DNA from: Ginglymostoma cirratum
Lineage: Eukaryota
Length of the DNA stretch: 64,000 bases
Direction: 5' to 3'
NCBI GenBank assembly: GCA_024137785.1
Contig: JAHRHZ010000021.1
Location: 41,504,442-41,568,441, forward strand
Positions 1 through 64,000 of the stretch are shown here, in pieces. Below the pieces are notes generated by a model. The model was given only the letters and a program-made list of their open reading frames with translations. It did no database searches and was not told the DNA's origin. Each line of letters opens with the position of its first letter. The stretch's first letter is position 1. The position numbers and the translations under genes were made by a program.

Positions 1-374
1 CTTCTGCCCTTAATAACTAAGCATTCAATCATTTATTTTCTTAAGAAATTACACATATTCAAATTTTATATACTTTTAAAGAAGGGTGGTAAATAATGCA
101 CATCACTGTCATTGAAATGTAAGAATCAAACTCTTGTTCGCAGTAACACCTGGTGCTGTTCTTGTTCTTAAGGGTCTTTACCGTTAAGACAAATGCTCTA
201 CATATTTAATTTAGATTATTCAGTATATAGTTATTGTATCATTGACTCAGTTTTCACACACCTATCCGTTTGTAAGTTCAGGTCTGTTATAAAAATTAAG
301 CACATATTAGGAGGATGCATCATTGCCTTACCGAGGATATGATGGAGAAGGCGCTGCCTTTCAGATAAGTTGGT

Positions 375-590
375 CAAGCAAATCCCAGAGGGTGGTGGTT
401 GTCTGGAATCCGTTGCCCAATTTTCAGGTTGAGGCAGAAACCCTCAACTCATTTAGAAGGAACCTGGAACTGCACCTGAAGCACAATAATCTACAAGGCT
501 AAGCATCAGAAGTTAATTTATTCAACTGTGCAAATCCAATGGGGTGAATGGCCATTTTCTCTGCTGTAACGTTTCTGTGGTTCTACAATA
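375..590 (+). mobile_element. CR1 3' tail fragment
   Basis: cagagggtggtg..tggaat..gaatggcc..ctgctgtaacgtttctgtggttcta. Confidence 0.65.
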
Positions 591-1146
591 TATCAAAAAA
601 ATGCTAAAACAATACAAACATTACTCCCTTAATTAGCCAGCTGTCCGTATTGGACAACTGGTTTGTGCCAAATTTGCTGATCTCCAGGCTTCTACCATTG
701 TCTTGGTGCCCAGAAAGGGAAGGAGTATTATTAAGGGTTGCTATTGTTATTCCTTCAAACAATCACTGCTGTGTATTCATAGTCATGCCTGACAAATGTG
801 GTCAGAACCAGGCTGATCTGATGCAAGTTAATAATCAGTGGCAAAGTTGAAATATAACTAATTGCAACTTAGGTAAGTTATCATACAGCAACAACTGCTT
901 GTTGAATTTTAGTTAAGAAGTATGGGATGTATTTTTTCAGAAAATGTAGAGGAATAATTGACATTAGCACAGTTCAGACTTCTACAAGTGAGAAAAGAAT
1001 CCCATAGATGGGCTACTACGCAAACAAGCAGCAAACTTACCACAGTTAAATGATTTCTGGACTGCATTTGAAGTAGGGAAGCTTCAGGAGAAACTGACTT
1101 TCTATAAGTTCTTTTACCGCTAATAAAATCTCATGTGTCCCTTTTT

Positions 1147-1367
1147 GGGGGCAGCATGGTGGCTCAGTGGTTAGCACTGCTGCCTCACAGCACCAGGAGC
1201 TCGTGTCTGATTCCAACCTCAGGCAACTGTCTGTGTGGAGTTTGCACATCCTCCCTGTATCCGCGTGGGTTTCGTCCGGGAGTTCCGGTTTCCTCCCACA
1301 GTCCAAAGATGTGCAGGGTAGGTGCAGGTTGGGCCGAAAGGCCTGTCCCCACACTGTAGGGCTACTA
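1147..1367 (+). mobile_element. HE1-type (V-SINE) tRNA-derived SINE, internally deleted
   Basis: A-box TGGCTCAGTGG, core gtgtggagtttgcac...tccggtttcctcccacagtccaaagatgtgcagg, CR1-like tail. Confidence 0.85.
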
Positions 1368-2639
1368 AGAATTCAAAAAAAAACTATGACTACAGTATAT
1401 ATGGTATTATAAATTTCTTACAGTACAACATTTGCTGGAAATCCCTTTGGATCATTCGAAGGTCATGAAAATCTCTCTCAAAGTCCAAATCTTACCGTGC
1501 CATCTCCAGCCAAACCCCTCTATAGCAAGAGCAGCTTGCCTGACTTGCCCTTCTGCTTAATTTAAATATCTTCCAAGATAGAAAGATTGAATATTCAGGG
1601 TGAATGACTTCTTCACAGAATCATGAACGTTAGCCCATTATTATAAAAAAGGGAGATGCAATAAGCGTGAACTTGAGTTTAAGGGTATTACCTCCACATT
1701 CTCAAGTGGCACCATGTTGCTTTTCCTATCTTTCAGGAATAAAAGCAAGATATTTCCTGTAAAAGCATTAGAATGAAATATCCAGTTAACTTAAATCTCA
1801 CTGAAGTATTATGTCACTTCATGGAATTAATCCTTTAGGTGATTGGAATTGTTGCAGCTTTGTAAGTGTAATTATAACATGATAGTTTTGCATGGGCAAT
1901 CACCAGTGTAAGTGCAAAAATAAATAATTTGCACAGAAAAATGTTGGAAAAACAGGCTACTTAACCCAACTAGGAGTCTGTGCTGGGTCATACTGCATAC
2001 ATTTATTGATTAATATTCCTTTTATTCTGGTTTCTCTCTGTCATGTACTTGCCCAGTTTTCATTTTGAAAATATCTTATTTTGCTCAATTATTTCCTGCG
2101 GTAGTGAGATCCATATTTTAACGATAGCAATTACATTTCTTGTGCTTTATAATAATCTTGTTAATGAACACAGTTTTTGGAAACATTGTCTCCACATCCA
2201 CCATGTCCAACAATTCATAAATTTTAATAGCCAAATGTTCAGTTCACTTAAGTCTTCTGTTTGCTAAAGGAAGAATATTTGTTCGATTCTCCCAGGTATC
2301 TACATTCTCTCACTTCTGGTATCATCCTTGTAAAAATTTATTTGCACTTCCTTCAGTACTTCTATATAGTTTCATAATGTGGAGTACATAACTTGCATTC
2401 TCAGTGCATTCTAGCTAGGACTCCAATCAATGTGAACAGAATTCAAACTGGTGAATTTATGGGTCCCTAGAAATAAAACTTCACTTTTAATTGCTTTGGT
2501 ATCCTATAAATCTTACTTTTTCAATGATCCATTCACCTATATCCACGGATCACCTAAATTCTTCTACCTCAATTTTGTTTGATAATACATAGCATAATTT
2601 CATATTCATCTGTAACAAACATTTTGTCTCTTGACTGGG

Positions 2640-2715
2640 CAGTTGCTGGAAAAGCTCAGCAGGTCTAGCAGCATCTGCGAAGAAAAATCAGAGTTAAAGT
2701 TTTGGGTCCGGTGAA
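2640..2715 (-). mobile_element. Family A mini-element fragment
   Basis: ttgctggaaaagctcagcaggtctagcagcatctg...gagttaaagttttgggtccggtga matches the 27778 arm. Confidence 0.7.
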
Positions 2716-3159
2716 GCATCATTAAATTAAATGTATGTCATCATTTAACTTTTGCCCAGCCTCTAACACAGATCTATTGCAACAATGTAATTGGCTTGTC
2801 CCTTTGGACATGTATAATGGCATGGGTGAGCAAGCAGCAATAGAAAAGTCTTCACATCATGTTTGTTAAGATTGAAATATATGTTTTATCAACTTCATTT
2901 TTCTATGCTCACATTTATGAAAAGCCAGCCCAGGCAAACTTGTCATCTTCAAATGACACAATCTATAGCACCTGTTTACAGCCACTTTACTTGAATAAAC
3001 TTGAACTCTCCATTTTCCTTTCTGACAAGTTTTCTATACAAACATCAAGGCGTCACATAAAAACATTAGAATGCAGTTCTTTATAATGGAAGCCGAATTA
3101 TATCCATGCACACCATTTCAATGGCAAAAATGAAATACAGATTTTCTGTACCTACAAAC

Positions 3160-3805
3160 AGACCATGCTAGAAATACTCAGGTATAGCAGTATCTGTGGA
3201 GAGTGAAAAACAGGATTAACATTTCAGGTCCATGACCTTGAAAAAACATTCTGATGAAAAAAGAAAGTTAAGGGTTGGAAGAGTCATTGATTATTTGGGA
3301 ACAGTTTGGACAAAAAAAAGTGTTGAGATAAGAAAGTCAGTTCCATCGGACAGCAACAAGCGAGAACAAGGAATCGCAAGCACAGTCCTATTTGTGGATC
3401 TTGGGGTGGGGAGGGGGAATGTTGGCTATCTGAGGTTGGAGGCTGTTGAGGCAAGATCTATAATAGATTTTGGTGACAGAAAAACAGCTTTACATTCAAT
3501 GATACAGTCATGGCCTGGTGGAAGTGGAGAAGGTGTCAGATAATTAATGTTAAGCCTGGTTATGTAGAGATCAGTACTGCAGACAAAATCACTACCACCT
3601 TGTCAGAAGGTTGATAATAAATGCTTAGGGTTCAGAGAGCTGCAAGTGCAGATGGACATATTTTAAGCTGACTGTGGGAACAAAAAAATACTAGCTAAGA
3701 TCACACTTTTACAGTGACAGATCACAGGCCTGAAATGTTAACTCTCTCCTCAGGTACAGACAGGGTTGCTTAGTTTTTTCACCATTTTCTGGTACAATAT
3801 TTCAG
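3160..3805. mobile_element. Old Penelope-like remnant bounded by inverted family A-like arms
   Basis: Degenerate arms at ~3165-3255 and ~3715-3800. Confidence 0.45.
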
Positions 3806-3994
3806 TTTAATCCTTGAAGCAAAATAACTTGGTCTCTACTCTGCAACACCACAAAAGATTAACTGGTACATTGGAGATGGCACTATGTAAGATTTTCAAT
3901 ACTGTAAAATGATGAATTAGATGAGAAACTATAATTAGCACTCATCTTGCTTTAAAGGGACAGTATACATTATATCTTTCTAGAAATACACTCT

Positions 3995-4100
3995 GCTGTA
4001 CAAACCACACATGAACACAAATTTCTGTTAATTCTGCTTTAATTTAAAATATGTATGTGGAAACAAAATAGAGAGGTAAATAGAATTACATTTATACAAA
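3995..4100 (-). terminator. Probable polyadenylation site of PNPLA3-like mRNA (ATTAAA 4043-4038), 3' UTR about 1.3 kb
   Basis: Two upstream TGTA motifs (~4085-4097), ATTAAA, then GU-rich TTGTGTTCATGTGTGGTTTGT about 20 nt downstream. Confidence 0.5.
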
Positions 4101-5314
4101 AACTTGTAATGTTCAAAAACAGAGATTTGGAATAACGAGGTATGTGTATCAATTAGTTCCGAGAAATAAAAAGGCACTTTGTGACTTTCTCATATCTTCT
4201 TCAAAAAGATCACAGTGAAATTAGCACCAGACAAAAGTTGTCTTTAAAGAGATTTTAAAAAAAGAGAGAGAGAGAAAGAAAATATCACCATTTACTCAAA
4301 GAATTCCAGGCTTTCAGTCACCTTAAATGAATGAACAATAAAATACATTGTGGTTTAAGAAAGTTATGCTTTGTACACACAGTTTTCTGAACTGAAGTAG
4401 CAAGTTCACTCATTGGAAGTTTCATCTTCTGTTACTGGCAGCAGATAGTTGCAGGTATTTAATACTCTATTTATAAGCAAATTTAGAGACCCACTCAGTT
4501 GTTACAACAAGCCTTTCAGCACAAGAATAAACAGCAATACAAACAGTTTTAAAAGGTTAATGTTTCTGGTATTGCAAAAACCATTGCATCAATAGATATT
4601 CAGAAGTGTACATTGTTGTGTAAGATTTTAGTCATCTGAATTCAACATCATTCAAGTACACAAGTCCTAAAGGCAACATACTCAACAGGGATTAATTACA
4701 GCAACGAATTTGAAACACTATCGTTTAGTCAACAAATGCAATCTGTTGTTTCTTCAGTAATGCATGTTTCGGAGTGCACAGTAGGAATAGTACATATACA
4801 AAGGAGAGGTAAATTAATGCACGTGGGTTGGATTAAACTGAATACCCAGTAGTTTAAAATCCAGTGATTGTGCTGTATATGCAAATAAAATAACTTATAA
4901 TCTACTAAATTTATCAGATTGTAAATGATAAATACCATTCTCAGTTGATGAACCATAAACGGTTCAGAATTAATCACCAGTACTGTGGAAGCCATTTGTA
5001 TCTGGTTAACAATAAAGTGCAAACATTAAAAGTCATGCCCTATGTAATTCATAACATGTTGAAGTCTCCTGAAAAACAATTTGATTGTGCAACAACAATT
5101 CTATATGATAGAAGTTTAAGTGGATTTAAGATTATTAATTTGATACAAGATACATTGGTTCCTCTAAGTACAGGAATGACAACTGCAACACATACACACA
5201 CACAACACGCACCTCCAGTTGGCCAAGGGCCAACATTGGCACAATATTCTAATCTCAGAGCTATGCTGAAAAAGATGTCCTGGTCGACTGTCTTTCCAAA
5301 TCTCCTAACACCAT

Positions 5315-5540
5315 TCAGGATTCGGAGCTAGTGAAGAAATGGATTTGCTGGTCTGAAGTCACGAGACCCTGCTTTCCGAAAGCATCAGATTCATACACTG
5401 TTGAGTTCCCCAGCTCCTTCAATCCAAAGTGCTGGGAGTTAAGCTCCGCAGATGAGATTTGTGAAGTGAAGTAAGGTTGGTACAGGTTTGAGATAGGTGG
5501 TAGGCTGAGGCATTTTCTCAGACGTATATTACGTAGAACT
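5315..5540 (-). CDS. PNPLA3: PNPLA3-like last coding exon (VLRNIRLRKCLSLPP...FFTSSES*)
   Basis: ttttccAG acceptor, phase matches exon 8, TGA at 5315-5317. Confidence 0.85.
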
Positions 5541-5862
5541 CTGGAAAATAAGGCAAACATTACCAGAAACTCAGTTCATGGATCAAAACAAGGTTCTTTT
5601 AAAATCAGGCGTAGTTGAGCTTCATTTGAAAAAAAAGGATCAATCAATTCATAACAGCCTTGATGTATTAAAAAAGAAACTTCAAGATCAGTGTTGGATA
5701 AAAACGTGTGCTAACATTCTCGTGGAAATACATTCTAGACAGCCAACAGAACAGCCATCTCCTAAAGTTGCATCTTTGGGATTTTCCAGAATTCTTATTT
5801 GAAACTCGAAACTCATGACTTGAAGAAAATTTTATTAGTGCAACGGTTCCAGATTCGTGTGG

Positions 5863-5973
5863 TAGATATTTTCTAAACAAACTGTTCAGAGATATTATTA
5901 AATACCTCTGGAGCAGGTGGGACTTGAACCCTCCTGGTCTAGAGGTGGGGACATCACCACTGTACAAGAGCCC
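5863..5973 (-). mobile_element. Short (~110 bp) tRNA-derived SINE
   Basis: B-box ggttcaagtcc, tail atctctgaacag...aaaatatcta shared with the 37678 and 63839 copies. Confidence 0.7.
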
Positions 5974-6912
5974 GTCAGATTGGCAAGGTATCTACCGGTG
6001 GAAATGGAGTCAACCTATCAATCAGTGTTCAATTTGCTCGTGATAACTAATTCATTTCCAAATCACAGATACATCCTTTGGGATATTTGGTTAGTTAGCA
6101 TACCCCATTTCCAACACCACCACCACCTCTTTTAGTCTTCATTACATCACCTTGCATGGAGTCACCACAATGCTAATTGATTATACCAATGAGTATGCAG
6201 AAGGGTGTGATCAAAATCAACATTTTTGGATTTGGTGGGCGATTTTACTTTCCTGTTACTAACACCTCCCCACTTATCTGGGCTAAGGATTCGTATTGAT
6301 AAACATTGTCTTGCCTGCACCAGCAGTTAGATTCTTTCATTATCATCAATTCCTGGATTAGCACAGTAACTGGGAATGTTCTGGATCAAAAGGTACAGTG
6401 GTACTGCCTGAGCCACAGACTGATCTTCATACATACCTTCTTAATCCTGAAAGATGCATACTTAGGATTCAAAGGATCAAAGGGTATGGGGACAACATGA
6501 ATTTATGTGGATGATCAGCCATGATAACATAACTGAATGGCACAGCTGGCTTGGAGGGCTGGATGGCCCACTCTTGCTCCTGTTTTCATACTGGTTTGCT
6601 GCCTCATATTGGACTAACAAGAATGGTAGCCTGACAGAGGCCTGTAAAACCTAAAGAAGGAGATCCAAGATTATGGGCAACTTGGTCACGACATTAACTT
6701 ATATTAAGAAAAAGTCACCCTTTGCTTTAAACTAGCTCAAATAAGTTTCTTTGTTCCCAAACATGTTCAAAATTTTCAATTCTTAGTCAATTATATTGCA
6801 TATTGTTCAGAGAGAAAAAAACTGTTTGGAATTGACCCATATGGATGTTATCCTATGCTTGGAAGCTAGAACATCCAAACAAATTTTTCAGACACAGAAA
6901 GGAGCTACATAC

Positions 6913-7035
6913 CTAGAACGTGGACGCAACCAAAACTGCTTTGCTGCTCTGTGATAAATCACACCACTGATAAGGTTTAGTTGTTCACGCATCCAACAGA
7001 CATCTTCAGGGACATCAGGAAGCCACTCCACTAAC
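6913..7035 (-). CDS. PNPLA3: PNPLA3-like coding exon 8 (RLVEWLPDVPEDVCWMREQ...LRPRSR)
   Basis: cAG acceptor, AG|GTATGT donor, 123 nt, conserved WLPDVPED motif. Confidence 0.94.
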
Positions 7036-8399
7036 CTGTTTTCCAAAAACACATTTGTCACACGGAAGCTGCGGCAGCCAAGTTATTGCAGTTGAGATGT
7101 TCCTTTATTGACTGAAATCAAAACAGCATTTGCCCAAAACCAAACAGGTTAAAAGAAAACAGGGAATTTCTCTGTTTCAAGCCCTTGCTGGTTGAAGTTA
7201 CATTCATTCTTGGAAGATTGTGCAACAGAAGTCTGACTCTTAGCCAGATGCAACTGAGTTCCTTGCTAGCTGATATTGTAGACAAACTGCCAGTCTTTTG
7301 AAAAAAAAAAAGTACAAGAAATACTGGAATGATCAGGTCACAGCTATGGGGAGAGAGAAACTCCAGGCCAGTGACTTAATGGTTCTGATGAAAGGTTATC
7401 TATTCAGACAGAGTATTTTCAGCATATTTTTTCTTTTAGATTGCCGGGATTTTCTGTATTTTGTTTTCTTTTATGTTGTCCAGAACAATAACTACCGTAT
7501 AATTTCAACCAATGGGGAGTCACTGGCACATGGGGCAAATCCACCCCCAGTTGAGTCAGCACCTGAAACAGCACTGGGTATCACTATGCAGGTTTAGCTT
7601 CCTATGACAAGTATCCTTTCTGACACTCTAATTGCAATTCTGTAAAGTAATAAGGAAATCCAAACATACTGTAAATACACACTCACACAGAAAATGGAGT
7701 CCTCCTTTCACACTGGCCACAGCTCCTTAAGAAGTGACAACCCTCGAATGCCTTGTGAAAATGGCCATTTTCCTTGAGAATTGAACTATATATCTAAGTA
7801 ATTTACTTAGTAGCAGTGGCAATTACACATTTGCACTTTCCATTGGCTTCACTGGGGTGGGAACTGTGGTATATTCTTGTCCATTTAGCCAAGGACCATA
7901 ACTCAGATCCTTCTGTCCTCAACTGGAATCAGTTAGTTGATCTTTACTAAAGAACAAATACATTTTATCATATATTTGCATGTCCTTAAAAATTTAAAAT
8001 AAAAGGTACTTTTACACAGGAAGGGAACCATTAAGCAAAAAGGTGACTACATCATTAAACCTATTTTTAAAAAAAAAGTTATGAGAATGACAACAATTCC
8101 CTAAGCACTGGTAAGGCACAAGAGGTTAATGATTTCCTAGTTCATGAGATCATTCTAAGATGCTTCTAAGAAATGTTTTACACTTTCCTCAAAAAGGGGG
8201 ATTTTCTAAAGGGGTCTGTCCAAAACGGTTGCTAATTTCCTTTAATACTTATCTCAATTCTATGAAAAAGATGTTTGTTTCCAAGTCTGAATGCATCACC
8301 TGATCTTTGTTTTTTAGTAAAAGAGGGAACAGGAGAGGGAATAAAAAGCACACCTTATTCCTAATGCTTCAAATAAATTAAATATACACAGTTTTAGTC

Positions 8400-8800
8400 T
8401 CTTTATTTCAGGAGGAATGTACTTGCACTTCAGAAACTTCAAGGAAGGTTCACTAGGTGGATTATTGCACATGAAGGGGTTGTTTTACAAGCAGGATGGG
8501 CCTGCAGCCGCTGGGAGCTTAGAAGAATGTGAGGTGATCTGATTGAAACAAAAAAATTTGAGGGGGATTGACAGGATGGATTCTGAGAAGGTTTTTGCCT
8601 CAATGAGTCATGAATATATTCAAGGCCAAGATACAGATTTTTGGACTATAAAAGGGAAAAAGCAAACAGTTACAGGCAAAATTGCAAGAAAGTGAAGTGA
8701 AGCCAAGATCCAAGCAGCCATGATCTTACTGAATGGCAGAACATATTAAAGGGGCTGCACAGCCTACTCCTTATGTTGATTCTTTTGTTCTTCTGTTGAA
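8400..8800 (+). mobile_element. CR1 3' fragment
   Basis: agaagaatgtgaggtgatctgattgaaac...cagccatgatcttactgaatggcag. Confidence 0.7.
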
Positions 8801-8892
8801 GGTTCATACAGTGGTCAAACAACTTGGTAAAATAACCATATTTACAAAAGACACTGTGAAGCCAGCTAAATTCGGCTGCTCAGAACACATAC

Positions 8893-9025
8893 CTGCAACC
8901 AAAAGAATAGGCAGACTCCAATGGCAGTGTGTAAGGCAACATTGCATAAGACGCCATTCTAACCAAGAAGAGGTTGCTAAGCTGTGCATAAAGACCACTT
9001 GTCTCCTTACAAGCTTCATGCAACG
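8893..9025 (-). CDS. PNPLA3: PNPLA3-like coding exon 7 (ALHEACKETSG...MLPYTLPLESAYSFGCR)
   Basis: tAG acceptor, AG|GTATGT donor, 133 nt, hydrophobic LPYTLPLES segment. Confidence 0.94.
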
Positions 9026-9210
9026 CTATAGGGGAATAAAATGGAGACGTCAGAACTGAACAGTTTTGGATTGATTACATACCCTGGGGGTTTTACAAAA
9101 ACTCACACCAGGATCATATCCATGAGTCAGTGTATCATATTTCTATAATGGCCAGATTTAAGAATTCATAACTGGATTAGCTAAGGCAAGCATTTCTGTT
9201 TTAAACTTAC

Positions 9211-9459
9211 CGTTACAAAGTCTTGGTGGTAAATTTTCTATTTTTTCATCCAAGGCTGATGACCAATGCTTTTTCCTCAATTGTTGATTGTTTGATTTGG
9301 ATTTTGGTGCTGAAGCTTTGTTTGTAACCATTGCTACCTCCCCCTTTTCCGGAGATTTGCTAGAACAATCATCCTGATTCTGTTTGTAAGATCTGTCAAT
9401 CTCCTTCACTGATGTGACAGAAGTCAAATCAACTGTAAGAACCGGCATTTTAAGCAGAT
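9211..9459 (-). CDS. PNPLA3: PNPLA3-like coding exon 6 (NLLKMPVLT...DEKIENLPPRLCN), low-conservation linker
   Basis: Polypyrimidine tract plus cAG, G|GTAAGT donor, 249 nt open in correct phase, ends in LPPRL as in ATGL. Confidence 0.88.
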
Positions 9460-10009
9460 CTGAGAAGCAAACAGAAACAAGGTAGATTGACATATGAAAT
9501 AATATCTTAAAAGAAGCTAACATGGATTGCCACCATGTAGTAGAAACTGCAAAACAACTAGAACAAGTCAATGCTTCTTAAACATTGTAACACTGAAAAA
9601 AAAGAGTACTGGCACAAAGACACTAAACTTCTGATGTGAAGTACTTTTACATTCTGGGGTAAAATAGAACAAAATTCCCTTCTTTCAGGAAATCACTTAA
9701 ATTTCACAGTCAGACCAGACTCTCTTTGGATTCGGGCTGCATTCACTTTCTAGTTTTGACAGCTATGCGATGCACAAATGGTGTGAATACATCTAAATCA
9801 TATTTTTATTTTAAAAATAAAAATCAATAGATAAATGATACTCAGAATGCTGTTTGCTTAAAAAAATTAGAAATATTTTATAGTTTGTGAAAAACAAGCG
9901 CTACTCCTAGAACATTTTTAACTGAAAAATTAAGTGTAGAAAATGGCAGCTACAATGCAGATTAATAATATGCATAATCAAAACCCTGCAAGAGAAATTC
10001 AGAACTTAC

Positions 10010-10070
10010 TATTTCCTTTGAGAAATCGAAGTGCATCTTCGTAACCTTGATGGCACATTTCACCAAGCAC
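10010..10070 (-). CDS. PNPLA3: PNPLA3-like coding exon 5 (VLGEMCHQGYEDALRFLKGN)
   Basis: ttttcAG acceptor, A|GTAAGT donor, 61 nt; not in ORF track, read manually. Confidence 0.94.
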
Positions 10071-10339
10071 CTGAAAATAGATTGCATCAACTTAATTTTT
10101 GTTTAAAAATAAAGGCAGGCTGCACAGGAAAATAAATAAAACTGTGTAAAGACATTCTGCCTTGTTTTAAGAAAGCATGTTATGCTAACAGAGAAAAGAG
10201 GTAGCAGTAGAATTTTTTTTGAAAGAAATCACATAAGATCACTTCCGGGTGTAATTACCCACTCTTCAAGCTTACACAAGATAGACACGATACATCTTTC
10301 TCCCCACTGCATTCAGTTAAACTAGAACACAATTCAGAA

Positions 10340-10560
10340 GAGCTAGAACCAGAAGTTGAAGTTTTTTTTTGCCTTGCACTCAGCACTACGATGCAAGAAA
10401 CAGACTTGGGGTAAAAAAGAAAACAGAGACACCATTTTATACAGAATGCAAAGAGCGTGCTGATTGGTTGGGCCATTATTTGCTGGAGATGCAGCAAGAA
10501 AAGTTAGCCATCAACTCAATTCTCATACCAGACAATGCAGATTCTGATTGGTCAAGTTGT
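10340..10560 (-). repeat. Interspersed repeat with CCAAT+TATA cassette (inverted copy of 11250-11480)
   Basis: Reverse complement cccaaccaatcagcac..cattctgtataaaa..ccccaagtctgtttcttgc matches 11337-11410. Confidence 0.65.
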
Positions 10561-11249
10561 TGCCAAGGGATGCCACAGAGTTTGGCTGTCTCCATCATTT
10601 TTTTGTTGAAAAGTTGTAATGTATGAACAAATTCCTTATGCTGACATAAAATTTAAACCTTTATGTACAACATGCAAAAGCACATTGTGGGCCCAGCTGA
10701 CGATCATAAGTTAGTTGCCAGTATTAGTCTGGATTTTCTTTTAAAATAAAATAATTTTCAACAGCCAAATCATTTGTAATGATAAATATATTTAGAAACT
10801 AATCCACAGATGGTTTTTTCCACTGAAAGGCCTTTGTCATCAGGCCAAAAAGACATTTTCGCTACAAGTGTGAGGAATGTGATACGGGTTTCAGTGCAAG
10901 TGTAAAGCCTGGAATGCTAGCTGTACATCCCAATGACTGGCAGACCGTAATCAAACAACACGTCCTGTTTACCATTTGCAGCTAACAGCATCCTCACTGC
11001 GTTCAACTAGCTCACCTGTGCAAGCCTCAGAAGTATATCCACCATTAGATGTGATTCTGCCATTAGAAATCACTTGTTAAAATAAATCAGAACTGTTCTA
11101 AGAGTTGCACCAGGAATGTGTGATGTATTTGCTCATGCTAGGAGCCACATAAAACCTCAGTATCTGGTTTCGTGTTAGAAAAAGCAATTTGTGCATACAT
11201 TTTACTTTTTCAAAATGAAAAGGATGATGGAGACAGCTAAACTATTTGT

Positions 11250-11480
11250 AATCCTTGATCAATCCAAGTCTGCCTGCCTGGTCTAACGGTTAAGATTGAC
11301 AGTTAACTGTTCTCACTGCATCTCTGTCACTTATAACCCAACCAATCAGCACTCTCTCTCATTCTGTATAAAACAAAGTATTTTCTTTTTCCCCAAATCT
11401 GCTTCTTGCCTCCTTGTTTTGAAGAAGTGTGTGGGGGTAAAACGTGGTAACTTTTAGGCTTTTCTTAAGCAATTTTTAAG
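11250..11480 (+). repeat. Interspersed repeat with CCAAT+TATA cassette
   Basis: ccaat 11342-11346, tataaaa 11367-11373; homologous to 10340-10560. Confidence 0.65.
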
Positions 11481-11529
11481 TTCTCTATTACTATGCATCT
11501 GGGAAAATGATCTGGAAAGGCAAGTTAAT

Positions 11530-12420
11530 TTACAATAGCCAAATTTGCAAATTACACAAAAATAGATGGAAGGCAAGTAGTTAGGATAACTCAAAGTCTG
11601 CAGAGGGAGATTGACAAGTGAAAAGAATGGGCAAAAACTTGCCAGACGGAAAACAATGTGGGGAATTGAGGTTATGCATTTTGTCAGAGGAGAAGAGAAG
11701 CCTCATGTTATTTAACTAGAGAAAGGCTGCACAAAGCTACAGAACAGAGGGACCTGTGACTCTTCATCCATGAATCACAAAAAGCTGGCAACCAAATTCA
11801 GTGGGTAATAACGAAGGTAATGAAATGTTGGCCTTTTTTTCAAAAAGTGAAGAGAGTCTGGAAGTATGAAGGTTTTACAAAAAACTGTACAAAGCACAAA
11901 TCAGGCCTCAGCTGGAATACTGTCAACAGTTTTGGCCCTTCAAAAGGGAGATATAATGGTCAATGGAGGCATTCCGGAGAAGGTACTAAACTGACAGTGA
12001 ACATGGAGGGTATCTCTGACGAGGAGAGGTCGAGTAGGTTGGGCCTATACTCTTCAGAATTTAGATGAATGAATGAGAGGAGATCTTACTGAAACATAAA
12101 TTCCTACAGAATCTTGACAGAGTAAGGTAAAAAAAGGTAGTTTCCCCTCTAGGGATAGTCTAGAACCAAAACGCATGATCTCAAAATAATGAGTCATGAA
12201 TTCAAGACAAAGGGGAGCTGAGGGTTGTGAATAGGTGGAATTCTTTATTAAAGAGCACCGTCAAGGTTGGGTCATCAAATATATTCAAAGCTGAGACAGG
12301 CAGATTTTTAATCCATAAAGAGACTCCAGGCTTGTGCAGAAAAGTAGAGTTGAGTATTATTAGATCAGCCATGATCTCATTGAATAGTGGAGTCGTCTGA
12401 AAGGCCTACTACGTCTTATA
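11530..12420 (+). mobile_element. CR1 ORF2 3' remnant
   Basis: ggcctcagctggaatactg, gatcagccatgatctcattgaatag tail. Confidence 0.75.
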
Positions 12421-13520
12421 CAGTACAATTGGAAATAGAAAGGTACCGTGGAATAAGAAATAATGAGTATAACTTTGAAATGAATATACCAAATGCTTGA
12501 GGTATACATCTAGTGCAGTAGCAACTAGAAAGAGATAAGATAAATCTTCTGGATATTAAAATGAAAAACTATTACGAACATTATCCCGTCTTAACTGCAG
12601 AACCCACATTATTCCACGTATCTTCTATTCTGATCACATCAAGACATTCATTTGATGAATGCAAATAAAAGCTGGGAGATTGGTGCAGTGAACAAGGGGA
12701 GAAATAAGTGTTTTCAGAATTGCATTTTACTTTGAACAAGGTAAATGCAACATTGGAAAAATAAAACAAGTTTGTCTGTAACGTTGTCCACAGTTAGCTT
12801 ATAAATACAGAGATTATACTTTGATGGACTTTAGATATTGTGAAGTCACCCATTGCCTGATCATCGCAATACAATGAGCAAGTAATGCCGTCAGTGAATT
12901 ACTCGAGCCTGTCTAGTGAAAATCATATGGTGCGGTGGTGGGGAGCAGGCTGAGGGGATTTACAAGTTACCATGATGTCTTACTTGCTTTGGATCAGGGA
13001 ACCAACTGGTTCCAAATTTCATTTGCTCTCTTGAGGAGGCAGCTAGAAACACCCCAAAAATGTTGTTTTACATGCACATCAAACCCAAGTAGAGTTCAAG
13101 ATGTGGCCACAGCAAGCAGCTAATTGTGGTTGGACTGACTGGGAGACAAAGAGGATAGAGGCTTTTTGAAATATTAAACAAAAAAAAAATCTTTCAACCC
13201 TGTCCCAAAGATGTCAAATCTGTGCAAACATGAAATAGGTTTGCGGCACAGCAAGTGTACACACCTAAGACAATTCAAAATAAATATTCAAATACGCTGA
13301 TAAAACACAATAAAAATAAGGAATCCGAAAGGTTTTTTTGCACAGCAAAATGAGTAGGAAGATTCAGCAAAGCTGAAGCCAAATTGTGTTTCGAGGGCTA
13401 CCATTGTTGAAACATGGATTAGAACGTATCACATTGAAAAATAATCCACTAATGCATAATGAAGTATTTAAAAACTTAACAATTTTAAATTCTAGTCATT
13501 TTTAAAATTCAACCATCTAC

Positions 13521-13730
13521 CTTTGGTTCTGGAGGGAAAAGTGCTCGAGTCAGTCGATACAAGTTTCCCAAGCTGAACTGGATGCTGGTATTGGTGACTC
13601 GCAGTTCGTGGAAGTTGCTGGGGTTGTCTCGAGGACAGATATCACTTTCTCCGGAGAATGGAGACACTGTAATTGTGTTCTTCAATTCAGAAAGAGGTAA
13701 ATTGTTGCTGATCCCTCCATCCACATAACG
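13521..13730 (-). CDS. PNPLA3: PNPLA3-like coding exon 4 ([12 protein letters not shown]...ALFPPEPK)
   Basis: Contains catalytic DGG (D166), tAG acceptor, AAG|GTAGA donor, 210 nt. Confidence 0.96.
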
Positions 13731-14049
13731 CTAACAAAATAAAAAGGGATTCATTTTAAATGTAATATTATGGCTTGTACATTAGATCTCCAGTTCAGAC
13801 TGAGAATGCCTTTTAAAGGCAAAATTTCATCCAAAGTCAGGTCGTAAAACAGTTAGTTCAAGAAAAATAAAATGTTAACATTTTTTAAAAAAGGAAAATT
13901 GGAAAACTGAGTCCAAATATTGCCAGCTTGCATAATAGTGTCGGTGTCGTGTGAAAGAATGGGAATTATAAATTCAAGATAATGCAGCAATCTTTTGGAT
14001 TTCAAGCATGCTAACTTGTCCTGTGTGAGATAAGCTATTTAATTAGTAG

Positions 14050-14360
14050 TGTGGTCAATAACCAGGAGGATGAATTTAAAGCAAGAGTTAGAAAACCAGA
14101 AGGAGCGCCAAGGAGAATTTTTGTTCCCACACACATGGTGATGGGAGTGTTGAACTCACTGCCAGAAAGGGTAATTGAATTAGAAAAGCTAACATTTGAA
14201 CAGTATTCAAATATTCACTTTGGTTACCATAGCCTCCAGGGCTATGAGCCAAGAGCTGGAAAATAGGATTACTGTAGTCACATCTTTGTTGACCAGCGTG
14301 GCTACTATGGGGTGAATGGCCTCCTTTCTGTATGTGCTGTAAACAACCACGAGTCTACAA
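14050..14360 (+). mobile_element. CR1 3' fragment
   Basis: NSLPERVIE..LQGYEPRAGK; gaatggcctcctttctgt tail. Confidence 0.7.
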
Positions 14361-14739
14361 TCAGATAGATCATTAGCACTCTTAAGAGACTCTACAGCTC
14401 ACACAAGTATGTTTTTGGTTTGAACTTTTGAGAATATTGGAATGAGACAAAGCAAATTTAAAACCAAAGCTCTCAAACAGAAGCACCAGTGAGCATTTTG
14501 GTAGAGTTTGGAAGTGTTCTGATCAAGGAACAAAAGTCATCTTTGAGGTTGATGGAAGCATTAGGAGGCAGTGCCATGCAACACCAAGGTTGAGCTAACT
14601 TAATTTATGACAATGCCACATTGGAATGAATATGTAACAGCAGTTACGGAGTGGACAATCAATCCTGCCTTGCCAATAACACGCTGATTAGAAACAAAAA
14701 AAGACAAACAAAAAAAGAAAGAAAGAGTTTACGCTATTC

Positions 14740-15030
14740 TCTCACTAGAGTTAGAGGGCACTATTTTAAAATTAGTGGTCACCCTTTTAGGGCAGATGAG
14801 GGTATTTTCATGCTGACGTGCAACTTTGGAACACTTGGCCTCAGGAGGGGATGGAAACAAGGGCATTGAATACTTTAGGACAGGTGAATAGATTTTTTGT
14901 TAGGCAGGGAATCAAGGGCTATTGGAGCTAAAAGGAAACAAAAAAAAACCCAACTCAGCCATGACTTTTCGTTTGAATGGTAGAGCCTGCTCAAGGGATC
15001 AAATGATCTACTTCTGATCCTATTTTGTAT
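14740..15030 (+). mobile_element. CR1 3' fragment
   Basis: RVRGHYFKISGHPFR; cagccatgac..gaatggtagag tail. Confidence 0.65.
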
Positions 15031-15479
15031 TATCTTAGTAAAATGTCAAAATTGAAGAAAGATGCTTAACGAGAGAACAGGTAGGGGTAATTAACTAATG
15101 TGTTTGGTTTGTTGGGGAAGGGGACTCCAGAATTGGGAATGTGCAGTATTAATAGTATGGGGAATTGTTCTGGAAATTTAAATTAAAGCAACTTTTCAGG
15201 TAGGGCCTGCCCAACACTCTACATTCCTACATTCTTTTGGTTTTTATTTAGTCTACATTCCTACTCTGTCCCCCATATGACTGGCTCCCTGTGCTGAGGT
15301 GCTATGGCCAGTTCACTCATGCTCCCTGCAGTCCCACGCCCATCTGCACAGCTGGATGTTTTTAGGGACTCAAAATTTAACCTCCGAACCTTTGCTCCTC
15401 TTGTCTTGGTTGTGTTTTCTCCATTAAGATGACAACTTCCAGGGAAATTCATGGTTATGCCATTAGGCAGTGGGAAAAA

Positions 15480-16630
15480 AATTGATTATCAATTGTACTC
15501 AAGGTATCAGAGGAGATTAAGTTCTTGGGATTATAGCAGGAAGGTCAATGTAAGGATACTGTCAAACAGACAAACAAAACAATCTATTGATCGTCAAGTC
15601 TGCCCAACCTTATGGATTAGTTTATTTTAAAAAGAATTTCAAGTTATAAACAGAAATCACAGCAAGTCAATGATTTGTGTGAGGTCACAACTCGCGGAAC
15701 ACAGCAGATTAATTGGCAGGCACTGTCACAATATTGTATACAAATGGCACATGGAGTCCTCAAATGAGCATTCTCTTAAGGAAACAGCACAAAAAGTAAA
15801 ATGTTGTGTTGATTGTTATAAAACTGAGGAACAATGCAGGAAGGCACATGAACTCAATGGTCGTCTGAAGTACAGCATTTGATACTACTGAGACCATGTC
15901 AGAAGTACTGCATGCAGATTTGGTCTTATTTTGAAAAGGATAAGAAGTTATTGCAAGTATTAATAAATACTATGAAGAGAATTAGGATTATCTGAATGTG
16001 AAAATTGTGCAGAGTTACAGTACAATTCATCCTACGTGTGCTGTTCCACTTCCACTGACCTCACAAACCTTCCTTTGTAGTGTAGAGTTGATGTCATGTT
16101 GTGACTGTACGGGATATTGCTGAGCCCACTTTTAGAATACTGCATACAATTATGGTCACCCTTCTGTAGGAAAGATGTTAAACTTAAGGGTGCAGAAAAG
16201 ATTTACAACGGTGTTGCCAGGGTTGGAGGGTTTGAGCTATGGGAAGACGCTGAATAGGCTGAGGCATATTTCCCCTTGAGCATTGGAGGCTGATGGATGG
16301 CCTTATGGGTTTAAGGTCATGAAGGGACATGGCTGGGGAGAATAGCCAAACTATTTTTTCTACGTGAGGGAGTCTAAAACCAAACGGCCTAGCTTTAAGG
16401 CGAGAGAGGAAAGATTTAAAAAGGACTGAGGGAGTAACTTTTTCACACAGACAGTTTGTGTCCATGGAGTGAGATGCCAGATGAAGTGGTGGATACAATT
16501 AAAAACCTTTAAAAGGCATCTGGATGGGTACATGAATATGAGGGGTTTAAAGTGATATGGGCCAAATGCTGGTAAATGGGAGGTGGTCAGATTGGGATGT
16601 ATGGTCAGTGCATATTACTGACTCTAATAC
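15480..16630 (+). mobile_element. Two adjacent CR1 fragments (old 15480-16000, younger 16075-16630)
   Basis: gggtgcagaaaagatttacaacggtgttgccagg..gatttaaaaaggactgaggg.. Confidence 0.7.
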
Positions 16631-17949
16631 AAAACTGATGGCACTGTTTTGGCTTTCCTCCATCGCCCTTGCCACAAACAACTACCCACACTCTTAGGCT
16701 TTTAAAACCAAGAAAAACAGTTTGATCTGCATTCTTATGGCTTTTCAACTTGGGCGATATTTAAGGACCATTAACTCAATAAGATGACAAATCGGCATTC
16801 TTCAGAAAATATTTTTATGAGCTTTCTGCAGTCACTCATTTTTCTATGAAGGTTGCGGTGAAGAATGGCTCTTTATATTTTCCTCTCTCAAACCTATGTA
16901 AAAGGGAGGCAAATAAAATGCCTCCCAATTCAAACTGTGTAGTCTGTAAAAAAAAAAAAAAAAAAAAATCACAAATCCTCCATACAATCACCTTACAATG
17001 ATCAATTCCAAATCCAGTCACTCGTACTGATGCCATGAACTGGGCATACTAACAGAGTTGCAATAGTAGTCAATTACAAGAACACTAACATTGTATAAAA
17101 TACACAAGTGGAAAAAAATACAAATCACAAAACATTCTTTTGACTGTGAGCTATACACCTTTGCTCATGTGTATTTTTGTAAATAGCTAATGATTTTCAT
17201 TGTCAATAGCATTACACTGTTTTGGAGAACCTAATTATAAGGGCATTTTATGTAGGTTCAGTAAACTTATTATGCCTATTGTAAATCAAGAACCTTATGA
17301 ATTCTTTTGTATTTATGTTATTTATTTCTTCACTCCTCCTCCTCTACCATCCCATCTTCACACTTAAAACAGAAAAGCTCAATTTCACAGCGTCTGATAT
17401 CAGAGGCAACAATCATTGAGGGCTAATCCCTGAACTCACATTGGCAGCAGCACAGTAAGTAGGTAGGGTGGGGACAGAAAGAACTACAGAGCAATAGGAC
17501 AAGTCAAATGTTTTACTTTTAATTAAAGAGATTGGTCATCATCAAGGTTGAAAAAAAAAAAGAGATAAGAAAATAATTAAATGGCAGTGGTTAGATTATG
17601 CTAAACTGGGGACTTCCATATTTTTCTAAAAATGAGATTGATTTTCTTTGTATCAATACCTCATCAAGAGGTGATTCTAATGCTGAACATTCAAAGTGCA
17701 AGATCAAACTTTGGCCAATTCTTCCCATGTTCTATAATGGAAACTCCTACCTTATTAACAATTAGATATTGGGGGAAACCAAACAGCAAAGAATTCATCT
17801 AGGTCCTTACGCAAAATTACTTTGAAGATTTCTACCAGTTGTCATTACAGTTTTCACCAGAAGAAATCAGAGACATTCTTATAGTCTTGCTACATACCAG
17901 AAAAATTTGCTAAAAAACATGAAGATAGAACTGTGGATGAAGACAATTC

Positions 17950-18088
17950 AAAACAAAAGCAGAAATTGCTGCAGAAACTCAATAAGTCCGCCAGCAACTG
18001 TGAAGAGAAAGCAGAATTAATATTGAGTCCAGTGATCAGGAGAAAGGTCACTGGGTTCAAAATGTTAACTCTGCTTTCTCACCACAGA
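17950..18088. mobile_element. Degenerate fold-back family A mini-element
   Basis: gcagaaattgctgcagaaactc...ggtcactgggttcaaaatgttaactctgctttctc. Confidence 0.65.
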
Positions 18089-18371
18089 AAGTTTGCTATC
18101 CCACTTGGGGGAAAAAAACACAAATGGCAGATCCATTCATCTTTGAGTCAGCAGATCAAATTCCTGTTCATGACTTTTGTGACCAAAAGTTGTCAATGTT
18201 GCAACATTCTTAAAGGCTCTTGTATTGAAATCAGGCGTTCCGAATCAGTCATGTTCAATCCCCATTGATGCATGACCATTTAGCTATATTAACCCTCCTC
18301 TACAGGTTAAGAGGGGTTTTAGTCAGGATTGAAGAGATAGGCTTTTCAGAACATCAAAAACAGACACTTAC

Positions 18372-18437
18372 CACTCCTCGAAAAGATGGCGGAATAAGTC
18401 CACAATAAATTGGAACAAAGGCACTGCAGATCAGAGC
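18372..18437 (-). CDS. PNPLA3: PNPLA3-like coding exon 3 (ALICSAFVPIYCGLIPPSFRGV)
   Basis: cAG acceptor, GTG|GTAAGT donor, 66 nt. Confidence 0.96.
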
Positions 18438-19905
18438 CTGATAGGAATAAGCAAATACAGAAATATTTGTGATAGGTACTTTATAAACGCAGTATCCAGA
18501 GCTAAAGCACAAAACACCACAAGTTATATAATGAAGTGCAGGAATCAGATCCAAAAAAAAAAAAAAAAAAAAAAGCATCGACATAGTTGGGCCTCAGGGA
18601 AGGAAGGGGAAAGAAGAGGAAGTATTTTTAAGTTATGCAACTTTCTTTTTGGGTGGGGGGGGGGGGGGGAAGTGTTGATCATTTGCACATACCCAAACCT
18701 CAGACAAAAACATGTAATGACCAGTCATTGCAGTGAGAAAGGACACTTGGCCAAGAGACAGCAACTGTCAGAATGCTTGAACAGGCTTAGACTTTCAAAT
18801 AGAAACTTTGCTTCTTTGCTTAAACAGTCCAATTTACTCATGAAATTGACATTTAACAGTGCTAGTTGTACTAATATTTGTTTGAATTTGCTTATAAATA
18901 GAACAACATTAAAACAAAATAAGCCCATCAGTAACTCAATCCCTGCACGATTTTGACATTGCATAAAATCCTGACCAGTCCATGATGAATGTAGGATGTT
19001 AACCATTGGCTTCAAAGGAAACTGCACACAAAAAAAAAATCTAGCAATCTGACAAGAACGGCTCATTTTCCCGCAGTAATCTAAATCTGCTATCAAATCA
19101 AGGAGATATTTTACTGAGCCACCTCAATGGTGTCACCAAGCAACTAGACAATCACATTGAAGTACTCATACACAGCAGAACAGGAAGTTACAAAGTCTTA
19201 AAATCTTTCATTTACATTTCCAGGTTTACAATTATGTTATGACTTCATTAACATAAAACTAAAATCAAGTGAGGCGGACTTTCAAATGTTTGCCAAAATA
19301 TGGCAGTATTCAGTGGATAAATTTGACAGTACACAAGTGTAAAATTAACTATTTAGGGCCATTGATCATGGTCAATAGTAATTATGAATGATCAAAACAC
19401 CCAGTTATGCCTCATTCAACAAGTGCAACATTTTCCCAAGTTTCTTTATAAAATAAGAAAATCTGGCAGCTTTAGATAGGTGTTTTTGTCGATTTGTGAT
19501 TTCAAGGGAGACAGCAGTCTGTGGGAACCTTTTTAGTGCACCGTATGGAGCAGCATGCATTTACCAATAGCACCTTTGGATTTGTTTAATGCTGCACACG
19601 AACACGATTGCTCAGGTTTCAGTACAGGTATGATAGCAAACGTTTACAGTGGCACTGACCCTGATTTTGCTGTTACAATGGCAATATGCAAGGAGTCACA
19701 ATCACTCACACATTAGAACTCCTAAAATTTGTCGTCACTACTGAGCGATAGGTTACCCTCATCCCCATTCTGGTGTGGAGGTACTCAGCAATTCACAGAC
19801 TATTGGCCTCAGTTGCAGTCCCACAGCATCCCTTTGCACAATCCTAATAGAGGTAGAATTTCTAACTCAGCAGGTAAACAACTGTTCAAGGAGATTCCAT
19901 CCTAC

Positions 19906-20138
19906 CTGAATGAGTTCTTCCTTGGAGTTGAACTCAGAGACCAGCACATTCTCACCGTCAGGTACCCGTGTAAGAGAAATGCAGAGCCTGCCTGTGGCTA
20001 GCTGGTGTGCATTTTCCGGAAGACTCCTGAAAAGTCCATTTTTCAATATTTTTACTAAGTTGAAGGATGGGTGCAGAGGTCCCAAATTTCTTTTTCTAGC
20101 TTCTTTAGCCACTTTCATGACGTCTGCACAACAACTGT
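19906..20138 (-). CDS. PNPLA3: PNPLA3-like coding exon 2 ([27 protein letters not shown]...SKEELIQ)
   Basis: ttttcaAG acceptor, CAG|GTAGG donor, 233 nt, patatin-domain sequence. Confidence 0.96.
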
Positions 20139-20802
20139 CTTGAAAAAGTTACACAAAGAACAAAGTTAAACAAAGTATTGCAGGTCATCAATGCATGAAG
20201 AAAAGATTATACATTCAGAATAATGTCGCTTACAAAGGGAGCCATTCAGCCCATTAGGGCTTCTAAAAGAGCTGCCAAGGACCTACCAAAATAACTTCCC
20301 ATTCTTTCCATAAAATGTTATAAATTTGCCCTTCCCATTTAAAAATTCTCTTTCTGAAATTATTAGAGAAAAATGCTTTAATCATCATTTCAGGCAATGC
20401 ATTCCAGATCATAACCTACCGTGTATTAAAAAAATAAACGTCTTAATGCCCCTCTGGTCTCCACATCCATCACACTAAGTGCATATTTTTGATTACCGAT
20501 CACTGACCCTACTGCTAGCATTCGTAACTCGAAAAAACCTTTTGTAAATCTTTTACGACGATTCTCTATTCCAATGAGAAAAACTCTTGCTTCTCTAATT
20601 TCTTCACATATTTCACTGTGCTACCATCCAAGAAGACTATGTAGAAGAAATTTAGAAGGCCTTAACATTAGTTCCTAAAGTGTAATTGCCAAATTTGAAA
20701 AGAATAATTCAGTTGTGGACTTATTGTATATAACTAAATTATACCTCAAGCCCAGGATCGCTTTTAAAGTAAGAGTTTCAACTTTCTGATGATCCGAGCT
20801 GA

Positions 20803-21745
20803 TGTTATTATTGGACAAGTCAGATCCTAGACTGAAATCTGGCTTGATACATCATTTCTTTTCGGTTTTAACTAGATAGTCTCTCACTAAACACAAGCAC
20901 AAAATGCTACAGCTGTTTTGCCACGTATTGCTTGGGAATGTGGTTCTAAGGTGGAGGTAATGGGATTTTTGGTTCAGTTCTGCGAAGGTGACCTTTTTTA
21001 GAAAAAAATGGATAAGAAACTCTTTTTTTTGAGCAAGGAGTTGAAAATAGCTTAAGCATACAACCTGAGATCAATGACAAGCGAGTTACCTAGAGATGAA
21101 ATTGCAGGGATGTTTATAAAGTTGAATTTTTGCAACTATGCAAAAGACAGATGGTCAACAGCCTCAAGCATTCAAGTTCAGAAGAAAAGATGCATTCCAA
21201 AAAAAAAAGGCCGTCTTTAACTTGTGGAGGTTTTCAGGCTATCAGAGTTGGAAAGAAGTCTTAAGCTGCTTTAACAGCTCCAGTGCACAGGTCAGGAAAA
21301 AGCCAGCACATCTTCCTTCAGGTTCAATGAAAAAAGGTGTGGGTGTCTTGGACAGACAAAGTCACAACTGGTCAATGTACAAAAAGGTTGTGAAAGGAAT
21401 TACTTATAAACCTGCCAATTGAAGAGATCTTACGATAGCAATAATGCATGACTTGGGTTCAGGATCTGTAAACGACATTTTTAGAAGAAAAGGTTAATTT
21501 TTGTTCAGTTGTTCATGATAAGATCTTTCCAAAATGTAATTTTTAGAAAGGTTGTCTCTCCCCTCTCCTTTTGGTGTAATACACTCATGTCCTTTTGTAT
21601 AAATGTGCTTTAAATATGTTTGTACAAAGTTGCTAATAATTAAACATAGGTAACCAAAATACAAGAATAAAATTTTGGTCTATCAATCTAGCTTTCACTT
21701 TGGAATCAGACTTTTCCAGTATTACCATCATTCAGGGTCACAACA
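20803..21745 (+). mobile_element. Probable solo LTR
   Basis: TGTT...AACA termini, AATAAA at ~21666, ~940 bp; TSD not well preserved. Confidence 0.45.
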
Positions 21746-21959
21746 CTTGGTTTCATAGTAACAAACCAAAGAATTTCGATAGTGATTCTGACAAGTGCAG
21801 CTACAGGGGGAGGAAAGTAAATTACAGTAAAATAAAAAAATTCCTCGAGGAAGAACAGCTGCTTCAACTTCGTGATTTCTGCCAAGATCAAAGTCTACAA
21901 TAGTGGCGTGTCAGGCTAAAATGGAGCAAGTGGCAGCCTGCAGCAGGTCCTTTCCTTCA

Positions 21960-22620
21960 AAACCAGGAGTTATTGAGAGTTGTGAGGAGGATGTAAGGAA
22001 GCTTCTGGGTGATCAAGACAGGCTGAGTGCATGGGCAAACACATGGCAGATGCAGTATAATGCAAATAAACATGAAGTTATACACGTTGGTGTGAAAAAT
22101 CAGAAAGGCAGCATATTACTTAAATGATCTACTCTGGCAAGTGTGGAATTACATAGGTTTCTGGGTGTCTCTGTGCATTTGTCAATGAAAGTAAACAAGC
22201 AGGTAATTAGGAAATCACATAATGGTATGCTGGCCTTCAATGCAAAGACGATTTGAGGTCAAAAGTAGGGATGTCTTACTCCAGGTATACAGGATCCTCA
22301 TAAGACCACACCAGGAGTGTTGCACATAGTTTTTTTTTTCTCCGTATCCAAGGAAAGATGTACTTACCGTAGAGGGAGTGCAGCAAGGAGATATTTGTTC
22401 GAATGGGCTTGTATTCACTAGAGTTTAAATGACTGAGGGGATCTGATTGACAAGTATAAAATTCTAACAGGGCTAGACAGACTAGATGTAGGAAGGTTTT
22501 TTTTTCACCTGATTCAGAGTCTAGAACCAGGGCTCACAGTTTCAGGATATTGATGCGGCCATTTGGGACTAAGATGAGGAAACATTTCTTTATTCAGAGT
22601 AGCCAACTTGTGGAACTGTC
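21960..22620 (+). mobile_element. CR1 ORF2 remnant
   Basis: DQDRLSAWANTWQMQYNANKHEVIHVG. Confidence 0.8.
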
Positions 22621-23087
22621 AAAAATCAGGAAAAGGGGTTTGAGAGATCATGTCTTCCTCCTTATTTTGCTAAGGCTGGTTGACATGGAGCCTTGTCTGC
22701 TGCCAATATCACTCCATGACTGAGCTTCAGGAGCAACATGAAAGATACTGCAATGTCATTCAACTCACCTCCTGGGAGTTTACTGTGGACACATAGTCCA
22801 CATTGCACCTGTGTATCACAGCATTTTACCATCCATTAATCCAAACCTTAACGTCCATTAATTTAAGAGAACTGTAATTGTACACAGGAGTCAGCTACAA
22901 AAGTGACAGTTTAATATGTTCGCTGTCAATGTACATCTGATTTCTAGGAGTTCAGCCCATGCAAAGGCCCAACTTTGAATTGGATGAGCAACAACGGTCT
23001 TCACGCTCACCAAAACAAACAGGCTTAAAACCAGAACAAAGACTAAGGCAAGAATCCAAATATTTTTATGAACAGTGACCGGAAGAA

Positions 23088-23256
23088 AAACAAAACAGAA
23101 ATTGCTGGAAAATCTCAGCTGGTCTGGTAGCATCTGTTGAGAGAAATCAGAGTTAATTTCCAGGCACAGTGACTCTTACTCAGAACGAGATTTTCCAGCA
23201 ATTTCTGTTCTGGTTTCTGATTTCCAGCATCGGCAGTTCTTTTAGGTATTTTATTT
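23088..23256. mobile_element. Family A Penelope-derived mini-element with partial inverted arm
   Basis: Similar to the 27778 element; TSD agtgac(c/t)ggaagaa at 23074-23087 and 23257-23270. Confidence 0.75.
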
Positions 23257-23949
23257 AGTGACTGGAAGAAGTTGCATTTAGTATTTCACTAAACATCAGA
23301 CTGTTTTGATTAATATTTTTAATTTGTCCTCTAAACAGAGGCCTCACCACAACCACAACACCCCCCCACTTCAAAACCGATCTGGGGATTTCACTCAGGA
23401 CTCTTGTTCACCGGAGGTTAATCACCTAATAAATACTGCCTTGTCTTAAATGGAACTATATTAAATGAACTTGGTACAGTTGCAGTCAAACATACCAAAG
23501 TGACATTAAGCACCAAGCAAATGCATATTAAAACAATGAGGGTGCTGATATTATTGCATTCCTCATGAAATCAAGAACAATTTAAGTTAATCATTTCAAT
23601 TGACAATATTTGAGTGTTCTCAGAAAGAAGATGGGAGAAAAGGGTACGTACAAAATGTAAATTTGTAATGAGCTCAATTCCTTTACTCAGTACGTTTACC
23701 AATTAATTTGACATAGTTTTCTAAACCACAAATTTTCTGTTCAAGATTTTTATGTCAGATAACTCAAGGACATCTGTACATTGTGGCAACATATACAGTC
23801 TAACAAGCCCAACAGCAGAAACAACCATTCTGCATATGGTTTGGGGAAATAAAACAGGTGGAAGAACCATCACTGGGATAGTATGTTGGTGGGAGCAACC
23901 ATAATCCTATTTGCATCATGGAAAAAAAGATAGCCCAAGAGTTCAAAAA

Positions 23950-25100
23950 TGGAAATAGAAAATACTGGAAATGCACATCAAGTCTGGCAGCAACTGTTAA
24001 AACAGAAAAGTAAATGTTTCAACTCAAGGACCATTGTTCAGAATCGGGTGAAGACAAAATGTAACAGGTTTTGAACAAATGCAAGAGAGGAAGGAAGGAG
24101 GAAAAAACAAATGGGATAGTCTGTGATAAAATACAGGGTGGCAAATAGTATCTTCTAAAAAAAAGCGGTCCACGGTACAAAAGACAAAATAAGTGCTAAT
24201 AGCTGTAGTAGTAGAATGGAAGTCTCCAGAATGGGTCTGAATGGCAACTATGTCCAAAAGCAAAACATGAAAAATACAATTGAGACTGGCACATTGCAGA
24301 AACAAAGTTCACAAGCCTGAACCTGTTATCCTTGACTGTTGAGTCCACAAGGCTGGAAAGCGCCTCAAAACATGAAGTGCTATTCCTCTAGTTGCTGTCA
24401 AAACTTCACTGAAGATCAAGGATGGAAACATGCACATGATAACAAGGCAGATGATGAAAATACTCAACCTTGGGGTAATGCTTGTGGACTGAGCAGAGGT
24501 GTCCCAAAGGCTGTAGCCCAATCCATGTTTGGTCTTGCTGAGGTAGGACAATGTATTTGCTGCTCACAATGCATTCTAAATTGAAGTAAATAATTGTGTA
24601 TGTGAATAACGTATGTAGAGACAGACATGTTAAAGAAAGAATGTGACAGCATTGGTGACATGGAAACAAAGATTGCTGATAATAAGCCGAGAGAGAGAAA
24701 TAAATGATGGTAAGGTGCTAACATGAAGTGCACGTTTGAAAATGAGGGCCTAGGGGTGGGGGGGAAAGACTAATGAAAATAAAAGAAGGGATTGATGTTC
24801 TAAAATTGCTGAACATAAATGTGGAGTCCTGAGAGCTGTAAGTTACCACGGTGAAAGATGAGGTACTGTTCTTCAAGCTTGCAATGAACTTCCCTGCAGC
24901 ACTGTAACTTGCCCGAAACAGAAATGTTGGCATGGAGCATGCTGATGTATTGAAGTGGCAAGCAACTAGAAATGTGGGGTTATTTTTACAGACAGAATGT
25001 ATATATTTGGCAAACTGGTCACCTAGACTGTTTCATCTCCCCAGTGTAGAGGAGACCACATTGTGAACAACAAATAAAGTCAACAAGATTGAACGAAGCT
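23950..25100 (-). mobile_element. Decayed Penelope-like elements: two tandem GIY-YIG endonuclease C-terminal remnants plus 3' terminus
   Basis: Reverse translation gives CSQCGLLYTGE (~25036-25068) and KLEEQYLIFHRGNLQLSGL..FSNFR (~24800-24880); second copy ~24320-24590. Confidence 0.7.
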
Positions 25101-25255
25101 ATTGTCATTGACCTGTACTTAACATTCTTCATTTTCAAATCCCCTTAGGAGTGGATTTTCTTAAAACTTAAAAATTTAAGGTATAATCATGCACATTTGA
25201 ATACTGCTTGTAAATCAGTCAAGTGGCTTGGTTCACCTTCAAGATCTATCAGTAA

Positions 25256-25449
25256 TGAGATTGTTGAGGTTGGTTGGCTCGCCAACTTTCGCAGACGTTT
25301 CGTTACCATGCTCTGATGAGGCTTCATCTGAGGCTACACTCAAGATGATACCAAGCATGGTAAAGAAACGTCGGCAAAACAAGAAACCAGCTTGGCGAGC
25401 CAACCAACCTCAACACACAACCCGAGCTACAAATCTACTCCAAAACCTT
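25256..25449. mobile_element. Fold-back Penelope-derived mini-element (family C)
   Basis: Perfect 24-bp inverted repeat 25262-25285/25392-25415, inner 18/19 IR, TSD agatc(t/g)atcagtaa. Confidence 0.75.
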
Positions 25450-25522
25450 AGATCGATCAGTAAAGATTTGTAACAATTGTTAAAACGGTCTCTTTCCTAA
25501 AAAGTATATCTGCGGCGGATAA

Positions 25523-25769
25523 GTCACAGTGTGGAGCTGGAGGAACACAGCAGGCAGCATCAGAGGAGCAGGAAAGTTGACGTTTCAGGTTGGGACCCTT
25601 CTCTTTCAGGATGGAGGAGATTACCAGTGGGTTGCAGTGGGAGAGAGAGATCCACTGAGGTCTTTCCAGAAGGAGGGGGATAACTTCAAGGTGGGCATCC
25701 TTGGAAGAGGTTTCGCAGTGGGGTTATAACTCACTCATATAATAAGAACTGCAGATGCTGGAGTCAGAG
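25523..25769 (-). mobile_element. Penelope-derived mini-element (family B), circularly permuted
   Basis: Homologous to 33358-33850; degenerate 14-bp TSD at 25509-25522 / 25770-25783. Confidence 0.7.
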
Positions 25770-26953
25770 TCTGCAGTAAATAACTTCATTTTAAAAAAGC
25801 TTTCAATTATGAAAGGACTCCCTTTAATATTAAAACTATGCATTCAGTTTCAACGTAATGAGTGCAAGAGTGTTACTTGAAATTAAAATTTGATTTTTTT
25901 ATTAAAAAAAGAAATTTTTGACAAGTTTGTATTTGTAAAGAGCACGATTATCGTCTGCTTAGCGTGAGGTTCAATGGCCGATAGTAACCCCACCAATAAG
26001 CGGACTTTGAAACCCGCCCATGAAATCAGTCCACGAAGCAGCCTCCAATAACAGAGCGCTGTTCCTCAGGTCAGTCATGATTCATCGTGGAACCACTGCC
26101 TTCAAATTCTGAGGAATTACAAATCACCATCCAACCCAAGACCAGGATGTTAACTCGACATTTATACTGGGTATTGTGAATCACAGATTTTTAAAAACTT
26201 AACAGTTAGTCCCAGCGAATAATAAAGCGACTTGGTCAAGCATCGAGAGTTAAACGTGCGGGAAGTCAGCGAGGAGACGTAAGGTGTCGATTAAATAGGG
26301 GCAGGCAGAGAGATTGAAAAAAAAACAAGCTTTGACTTCTCCTTGCAATTTCTCTCCACTGGATTAATAAATAAAAAGGGAAGCAGTCAAATATGGGGGT
26401 GTTTAAAAGAAAATAAACGCTTAATTAGACATCAACTTTCTCTTTAATGGATGCAAAAAAAAACCCTCAGGCGTCGGAACTGATGGGGAAAATAGAAATT
26501 TCATCTGCTGCAGTCTGAACGAGAAACAAGCCAGACTCTTAAGACATTACCGATTAAAAGGTTATTGCAAGTTAGCAAGACTGGAAGCTACTGGATTTGA
26601 AATCTAAAGTTCATGGCAATAACTGTGAAGAGACACTGTTCAGCACGTTTTTCCAGACGGGGAAAAGGCAAACAATATAAAAGATATAACTCTAAATGTC
26701 TGTTTGCTTATTTCCTTGATAGGAAAGTGTGCAGAACTGAACTGCGCTTGAGTCTAAGATACTTTTTGTGAGTAAAATATATTTTGAAATAAAAGAATTA
26801 TGAATAAAGTATATTTTTGAAACACAATCTTTCCAATATTGCCCGCTTTCCAAATATAACATTCTAAAGTTCTTCCCAGTTCCGTATTCAGGGTCGTGTT
26901 AACGATTTATTGATCCAGGTATCCCCTGTTTAGTCCGGGTCTGTGGGACTCAC

Positions 26954-27140
26954 CCAGCGGTACTCCACAAACCACAGCGGCGGCGGTGAGCGCCCCGGCC
27001 GATGCTCCATAGATCCTGCTGGCGTCCCGGGTCAGGTAAGGAGCGTGTTCTTGAATACTGCTCGCCGCCCCGATATGGTAAACACCCAGAAACCCGCAGC
27101 CAGCGAAAGAGATGTTCCAGCCGCCTTCCAAATCAAACAT
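26954..27140 (-). CDS. PNPLA3: PNPLA3/PNPLA2-like coding exon 1 ([24 protein letters not shown]...[10 protein letters not shown])
   Basis: ATG at 27140, oxyanion GCGFLG and nucleophile GASAG motifs, donor G|GTGAGT, 187 nt. Confidence 0.96.
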
Positions 27141-27229
27141 CTCGAGCTGCAGGAACCCACTCCAGTGACAGAGGAAAGCTGTAAGAGGGAATCTCAATTG
27201 GATACTACAACCATAAGAGTTTACATTAA

Positions 27230-27385
27230 CAGGAGCTGAGCCAATCGTTTTGTTCCTTTTCTTCTGATCTGTTTCACACTGCAGGCACTGAGGAGACGCA
27301 GGAAGCCCACTTGAAGGCACTATGCCCGTGTGATGGTAACGCCAACACTGGCCAATCAACTGAATAGACTTTAGGGTGGGGACAT
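27230..27385 (-). promoter_or_regulatory. Candidate PNPLA3 proximal promoter with two NF-Y-type CCAAT boxes and a GT/GC box
   Basis: GAGCCAATCG (27238-27247), GGCCAATCAA (27350-27359), AGGGTGGGG (~27373-27381); CpG-enriched exon 1 adjacent. Confidence 0.45.
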
Positions 27386-27777
27386 AGGATTATTGGAGAA
27401 CTTTTCATTAGTCTCCAAATTCATTTTAATAGGACCTATCTCATTACCCGACTGCGCCTTTCACGTCGATATTTTCACTGGTGAAATTTACAGACTGAAA
27501 GGTTCGAACGCAATATTTACCCAAATATCAACAGGTGAGGAAGAAAAATGCTCAAGGATGTGGAAAAGTAAGTTGAGGGGAGTTTGCTGCCTACCGCAGT
27601 TGGTGGAATAGAAACACATTGGGGGCAATCTTGATCTTTGATAGTGAATGTGTCAATTCTCCAGGTTTTCACAGCTAATTAAGTCATTGAAAATCCTGTA
27701 ATTTACGGTTGAATTGTTATCGCCCATTTTGCATCATCAGCCAAATTATGAAGTTATTTGGACTCCCATTTCCAACT

Positions 27778-28009
27778 AAATAAAAACCGAAAGAACTGCG
27801 GATGCTGTAAATCAGGAACAAAAACAAAGTTGCTGGAAAAGCCCAGCAGATCTGGCAGCATCTGTGAAGGAGAGTTAACGTTTTGGATCCGATGACCCAT
27901 CCTCAGAACTGTTCTGAGGAAGGGTCACCGGACTCAAAACGTTAACTCTGATTCTTTCCTTCACAGATGCTGCCAGACCTGCTGAGCTTTTCCAGCAGCT
28001 CTGTTTTTG
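27778..28009. mobile_element. Fold-back Penelope-derived mini-element (family A) with hammerhead-like core on each arm
   Basis: Arms ~27822-27909 and 27911-28008 are inverted copies; TSD ctcccatttccaact / ctcccaatccaact. Confidence 0.8.
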
Positions 28010-28021
28010 CTCCCAATCCAA

Positions 28022-28560
28022 CTGTCTGTTTTGTAGCACTGTGGAGCCCATGGACCATGTATATATTGGGTGTGGGAGCTTGCACTCCTTTTTTTGAGTT
28101 ATCTTAAAGACCTCCTTTTGTGTTTGTTGGTTGCACTTCAGCCTCAGGCTTCTGATCTTTGGGCACCCGTTACGGAGGGGAGCAGGCAGGTCAGAGGATC
28201 TCCTGGTGGGTCTGCTCCTGGGCCTGGCCAGACTGGTAAGTAATGGATCCAGGCAGTGGGCTGTGGAGGGGGTCATTATGGCCGACTGCCTGCCCCTCTT
28301 CCGTGGCTATGTCTGTGCCCAGGTGTCCCTGGAGAAGGAGCATGCTGTGGGCATGGGCGTTCTCGGTGCCTGTTGGGAGAGGTGGCACCTGGGGTGTGGA
28401 ATACTTTACTTCCTCCACAAACTCTGTTTTGATTTGATCCTTTCCTTCCCCTCACTTTATCTTTCACAAAGGCATCACCCCTATAGGGGCTCTGCTTGAC
28501 ACTGATGTTTTGGTCACACAGGTGACTTTCCTGGTGGTGGTATGTTAATAAAGTTAATGG
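28022..28560 (+). mobile_element. Tx1-clade (L1 superfamily) LINE ORF2 C-terminal remnant and 3' UTR
   Basis: C..EPMDHVYIGC zinc-knuckle-like segment, then HFSLRLLIFGHP..EDLLVGLLLGLA..FRGYV..VSLEKEHAV..WERW. Confidence 0.65.
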
Positions 28561-28964
28561 CATACCTGGTGTTTTTTTACTGTGTCCTCCACCTGCACAT
28601 GCACAACAAGAGTGCTGGGGAAAATAAGCACTGCTGCTGGGTGGCAGTAGTGTAGGGTTTTTTTTTTTAAGAAAGGAAATATATATATAACCAGCAAATT
28701 TAGAATCTCCTCAGTTCAGGGGATCGACTCCAAGCTGTAGTGTACAGTGCACAAGTAAATAAAAGGGTGACGTGGTGATGGGATATCAGCCTCTGTGCAG
28801 TTATAAGAAAAAAAATTACAAAGTTACTTTCATTGGGGAGAGAAGGAAGAGGAGATAAAAACAGAATTGAAGCAGCATTAACGAAGGAAGTGATATATAA
28901 TCACAGCAGTGTTACAATGCAGGAGACCATTCACCCCATTGTGTCTGTGCTGACACTCCAAATG

Positions 28965-29365
28965 AGGTCAGAAGTCACATGACACCAGGTTATAGTCCAA
29001 CAGGTTTATTTGAAATCACAAGCTTTCAAAGTGCTGCTCCTTCATCAGGTGAAGTGAAGAGAGGCAAACAGACATACAATTTACAGGCAGAGAGATCAAA
29101 AGATCATACAAATGGTGCGAGTGGAGTGTGGACAGGCTGAAAAACAAGTCTCTGCAGGTGATCAAATATGTCAGACGGTGTGAGTAAAGTGTCGACAGCT
29201 GAACAGCAAGTGGAGGAATGACCTATGATCCAAATAATTGAGGCAGAGAGATAATTACAAAAAATTAAAAATAAAGTGGTGCTGGAAACAACCAAACGAG
29301 TAGAATAACATAATAGGTATGAGAGTCACATGTCAAGGGATAATGTTTATAAACATGACTTTCAG
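28965..29365 (-). mobile_element. Penelope-like element 3' UTR/terminus (hammerhead + AATAAA)
   Basis: Terminus CTGATGAAGGAG...GAAAGCTTGTGATTTCAAATAAACCTGTTGGACTATAACCTGGTGT. Confidence 0.7.
29016..29052 (-). ncRNA. Minimal type I hammerhead ribozyme motif in a Penelope-like element 3' end
   Basis: UCAC-CUGAUGA-A-GGAG(CAGCA)CUUU-GAAAG-CUU/GUGA: complete core, stem I UCAC:GUGA, palindromic stem III AAGCUU. Confidence 0.7.
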
Positions 29366-29429
29366 AGATATTGAGTGCTGGCATTTTGTGACCAAGGAGT
29401 CTTTGGAAAAACAGGTTTTTTTTGTACTC

Positions 29430-31040
29430 ATCATTTGAAAAGAGCCCACATTACCGAAGAGGAGATGCTCGAGGTCTTAAAATGCATAAAAGTAAATAAA
29501 TCCCTAGGACCTGATCAAGTGTATCCCAGAATATTGCGGCAAGCTAGGGAAGAAATTGCACAGCCCCTGGCAGTGATGTTTGTATCATCCACAACCTCAG
29601 GTGAAGTGGTGAAAGACTGGAAAATGACTAATGGGCCTTTATTTAAGAAAAGCTGCATGAAAAACCAAGGAACTATAGATCAGTGAGCCAGATATCAATG
29701 ATGGGTAAGTTGTTGGAGGTGATTCTGAGATACAGGATCTACGTGCATTCGGAGAGGCAAGGACTGATTAGAAATAGTTAGAATGGCTTTGTGCATGGGA
29801 AATCATGTCTCATAAACTTAAATGAGTTTTTTGAAGATGTGACCAAGAGGAAAGATGCAGGCAGAGCGGTAACGGTTGTCTATATGGACTTTAACAAGGC
29901 ATTTGACAAGGTTTCGCATTGGTTAGTAAGGTTAGATCACATGGGATCCAGGGAGAGCTAGTTAATTGGATACAAAATTGGCTTGAGGGTAGGTGACAGA
30001 GGGTTGTTGTTTGGACTGGAGGCCTGTAACCAGTGGTGTTCCACAAGGATTGGTGCTGGGTCCACTGTCATTCATCATTTATATAAATGATTTGATAAGA
30101 ATATAGGAGGCATAAGTTTGCAGATGATATCAGAATTGGTGATATAGTGGACAGTGAAGAAGGTTTTCTCAGAGCACTACAAAGGATCTTAATTAGCAGG
30201 GCCAATGGGCTAAGGAGTGGCAGATGGTGTTTAATTTAGATAAACGGAACGTATTGCATTTTACTAAGACAAATCAGGGCAGGACTAACACAGTTAATGG
30301 TAGGGCCCTGGGGAGTGTTGTGGAACAGAGAGACCGAAGGGTTCAGTTACGCAGTTCCTTGAAAGTGCCATCGCAGTTAGACAAGGTTCGTGAAGAAGCC
30401 TTTTAGCACGGTTGCCTTAATTTCTCAGAGCATTCAGTATTGGAGTTGGGACATCATGTTGCGGCTTTCCAGGACATTGGTGAGGTTGCATACAGTTCTG
30501 GTTGTACTGATGTAGGAAGAATGGTATTAAACTGGAAAGGGTGCAGAAAGGATTTCCAAAGATGTTATCAGGACTGGAGGCTTTGAATTACAAGGAGAGG
30601 CTGAATAGGCTGGGACTGTTTTCCCTGGAGTGTAGAAGATTGAGGGTTGACCTTTATTGAGATTTATAAAATCATGACAGGCATAGATAAGTTGAATAGC
30701 TAAGCTCTTTTCTCTAGAGTAGGACAGTCCAAAACTAGAGGGCTTAGGTTTAAAGTGAGAAGGGAAAGGCTTAAAAGGGACCTGAAGGGCAACTTTTTCA
30801 CACAGAAGGTGTGTATGGAATGTGCTGCTAGAGGAAGTGGTAGAGGTGGTACAATTATAACTTTTAAAAGACAGTTGGACTGGTACATGAATAGGAAGGG
30901 TTGAGAGAATATGGGCCAAACATACAAGTTTGTATTACTTGTCCCATGCAAATGGGACAAGTTCATTTTTGAAAACTTGGTCAGCATGGACAAGTTGAAC
31001 CAAAGTGTTTCTGTGCTGTATGGTTCTATGATTCTATTGT
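29430..31040 (+). mobile_element. CR1-clade (HER1-like) LINE ORF2 reverse transcriptase remnant with 3' tail
   Basis: [39 protein letters not shown] motifs with stops/frameshifts; ttctatgattctat tail. Confidence 0.9.
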
Positions 31041-31139
31041 TTCAGGTTAATAAAAATATTTTTACGGTTAAAAAGAAATAATTGAATAAAATAATTAAGT
31101 TATTAAAACACATTAAGAATGTGGCATGAAATTAATGTA

Positions 31140-31790
31140 ACACGTTTGCAGCATGTGCTTACTCCTGGATACCTGTGTGATCAGGCCAAACACCTCATAT
31201 GTCCTAAGTGTTAGGCTTTGGTTCTTAGTTTCTGACCTGGAGGCCAAACTGCAGACATTGCAACACATTAGCATGGGGAACTTTACATGGATTTTTTGTA
31301 CCAGGAGGAAGTTGTTTCCCTTAGGATTGAGGCTTCTGATTTAGTTGGCAATCGAGGGAAAAGTCAGTATGATTGCATGAGGCAGTCAAGGGGAACCAGA
31401 GGGCAGAAATGTGGGAACCTCAGCCTTTATAATTGTCCACCAGGTTTGCAGTTATTTCAGTTTGCCTGGAGGCTGCGGGGTGGTTGAGTTAACTGACCGT
31501 AGCGCCAGTGCACAGGACACCATTCAAGTGGGAAGCAAAAAGAAAGCAAATGGTAATTGGACACTATCTAGTGAGGAGGAATGACACTGTTCTCTGTAGC
31601 TGAGAGTAGGAGTCCAGAAGTCTGTGTAATCTGCCTGTTGCCAGGGTTTGAGACATCACCTCAGGACTGGGGAAGAACCTGCTTTTGGTGGCTGAGGTTG
31701 CGGGGAGGTGGGTTCTCGGGGGGAGGGAATTCAGTCCTCATGGATGATGTATATACCAATTTGCGGATGTGAGGATGCTATCAGTACACA
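31140..31790 (+). mobile_element. CR1 ORF1-like remnant
   Basis: Cys-rich segment followed by VSDLEAKLQTLQHI leucine-zipper-like stretch. Confidence 0.45.
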
Positions 31791-32744
31791 ATAAACATGC
31801 AGAAGTGGCAACTTGCAGGTAGGATGTGGAAGTAGTCATTTGCAAGATTGTAGTTCTCAAGTGTAATGAGAAAGCAGTTAGAAGAGAAGTGCAGTGCTTT
31901 CCACTTGCTCCCAGGTTAAAAATAGAACACTAATTGTGAGGTCAGAATCAGCAAGGGAGTGTGTGATTAATAGGAGAGTTACACAATGTCCCATTATGAT
32001 TGGTGGAAGGACAAAATGTTAAGTGTTTTTAGCGCCCTTGAAAGTGGACATCAGTGTAGTGAATTTGAAATGCAAAGAAATAGAGATAGGAAGAAAATAT
32101 TTTCATCACCTTTGCTGTCCAGGTTAAGTTTCTGAAATACTGTGGTGCTGATCCAATGTGGAGATTATGCTGTGTGTGACTTGGCCTGCTGTAGTGTCTT
32201 GTTCAGCACTTTTCTATTATCAAAAGTAACATACCAATACTGTATGTCTTCATCATTCACGGTGTGGAATACAGGTGAGGGTTAATCTCAAAATGAATTC
32301 TATGAGGGAGCAAAACTTGAAGATTACTTAGTTTGAAAGGAGTGGAGGAATGCACAATGGTCCTCAGAACGTTGTGGCAAAGAAATCAACAAGCAGATTA
32401 GCTTGGAGGTGTTGGTAAGGTAACGAGAACAGGAGACTGAGACATCCACGATCAAGAAATGTAAGTGAAAGTTTTACTTTTTTGATTAGATGATGCTAAA
32501 AAATAGTTTTTAGAACATTCTGCCATCCTTATGATTGGTCCCTTCAGAAGTAAATAACGAGAATGCTGTCATATTTTATGAAACTGCTTTGGGAAAATAA
32601 TAATAAACCTGTGCACTTAAAGTACATTGACGTAAACTATATTGTGAGGATGATAGTGCTCATTTTAAGTCTTTTAAATACAATAATTTTTTTTGTTTTT
32701 AAAATGTGGAATCTTGTGGTTTATTTTTATTGGTTAAAATTACA

Positions 32745-33350
32745 ATCACAGAATCATATACAATCACAGAAGAGGCCCTTCAGCCCATCATGTCTGTACC
32801 ACCGAAGCGACACTAAATTGACACGAGTCCCACCTTCCCACACTGAAACCATAGCCTTGAATGTTATGATATTTCAATTGTTCATCCAAGTACTTTTTAA
32901 AGTTTGTAAGGTTTCCTGCCTCAAACACCCTCACAGGCAGTACATTCCAGAATCCCACCACCCTCTGGGAGAAAATGTTTTTCCTCAACTTCCCTCTAAA
33001 CCTCCTGCCTATCATCTTAAAATTATGCCCCCTTGTCATTGACCCCTTGACTAAGGGGAACAGCTGATTCCTATTTACCCTATCCACACACTTCACAATC
33101 TTGTACACTTCAATCGGGTCCTCCTTCAACCCTCTCTGGTCCAAAGAAAACAACACAAGCTTATCCAGCCTCTCTTCATAACTGGAATGCTCCTTCCCAA
33201 GCAGTATCCAGTGCAATCACATCTTTCCTATAATGAGTTGACCAGAACTGCACTCAGTATTCCAGCTGTACCCTAACCAAAGTCCTATACATCTTCAACC
33301 TAAGGTCCCTGCACTTATAATCTATGCTTCAACTGATAAAGGCAAGAATT
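32745..33350 (-). mobile_element. CR1 3' remnant
   Basis: SYEERLDKLVLFSL..TRGHNFK..FSQRVVGFWNVLP. Confidence 0.85.
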
Positions 33351-33357
33351 GAAATTT

Positions 33358-33850
33358 AGAGATAGTAAGAACTGCCGATGCTGGAGTCAGAGATAACACA
33401 GTCTCGAGCTGGAGGAACACAGCAAGCCAGGCAACATCAGGGGAACAGGAAAGCTGACATTTTGGGTTGGGACCCTTCTTCAGAAATGTGGGAGGGGAAA
33501 GGTGCTCTGAAATAAATAGAGAGAGGAGGGGTGGGGCTGGGGAAGGTAGGTGGGATGGTGAAAGGTGAGTGCAGGTAGGCAGTGGTGGGGATTGGTCAAT
33601 GAGGTGGTAGGAGCAGATAGGTGGGAGAGAAGACGGACAGATCAAGGAAGTGGGGATGAGTACCTGGTTTGCTTCAACATGTGGCCAAGCAGCTCAAGGG
33701 CCGCAGAGATTACCAGAGGGTTGCAGTGGGAGATAGATCCACGGAGGTCTATCTGCAGTTCTTACGACCTCTGAGTGAGGTATAAACTCACTGCAAAGCC
33801 TCTTCCAAAGATGACCACCTTGAAGAAGTTGTCCTCCTCCCTCCAGAAAT
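33358..33850 (-). mobile_element. Penelope-derived element (family B) with inverted 5' segment
   Basis: gagctggaggaacacagc...gacccttcttcagaaa terminus; 33751-33850 inverted relative to the 25660-25760 copy. Confidence 0.7.
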
Positions 33851-34529
33851 TTGTGTTATAAGGTATCCAAAACCTTACTTTGTACCAAGTTACTGCCCTG
33901 TTTCATAAACTTTTTATGCCTTATCATTGTGTCAAAGCATTATCTCTAGTTTCTCTTTCTTGTAGGTATAATTTCCGTAGGGTTACACGACAGCCTAGCA
34001 ATGTTTACAGCATGGAATAGCAAGATATCAATGCTATTTCTTCAAGAGTGCAGCTTCAGCATGTTACCAGGTGTTAGGTCATCGTTATCAGTTGGTATGC
34101 TATTTTAAAGCGTTTACAATGCTTGAATATTTAGCAGTGGCAGGCAATTTCAGTGAGATTGTAATGATCATATGTCCTTAATTAACCTTTGTAATCAAGT
34201 ATAAATTAATTCAGTTTGTGTGGAGATGTTATATTTATTTGTTAATTTAGTTCCAAGTCGGTTAGATCTGTTTCAATTGAAGTTTACATTCCTTTTTTTG
34301 CTGGTTCTAATGAATCTGAGTTCTATATTCTTCAATGTTTTATCATCAATGATATTTCTGATTAGGTTTGATTCCAGGTTTTGTTGATGGGAATGGTTCA
34401 TTAAAGACCTCCCTCATCCTACCTGAGACTTTCTCAAGTTCAATAACTTGAAAAAAGCAAAACCAACCAAAATTTGAGTATTCTACCTATAAATGGAAAA
34501 TCTCTTCTAGTATCTCTATCGTTTGTCGA

Positions 34530-34900
34530 CATGGAGTCATAGAGTTGTACAGTACAGAAACAGACCCTTCAGTTCAACTCATCCGTGCTGACCAGATAAC
34601 CTAATTAATCTAGTCCCATTTGCGACCATTTGGTCCTAAACCCTTCCTATTCATGTATCCATTTAGATGCCTTGTAAATGTTGTAATTGTGCTAATCTCC
34701 ACCACTTCCTCTAGCAGCTCGTTCCATACACACACTACCCTCTGTGAAAAAGTTGCCCCTCAGGTCCCTTTTAAATCTTTACCCTCTCACATTAAACCTA
34801 TGCCTTCTAGTTTTGGACTCCCCTACCCTGGGAAAAAGACCTTGACCATTCACCTATCTATGCCCCTCATGATTTTATGAACCCACTGTAGGTTAGAGGA
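34530..34900 (-). mobile_element. CR1/HER1 3' remnant
   Basis: ctctgtgaaaaagttgcccctcaggtcccttttaaatc, homologous to 30700-31030. Confidence 0.8.
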
Positions 34901-35399
34901 TCCCCCGTCATCTCCAGCCTTCTTCTATTATCAACCTTTTTATCTCTTTGCTGTCTCTCCCATAATATTCCTCACCCAAGTTGTACTGAAAAACCATTGT
35001 TCTTTCTTGCATCATCACTACATTCAGACTGCCTCCTATTCTGACGTACATATTCTCTTATTGTGGCTCAGGACCATAGAATTTTTTGGAATCATCAGGT
35101 TTTCCTTTATGTTCCTGAATATCAGTTACTTACAGAATAATACTAACAGGAGTAAGCATTTAAAGAGAATCTGCCAGATGGCAATAAACAACCAGTGGGG
35201 CAGAAGGATCTGAAGGGCTGCAAGAAAAGCTGCTGAATTGAGATTCTGATGGAACACTTCAGCACAGTGCAATGTCAATGATGATGTTTTATTCCACTGA
35301 AGAAGTCAATGATCAGTGGAGGATGCCTCACGGTGCTAAAACTAAAAGGTAAAGGCCACATTAATCTGATCTTGATTTCCTTAGTCAATAAACCTTTTG

Positions 35400-36180
35400 T
35401 GGTAATGTTTCAGCTATCCGGGTGGGACAGACTGATGAAAGATACACCCGATCAGGTCCTGGGGATTTATTCACCTTCTTGCATTTTAAGACTTCTAGCA
35501 ATTCTTCCTTTGTAGTATTGATACTTTTCAAGATGTCACTATTTATTTCTCCAAGTTCTTAGCTTCTATATCCTTCTACACTGTAAATACTGATGCAAAA
35601 TGCTCATTTAGTATCTCACCCATCTCCTTAGGTTCCAGACGTAGATGGCCTTGTTGATCTTTAAGGGGACCTATTCTGTCCGTAGTTGCTCTTTTGTTCT
35701 TAATATAATCGTAGAATCTGTTCGGATTCTCCTTAACCCTATTTGTCATAGCTATCTCATATCCCCTTTCTGCCCTTCTGATTTCCCTCTTGAGTATACC
35801 CCTACTGCCTTTATACTCCTTGAGGAGTTTACTTGTTCCCAGCTGTCTATTTTCCAACCAGCATTGCCCTTCACACAACAGGAACATGACTGCCTCTGGA
35901 CTCTTGTTATCTCATTTCTGAAGGCATCCCATTTTCCAACTATCACTTTACCTATGAATAGCCTCTCCCAATCAACGTTTGAAAGTTTTTGCCTCATGCC
36001 ATCAAAATAAGCCTTAGTCCAATTTAGAACTTTAACTTTTAGATCAGGTCTATCCTTTTCTATAACTATTTTTAAACTAATAAAATTATGATCACTGGCC
36101 CCATGTGTCCCCCACTGACATCTCAATTACTTGCCCTGCTTTATTTCCCAAGAGAAGGTCAAGTTTTGCTCCTTCTCTAT
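35400..36180 (-). mobile_element. CR1 ORF2 endonuclease/linker remnant
   Basis: GASDHNFIS, LKREIRRAERGYE..VKENPNRFYDYIK..IGPLKDQQG..EILNEHFASVFT. Confidence 0.85.
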
Positions 36181-37269
36181 TAATGTAGTTGGACTTTTAA
36201 TTACACTTACGTAACATATCTGACTTTTTGATTTTCACAAATATTGATAAAAGGCATTTGAACAAAGTCCAGGGGCTGATGTGCTTGTTATCTGAGGAAT
36301 GCCTGTAAACACATTCTGTAATACCATTCTAATCAGCTATTATTACGTTTGAAAATATGTTAAACTGTTTTATGACTTTGGGAAGCTGAAATTGACTACA
36401 GCTTACTGAACTCATTGCACTAGCTTTGCTGAGGCCGTGCCAAGAGTCCAGAAATTTCAAAACAGTGCTTTGCAGAGAAGTATTACTTGCCCCATACTTA
36501 AGGAAATGTGTGCTTGGGATGGACTGTCAGCATTTATTGTCAATCCCTAGATTCCCAAAAGGAATAAAGAGTGAACTCTGTTGTGCAACATTAGAATTAC
36601 ATGGTGGTCGGACTAGTTTGTGATGGTATTCTCTCTGAAGGATATCTGTTTAAGGAACCAGTTGTGGTACCAAATTAACACACTAGCAGTACAATAGGTA
36701 GCATTGATAATAGGTCTTAAATAATCAAACCTTTGTGTCCTTGGAGGCAGAACTTGCTTGGGGTCCCTCTCCTGATTGTTATTCAGTATCCATTGTTGGA
36801 TTGTAAGCACAAGTGAATATTGCTGATATTAGAATGTGCTGTGGTTTGGTGCCTTCTGTGCTGAATAACATATCATCAGTGACTCTGAGCTCACACATTA
36901 ATACTCACTTAGCAAAATACTGGATGATTTTGGCAATGATAGAAGGCTATTCTGGTAAGATTCAGTACCTTTAGGTGAGTGTGGGTGAATAAAAATCTCA
37001 AAAAGCAAGAAAATTCTTCAGGATGAAAGTTCCGAATGAAAAGTAATGAATGGAAAAAAAATGCACAGTGTGTTCTTCCTGATCTGAAGGTGCTGGTTTT
37101 TGCTGTTTTGCAGTTTCATAGTCATTACCAAACCTCTCAACTCATACCTGTGAGCTTACACAGTACTTGGGATAAATTCATTATTCTCCAAAACTGAGTG
37201 TGGTGATTGTGATAGATGATAAAGCTATGCCTGTGACTACAACATAGGCAGCACATTAACTTTATAGGA

Positions 37270-37448
37270 CAAAAGCAGAAAGCAGGTCCGACAGTTTTTT
37301 TCTGGAAAGCGGAACAGAGTTAATAATTAGAGTCCAATGTGACTATCCGTCAAAACTAAACATTCCAAAAAATGCATTTTGGACTTGAAACTTTAATTCT
37401 GTTTCTCTCTCCACAGATGCTGCCAGGCCAGCTGAATTTCTTCAGCAC
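37270..37448. mobile_element. Degenerate fold-back family A mini-element
   Basis: acagagttaa...ggacttgaaactttaattctgtttctctctccacagatgctgcc. Confidence 0.55.
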
Positions 37449-37560
37449 TGTAGTGATTGGAACAAGGTGGGTCTTATTGACTATGAGATCCTTGATTGGG
37501 GCTGTTAATCTGGGCCAAGCAAGGACCCCTGGCTGGCAAATATATACAGCGGATTAACAT
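37449..37560 (+). mobile_element. Short LTR-like fragment (5' half); probable 3' half of a related LTR at 28680-28805
   Basis: TGTAGTG start, CCAAT-like and TATA-like motifs. Confidence 0.35.
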
Positions 37561-37677
37561 TGCCCTTACCAGAATTTGCTTGTTACTGGTGCACAGGCCA
37601 CATTGGTGTTTTTCCTAGTGGTGGAAATATTGAATAAAGTTCTTGCACAATGATGAAAATAAAATAATCAGGGGTTT

Positions 37678-37793
37678 GGGCTTTCTTGTGGCACAGTGGT
37701 AATGTTCCTACCCCAGAACTGGGGGGCCTAGGTTCAAGTTCCATCTCCTCCGACGTGTGTAATAACATCTCTGAACAGGTTGATTAGGAAAAA
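37678..37793 (+). mobile_element. Short tRNA-derived SINE
   Basis: tggcacagtgg A-box, ggttcaagttcc B-box, taataacatctctgaacagg tail. Confidence 0.7.
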
Positions 37794-37821
37794 TGGGTTA
37801 TGTTTAAAAAAAATCATAAAC

Positions 37822-37920
37822 AGGGATAACAAGGTGTAGAACTGGATGAACATGGCAGGCCAAGCAGCATCAGAGGAGCAGGAAAGCTGACATTTCGGGC
37901 CTAGACCCATCTTCAGAAAA
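37822..37920 (-). mobile_element. Family B terminus with hammerhead-like core
   Basis: Reverse complement CTGAAGA-T-GGGTCTAGGCCC-GAAAT-GTC. Confidence 0.7.
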
Positions 37921-37924
37921 TGTT

Positions 37925-38460
37925 CATTTGTAATGTAATTCTCATCCTCACCATCTTGCCTTTTCCCCATAATCCTTGATCCACTTACTTTTGAAAATTC
38001 TGTCTATCTCATCTTTACAATAAACTTAATGACTGAACCTTGACAGCCCTCTTCAATAAAGAATTCCAGATTCACGACTCTGTGAGAAGAAATTCCTCCT
38101 CATCTCTACGTTTTACACAGGCAACCCTTTACTCTGAGATCATGCCCTTTAGTCCTATATTCTTCCAGAAGGGGAAAATCACCTGTCCACATCTACCCTG
38201 TCAAGAGCCCTAAGGATCTTGCATGTTTCAATAAGATCACCTCTCATTCTTCTAAACTTCAATGAGCACAAACACAACCTATTCAACTTCAACTAAGAAT
38301 TTCCCTGCATACTCGGGATCAACCTAGTGAATCATCTCTGGATGGCCTCCGAGGCTAGTATATCTTCCCTTTGATAAGGAGCTCAGAAATTCTAGGTGTG
38401 GTCTTATGATTGCCACGTACATTTATAGCAAGACCCCCCTGTTTTTATAATTCATTCGGT
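37925..38460 (-). mobile_element. CR1 3' remnant
   Basis: gtttcaataagatcacctctcattcttctaaac. Confidence 0.75.
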
Positions 38461-38708
38461 CATGATATATGTGTTAGTGCACTGGAAAGTAAACATTGTT
38501 GTTCCTGGAGTTGACATAAAAGTTAAACGTTATAAAGAATGTATGGGAAGATTCTGCATTTCTTCTCAATTTTACTTTTCCTAATACTTCCACTGGTTGA
38601 CAAGAGTTCTTTTGCTTGTCAACAACGTGTGCTTGGTTTTCAGGTAACTGAACAGCTTGGGACTGGGAACATGATCTAGAGAAGTGATCAGATCTCCATC
38701 AGCTCAAG

Positions 38709-38710
<2 letters not shown>

Positions 38711-38740
<30 letters not shown>
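38711..38740. repeat. (CT)15 microsatellite
   Basis: Direct reading. Confidence 0.95.
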
Positions 38741-38743
<3 letters not shown>

Positions 38744-39839
38744 CTCTGCAAGAAAACCCATTTTAAACCTGAAGAAACCCAGATTTTGTCCTTTAGCAGT
38801 TGCTGTAAACTGGCATTATTAATAGATTTATCAGAGATCTTTTGTAAGTGAAGCAGCCACCATATGCCTCTTGCAGACAGCTCCTGAGCTGGTGGAGATC
38901 TGAATACTTCTTTCTGGTAGACAAAAGGCCTTTGTCATCAGTAACTGGTCACTAATCTATTGAACAATCAAATTCTTGTTGCCAACCTAAGCTTCATCCG
39001 CATATAGAACCCCTTCAGCTCCAGTTCGTCTGCAACCTAATCTTGTCCAAGCAGCCATATAAATGATGCTTGCCATGAGTGTTATGTTACTTGCTTATCA
39101 AAACAAGCTACAATCCTTTAAAGACAGTTTTAAAACAGTTATTTCTCATTTCTGTCTACAATTTTAAAAAGCAGAATAACACAGTCTTTACAATTTCATT
39201 TGAAATAAAGGTCAACTTTCTGTTTGCCTTTCATGTTACTAGCTAAAGTTGGATGCTACCTTTTTTGTGAACCATGCATGAAGATCCCTATATCCCTCTG
39301 CACGGCAGCATACTGCAGTCTTTTTCTGTTTAAAGGAGATTCAACTTTGCTGTTCTTCTTGACAAAAGACATAACCTCACACGTTCCCACATCATATTCT
39401 ATCTCTCAAGATTTCTTCATACACTTCATCTGTCTATATACCTTTGTAGCCTCCTTTTGTCACCCTCACTAACTTGTCTTCCTACCTATATTTGTGCAAT
39501 TGGTGAACTTGATGAGAGTGCATCACTTCCCTCATACAATTCCGTAATGAGCATTTGTTATCACATTTGAGGGAAGTATATGTTTGGGGTTCTGATAGTT
39601 CGATGGGACAACTCCCTTTTTTGATATTTAATATATCTAATATTGTGCATCAAATGTGCTGCAATGTTTCAAGAAGGTAGCTCACTACCACCTTCTGAAG
39701 GGCAAGTAGACAATAAATACAAGCTCAGCCGACAATGCCCACATCTTATGAATAAAACAAAACCCAGAATGGTATACAAGTCATAATTACAATGTAGATG
39801 AGGATATGTAACTTAGGCCTGAAGTAAATGTCAAAAGAA

Positions 39840-40950
39840 TTGTAGTAGACTTGAGGAGAACATTGATGGACTCGTGAAACATGCAGAAAATTGGCAGATT
39901 AAATTTAATACAGAGATATTGAAATCATCCAATACAGAAAGAAGGAATGAGATGAGATAATAATCAGAAATTAGAGCATTAGATAGAGGTTACAGAACCA
40001 GAGAGGCCTGAGTGTTTAAACAAATTTTTGAAGATGATAGACAAGTTGAAAGACATAATCAAAGACCCCACCCACCCTGATTATACTCTCTTCCACCCTC
40101 TTCCATCGAGCAGAAGATACAAAAGTTTGAGAACTTGTACCAACAGGTTTAAGAACAGCTTCTTCCCTGCTGTTATCAGATTTATGAACAGACCTCTCGT
40201 ATTAGAGTTGATCTTTCTCTGCATCTTCTCTGTAGCTGTGACACTATATTTTGCATTTTGTGCGATTATCTTGATGTGCTGATGTACGATTTGACTGGTT
40301 AGCATACAAAACAATACTTTTCACTGTATCTCAGTACACATGACAGTAATAAATCAAATCAAGTTGAGAAGGTTTACTAAGAAAAAAGGGTTCCTTGGCC
40401 TTATAAATATAAATCGTAATGTTATTCTAAACCTTTATAAATCACTGATTCGGCCTCAGCTGGAGTGTTGTATCCAATTCTGGGTATCTCACCTGTGGAA
40501 GGATGTCAGTACCTTGGGAAGGTGCATTAGAGGCCACTATGAGAAGGATAACGGGCAAGATAGAGTTCAGGATCTGTGGGGACAATAAGAAAGCTGGTGT
40601 TCTTTTTAACGCGGGGGGCTTAAAAGGAGATTTGAAAGAGATGTGAAAACGAATAATGAATTTGCTGGAATTAATAGGGAAACACCACAAAAGTAACCAA
40701 AAGAATAGATTTAAAGCAATTCACAAAAGAGGCAGAGGGGCATGACTGGGTCGACTTGATGGAGAATGGGTTACCTGGAATCAGATTCAATAGCGACTTT
40801 CAAAAGGGAACTATATAAATACTTGGGAAGGATAAAATAAAAACTATGGGATATGAGAAAGAGCAAGAGATTGGAACTAACTCAATAGCCCTCTCAATGA
40901 GCCAGTACAGGCAGAATGGGCTGAATGAACTTGGATTGTGTTGCATGATT
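39840..40950 (+). mobile_element. CR1 remnant interrupted by the Rex1/Babar insertion
   Basis: LNLYKSLIRPQLECCIQFW. Confidence 0.7.
40050..40359 (+). mobile_element. Rex1/Babar-type LINE 3' end nested in CR1
   Basis: IIKDPTHPDYTLFHPLPSSRRYKSL..TNRFKNSFFPAVIR, (AAATC)n tail, TSD caagttga 40042-40049/40360-40367. Confidence 0.75.
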
Positions 40951-41069
40951 ATATGTTTCCAGTCAATGTGAGCCAGTTAACACACCCATCCCAGCACTAG
41001 GGCACATTTTGAAAGCATTTGACTGCAACATTTTAAAAAAAAAATGTAAAGTACGTATCCTAAAGACTG

Positions 41070-41165
41070 AACAAAAATTACTGGAAAAAGTTCAGCACGT
41101 CTGGCGGCGCCTGTGGAGAGAAGTCAGAGTGAACACTTCGGATCCGGTGACCCTTCCTCGGAATG
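41070..41165 (-). mobile_element. Family A mini-element just upstream of SULT4A1 promoter
   Basis: ctggaaaaagttcagcacgtctggcggcgcctgtggagag...cggatccggtgacccttcctcggaa. Confidence 0.7.
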
Positions 41166-41329
41166 GGGTTAACTGGTTTGGGTAGAAAAAGGGATGGGGC
41201 ACATCCACTCGGGTTGCGGAAAGGTCGGTGCAGTGGGGTTAGTTGGTGCATTTTAAGTTCAGTTTTTGCTTTGTCATGGACGAATATTTCAAAGGAGTCA
41301 CGATCTCCCTGGCACCTTTCAAGGAGGAG

Positions 41330-41800
41330 TTCGTGATTTGAACGGAAAGATGCTGCGAGCAGGTTTTGAGTGAGTGGGGTTTTATTGTCGGCGGACTGGG
41401 AGCGGGTGTCTGCGCCTTTAAAGCTGCCGGGGAGGAGGCTGGAGCCGCTGCGGAGTCCGGGCTGTTAGCAGCGGAACAGGAGCTAAAAGGAGAGCGGGCT
41501 GTGTGCTGAGGCCGTGCCCCCCGCCCCCGGGAGGATGGCAGAGAGTGAGGCAGAAACCCCCAGTACCCCGGGAGAGTTCGACAGCAAATACTTCGAGTAC
41601 AATGGAGTGCGGCTGCCTCCCTTCTGCAGGGGGAAGATGGAGGAGATCGCCAACTTCCCGGTCAGGGAGAGTGACATCTGGATCGTCACCTACCCCAAAT
41701 CCGGTAGGAACCCTCTATCAACACCACCACCCACAGCCCGCTCCGGTACCTGCAAACCCCGGGGGGTTGGGGGTACAGGGTACCCGGAGCCAGCAGCTGG
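41330..41800 (+). promoter_or_regulatory. CpG island / promoter and 5' UTR of SULT4A1
   Basis: Local GC and CpG enrichment against AT-rich background; TTTAAA TATA-like at 41417-41422; GC box CCCCGCCCC near 41519-41527. Confidence 0.7.
41535..41703 (+). CDS. SULT4A1: Sulfotransferase 4A1 exon 1 (MAESEAETPSTPGEFDSKYFEYNGVRLPPFCRGKMEEIANFPVRESDIWIVTYPKSG)
   Basis: Kozak-type AGGATGG, 5'PSB motif TYPKSG(T), donor G|GTAGGA, 169 nt. Confidence 0.97.
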
Positions 41801-41869
41801 ATCCTGTCACATCCTACACTAACCCTGAGCCGCAGTGAACAAGCTGCAGAGACACAGCTACAAGCTAAC

Positions 41870-42610
41870 AGCAGCCCCCACCCCCAGGGATAGATCAATT
41901 CCACTCCCCCCACCTCCCTAAACACATACACACACACAAAACCATCACCCTATCTACCCGCCCCCCTCCCCACAACATTCCCTCATCCCCCTCCCAGATT
42001 TCCCCCACAACTCTCAAACCCCACATCCCTACCCTTCCCTCCAGCTCCACAGTCCCCCACCCCCTCCAGCCCCCAACAACTCTTCCACACCCTTGTTCCT
42101 CCTGCCCCCATGTTCTGCCACCCCACATTCTGCCCCCCTGTTCCCCACCCATTTCACCCCCCCCACCCATTCCAGCGCCCCACTCATTCCACCTACATTC
42201 TCCTTTCACCCCCACTCCCACCTCCACACTCTCAGCCATCTCTACACTCCCTGACCCCCTTCATCCCCCCCCCAACACTCACCTCCCCACACTCTGTCCC
42301 ACATCCACACTCTTGCACACCAAAGCCACCCATTACCCACTTCCACACTCCCTGACTCCCACCCCCACACTCTTGCATGCCAAAGCCACCCATTACCCCC
42401 TTCCACCCCTACACAAACACAATCACCCCTCTCTCCACCGTCCCTCTACGTGTTTCTTCCAATACAACTCCCCATCAACCACTGGCCCTCCTCAACCCCA
42501 CACAATATAGCAGTATCACCATTTTCCCATCTCCAAATTCTTATACATCACTTCACCCACATCCCAAGAGGGTAATCCCATAGCATACATTCCCCTGCCC
42601 CTCCCCCGTA
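41870..42610. repeat. C-rich low-complexity tract with a 60-bp-period duplication (42305-42406)
   Basis: Near absence of G on + strand; ccacactcttgca..ccaaagccacccattaccc.cttccac repeated 60 bp apart. Confidence 0.85.
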
Positions 42611-42647
42611 CATAGCTACTCCCAAAAATCATGTTTCTCCTCCATCC

Positions 42648-42790
42648 CAAAACAGAAATTGCTGGAGAAACTCAACAGATCTGGCAGCATCTGTGGTAAG
42701 AAAACAGAGTTAACCTTTCGAGTCCATTGACTTTTCATCAGACCAACATTTATTATTTCAGGTTTTCAGCATGCATAATTCTTTGTTTTA
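42648..42790 (-). mobile_element. Family A mini-element with CUGAUGA...GAAA core (42716-42741)
   Basis: Reverse complement CTGATGA-AAAGTC-AATG-GACTC-GAAAGGTTAAC. Confidence 0.7.
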
Positions 42791-42799
42791 CCACAGCAT

Positions 42800-43930
42800 A
42801 CGTGGTTAGAATAATAGGTGTGTTTCCCAATTGACAGGGTATGATTCATGGTGTCTCAGAAATCTGCACTGGGCCTGAGGTTTTCAATATATTTATCAAT
42901 GAATTAATCAGTGGATTAACAAAGAAATAGTCTTTGTCCAAATTTGCTGGTGCCACTGCTAGTTAGTAAAATTAATGGTGTAGATTGCAACAGAAAGTTG
43001 AAGGGGGGCATTAACAGATTAAGTGACAGTGCAAAACTGGCAGATGGAATTCAGAAACGAAAATGAAGTTGATGGAAAAGCTCAGCAGGTTTGGCAGCAT
43101 CTGTGAGGAGAAATCAGAGTTAACGTTTCGGGTCCGGTGACCTCTTCTTTCGGTTTTTAGATGGAATTCAGTGTTGGGAACTGAGAGGTCATTCCCATTT
43201 GGCCTGAAGAATGATATAGCGGCTTTTTTAAAAATGATATACTAGAAACTGTGAACAAGCCAAGAGAAATCAAACTCCTGTATGGATGTCACTGACATCA
43301 ACTGAACAGGTGGAGAAAGAAAAATTAATAGGAAGATGAGTAAACATTAACCCTTGTTTTGAGGGGACAGGAAATGCAAAGTTAAGACACAATTATATTA
43401 AAAACCCTGGTTACATTCTACCTGGAGTATTGAATGGGAGGACTGCATTCAGTACAGGACACTCCACGTCAGGAAGGGACACAGAACAGATTCAACAGAA
43501 TGATACAGGTTTCTTATTTAAAAGAAAATTAAATATGAGGACAGGTTTCATAATTTAGGCTTGTATACCCTTTGATATTGAAGATTAAGAGATGATCTAA
43601 TTGGCGAGTTTAAGATGGTTCAAAGATTTGACAGGTGGATTGGTGTATGTTATTTCCCCTGCTGGGGGAGACCACAATAAGGGGGCATAACGTTAAAACT
43701 CAAGGTAGGTTGATCAGGAGTGATGTCAAGACGATGCAAGGATAGTGTAGATCTGGAACTCTCCTCCCCCCAAAATGCTGATGAGGCTTGGTTGATTGAA
43801 AATGTCGAAAGTAAGATTGATGGAATTTTGCTGTTTAGATTTATAGAGAGCAAAGGTGAGTAGGTTGAGTTAAGGTACAGAGCTAATGAATGGCACAATG
43901 TGTTTGAGCCTATTGCTGTTCTTCCAATCC
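42800..43930 (+). mobile_element. CR1 RT remnant
   Basis: tatatttatcaatga..aaatttgctggtg..tggcagatggaatt; interrupted at 43055. Confidence 0.7.
43055..43158. mobile_element. Family A mini-element inserted in a CR1 fragment
   Basis: Perfect 13-bp TSD agatggaattcag (43042-43054, 43159-43171). Confidence 0.8.
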
Positions 43931-46900
43931 ACATCTGTTCATGCCCAGTATCCTTCTCCCCACCTCTCTGGATATGTGTTGCAAAGGTGACTTATACCCC
44001 CTCCTTACCATCCCCCACCCACGGCAAACCACAGAATATATTAGAAAGTGATTGATGAGCTGCCATCATCTTTTATGTGTTACGGTGATTTGTAAAGGTA
44101 AAAATTATCCTGGTTCGAAAATGATATTTTTGTCACAATACTTGCACAATTTCTCTGTTACTCTGGCCTTTCAAACAACAACCTTGCAAATCTTTCAGGT
44201 TGTTTTAGGTGAATTATCAAGTTACCTTTTCATCAGTTCGCAATCATTGACAAGTGAATTAGTGAGGGTCATTTTCCTGTTAGTCTAAGCTTTCCGGCCA
44301 TTGTGATTTCAGATATATATCATTGTACACCTGGCATTTGGATGAAATCACATTATCATTGATGTTGTGTAAATAAGCAGCATCATATTATGTTGTATCT
44401 TGTTAAATTGCCATGTTCAAAGGTTAACATTCCAGAAAATAGGCTTTATCCCATTGTCTAGCAATATCTCTGTCATTCCAATTTAGTATGACGTCTTCCC
44501 TTTACAATTCTGTGTTTCCTAAGTGGATCCATGCTACTTTTATTGGTTATTGTACTTCATTTTGTTAAGCTTCCGTGTATTATCTCTGACTTGAGCCCCT
44601 GTCAAATGTTTCGTCCCATGAGCCGCATGGAAATTGCCTCAACCCTCTGTTTAAAATAAAAGTGGAAATGTAGTAAATCAGATGAGGCTAGTTGCTGCAT
44701 ACCAAGTAAGCAATTCAGTTTATTTGCAAGCTGTGCCTTGAGAATGTTTCATCAAGCTTATCGGGTCCAGTAGTTGGAGAACCTATACCATTTCCTTCAT
44801 ACTCTGTGTGGTTACTTCATGGATTGAATATTAAAAACACACAAATCTGGGGACTCTCTCTTCATTAATGACACTGCCTATAAGAGACGAAGCTGACATG
44901 ATATGAGTTTGCTTCAGTGCACCAAAAAAACTTCCATTCAAAATGACATGTTCAATAGCATAAGCAGGAATTCACTGATAACAAAGAGGATGTTCATATC
45001 AAATACTTTTCTTAGTGATTTTATTAGAAGCATTACTCTTCTAATGGACATGGTTTCTTGAAATCATCTATTACAGGATTCAGCATATTTTAATGAATCT
45101 TGTACACAGTGAATCCAAATGTGAAATTAGCTGAATTAAACAGATATAAAAGTCCTTGGTGATTGGGTACTTTTGATTTTCCATTATTTTTGCTCTGCCA
45201 ACGTTAAAGTAAAAATCAATGACTGTTGAAATCCAAAAGGCGACAAACAGTGGATGGTGCAATGGGATGAATGCTTTCTTGTCATTTCTGAAAACTTTAA
45301 ATCTAGCAATGATTTATGGCAGACAAGTCTTCCCTGTCAATTTTGTGTAAGGGAAATCAGTTTGGGTAATCTCAATTGTGTATTTGTTCACAACTGAGTA
45401 TGATCCTCAATTGATAATTTTACTTAACACAACCACAGGGAATATTGGTGTGCTAATAGGAAAAGAAATTTATTGGGTATTTCTTCACAGTTGTTTCTTC
45501 ACAATTTAAGGCAAAGGAAACATTACTGTGCAGGGACTTGTGTTATTCTTGACGTAGAAGTGTTCAATTTAAGCAGTGGGAGTCAAACAATAATGTGTTC
45601 CATTTCCTGGTGCTAGCATCTAATTAACATCTTGATAAATACAAAGTGCACTTTAAAAATGAGGAATATGTTTTCTATAACTATAAAATCCTTATAAACC
45701 TTGAATCATAGAGAAAAAGCTTTCAAAATGAAATTTCAAGTAGTGTAAGGATGTGCCTATATTAACATTTTGTATACCTTTACATTCTGGAGTATTTGAT
45801 CACATTGTATTCATGCTCAAATAGGAAGCTAGCAGAATCCCAGTAAAGCTAGAAATTCAAAACAGCCCTGAATGGAAACAGATAGTAAAAGCTTAGTAAT
45901 TCACTAAAGGCTGCAGCTTGGTGTAGGGAATCACATATACATGGAAGTTGTTCTTATCTCCCAACGTTCATCCTTCTCCTAGTCTGTTTCAATTTTATAT
46001 CCTGTTTTTAATTCTATGCCTCTTAATATTCTCCAGTCATCTACAATAGGATACTTTTTGAAAGTTGTACATGCTATGTCCACTGTATCTTGCCCATCAC
46101 GATTCTTTCACTCTATCAAATTTGTAATTAACAAACTTTTTTTCAGAAATCAGTGGTGCCTGCTCCTAATTATATTCTCTTCACACAATATAATTATGTT
46201 TTGGGGAAACAGGGTGAATAGTTTAGCAGGCTAGCTTTGCAATGAAGAAACATACATTTTGAGGACCATTTCCCTTTTATGAACTGACACTTGTTTCTGA
46301 TAGTAGAGATTCAGATGCATGGAAAGTAGATTTTTTTTTTGTCAAATCTACACTTTATTTGTAATAGGATATAATGGACAATATATTCACCATGTGCAGA
46401 GTTCCTAGGTTGAAATCCACATGTTCTAAAGAAGTTTTGAAGAAGGAATCAAGACATTAATTATTCCTTTGATTAAAAAATGGATTGTATTGATTTCAGC
46501 AAAACCTTCACATTTCTACACATTATGCTTTGTTATTAGGTGCATTTTATGATGTATGCCGTAATATACGGTAATGATTGTATGCATTTTGGCAGCATAT
46601 TATTAACCCAGGATCTTGGCTTATCCAAAGTCCAGTTATGGGTGTATTTCATTTTCCTGCAGCCCAACATTGGGGCAACAACTATCTTGGCCCCACTGCC
46701 TTACCACAAAGTATATACTCCTGTCTTTAATTCCATACTCCTTTTTTTCTGAGATTATTTACAACCTTATCTGTAGGTTCAGCTTGTGTTCCTACATAAT
46801 CTCTAACAGAAAAAACACCTCCATAGCAGTATCTTATTCTCCCTCGGGCTTGCCCATCTGCCATTGTAACACTGATCTGTACTTTTGTCACCTCCAAACT

Positions 46901-47244
46901 TTATTCTTTCAAAACAGCGATAAATGTGGATGCTAGAAATCTGTCGTAAAGACAGATAATACTCAAGCTACTATGCAGGCTTGGTGGGAAACTTAGAGTA
47001 AATGTTCCAGATCAATATTTATCCCAAAAGACTTTTTTTGACTTGCGTCTATTTCTTTACCCATATAACTGTGACCATTTTGGATATTTTTCCATGTTAT
47101 GACGTTATTAAACACAAATTCTCGTTATTTCTGTTCATGTTATAGTCATGGATCTTCTCCTGGTCTTTCTGTTGGAGATCCTGGGGCAATCATGTGCATT
47201 TAAAATATCGCAAAATTGATATTATGCACTCATGAGCTGTTTCT

Positions 47245-47655
47245 AGGTCTCAGCGATGTCTCACTGGTAGCACACATGCCTCTGATTCAGAAGCTGGTTA
47301 GCGCACTCCAAGAGTTGAACATATAATCCAGGTTTTTTTCTTCACTGCAGTACTAAGAGAATGCTGCATTGACACACTGGTGTTATATTTCGATATGCTG
47401 TCTCAGATGTGTAAATGATCCTCATGGCATGATTCAAAGAATTTATGTTCTAGGCAATATTTATCCCTCAACCAGCGTCACAGAAACAAATCATCTTATC
47501 AAATATGGCATTGCTGCTTGTAAAATCTTTGTAGAACTCAAATTGATTGTCACTTTTCCTACATTACAGCAGCATATTTAAAATTACTTAGGTCCCTTCC
47601 TAGTCATTTAGAATATTCTGAGGTTGTGAAAGATATTTGTATAACTACAAGTTTC
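47245..47655 (+). mobile_element. DeuSINE-superfamily (SacSINE1/AmnSINE1-like) SINE, degenerate
   Basis: Deu-domain-like gatcctcatggca...ggcaatatttatccctcaacca and tail tttcctacattaca...ctgaggttgtgaaag. Confidence 0.65.
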
Positions 47656-48302
47656 CCTTTCCCTGTTTTCCCACCCCATCTCTCTTACACTCTTGTCTTT
47701 GCACAACCTTTGACTGTCCTCCCCCTTTCTCCCCCTGTTAGGATTCCTGGAGCCTGAAAACAGCCAATCTTTGCCTTTAGACAGAGATAATTTACATTTT
47801 TCCGATTATTAAATATGTGAGAAAATGCTACGGGGCAATTTTCCATGGGTTGTAATTGGAATTAGCACCGGAAGGAATCATTCAGACTGTTAAAGTAGGA
47901 AATTACAACAATACTTAGACAAGTTAGAATGTGATACATTGAATTTGGGTTGATGCAGCAAACTGGCTAATTTTAAGGCTTTTGAGGAAGGGGCTGAAAG
48001 CGACACTGAACAGAAAGCACAGAACAATGAACTAAACTGGGTGCAGTCCCACTGTATGTTCAATTCACTTTGCCCCTAACTGCTTTGTTGATTTTTGGGC
48101 TCAGCACGTCTTTGCCATGAATACAAAACACTTGTCAACATATTATTCACCCCATATTTTTCCTTATTTGTGTCTTTCAGTAGATGTTTTTTCATTAAGG
48201 CGAGTGACTTCATGTGGAACAATGGGCACTATTAGGTCATTAGAAGCTGTAGCGACCAATGAGTGTTGCACAACGTGGATTTTAAAGTCACAGCCAGTAT
48301 TG

Positions 48303-48524
48303 AAGTAAAATCACCATGGTCACTGAGGAACATAGGACTGCTCTCTCATTAGAGGGTGATGACTGGTAATGGTTTAACCTGAGAATCACCATGACCCAGG
48401 TGAGGGGAGAGGTTGAGAAGGTGGGACCTTCACGGTTAATCTCAACTGGTGCAGGAATTGAACCTGCACTGTTGGTGACTCTGCATCACAAACCAGGCAT
48501 CCATCCAACTGAGCTAACAGACCC
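48303..48524 (-). mobile_element. tRNA-derived SINE
   Basis: Reverse complement gggtctgttagctcagttgg...ggttcaattcc; second copy at 53690-53893. Confidence 0.7.
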
Positions 48525-48645
48525 TGTCATAACCAACGTTACCCCTCACCCCACTACTGATATTTATACAATGTCTGCCTCCACTGTGGATGAGTGGACT
48601 GCTCGTGTAGTTTGAAGAAGGTATGTGGTTGGGAATATGTTATGT

Positions 48646-48950
48646 GGCATGGTGGCACAGTGGTCAGCACTGCCTCACAGTGCCAGGGACCTGGGCTCAA
48701 TTCCACCCTTGGGCGACTCTCTGTGTGGAGTTTGCACATTCTGCATGAGTTTCCTCCGGGTGCTCCGGTTTTCTCCCACAGTCCAAAGATGTGCAGGCTA
48801 GGTGGATTGGCCATGCTAAATTGCCCGTAGTGTTCAGGGATGTGTAAATTAGGTGGGTTCTAGGGGGATGGGTCTGGGTGGGATGCTCTGATGGTCGGTG
48901 TGGACTTGTTGGGCCAAAAGGCCTTTTTCCACACTGTAGGGGTTCTGTGA
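48646..48950 (+). mobile_element. HE1-type SINE, near full length
   Basis: Same head, core and tail as the 1147 copy. Confidence 0.85.
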
Positions 48951-49281
48951 AAGTATAGAGCTCCAATAGGGAGGGTTGTTTGTGTTGCAAGCATAAAACT
49001 AGACTTGAGCAATCAAGGCTCATTTTATGAACCAATAACAATAGAGTTTTGTAAAAGTTCGATTACAAGCTTGAGAAGTAATTTTGAATATTTCTGTAGA
49101 AAATTAAATAGGTAGAAGAGAGTAAATGATGGATAATTTGTATGAGGAGTGGGCTTGAATGGCTATTGTATTATCCCATGGTCATATTTTTCAAAGGAGA
49201 TTAACCTTCCATCAATAAAATGCTGCACGTTAATCCTTTATCATTCTGAATAGAAAATACAAGGGCGGCTTGAAAAATAAC

Positions 49282-49412
49282 ACATTTCGGAAGAAGGTCC
49301 CCGACCTGAAATGTCAGCTTTCCTGTTCCTCTGATGCTGCCTGGCCTGCTGTGTTCCTTCAGCTCCATACTTTGTTATCTTTGACTCCGGCATCTGCAGT
49401 CCTTGCTATCTC
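49282..49412 (+). mobile_element. Family B terminus
   Basis: cggaagaaggtccccgacctgaaatgtcagctttcctg...gactccggcatctgcagtcc. Confidence 0.7.
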
Positions 49413-51259
49413 ACTTTTATCGGATATCCTTAAAGGGTTGACATTTCTGTGTGCACTATTTTCATTAATTGGGTGACAACATAAATAGGTTCATGACCAT
49501 GTGGAAAAAGTGCATGTAAATGTTGTACAAAAGCTTTAACCAGTTGGTTAAAAACAGTAAGCGGAAGGATTTCACTCTCCTCCGCTCCCCAACCCATTGC
49601 CTACTCTGCAAATGGCTTTAAAAGATTGGAATATTTCACAAAATAGATGATGGTACAAAAAAGATTATATTTGACATCAGGTAAATCACAGTCCCTGAGA
49701 AAATTCTAATTTGATTGCATTTATCTTCAAACGTGCAGGATAGAATCCTCTGTTCTTGTTGATGATGGGCTTGGAGACAGAGATGTGGTGGACCTGAATC
49801 CGTCCGCCTATTCCCTCTACCGGTGTGAAGTCCAGGTTGGAAAAGCCCAGGATCAACCTTGCCACCCTGCTGCCGGTGGAGGCCCTTAACTATTGCTGTG
49901 TGGTGTGAATGACAGCTAGAACCATGTGATCGGTTAGCTCTGGTAGGGAAGGATGTAGTGAGGCCCCTTGATCAAAGGCACTCAGAGCCTCATCGAGGGG
50001 CTGGATATCAACTAAGGGGTAGGGACAGTGGTGATGCTGAAGTCAAAAGCCTTTTCTGCTGACCTTCCTGCAACCCCCATCCTGTGGAATCCACCTACAT
50101 CGTATTACTCACCTGTGGCCTGCATTGCTCCACACTTTTGGCACTTGATTCGTATCTTGCCAGTAGCATCCATGGCCTCCCCAGTGGTGCTGCTGAGCAT
50201 GACCCTCTGGTAGGCCGCCACTTCTCATTATGTGAATTGTCTGTCCTCGTGATCTTGATTCCAGGGAAGCCCCGTGAATGGCCACAACGTTGGCTGATTG
50301 GCTTGTGGTTTGGAAGTCCTTCTGGAAAGAGGCGAGAGCCATGAAGCTTTAACAACATCCATGACCAAAATGTTACTTTTGGCTTTAACAACACTTAACA
50401 TGACTTAGTTAAGCTCATAACGGAAAGACAGTGTAAAATGCTAGATTTATATCTGTGATATCTCACTTGTTGCAAATAGAGATTTTGGTGTTATGCTGTT
50501 TTAAGAACAATTGAGATAGTCAGTTGAGAGTTAAAATAACTATTTTAAAACGATTAGAATTATGATCACTGGTCCTAAAATGCACCCCTCCCCCACTAAC
50601 ATTTCAGTCTCTTGTCCTGCCTTATTTCCGAAGAGCAAGTTTTGCTCCTCCTTCATCTAGAACTGGTAGTCTTCTCCCGTGGTCCCCAGCATCAAAGATA
50701 CCAACCTTCTCTCCACATGATATCAAAATACAGCTGAAGGCATTGGATCCAGCAAAGGTCGTATTCCACATTCCAGCTACAGTACCGAAGACTTGTGTTC
50801 CAGAAATGGCATTGCCCTGAGCTAAGCTGTTCCATTACAGTTAAGATACTGACATCTATATGAACAAGTGAATTCAAAAAAGCTTTTTACTGTTTAAACC
50901 TGTTTAGAGTGTGACTATTTATTATAAAGGTCACAAATGTATTTGGATGGAATTGTAATATTCCTAATCACTGGAAAAGAAGTGCAGAAGTAGTTAAATT
51001 AGATTGGCCCAATTCCTTGCTGTTATCTCACTAATTTTCTATTCAATTTTATGGCAAAGGCTGGGACTGCTGTTGGATTTCAAAACCAAAACTCTTACGT
51101 GAAAATTGAACATGCAGTTTGAGTATTCCAGAGTACAGTTTGTATCCTCAGTCCAGCTATATGTGCATATGTATCCATTTACTCAGATGGTTTTGTTGAG
51201 CAGACTAATCCAGGAGTGTAAGAGCAATGCAAATGAGGCTGTAGGGGTAGGTTGGTCTC

Positions 51260-51877
51260 ACAGAGTCATATAGCACAGAAACAGGCTCTTTGGTAAAACT
51301 CGTCCATTCTGACCAGTTTTCCCAAACTTAACTTGTCTCATTTGCCTGTGTTTGGCCCGTATCCCTCTAAACCTTTCCTAGTCATGTACATGTCCAAATA
51401 TCTTTTAAATGTTGTAACTGTACCTGCATCTACCACTTCCCCCAGTAGGTCATGTATACACCACCATCTGTGTGAAAAAGTTGCCGCTCAGGTCCCTTTC
51501 AAATCTTTGCATTCACACCTTAAACCCATACCCTCTAGTTTTGAACTCCCCTACTCTAGGGAAAAGGCCTTTGCTACTCACCTTATCGAGGCCTCTCATG
51601 ATTTTATAAACCTCCTATAAGGTCACCCTTCAACCTCCTACGCCCCAGGGAGAAAGGTCCTAGCCAATCTAGCCTCTTCTTATAACTTGACTCTCCAGTC
51701 CTGGTAACATCCTCGTAAATCTTTTCTGCACCCTTCCCAATTTAATAACATCTTTCCTATAGCAGGGCGACCAGAGCTGTATGCAGTACTCCAAAAGTAG
51801 CCTCACCAATTGCCCTGTACAGTTGCAATATGACGTCCCAACTCCAGTACTCGGTTCGTGTCCAATGAAGGCAGACC
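51260..51877 (-). mobile_element. CR1/HER1 3' remnant
   Basis: LLEYCIQLWSPCYRKDVIKLGRVQKRFTRMLPGL. Confidence 0.85.
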
Positions 51878-51973
51878 CTTTCTGAAGAAGGGTCCAGACC
51901 CGAAATGTCAGCTTTTCCACTCCTCTGATGCTGCCTGGCCTGCTGCATTCCTCCAGCTCCACACCTTGTTATC
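51878..51973 (+). mobile_element. Family B terminus with hammerhead-like core
   Basis: CTGAAGA-A-GGGT(CCAG)ACCC-GAAAT-GTC at 51882-51909. Confidence 0.7.
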
Positions 51974-53689
51974 CATCTAACTATGATGTTTTGAACACAA
52001 CACGCACTTTTAAAATTTGAAATATGTAGTTGATTAAAAATATTTGGGACAAAAACTCTTCCCTATTACTTTTGTTGGTTTATTGGAATTACTGGATAAT
52101 TTGATTTTTTTTTTCATGTATGTGCAGCCTGTACAAGAGACAGGTGGCTGCATTTTTAATTTGCTTCAATTGGCCAGATATGAACTGGGAAGCTTGCTCT
52201 GTGGATTAGAGAGGGCTCTGACTGTGACGTATTGCATTTCAAATTCAGCTTTATAACCTAAAACTCAAATTAGTTTGCAGGCTCATTTACAGACAAACAA
52301 ACATTCTCACCTGTAGAATATTTGAAAATCAAGCGAAGCAGAAAAAAATGACATATTAGTTTATCTTTAGTGAAGGTTAAAGCCAAAAGCAATTGACACA
52401 CGTGCTATAACACAAAGGCAGAGTCTTCCATGTACGTAGCAGAGAATTTGTGCTGCTACAGTATTTGTATTTACTTTGTCACTTCATACCAATTAGTTTA
52501 GATGTGAGGCTTTTATTACTGTTACCATTATTTATTTCCTATGGAGACAAAAATGAGTCAGTGAGAAAAGAGTTAATGTTTTCTGTCAGAAAAGGTTGTG
52601 CGTCAGGAATAAATTGGAATCCCACAGACCAAGACTGAAGGTTTAGTATCCTATTTACCGCAGGAGGGCAGGTACAAAAATGTCCCAGGAATAATTAGAT
52701 TTTCCTTCAAATGCATGAAGGATTGTGAAAGAAATAATATTTCACATTGAGGTTCATATTTAATCTCAGTCAAATAAACAAAGAAAACCGACATGTGCTT
52801 TGCCTATTGTTTGGGAATTAAATTTATTTTCTAAACAGATTCCCCTCTCCCACTCACCCCCATATGCAGAATTGGCTGGTTCTAAAGAGTGATGTAATGC
52901 TTCAGCTAATGGACCTACTGCAGTACTGCATTTTCTTTCTGATCTTTGACTTCAGTTATTTATATCCTTGATCGTTATTTGTTTAAAATTCAATCTTGTG
53001 CGGAAAGTCCATATTAGGGATGTGTGTTAAGCTCATAGTATCCCCTCAGGGCAATGCCATAAAAACTGTCTGCAAGGCACGTTAAGGGCAGTAGCTCCTG
53101 TCGATGTAAAGTACAGGGTGTAATCATCGGGGTTGTATTTTGACCCTAGGATTTATACATGGCATAATAATTAGGGATGAGCACTTCAGAATTTTTACTT
53201 TATCAGCTTAGCACATAATCTTTTCACACTGTGACTAATGATAATACAAATGTGATATAACAAAAAAAACTAAGTTTCAATTATGCAGAAGTCAAATTCC
53301 CCTTCTCCACCCCCGCCTCCCCAAATATTTTCTTTCCAGTGCAACAACTTAGGCTAAGTAACAACTTATGATGTCCTACAGACATTGCAGCCTCTTCAGT
53401 AATTTCTTCACCTGAACCAAGACAGTTCATGCAAGTAGAAAATCTTGCTCTGCTAACAATGGGTGTTGTCGCTGTGCAGGTGCCCTATGCAGCCTTTACA
53501 GTGGAGGTCACGAGAATAATTGTGAGCATGGACTTCGACTGAATTGTTGATGTTTCTATAAATTAATTGAAATTACTCATCCCTTCTGTTCTGACTGAGA
53601 GTTGACAAACTGGTATATATCACTTTTTAAATTCAAATGTAAAATTCTATAATTCTGTAGTTAGTTTTTCTGAGTGGCCCATATCATGT

Positions 53690-53893
53690 CTCCATAGCCT
53701 TACCAGACCGTAAGGCTGTTCTCTCATTGATGGTGATTTAACCCTGAGGGCTACCATACCTCAGATGAGGGGAGAGATTGAGAAGGACAGTCCTTCATGG
53801 TAACCTCAGCCAGTGATAGAAATTGAACCTACCCTGTTGGCATCACACTCCTTCGCCAAGCAACTGTACAAATTAACTGAGCGAAACAGACCC
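53690..53893 (-). mobile_element. tRNA-derived SINE (same family as 48303)
   Basis: Shared gaggggagag.ttgagaagg and ttgaacct motifs. Confidence 0.7.
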
Positions 53894-56244
53894 AGATTTG
53901 ATTTTAACAATAAAATAAATGAACCAAGCAATTTACATATGATTACAATTTGAAAGATTTCAAAACTCACAGTAAAAATATAATCCCATCTGTCCTAACG
54001 CCAACATGTTACTGTACATCAAACGTAAAGGAATTTACATCTCTATTACATCTAGTTTTAAATTTACTTTTTTATAATTCCTAGTCTTGAGCATTTGGTA
54101 GCCCCTCCCTTGGTGAGTCGCGTAAATGAGCTGAGACTTTCCTGACTTCAAATAACCCATTCAGGATTCTAAGCAAAAGCTTCTAGTCTGGAACTTTTTC
54201 AAAACTGAAATCCTTACACTGAGGTAAACCTTATTTTGTAACAGATCAAAACTAACTCCTTTCTTCAGGAAAGCCTGTTAAGTATATCTAACTTCAACTT
54301 CTGTGAACGGAGGGTGGGCGGGGGGACAAACTTTCCAAGCTATGGGTCTTTTCCCAATCAGAAGAAGTTCTGATCCCTCTAAACAGAAAGCAAACTGTTG
54401 CTTCCCAATGTTTACTCTGCCCCCATGCAAGATTCTCAATGCAAACAAATCCCTGTTATTGCCACAGGGACTCACTCTTTTATATTGTTTTTAAGGAAAA
54501 TCATGACTCATTCACACACACAGTTCAAAATTCACGCGCCATTCATTCAAAATTCAATCTGGAGAATAAATAAAAGTAAAGTACTAAGATTAGATATAAG
54601 TATATCACACTCCTTAAATCTCTCAATCCCCTTTTTCTCAAAAACAATTTCATTATTGAATAGACATACGTAGAATAAGTCAAAAACTGTAAAGAACCTG
54701 GTGCACTATTTTATAGTTTGCAAACAATGATTTCCACGTTTAAGTTCTGGTTAAAGTGACACATCGTAGTTTTATGTAACGTTTTCATGTTGGAAACATG
54801 TCTTTGAGCATAGTACTGCGTGAAGGAAGAAAATAGAACGGTTAGAAGGAATTGTTGAGTGAGGCCGAGAGATTAAGTGGAAAGAAATTTTTTCAGAAGG
54901 ATGAGAGAAGACAAGGCATTGAGACAGGAATTGCAGTGGTCAGGCATATCGTGCCTGAGTAGTGGAGTTTATGGGCTGTGAACAAGTGTTGAATCAGTAT
55001 CAGAGGACCAAAGAGTGAAGAGTGCAAGCAGGAACGTAACACTGAAGGAAATCACTGAAATGAGATGGGAAAAATCGACATTTCTAGACGAAAGTAGGGA
55101 TTTTGTAATTATTATATTGGTAGCAGTGTTTTCAAACTTGACGTTTTTGATAACAAATCAAGTTTAATTCTACGTGTATTCATAAAACCATGCAATAAAA
55201 TACAAGGTGAATGTGCATTCCAGTTCAAGGACATGACAGAAATATTTCTGGTAATTCATTGGGACAAGAGAATGTGTTAATATGATTCACTGTCATACTT
55301 TCTATTTTTAAACTGGAAGTCTCCTTGCTAGCATTGGGGGACATCATTATTCACTTAATTCAATCTTCTAAATGTATCCTATGCAAGAAGGGATTATTGT
55401 TGCAACACAGATCAGAATACTATTTAATATTCTTCCACATGAAACCCAGCCAAAATAATGGGCAATTGCTGTGTTTCCAATTCTGTCATTAATACCCTCT
55501 ATCAGTGACTAATATTGTCTTTCCATCTTGTCTCTAACCATGGAGTCATACTAAGCCTCTTCCTTCCAAGAAAGGAGCAAAAAGTCAGCAAAATTAGCAG
55601 CAGTGAAGTATGTTAGCACTTCGGTTATGTGTTGCACTGTCAATATAATTCCTTCGGTAGAAAAGCATTATTTGAGATAAAACATTTTTTAATAAAAGTC
55701 TATAATTTGCAAGTTCAACCATGTCTGTTTCTATTATCCGGTTCAGACTCTTGGCAAAACTATTTTTTTTTTTCCTCCCAGCCCACTTCAGACATCCCGT
55801 CCCTTTTCATTACGTACCCGCTGTTGCTAACTATTGCTGGCACTTGCCAGCACTCCTCTGAAACTTAACAGTGAGAAATGTACAGGAAAGATTGAAAGAG
55901 GATGTATCACCTCTTGCATTTTCTCTCCCTCTGAGAGATATCAACTAACCTCTTGTGTCCTCACCATCGTTTTGGAACTGATTTGATGCTTGTCGTGCTA
56001 TTTTGGAGCTTACCCCCTCCAGCTATTGCCCTTTTTTTTTAATCTTGCGCAGTTAAACCCGTTCAACAGCAGGAATGATCCTCGACGAATTATTGGCAGT
56101 ATAGTAACTAGCTGATTTCTTCTGGATGTTACTATGATTCTGTAAGTGTTTTGGCACTTCTGAGGTTGTTTTAAGCTCCAAAGGTCAACACAGAGTGATG
56201 CGTCAGGTGCTGAAGGAGTTCTTTTTTCTGGCTTCACGCCATAA

Positions 56245-56595
56245 AGACGTAAGAATTAGCATTGGGAGTAGACCATACAGCCTGTCAGCCCTGCTCTATA
56301 TTCAGTATGATCAAGGCTGATCTTCAGCTTCGACACTTTGTTCCCTGTGTGCCTTGTTTCCTTGCAAGACCAAAACAAAAGTCTATCTCGGCCTTAAATA
56401 TGCTTAACGACGGGGCCGTTGTTGGACAGAGAATTCCAAAGAATCTCAATCTTTTGAGAGAAGAAATTTCTCCCAATCTCAGTCCTAAATAGGCCTCCTC
56501 TTATCCCGAGACTGTAGTCCTGCGCATGCTCTTTGATCCACTTAGTGGCGGCAGTCCTACTAAATGCACCCCAAACCATCTGCACCTTGTAAGTC
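56245..56595 (-). mobile_element. CR1 3' remnant
   Basis: LFRTEIGRNFFSQKIEILWNSL. Confidence 0.75.
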
Positions 56596-57629
56596 ACAGT
56601 GAGTGGAATGAGCAGGAAGGAGGATTTGGTACGATGATACTATTGTCTTTGAGGTTTAAGGTGCGGCCCTTATCATGACCTTGGCCTTGGCAATAGACAT
56701 TCCAACTATGGTCAGCACCCTATCTTTCGTGGGGTTAGGACTTACAGAGATGCCTGACCATTTCCAGTTATTTGTATCTGCTTCCGGTTGTTGATCACTC
56801 TGTCTCGCAAGAAAAAAGGGAAATATGTTATTAATTGTCATGTAGACTGCACAATATGGCTGTCATAGTTGTGTGACTGGCAAACTATTTATGAGCTGTT
56901 ACCGTGAATTTTGCACAAGTGTTAAGTGTGTGAGGGTGAGCTGAAGCGTTTGAATGTTTGACAAACAACTTGACGAGCAGTAGCTGAAGGCAATATGAAG
57001 TTGGCTGTTCAATGTAATGCAGGTTGAGCACCTGAGGTTTATCACGCAGAACAATCCCTGTACCTGTTTCGAGGAGCTATCCAAGTTAACTCCCATAGGA
57101 TTGTGTAAATCATGAGTTCATTCACTGCTGCAAATCCTGAAATGATGGCAACCATCTGTTCTAATAATAATAAACACCCAAAATATTCCTGACCAATGCT
57201 TGTGTACAAAACAAGATGAAGGACCTTTTTTTTTTTAAGTAATAATTAAATCAAAGGAGGATTAAAAGGACATGTTTTGATATTAAATATTTCAAGAAAT
57301 TATTCATTTTACAGATGACAACAGAGGCCGAGAAATTGGTGCTTTGTATGTAATAGATAATAAACACCTAGAGAACCCAGGAGGCCCGTGCTGTAATGAT
57401 TGCCGACTGCTCTCTTTCCATGTCAGAACGTGTGGGTTTATATTCCCAAATGAATCTTTGATAATACTCATGATGGTTCAACTCAATTATAATAATTTGA
57501 CTTCGCCAAATTTCCTGTTGCTAAAATGAGTAGATAAAAGCTTCGGAATTTCAACCCTCCCAACTTCAAGGCTAATACTGAACCAAAGATAGCACTTATT
57601 TTATAACTACGTTAGACTGATTTTCTACC

Positions 57630-58220
57630 AGCCAACATAAACCATGGGAGCAAGCTTGGGTCATTCTGCTGCTCAGTCCTGCTCTGCTGTTCATTAAGAT
57701 CTTGGCTGATCTCAGACAAATCTGTCTTCCCACACTTCCCCTCTGTCGTTTGATGCCTATGCATCCTCTACTCCACTGATATTTTTCTTGAATATAGACA
57801 ACACTTTGAGGTAAGAGGACATTTACAACCTTCGTCTTGGTTCTAAACATCTGATGCTTTATTTGCAGTCTTCAGCCTCATGAGACCTACCTCATTAAGT
57901 CTTTCAAGAATTTCATATTTTAGTAAGATGATCTCTCATTCATTCTTTTAAACTCTTGGGAGTAAAGGCCTAATCTCCTCAATTTCTCCACAATACACCC
58001 ATCTCCGGAATCATGCTAGTAAATTTTCGTTGCACTCTCTCCAAAACAAGTATATCCTTCCTTGGTGAGGAAACCAGCTAAAGAGTAAGACCTCTTTATC
58101 TTTATTATCCAATCCTTTTGTAATAACATTTAACATGCAAAATGCTTTCACATTCAATGATTTGTACATAAGGATATCCAGGTTCCTCTGTATATCAACG
58201 TTTCTTAGTCTCATGCTTAA
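57630..58220 (-). mobile_element. CR1 3' remnant, degenerate
   Basis: IQRNLDILMYKSL; cattaagatcttggctgatct tail. Confidence 0.6.
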
Positions 58221-59049
58221 AATAGAAAGGCAGATTATTTAACCAATCGAAAGATAACTGTACGTTTCTGTCTTGTTTTTCTCTCTTAATTAACCTGTCT
58301 GTATCCTTTCGGAGCAGAATTTTTATTTTCCTCATGAATCGCTTTCCAATCTAACTTCATATAAAGGGAAAACGTGGTTAGTTTCCACTCTGTTTCTTTA
58401 TCTAAGTTATTGATATGTCAGGCAAGCCCAAACCTTTCACCCAAGGGGCCGTGTTTCAGTTTTTTTTTTCTTGGTTACGAGGCCAGTGACGTTTTGACTG
58501 AGATTGGGTTTGGGTTGGGATTGGAAAGTGAGTGCTGTTCAACAACCAGTATCTAGGAGTGTGGGAGGTAGAGGAGAGCTGAGTGAGGGATGGTGGTGAA
58601 AGACTGGCAGTAATTTGGCAGCACAGATCCTGTGAACTTGACTTCACTTTCAAAAGGTTCTTTTGTGCAGGCTATGACTCATGACACCTCTGAGGTACCA
58701 GAAACTGAGTCCTTTCAAACCTGGCTCGACTGTGTGAAAGTTACAGAAGGGTAGGACATGCTGATTGCCACAATGAAGCTGGCCAGTTGCGAATGCAGGG
58801 TTGCAACTTGACGTCTTGAAGGTCCCAAATAACATTAAAAACCTTGAGAATGGTATTGGGAATCCTGGAATCAGGAACTGCCCACATTTTTAAAAAAATG
58901 GCTGTCCTGTCACCCCTGACTTTGTGAAAATCCAGGTAGCAGTGTTGCCGTCTAAAATGGAAGGACCTCAGGGACGATCAGCGTGCAAATCATCAGTTAA
59001 TCGTTTAGTCACAATTTCTGGTGACGGGCTAAAGGGCAGCATTGATGAC

Positions 59050-59690
59050 GGTCTAGGAACAACAGGGGTAGGCCATTCAGCCCCTTGAGCTTGTTCCACC
59101 ATTCAACAAGATTGTGGCTGAACTCCACATATCTGCCTTTGGCCCATAACCCTTCATACGTTGGTAAACTTTCGTTAAGCAATCTCAGATTTAAAATTAA
59201 TAACTGATCCAGCATCTGTTGCTGTTTGTGGAAGAGTTGCAAATATTTACTACCCTTTTGTGTATGGAAATGCTTCCTAACATCTCTCTTGAATGTGGCC
59301 CTAATTTTTGTACTGTGTTCCTTAGTTCTAGAATCCCCAACCAGTGTAAATAGGTTATCGACCCTGTCTGTGTCGTAGAATCCCTACAGTGCCGAGAGGC
59401 TGTTGGGCCAATTGAGTCTGCACTGAAGAGTATCCCACCTAGACTCAGCACCCTCATCATTTCCCTGTAATCCAGCATTTCCCATGGTTAACCCACCTAA
59501 CTTACACCTCTTTGGACTTTGGGAGGAAACCCACGCAGACATAGGGAGAACACAACAGTCGCCAAGGCTGGAATCGAACCAGGTCCCTGGCGCTGTGCAG
59601 CAGCAGTGCTAACCACTGAGCCACTGTGTTGTCTTTTCCTGTCAATGTCTTGAAGACTTCAATCAGATCCCCTCCAACATTAAAAGATCC
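59050..59690 (-). mobile_element. CR1 3' remnant split by HE1 SINE
   Basis: ggccattcagccccttgagcttgttccaccattcaacaagattgtggctg. Confidence 0.7.
59376..59633 (-). mobile_element. HE1-type SINE inserted into a CR1 fragment
   Basis: Reverse complement gtggctcagtggttagcactgctg...ggttcgattcc (A and B boxes). Confidence 0.85.
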
Positions 59691-59792
59691 ATCAGTTAAT
59701 GAGAAATAGGAAGGTGCGCACTGAATACTTAGAATTACATGATTAAATTGAACTCAAAAATTAGATGTTTACTTGTTATGGTTTGTTGACAG

Positions 59793-59923
59793 GAACAAGT
59801 CTGCTTCAGGAGCTGGTATATCTGGTGAGCCAGGATGCTGACCCAGATGAGATTGGAATAATGAATATTGATGAGCAAGTGCCTGTGCTGGAGTACCCTC
59901 AGCCTGGCCTTGATATCATTAAG
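59793..59923 (+). CDS. SULT4A1: SULT4A1 exon 2 (TSLLQELVYLVSQDADPDEIGIMNIDEQVPVLEYPQPGLDIIK)
   Basis: gacAG acceptor, AAG|GTAAGG donor, 131 nt. Confidence 0.97.
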
Positions 59924-60199
59924 GTAAGGGTATTTGAAGTGAATGTGTTTCATTTCATTTCATCCCATCTCGGTTTGTTGCGTGTACCAGATTGAGTCAC
60001 GTGTACAACAATTTCAAATCTTTTCATTCTGTGACTCCTAAGGCCCTGCAGGAATCCTTTGCTTTCTTGCTGCACCCCACTCTTTTTTTTTTAATTTTTT
60101 CCCTCTCCTTTCTCCATCCCACTTTCTCCACTCCACATCGGCCTTTCCTTTTCTCCTTGTGGTGCTGTGGCTTGCTTGTGTGAATGATCTTTGCCTAAT

Positions 60200-62050
60200 A
60201 CTTTTTACCTTTTTAGAAGCGGGGTGGGAGTTATTTAGAACCCAGCAAAAGATGATCAAGATGAGGATAAAGCAAGGTAAAAGAGAATATGAATGCAAGC
60301 TAGCCAGAAACAAAAAGGAAGACGATAAACATTTACTTAACTATGTGAAAAAGTAAAGACTGGCCAGGATAATTGTGGGCCTATTACTGGTGCAGACAGG
60401 AGAATTTATAACGGAGAATAGGGAAGTGGATGGAGGAAATGAGCAATTACCTTGTGCCTTTCCTCATGGAGGAAAGTATTGAAAATTAGCCTGGAAGACA
60501 AGGCAATGAATAGACTCATGAAACTGAGGAACTGAAAAGATTATTAAAGAGATATGACTGGATTAAACATTGATAATTCCCCTGGACCAGAGATACTGCA
60601 TCTGAAAATGTTGAAGGAGGTGACTATAAAGATTAGTGGAGACATTAATGGCTATTTTTCAGAATTCTATTAATTCTGGAAAGGTTTCTGCAGATTTGAT
60701 AGTAGCAAATATAATTTCACTATTTAAACAGGAAGGGAAAGTGCAGAACTACACACTCATTAGCGTGACATCAGTAATAGGGAAAATATTATCTGTTGTA
60801 AAGGATGTGGTAATTGGACGCTTAGAAATAAGGGTAAAATTAAGTTGAGTCAGCAGGGGTTTCTGAAAAGAAAATCATGATCGACAAATCTGTTGGGATT
60901 TTACTTGTAGCATAGATAAAGGAGACCTAATGGATGTGGTATATTTAGATTATCAGAAGTCTTTTGATATGGTCCTACACAAGTAGTTAGGAAATAAAAT
61001 TAGTATGTCTGTGGAAATAGTAGGTAATATACTAGTATGGATTGAGAATTGATCACAGACCAAAAACAAAGCATAAATAAATTATTCTCCAGATCGTAGG
61101 CTGTTTCTAGTAGGGTAGCACAAAGATCAGTGCTAGGTTGAGAACTGTTCACAATTTATACAAATGATTTCGATGTGAGGACCAAATGTAATGTGTCTCA
61201 TTTGCTGGTGATACAAGGCTAGGTGGGAACGTAAGTTGTGAGTAAGTTGCAAGGAGGCTTCACACAGACTTGGACACACTCAGCGAATGGACAAGAACAT
61301 GACAAATGGCATATTAATGTGAATAAGTGTGCAGTTTTCTATTTTGGTAGAAAAAGCAGAAAGACAGAATATTTCTTAAGTGGTGAGAGTTTGGGAAGTA
61401 TTAGTGGCCAAAGGGACCTGGGTGTCCCTGTTGATGAGTCATTAAAATGTAGTTTGCAGCCACAACAACCAATAAGGAAGGTAATTGATATACTGGCCTT
61501 TTATCACAAGAGAATTTGAATACTGGAATAAAGATGTATTGCTGCAATTGTACAGAGCCTTGTTGAGACCTCACTTGGTATTTTGTACAGTTTTGGTCCC
61601 CTTATAAAATCCTTGCTATAGACGGAATGTAGAGGGGGTTCACAAAGGCTGGTGGGATTTTTCTTGAGGAGGATTTGAGGAAACTGGGCCTGATTTTATT
61701 GAAACTTGCAAAATTCTTACAGGGCATGTTCTTATAAGGTACTTGTATGCTGAATGTTTTCCCTGTCTAGTGAGTCTGCAACCAGGGGATATAATTTCAG
61801 GGTAAGGCATAGGCCATTTAAGATTGAGGAACAATTTTTGAAATCCTCAAGCCCAGAGGGCTATGGAAGATCAAACATTGAGCATGTGTAAAACAGCAAT
61901 TGATAGGCTTCTGGAGACTAATGACTTCAAGGGATGTGGTGATAGTCTAAGAATGTAGCATTGAGGCAGATGATCAGCAATGATCTGGTTGGATGGTGGG
62001 GCAGGCTTGATTGAATAGCCTACTTCTATTCCTTTATTCCTGCCAACTGT
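60200..62050 (+). mobile_element. CR1-clade LINE ORF2 remnant
   Basis: KREYECKLARN, PGPEILH, DVVYLDYQKSFD, RDLGVPVDESL motifs, many disruptions. Confidence 0.85.
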
Positions 62051-62208
62051 GTAAAACATCCCAATGTTTGGATACTCGTTCCTTGTTCATGCCCTCCGTT
62101 ACATATCCTGTGGATGAAGGGACAGAACCCAATGGAGAGAAAAGCTTAAGAAACCTTTTCATTTTAGAAAGATAAATTGCTGCAGGTTGACATTTCCTTT
62201 TCTTTTAG

Positions 62209-62289
62209 GAACTGACATCCCCTCGTCTCATTAAAAGTCACCTGCCATATCGTTTCCTGCCTGTAGACCTGCACAATGGACAGTCAAAG
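62209..62289 (+). CDS. SULT4A1: SULT4A1 exon 3 (ELTSPRLIKSHLPYRFLPVDLHNGQSK)
   Basis: Polypyrimidine tract plus tAG, AAG|GTAAAA donor, 81 nt, conserved PRLIKSHLP motif. Confidence 0.97.
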
Positions 62290-62725
62290 GTAAAAATCTG
62301 CATCAAGTATTTTCAGTAACAACTTGCTGAAACTCTTCAGCAATTGAACAGTATGAATAGTTTTGTTTCAATTATAAATGTTGGAACTGAATTCAGTTTG
62401 GTTATATATATCAGTAGATCATTCTTCTCTTGAATTTTTCCTACATTTTCTCCTTTACATATAGCAGTGGATTAGTGTAGGGGTGCTCATATTTGGCTAT
62501 GGGGTAGGAATGGCGATGATGTAGATCTGACACCCTGCTCCTAGTGGGCTGCTGCAGGATATTTGCTGGTTGGGTGAGTAGACACCTGGCCCAAAGCAGT
62601 GAGTGCGGTTAGTGATGAGGCTGGAAACAGACCGTAGGAGGAAGGGAACTCTTCAACAGGTACTGATAGCATGTGGGACTGCATTTACGTCTCTTTGAGA
62701 GTATAAGTGAGTGGATGTGCTGTCT

Positions 62726-62727
<2 letters not shown>

Positions 62728-62784
<57 letters not shown>
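62728..62784. repeat. (GT)28 microsatellite
   Basis: Direct reading. Confidence 0.95.
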
Positions 62785-62786
<2 letters not shown>

Positions 62787-63081
62787 ACAGTGACTGAGAA
62801 TGTGTATGCCCGTGTTGGAGATGGTAAGAGAGAAATCCAGACACAAACGCAGCCTTTCCCTTGTCTTTTCCCTGAAACCTATCCACAAAGCAGTCTGAAT
62901 AAGGAGGAAAACTTGGATTGAAAGGCAACCAATTTTCAACCCCCAACTTCTATATAAGTTTCAGAGGCCAGTTCAGAGAGTACGCTATCAGAGGCTAAAA
63001 TGGGTTCAACGTCGGTTAAACTCAACTCCTGACATGCTGGTTCACAGCCTCTTCCCTGGTGATTACGGGTTGGGGACTAGG

Positions 63082-63085
<4 letters not shown>

Positions 63086-63127
<42 letters not shown>

Positions 63128-63164
63128 GTGTCTCTCTCTCTCTGTCTCTCTGTGTCTCTCTCTC
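63086..63164. repeat. (CT)n / (CTGT) compound microsatellite
   Basis: Direct reading. Confidence 0.95.
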
Positions 63165-63324
63165 ACTTAAGATGACAAGAAAAGGTTTTATTAGTTGGAT
63201 TTACTAATAGTATATCAACTATCAATTTATTACTTTGGAATTTTTCTTTTTTTGAAATTCGTGTTGACTGTTGTGCCAAACTTTTGCCTTCTGAACTTTG
63301 CTCATCAGCATGCTGACTGAGAGG

Positions 63325-63645
63325 AATTTTTTTAAACTCGTGGAATGAGGGCGTCGCTGGTTAGGCAGCATGTATTGCCCAGAGGGTAGTTAAGAATCAA
63401 CCTCATTACTGTGGGTCTGGAGTCACATGTAGGCCAGAACAGGCAAAGATGGCAGTTTCCATCCTTTAAAGGACATTAGTGAACCAGATGGGTTTTTCCG
63501 ATAATCGATGATGGAACCATGGTCAACACTAGACTTACTGAATTTTTAAAATTCAAATTCCACCATCTGCCATGGCAGGATTTGCTCGTGGGTCTCCAGG
63601 GTATTATCAGTGGACTGTTAACACCCAAGACCATCACCTCTCCCG
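63325..63645 (-). mobile_element. SINE with LINE-derived tail
   Basis: ggacattagtgaaccagatgggttttt...attcaaattccaccatctgcc; tail resembles 39650-39760 and 36500-36800. Confidence 0.55.
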
Positions 63646-63838
63646 TGAATTGAAAAGTGGGCCCTCCTATGAAAAGATTACACAGGTCTGCTTTAGAATT
63701 TAGAATACCTGCTTTTGGTATTCGCTGAGATGGATTTAAAATTGTTCCTTTTTTTTTCTGCCTTGAGGCCAACTCTCCTGTTGGTGCACACTTGTTGTAA
63801 CTGAGGGGAAGGGGGGAGTGAATTCAATCAGGAATGGA

Positions 63839-63946
63839 GGGCTCTTTTGGCACAACGGTAGTGTCCCTGTGTCTGAGTCAGGAGTCCAAGGTTTAAGTCC
63901 TACCTGTGTAATAACATCTCTGAACAGGTGGATTCAAAAATATCTA
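63839..63946 (+). mobile_element. Short tRNA-derived SINE
   Basis: Third copy of the same family. Confidence 0.7.
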
Positions 63947-64000
63947 GACCAGGAAGTGACAGATCATAATTTAACATGGGCCTTATAATATGTGAAGCCT

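Follow-up and report, generated by a model that had tools for sequence, protein, structure and literature searches.

The pLTRs of Penelope-like elements in metazoans have been known since 2014 to carry minimal hammerhead ribozymes (Cervera and De la Pena, PMC4209133). Elements of the Neptune and Penelope-Poseidon clades share a reverse transcriptase (RT) that is followed by a C-terminal GIY-YIG endonuclease (Craig et al. 2021, PMC8557442). An internal RT start has been demonstrated in vitro for PAc, a Poseidon element of the green anole, in which two adjacent starts account for a pair of 3' ends; the main template is reported to be unprocessed RNA, and insertion to be independent of hammerhead cleavage (Frangieh et al. 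2024, PMC11167929). The Penelope pLTRs of Adineta vaga contain a TATA box and an initiator-like TCACT, and are reported as solo pLTRs and head-to-head palindromes with 8-10 bp duplications (Arkhipova et al. 2013, PMC3846280). Non-LTR retrozymes, reported in one cartilaginous fish, are non-coding, carry type I hammerheads and are linked to Penelope pLTRs; they are described as tandem units with a hammerhead each, mostly of the canonical kind, that are expressed as circles (PMC7229834; Li et al. 2026 preprint). The repeats analysed here share the type I hammerhead and the pLTR link with retrozymes. Unlike retrozymes, they are dispersed, single or inverted, and carry minimal motifs.

The window is a stretch of 64,000 nt from Ginglymostoma cirratum contig JAHRHZ010000021.1 (GCA_024137785.1, positions 41,504,442-41,568,441, forward strand). 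A profile search of the whole window gave 21 matches spanning 2641-51963, 13 of which belong to family A, five to B, two to C and one to D. Since three pairs of them are head-to-head, the matches occupy 18 places, or one in about every 3.6 kb, which agrees with the density of roughly one copy per 4-5 kb given in the preliminary description of this DNA. The division into four repeat families with unrelated flanks was likewise recovered. The strict minimal type I descriptor finds three sites in the window (29048 on the minus, 37916 on the minus and 51882 on the plus strand), and six more when one core mismatch is allowed; twenty dinucleotide-matched random controls contained neither strict nor one-mismatch sites. 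An Rfam scan of the window returned no hammerhead family at E<=1. An Rfam match to MIR5048 at 27831-27997 lies under its cut-off and reflects a family A fold-back pair.

The skeleton proposed earlier, CUGANGA with one extra nucleotide, stem II, GAAA, a loopless palindromic stem III and UH, is kept across all four families. The best-kept copies have the core, the extra nucleotide after A9, stems I and II, and the palindromic 15.2-16.2 positions, and belong to the same motif class as the hammerheads of PMC4209133, the available text of which names no sharks and maps no insert ends. The statement that over a dozen repeats keep this skeleton goes too far: of 20 window copies scored, three have an intact motif (two B, one D), ten are decayed, and in seven the 5' half of the core is missing. 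The stem II sequences that had been read from the window, UACC/GGUA in family C and GGAG/CUUU in family D, are decayed forms of GUUACC/GGUAAC and GGAGC/GCUCC, respectively, which are found in better-kept genomic copies. Stem I, previously overlooked, is AGUU/AACU in A, UGCA/UGCA in C and UCAC/GUGA in D, and is weak in B. When four natural copies were co-folded, the hammerhead dimer was not the lowest-energy fold, which says little about cleavage as a dimer.

Family A occupies most of the places. An end piece at 2641..2720 (minus strand) starts inside stem II, at +11 from core C3, and lacks the 5' core, as do an old copy at 3162..3237 (minus) and a copy at 37380..37454 (plus). A weak old copy lies at 3719..3788 (plus, E 1e-3), and a decayed head-to-head pair at 17952..18088 combines a minus-strand arm (17952-18037) with a plus-strand arm (18036-18088). 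The minus-strand copy at 23089..23259 starts at -3 and has an inverted 3' piece on its 5' side (about 23187-23259). The old A-like copy at 23960..24046 (minus) is pyrimidine-rich upstream and possibly represents an older subfamily. The arms of the fold-back pair at 27775..28013 start at -5 and -3, with cores at 27906 (minus) and 27914 (plus), each containing one mismatch (G12 to A). The remaining family A copies are on the minus strand: a decayed short copy that starts at -2 (41070..41165), a short copy with a preserved core and broken stems I and III (42648..42743), and a copy with an inverted tail at 43043..43171 (copy 43051-43147, tail 43145-43159), which is enclosed by a 12-bp target-site duplication (43043-43054 and 43160-43171).

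Family B includes three short copies, which start at -3 (37821..37919, minus, intact motif at 37916), at -5 (49281..49412, plus, tailed and decayed) and at -6 (51877..51973, plus, intact motif at 51882). A composite at 33359..33849 (minus) contains a 3' UTR, a hammerhead at 33483 with one mismatch, a 3' end with a tail, and presumed 5'-region pieces at 33706-33849. An end piece at 25517..25613 (minus) lacks the 5' core. Next to it, at 25617..25769 on the same strand, is family B sequence from beyond the usual 3' end, presumably the 5' part of the element, and the two meet in a permuted-order junction. The Poseidon-type family C is represented by a head-to-head pair at 25255..25449, the decayed core of which has four mismatches, and the Neptune-type family D by one minus-strand copy at 28965..29339 with about 290 nt of 3' UTR, an intact minimal hammerhead at 29048, and TATA-like and initiator-like motifs.

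All four families are terminal (pLTR) pieces of EN+ Penelope-like elements, rather than a retrozyme class of their own. In this genome, each family extends upstream into a GIY-YIG and RT frame, and no family was found whose long copies have no such link. The order RT, endonuclease, hammerhead on a single strand is seen in long copies of A (loci L059 and L061-L068), B (L060, L073 and L074) and C (L069-L072). For family D, the RT link comes from one interrupted locus (L075), and two others (L076 and L077) have the endonuclease only. A 534-aa open stretch of family A matches RVT_1 (E 1.5e-6) and GIY-YIG (E 2.5e-4), both slightly below the Pfam cut-offs, and the family C RT scores above the cut-off (E 2.6e-12). 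A search of PDB sequences with the family A frame gave no match. In translations, the CX2-5CxxC linker that precedes the GIY-YIG motif is clear in A and B and degenerate in D, whereas family C (L032 and L035) has GIY-YIG without the zinc-finger linker, as in the elements of PMC8557442. These motifs suggest that A, B and D are Neptune-type and C Poseidon-type. The longest family A copies have about 2.8 kb in common, and L004 is a partial tandem; among the loci examined, none is a complete pLTR-ORF-pLTR element and none joins a 5' repeat to the RT. The preliminary description was right on the Penelope origin and on four families with minimal type I hammerheads and, probably, on copying by the Penelope RT and GIY-YIG nuclease.

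The copy boundaries resemble those of known Penelope-like elements. The 3' ends of all four families cluster at two sites about 35 nt apart, corresponding to an optional 30-40 bp tail; this agrees with the tail described in PMC8557442 and PMC11167929 and with the paired 3' ends of PAc. Longer copies have staggered 5' ends, consistent with 5' truncation, and many copies carry an inverted copy on their 5' side, both also features of the elements in PMC8557442. Head-to-head pairing affects 68 of 187 matches in a random genome sample, in which 65 of 120 stretches were unreadable and the counts rest on the remaining 521 kb. Target duplications of 10-18 bp flank some copies; a duplication score of at least 10 was reached by 7 of 35 short non-inverted copies and by 4 of 1158 mismatched pairs. 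The TATA box, initiator, solo pLTRs, palindromes and duplications recall the Adineta vaga pLTRs. The core of inserted copies shows no purifying selection in A (0.89, against a downstream mean of 0.84 and median of 0.89) or in B (0.96, against 0.94 and 0.97); it erodes like the flanks, with G12 the worst position. The copies were likely inserted by the elements' own RT and GIY-YIG nuclease, and are likely inert afterwards.

In families A, B and D, the 5' ends of short copies concentrate at one position, 4 nt ahead of the ribozyme core in A and B and 7 nt ahead in D, which is an initiator-like A about 30 nt downstream of a TATA box. Thirty-one of 72 A ends and 23 of 67 B ends lie at -12..0, as against none and three, respectively, at -50..-13; the ends were called by aligning copies with a single natural reference for each family, and therefore older subfamilies with different upstream sequence, of which there are a few cases, may inflate the peak. 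The TATA-like box has a fixed place in long copies (-33 in 9 of 12 for A, -35/-36 in 20 of 29 for B and -37 in 5 of 10 for D) and is absent from short ones. The D start was predicted beforehand, and 28 of 30 ends fall at -11..-3, nine of them exactly at -7. Because stem I of D begins at -4, these ends follow the initiator and not the helix. The start peak that was also predicted for family C is absent: of the 25 C ends that could be read, 22 are long and staggered, even though 31 of 38 long copies have a TATA-like box at -48. In public contigs, loose ends are seen at -4/-3 and changes of strand at -6..-1. Runs labelled or guessed to be RNA gave matches in assembled contigs, which do not demonstrate transcription or transcript ends.

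A cap-derived G at the copy starts is partly seen, and the signal is mixed. Genome-wide, an extra G accounts for 1,605 of 3,449 non-C bases in family A (46.5% vs 25.9% expected), and by hand tally the inverted copies are its source (8 of 12) and the solo copies are not (5 of 17); the figure is 10 of 13 in family D (p 2e-4) and one of four among short B copies. A splice-acceptor reading of the A peak, based on an upstream branch-like motif and CAG, was dropped, because the ends include the AG, no AG occurs at this place in family B, and in the output examined no upstream exon is common to the short copies, inverted arms apart.

We consider it probable that the repeats are pLTR pieces of four EN+ Penelope families, copied by their own RT and GIY-YIG nuclease, and that the short units originate by run-off. 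The element protein would bind the element RNA and start cDNA at an internal position some 80-135 nt downstream of the hammerhead core. A start in the 3' repeat would give long, variably truncated copies. From a start in the 5' repeat, the RT would run off the first base of the mRNA, which, going by the TATA box and initiator, would lie 4 nt ahead of the core in A and B and 7 nt ahead of it in D; the run-off products would be the 100-140 bp units, and their cDNA end would then join the target or prime an inverted arm. The short A, B and D copies are thus likely dead-end cDNAs that extend from an internal start to the mRNA 5' end. Since their 5' ends precede the cut site, the copied RNA would have been uncleaved at the hammerhead, and since they lack the TATA box, they would be unable to propagate on their own. 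Family B copies with a start at -8..+2 extend up to about 780 nt beyond the core, presumably into the 5' part of the element, and some return to the same start. We lean slightly towards the more specific proposal that, in the three Neptune-type families, the putative mRNA start is at the first base of stem I or 3 nt before it, and a large share of the short copies are run-off cDNAs to the capped end. If so, the genome records both ends of the Penelope first-strand reaction on a sense, uncleaved template, and head-to-head palindromes are explained as priming by the run-off cDNA end. The accumulation of ends at the sense initiator points to a sense template, unlike PMC3846280, which favours an antisense template for head-to-head joints without settling the question. 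A TATA-less internal promoter reported for D. virilis Penelope (PMC2377424) counts against a TATA-initiator start.

Ordinary 5' truncation of all copies, with the peak caused by RT stalling or strand switching at the folded ribozyme or the preceding pyrimidine tract, is an unlikely alternative to run-off. Penelope fragments are conventionally read in this way (PMC4209133, PMC8557442), and such a reading would suit the 21 of 72 A ends inside the ribozyme (+1..+26), the microhomology between both stem I strands at some inversion joints (e.g. L225), and the lack of a peak in family C. However, the peak is sharp and located outside the ribozyme structure, in D it moves to -7, following the TATA-initiator spacing, and B copies beginning at the peak run into the presumed 5' part of the element.

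The preliminary description had taken the short units for non-autonomous, retrozyme-like RNAs mobilised in trans. The units are real, bounded insertions with a preferred 5' start; a life cycle of their own is not supported. The target duplications fit that reading, as do two same-strand hammerheads 270-650 nt apart at some B loci and the argument that animal retrozymes come from pLTRs (bioRxiv 10.64898/2026.07.22.740005). The lineage tests, with about 100 nt of signal, reject a split of short from long copies in B (p-AU 0.017) but not in A (p-AU 0.37), and after correction no column separates the two (105 columns in A, 95 in B). That the units are SINE- or retrozyme-like RNAs from master copies of their own, processed as hammerhead dimers and moved in trans, is very improbable and largely refuted, with families continuous with coding elements, no tandem of complete hammerhead units in the window, ends that do not peak at the cut site (2 of 72 in A, 5 of 67 in B), promoterless short copies and a core that decays with its surroundings.

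In the 521 kb of random sequence that was readable there are 163 hammerhead-end copies, or one in about every 3.2 kb, which extrapolates to roughly 1.4 million copies in the genome if the unreadable part is alike. Exact 17-20-mers number 11,267 (A), 15,603 (B), 2,858 (C) and 692 (D), compared with 4,000-9,000 motifs in coelacanth and frog (PMC4209133), and the density is far above that reported there. The literature consulted on Penelope elements, hammerheads, pLTRs and sharks gives no account of these families or of the initiator pile-up, both of which Dfam, Repbase, subscription papers or supplements may hold. The class of element is already known, and the less familiar point is that many pieces share one start, likely the first base of the element RNA. 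Compared with PAc, the footprint described here is genomic and lies in Neptune-type families, and a fixed initiator 5' end is not described in the available text of PMC11167929. The scale of the hammerhead-end copies is itself notable. Should the fixed 5' end mark the start of transcription, it would provide in vivo support for the internal-initiation model, and would bear on two questions that are open in print, namely whether the template is sense or antisense, and whether the ribozyme cuts before copying.

Self-comparison of the window, combined with profiles made from natural genomic copies, identified 21 matches at 18 places to four repeat families (A, 13; B, 5; C, 2; D, 1). A full minimal type I hammerhead descriptor finds three strict sites in the window and six more with one core mismatch, and zero matches in 20 matched random sequences. 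The hammerhead motif of the repeats is genuine, and to that extent the single skeleton proposed in the preliminary description stands, but of the 20 window copies scored only three are intact, ten are decayed, and seven are without the 5' half of the core. The copy at 43043-43171 has a target duplication plus an inverted tail.

The host genome (289 contigs, 4.36 Gb) was searched for longer copies of every family, which were recovered for all four. Their common sequence extends upstream to staggered lengths, from ~300 to more than 1,000 nt in family B, and runs into a GIY-YIG frame. Twenty longer stretches contain a reverse transcriptase, an endonuclease, a 3' UTR, and the hammerhead in order on one strand, frequently flanked on the 5' side by a partial copy in inverted orientation. 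The repeats are shown to be Penelope ends; a Penelope derivation had been suggested. A 534-residue open stretch of family A has RVT_1 and GIY-YIG matches slightly under the Pfam cut-offs, and the reverse transcriptase of family C clears its cut-off. A cysteine-rich linker precedes the nuclease in A, B, and D and is missing in C. Because the linker tells Neptune-type from Poseidon-type elements, according to the available text of PMC8557442, its distribution makes A, B, and D Neptune-type and C Poseidon-type, as judged from motifs.

The exact short motifs occur in the genome 11,267 (A), 15,603 (B), 2,858 (C), and 692 (D) times, the reversed control motifs 0 times for every family, and the family A nuclease query has 122,216 candidates. 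A random sample of 120 stretches of 10 kb, 65 of them unreadable, left 521,355 bases with 187 matches; 163 contain the 3' part (A, 76; B, 71; C, 8; D, 8), and 68 of the 187 belong to head-to-head pairs. The motif is intact in 3/76 copies of A, in 28/71 of B, a count that rests on a lenient two-pair stem I, and in 0/8 of both C and D. Within families, erosion of the sampled copies is about equal in the core and in the sequence that follows it; the most eroded column in A, B, and D is G12, part of a CpG. The claimed conservation of the core is therefore found between families, but not among inserted copies. Motif-selected copies of every family have two 3'-end clusters ~35 nt apart, which are the tail signature. 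Target duplications scoring at least 10 flank 7/35 short non-inverted copies versus 4/1,158 mismatched pairs.

Positions are numbered from the first C of CUGANGA, and copies that abut an N or the edge of a stretch are left out of the 5'-end counts for A and B. The 5' ends lie at -12 to 0 in 31/72 copies of A and 23/67 of B, at -50 to -13 in 0 and 3, and at the hammerhead cut site in 2 and 5, respectively. Public-run contigs break off as loose ends at -4/-3 and switch strand at -6 to -1. In long copies, a TATA-like box occupies a fixed site at -33 in A (9/12), -35/-36 in B (20/29), and -37 in D (5/10). Below it is what we take, by eye and against the usual consensus, to be an initiator-like motif, with its A at -4 in A and B and at -7 in D. 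A 5'-end prediction set down for D and C before either was sampled fits D, where 28/30 ends lie at -11 to -3 and nine at -7, and misses C, where 22 of the 25 ends that could be read are long and staggered. A G added ahead of the start, such as a cap would leave, is present in 46.5% of A overall versus 25.9% expected, and in 10/13 copies of D; in A it is limited to inverted copies (8/12 versus 5/17 of those without a head-to-head partner, by hand tally), and in B it was not seen (1/4). Transcription start, cap, and run-off at the 5' peak are inferred; the main rival explanation is that the short copies are products of ordinary truncation at the folded ribozyme.

For an anole element, the available text of PMC11167929 describes reverse transcription that begins internally at two adjacent sites, with unprocessed RNA as the template and ribozyme cleavage unnecessary. 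The simplest fit here would be use of the same internal start in either mRNA repeat. Starting in the 3' repeat would produce long truncated copies; starting in the 5' repeat would lead to run-off at the first base of the mRNA and to 100-140 bp units that lose the TATA box. Copies of B starting near -4 continue up to ~780 nt, and several jump back to the same start; the sequence downstream is presumably the start of the element's frame. Inversion joints of family A, at genomic loci L342, L349, L355, L376, and L377, often contain a short run of added bases that terminates in (A)CTG, complementary to the first bases of the element; it looks as though the end of the cDNA had briefly copied itself.

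The proposal of retrozyme-like units is not supported. Retrozymes are described as tandem arrays in which every unit has a hammerhead (available text of PMC7229834 and bioRxiv 10.64898/2026.07.22.740005), whereas the 64-kb window has no tandem array of hammerhead units, the ends are away from the cut site, and, after correction, short and long copies are not distinguished by any column. A tree that splits short from long copies is rejected for B (p-AU 0.017) and not for A (0.37), with little signal. Permuted B composites (L204, L208, L209, L211, L213-L216) have a 270-650 nt 5' stretch, after which the sequence returns to the 3' UTR or hammerhead start; some thereby hold two same-strand hammerheads, and they are a possible route to true retrozymes.

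Copies of different families are often adjacent or nested (window 25255-25769; L069, L072, L074, L075, L078). The window also contains, on the reverse strand at 26910-27389, a patatin-like phospholipase gene exon (Patatin, E 3e-8), which we take to be PNPLA2/3-like, and, on the forward strand at 41580-41720, a frame that weakly matches the start motif of sulfotransferases (Sulfotransfer_1, E 0.15), presumably SULT4A1-like; in mammals, SULT4A1 neighbours PNPLA3. A further repeat family (16085-16608, 30436-31037, 32965-33280, 34531-34885, 51258-51851) presumably resembles the 3' ends of CR1/HER1-type LINEs; 32791-33216 has no Pfam match. SINE copies with a tRNA-like head (1154-1324, 48647-48821, 59494-59624) are, we assume, HE1/V-SINE-like. 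SNORD111 has a weak match under the cut-off at 20326-20397 on the reverse strand (E 0.017). An inverted pair outside families A-D (10390-10646 and 11173-11412), with ~250 bp arms ~530 bp apart, may represent DNA-transposon ends.

The minimal hammerhead motif, its association with truncated Penelope elements, and pairs on opposite strands have already been published (PMC4209133, available text). Likewise in their available text, PMC3846280 describes a Penelope terminal repeat with TATA and initiator and leaves template polarity open, and PMC2377424 reports the D. virilis Penelope as TATA-less. The papers and passages covered by the literature searches give no account of these families, nor of ends that fall on an initiator. 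The motif and element class are thus known, and what is added is one testable mechanistic lead, ends at the initiator.
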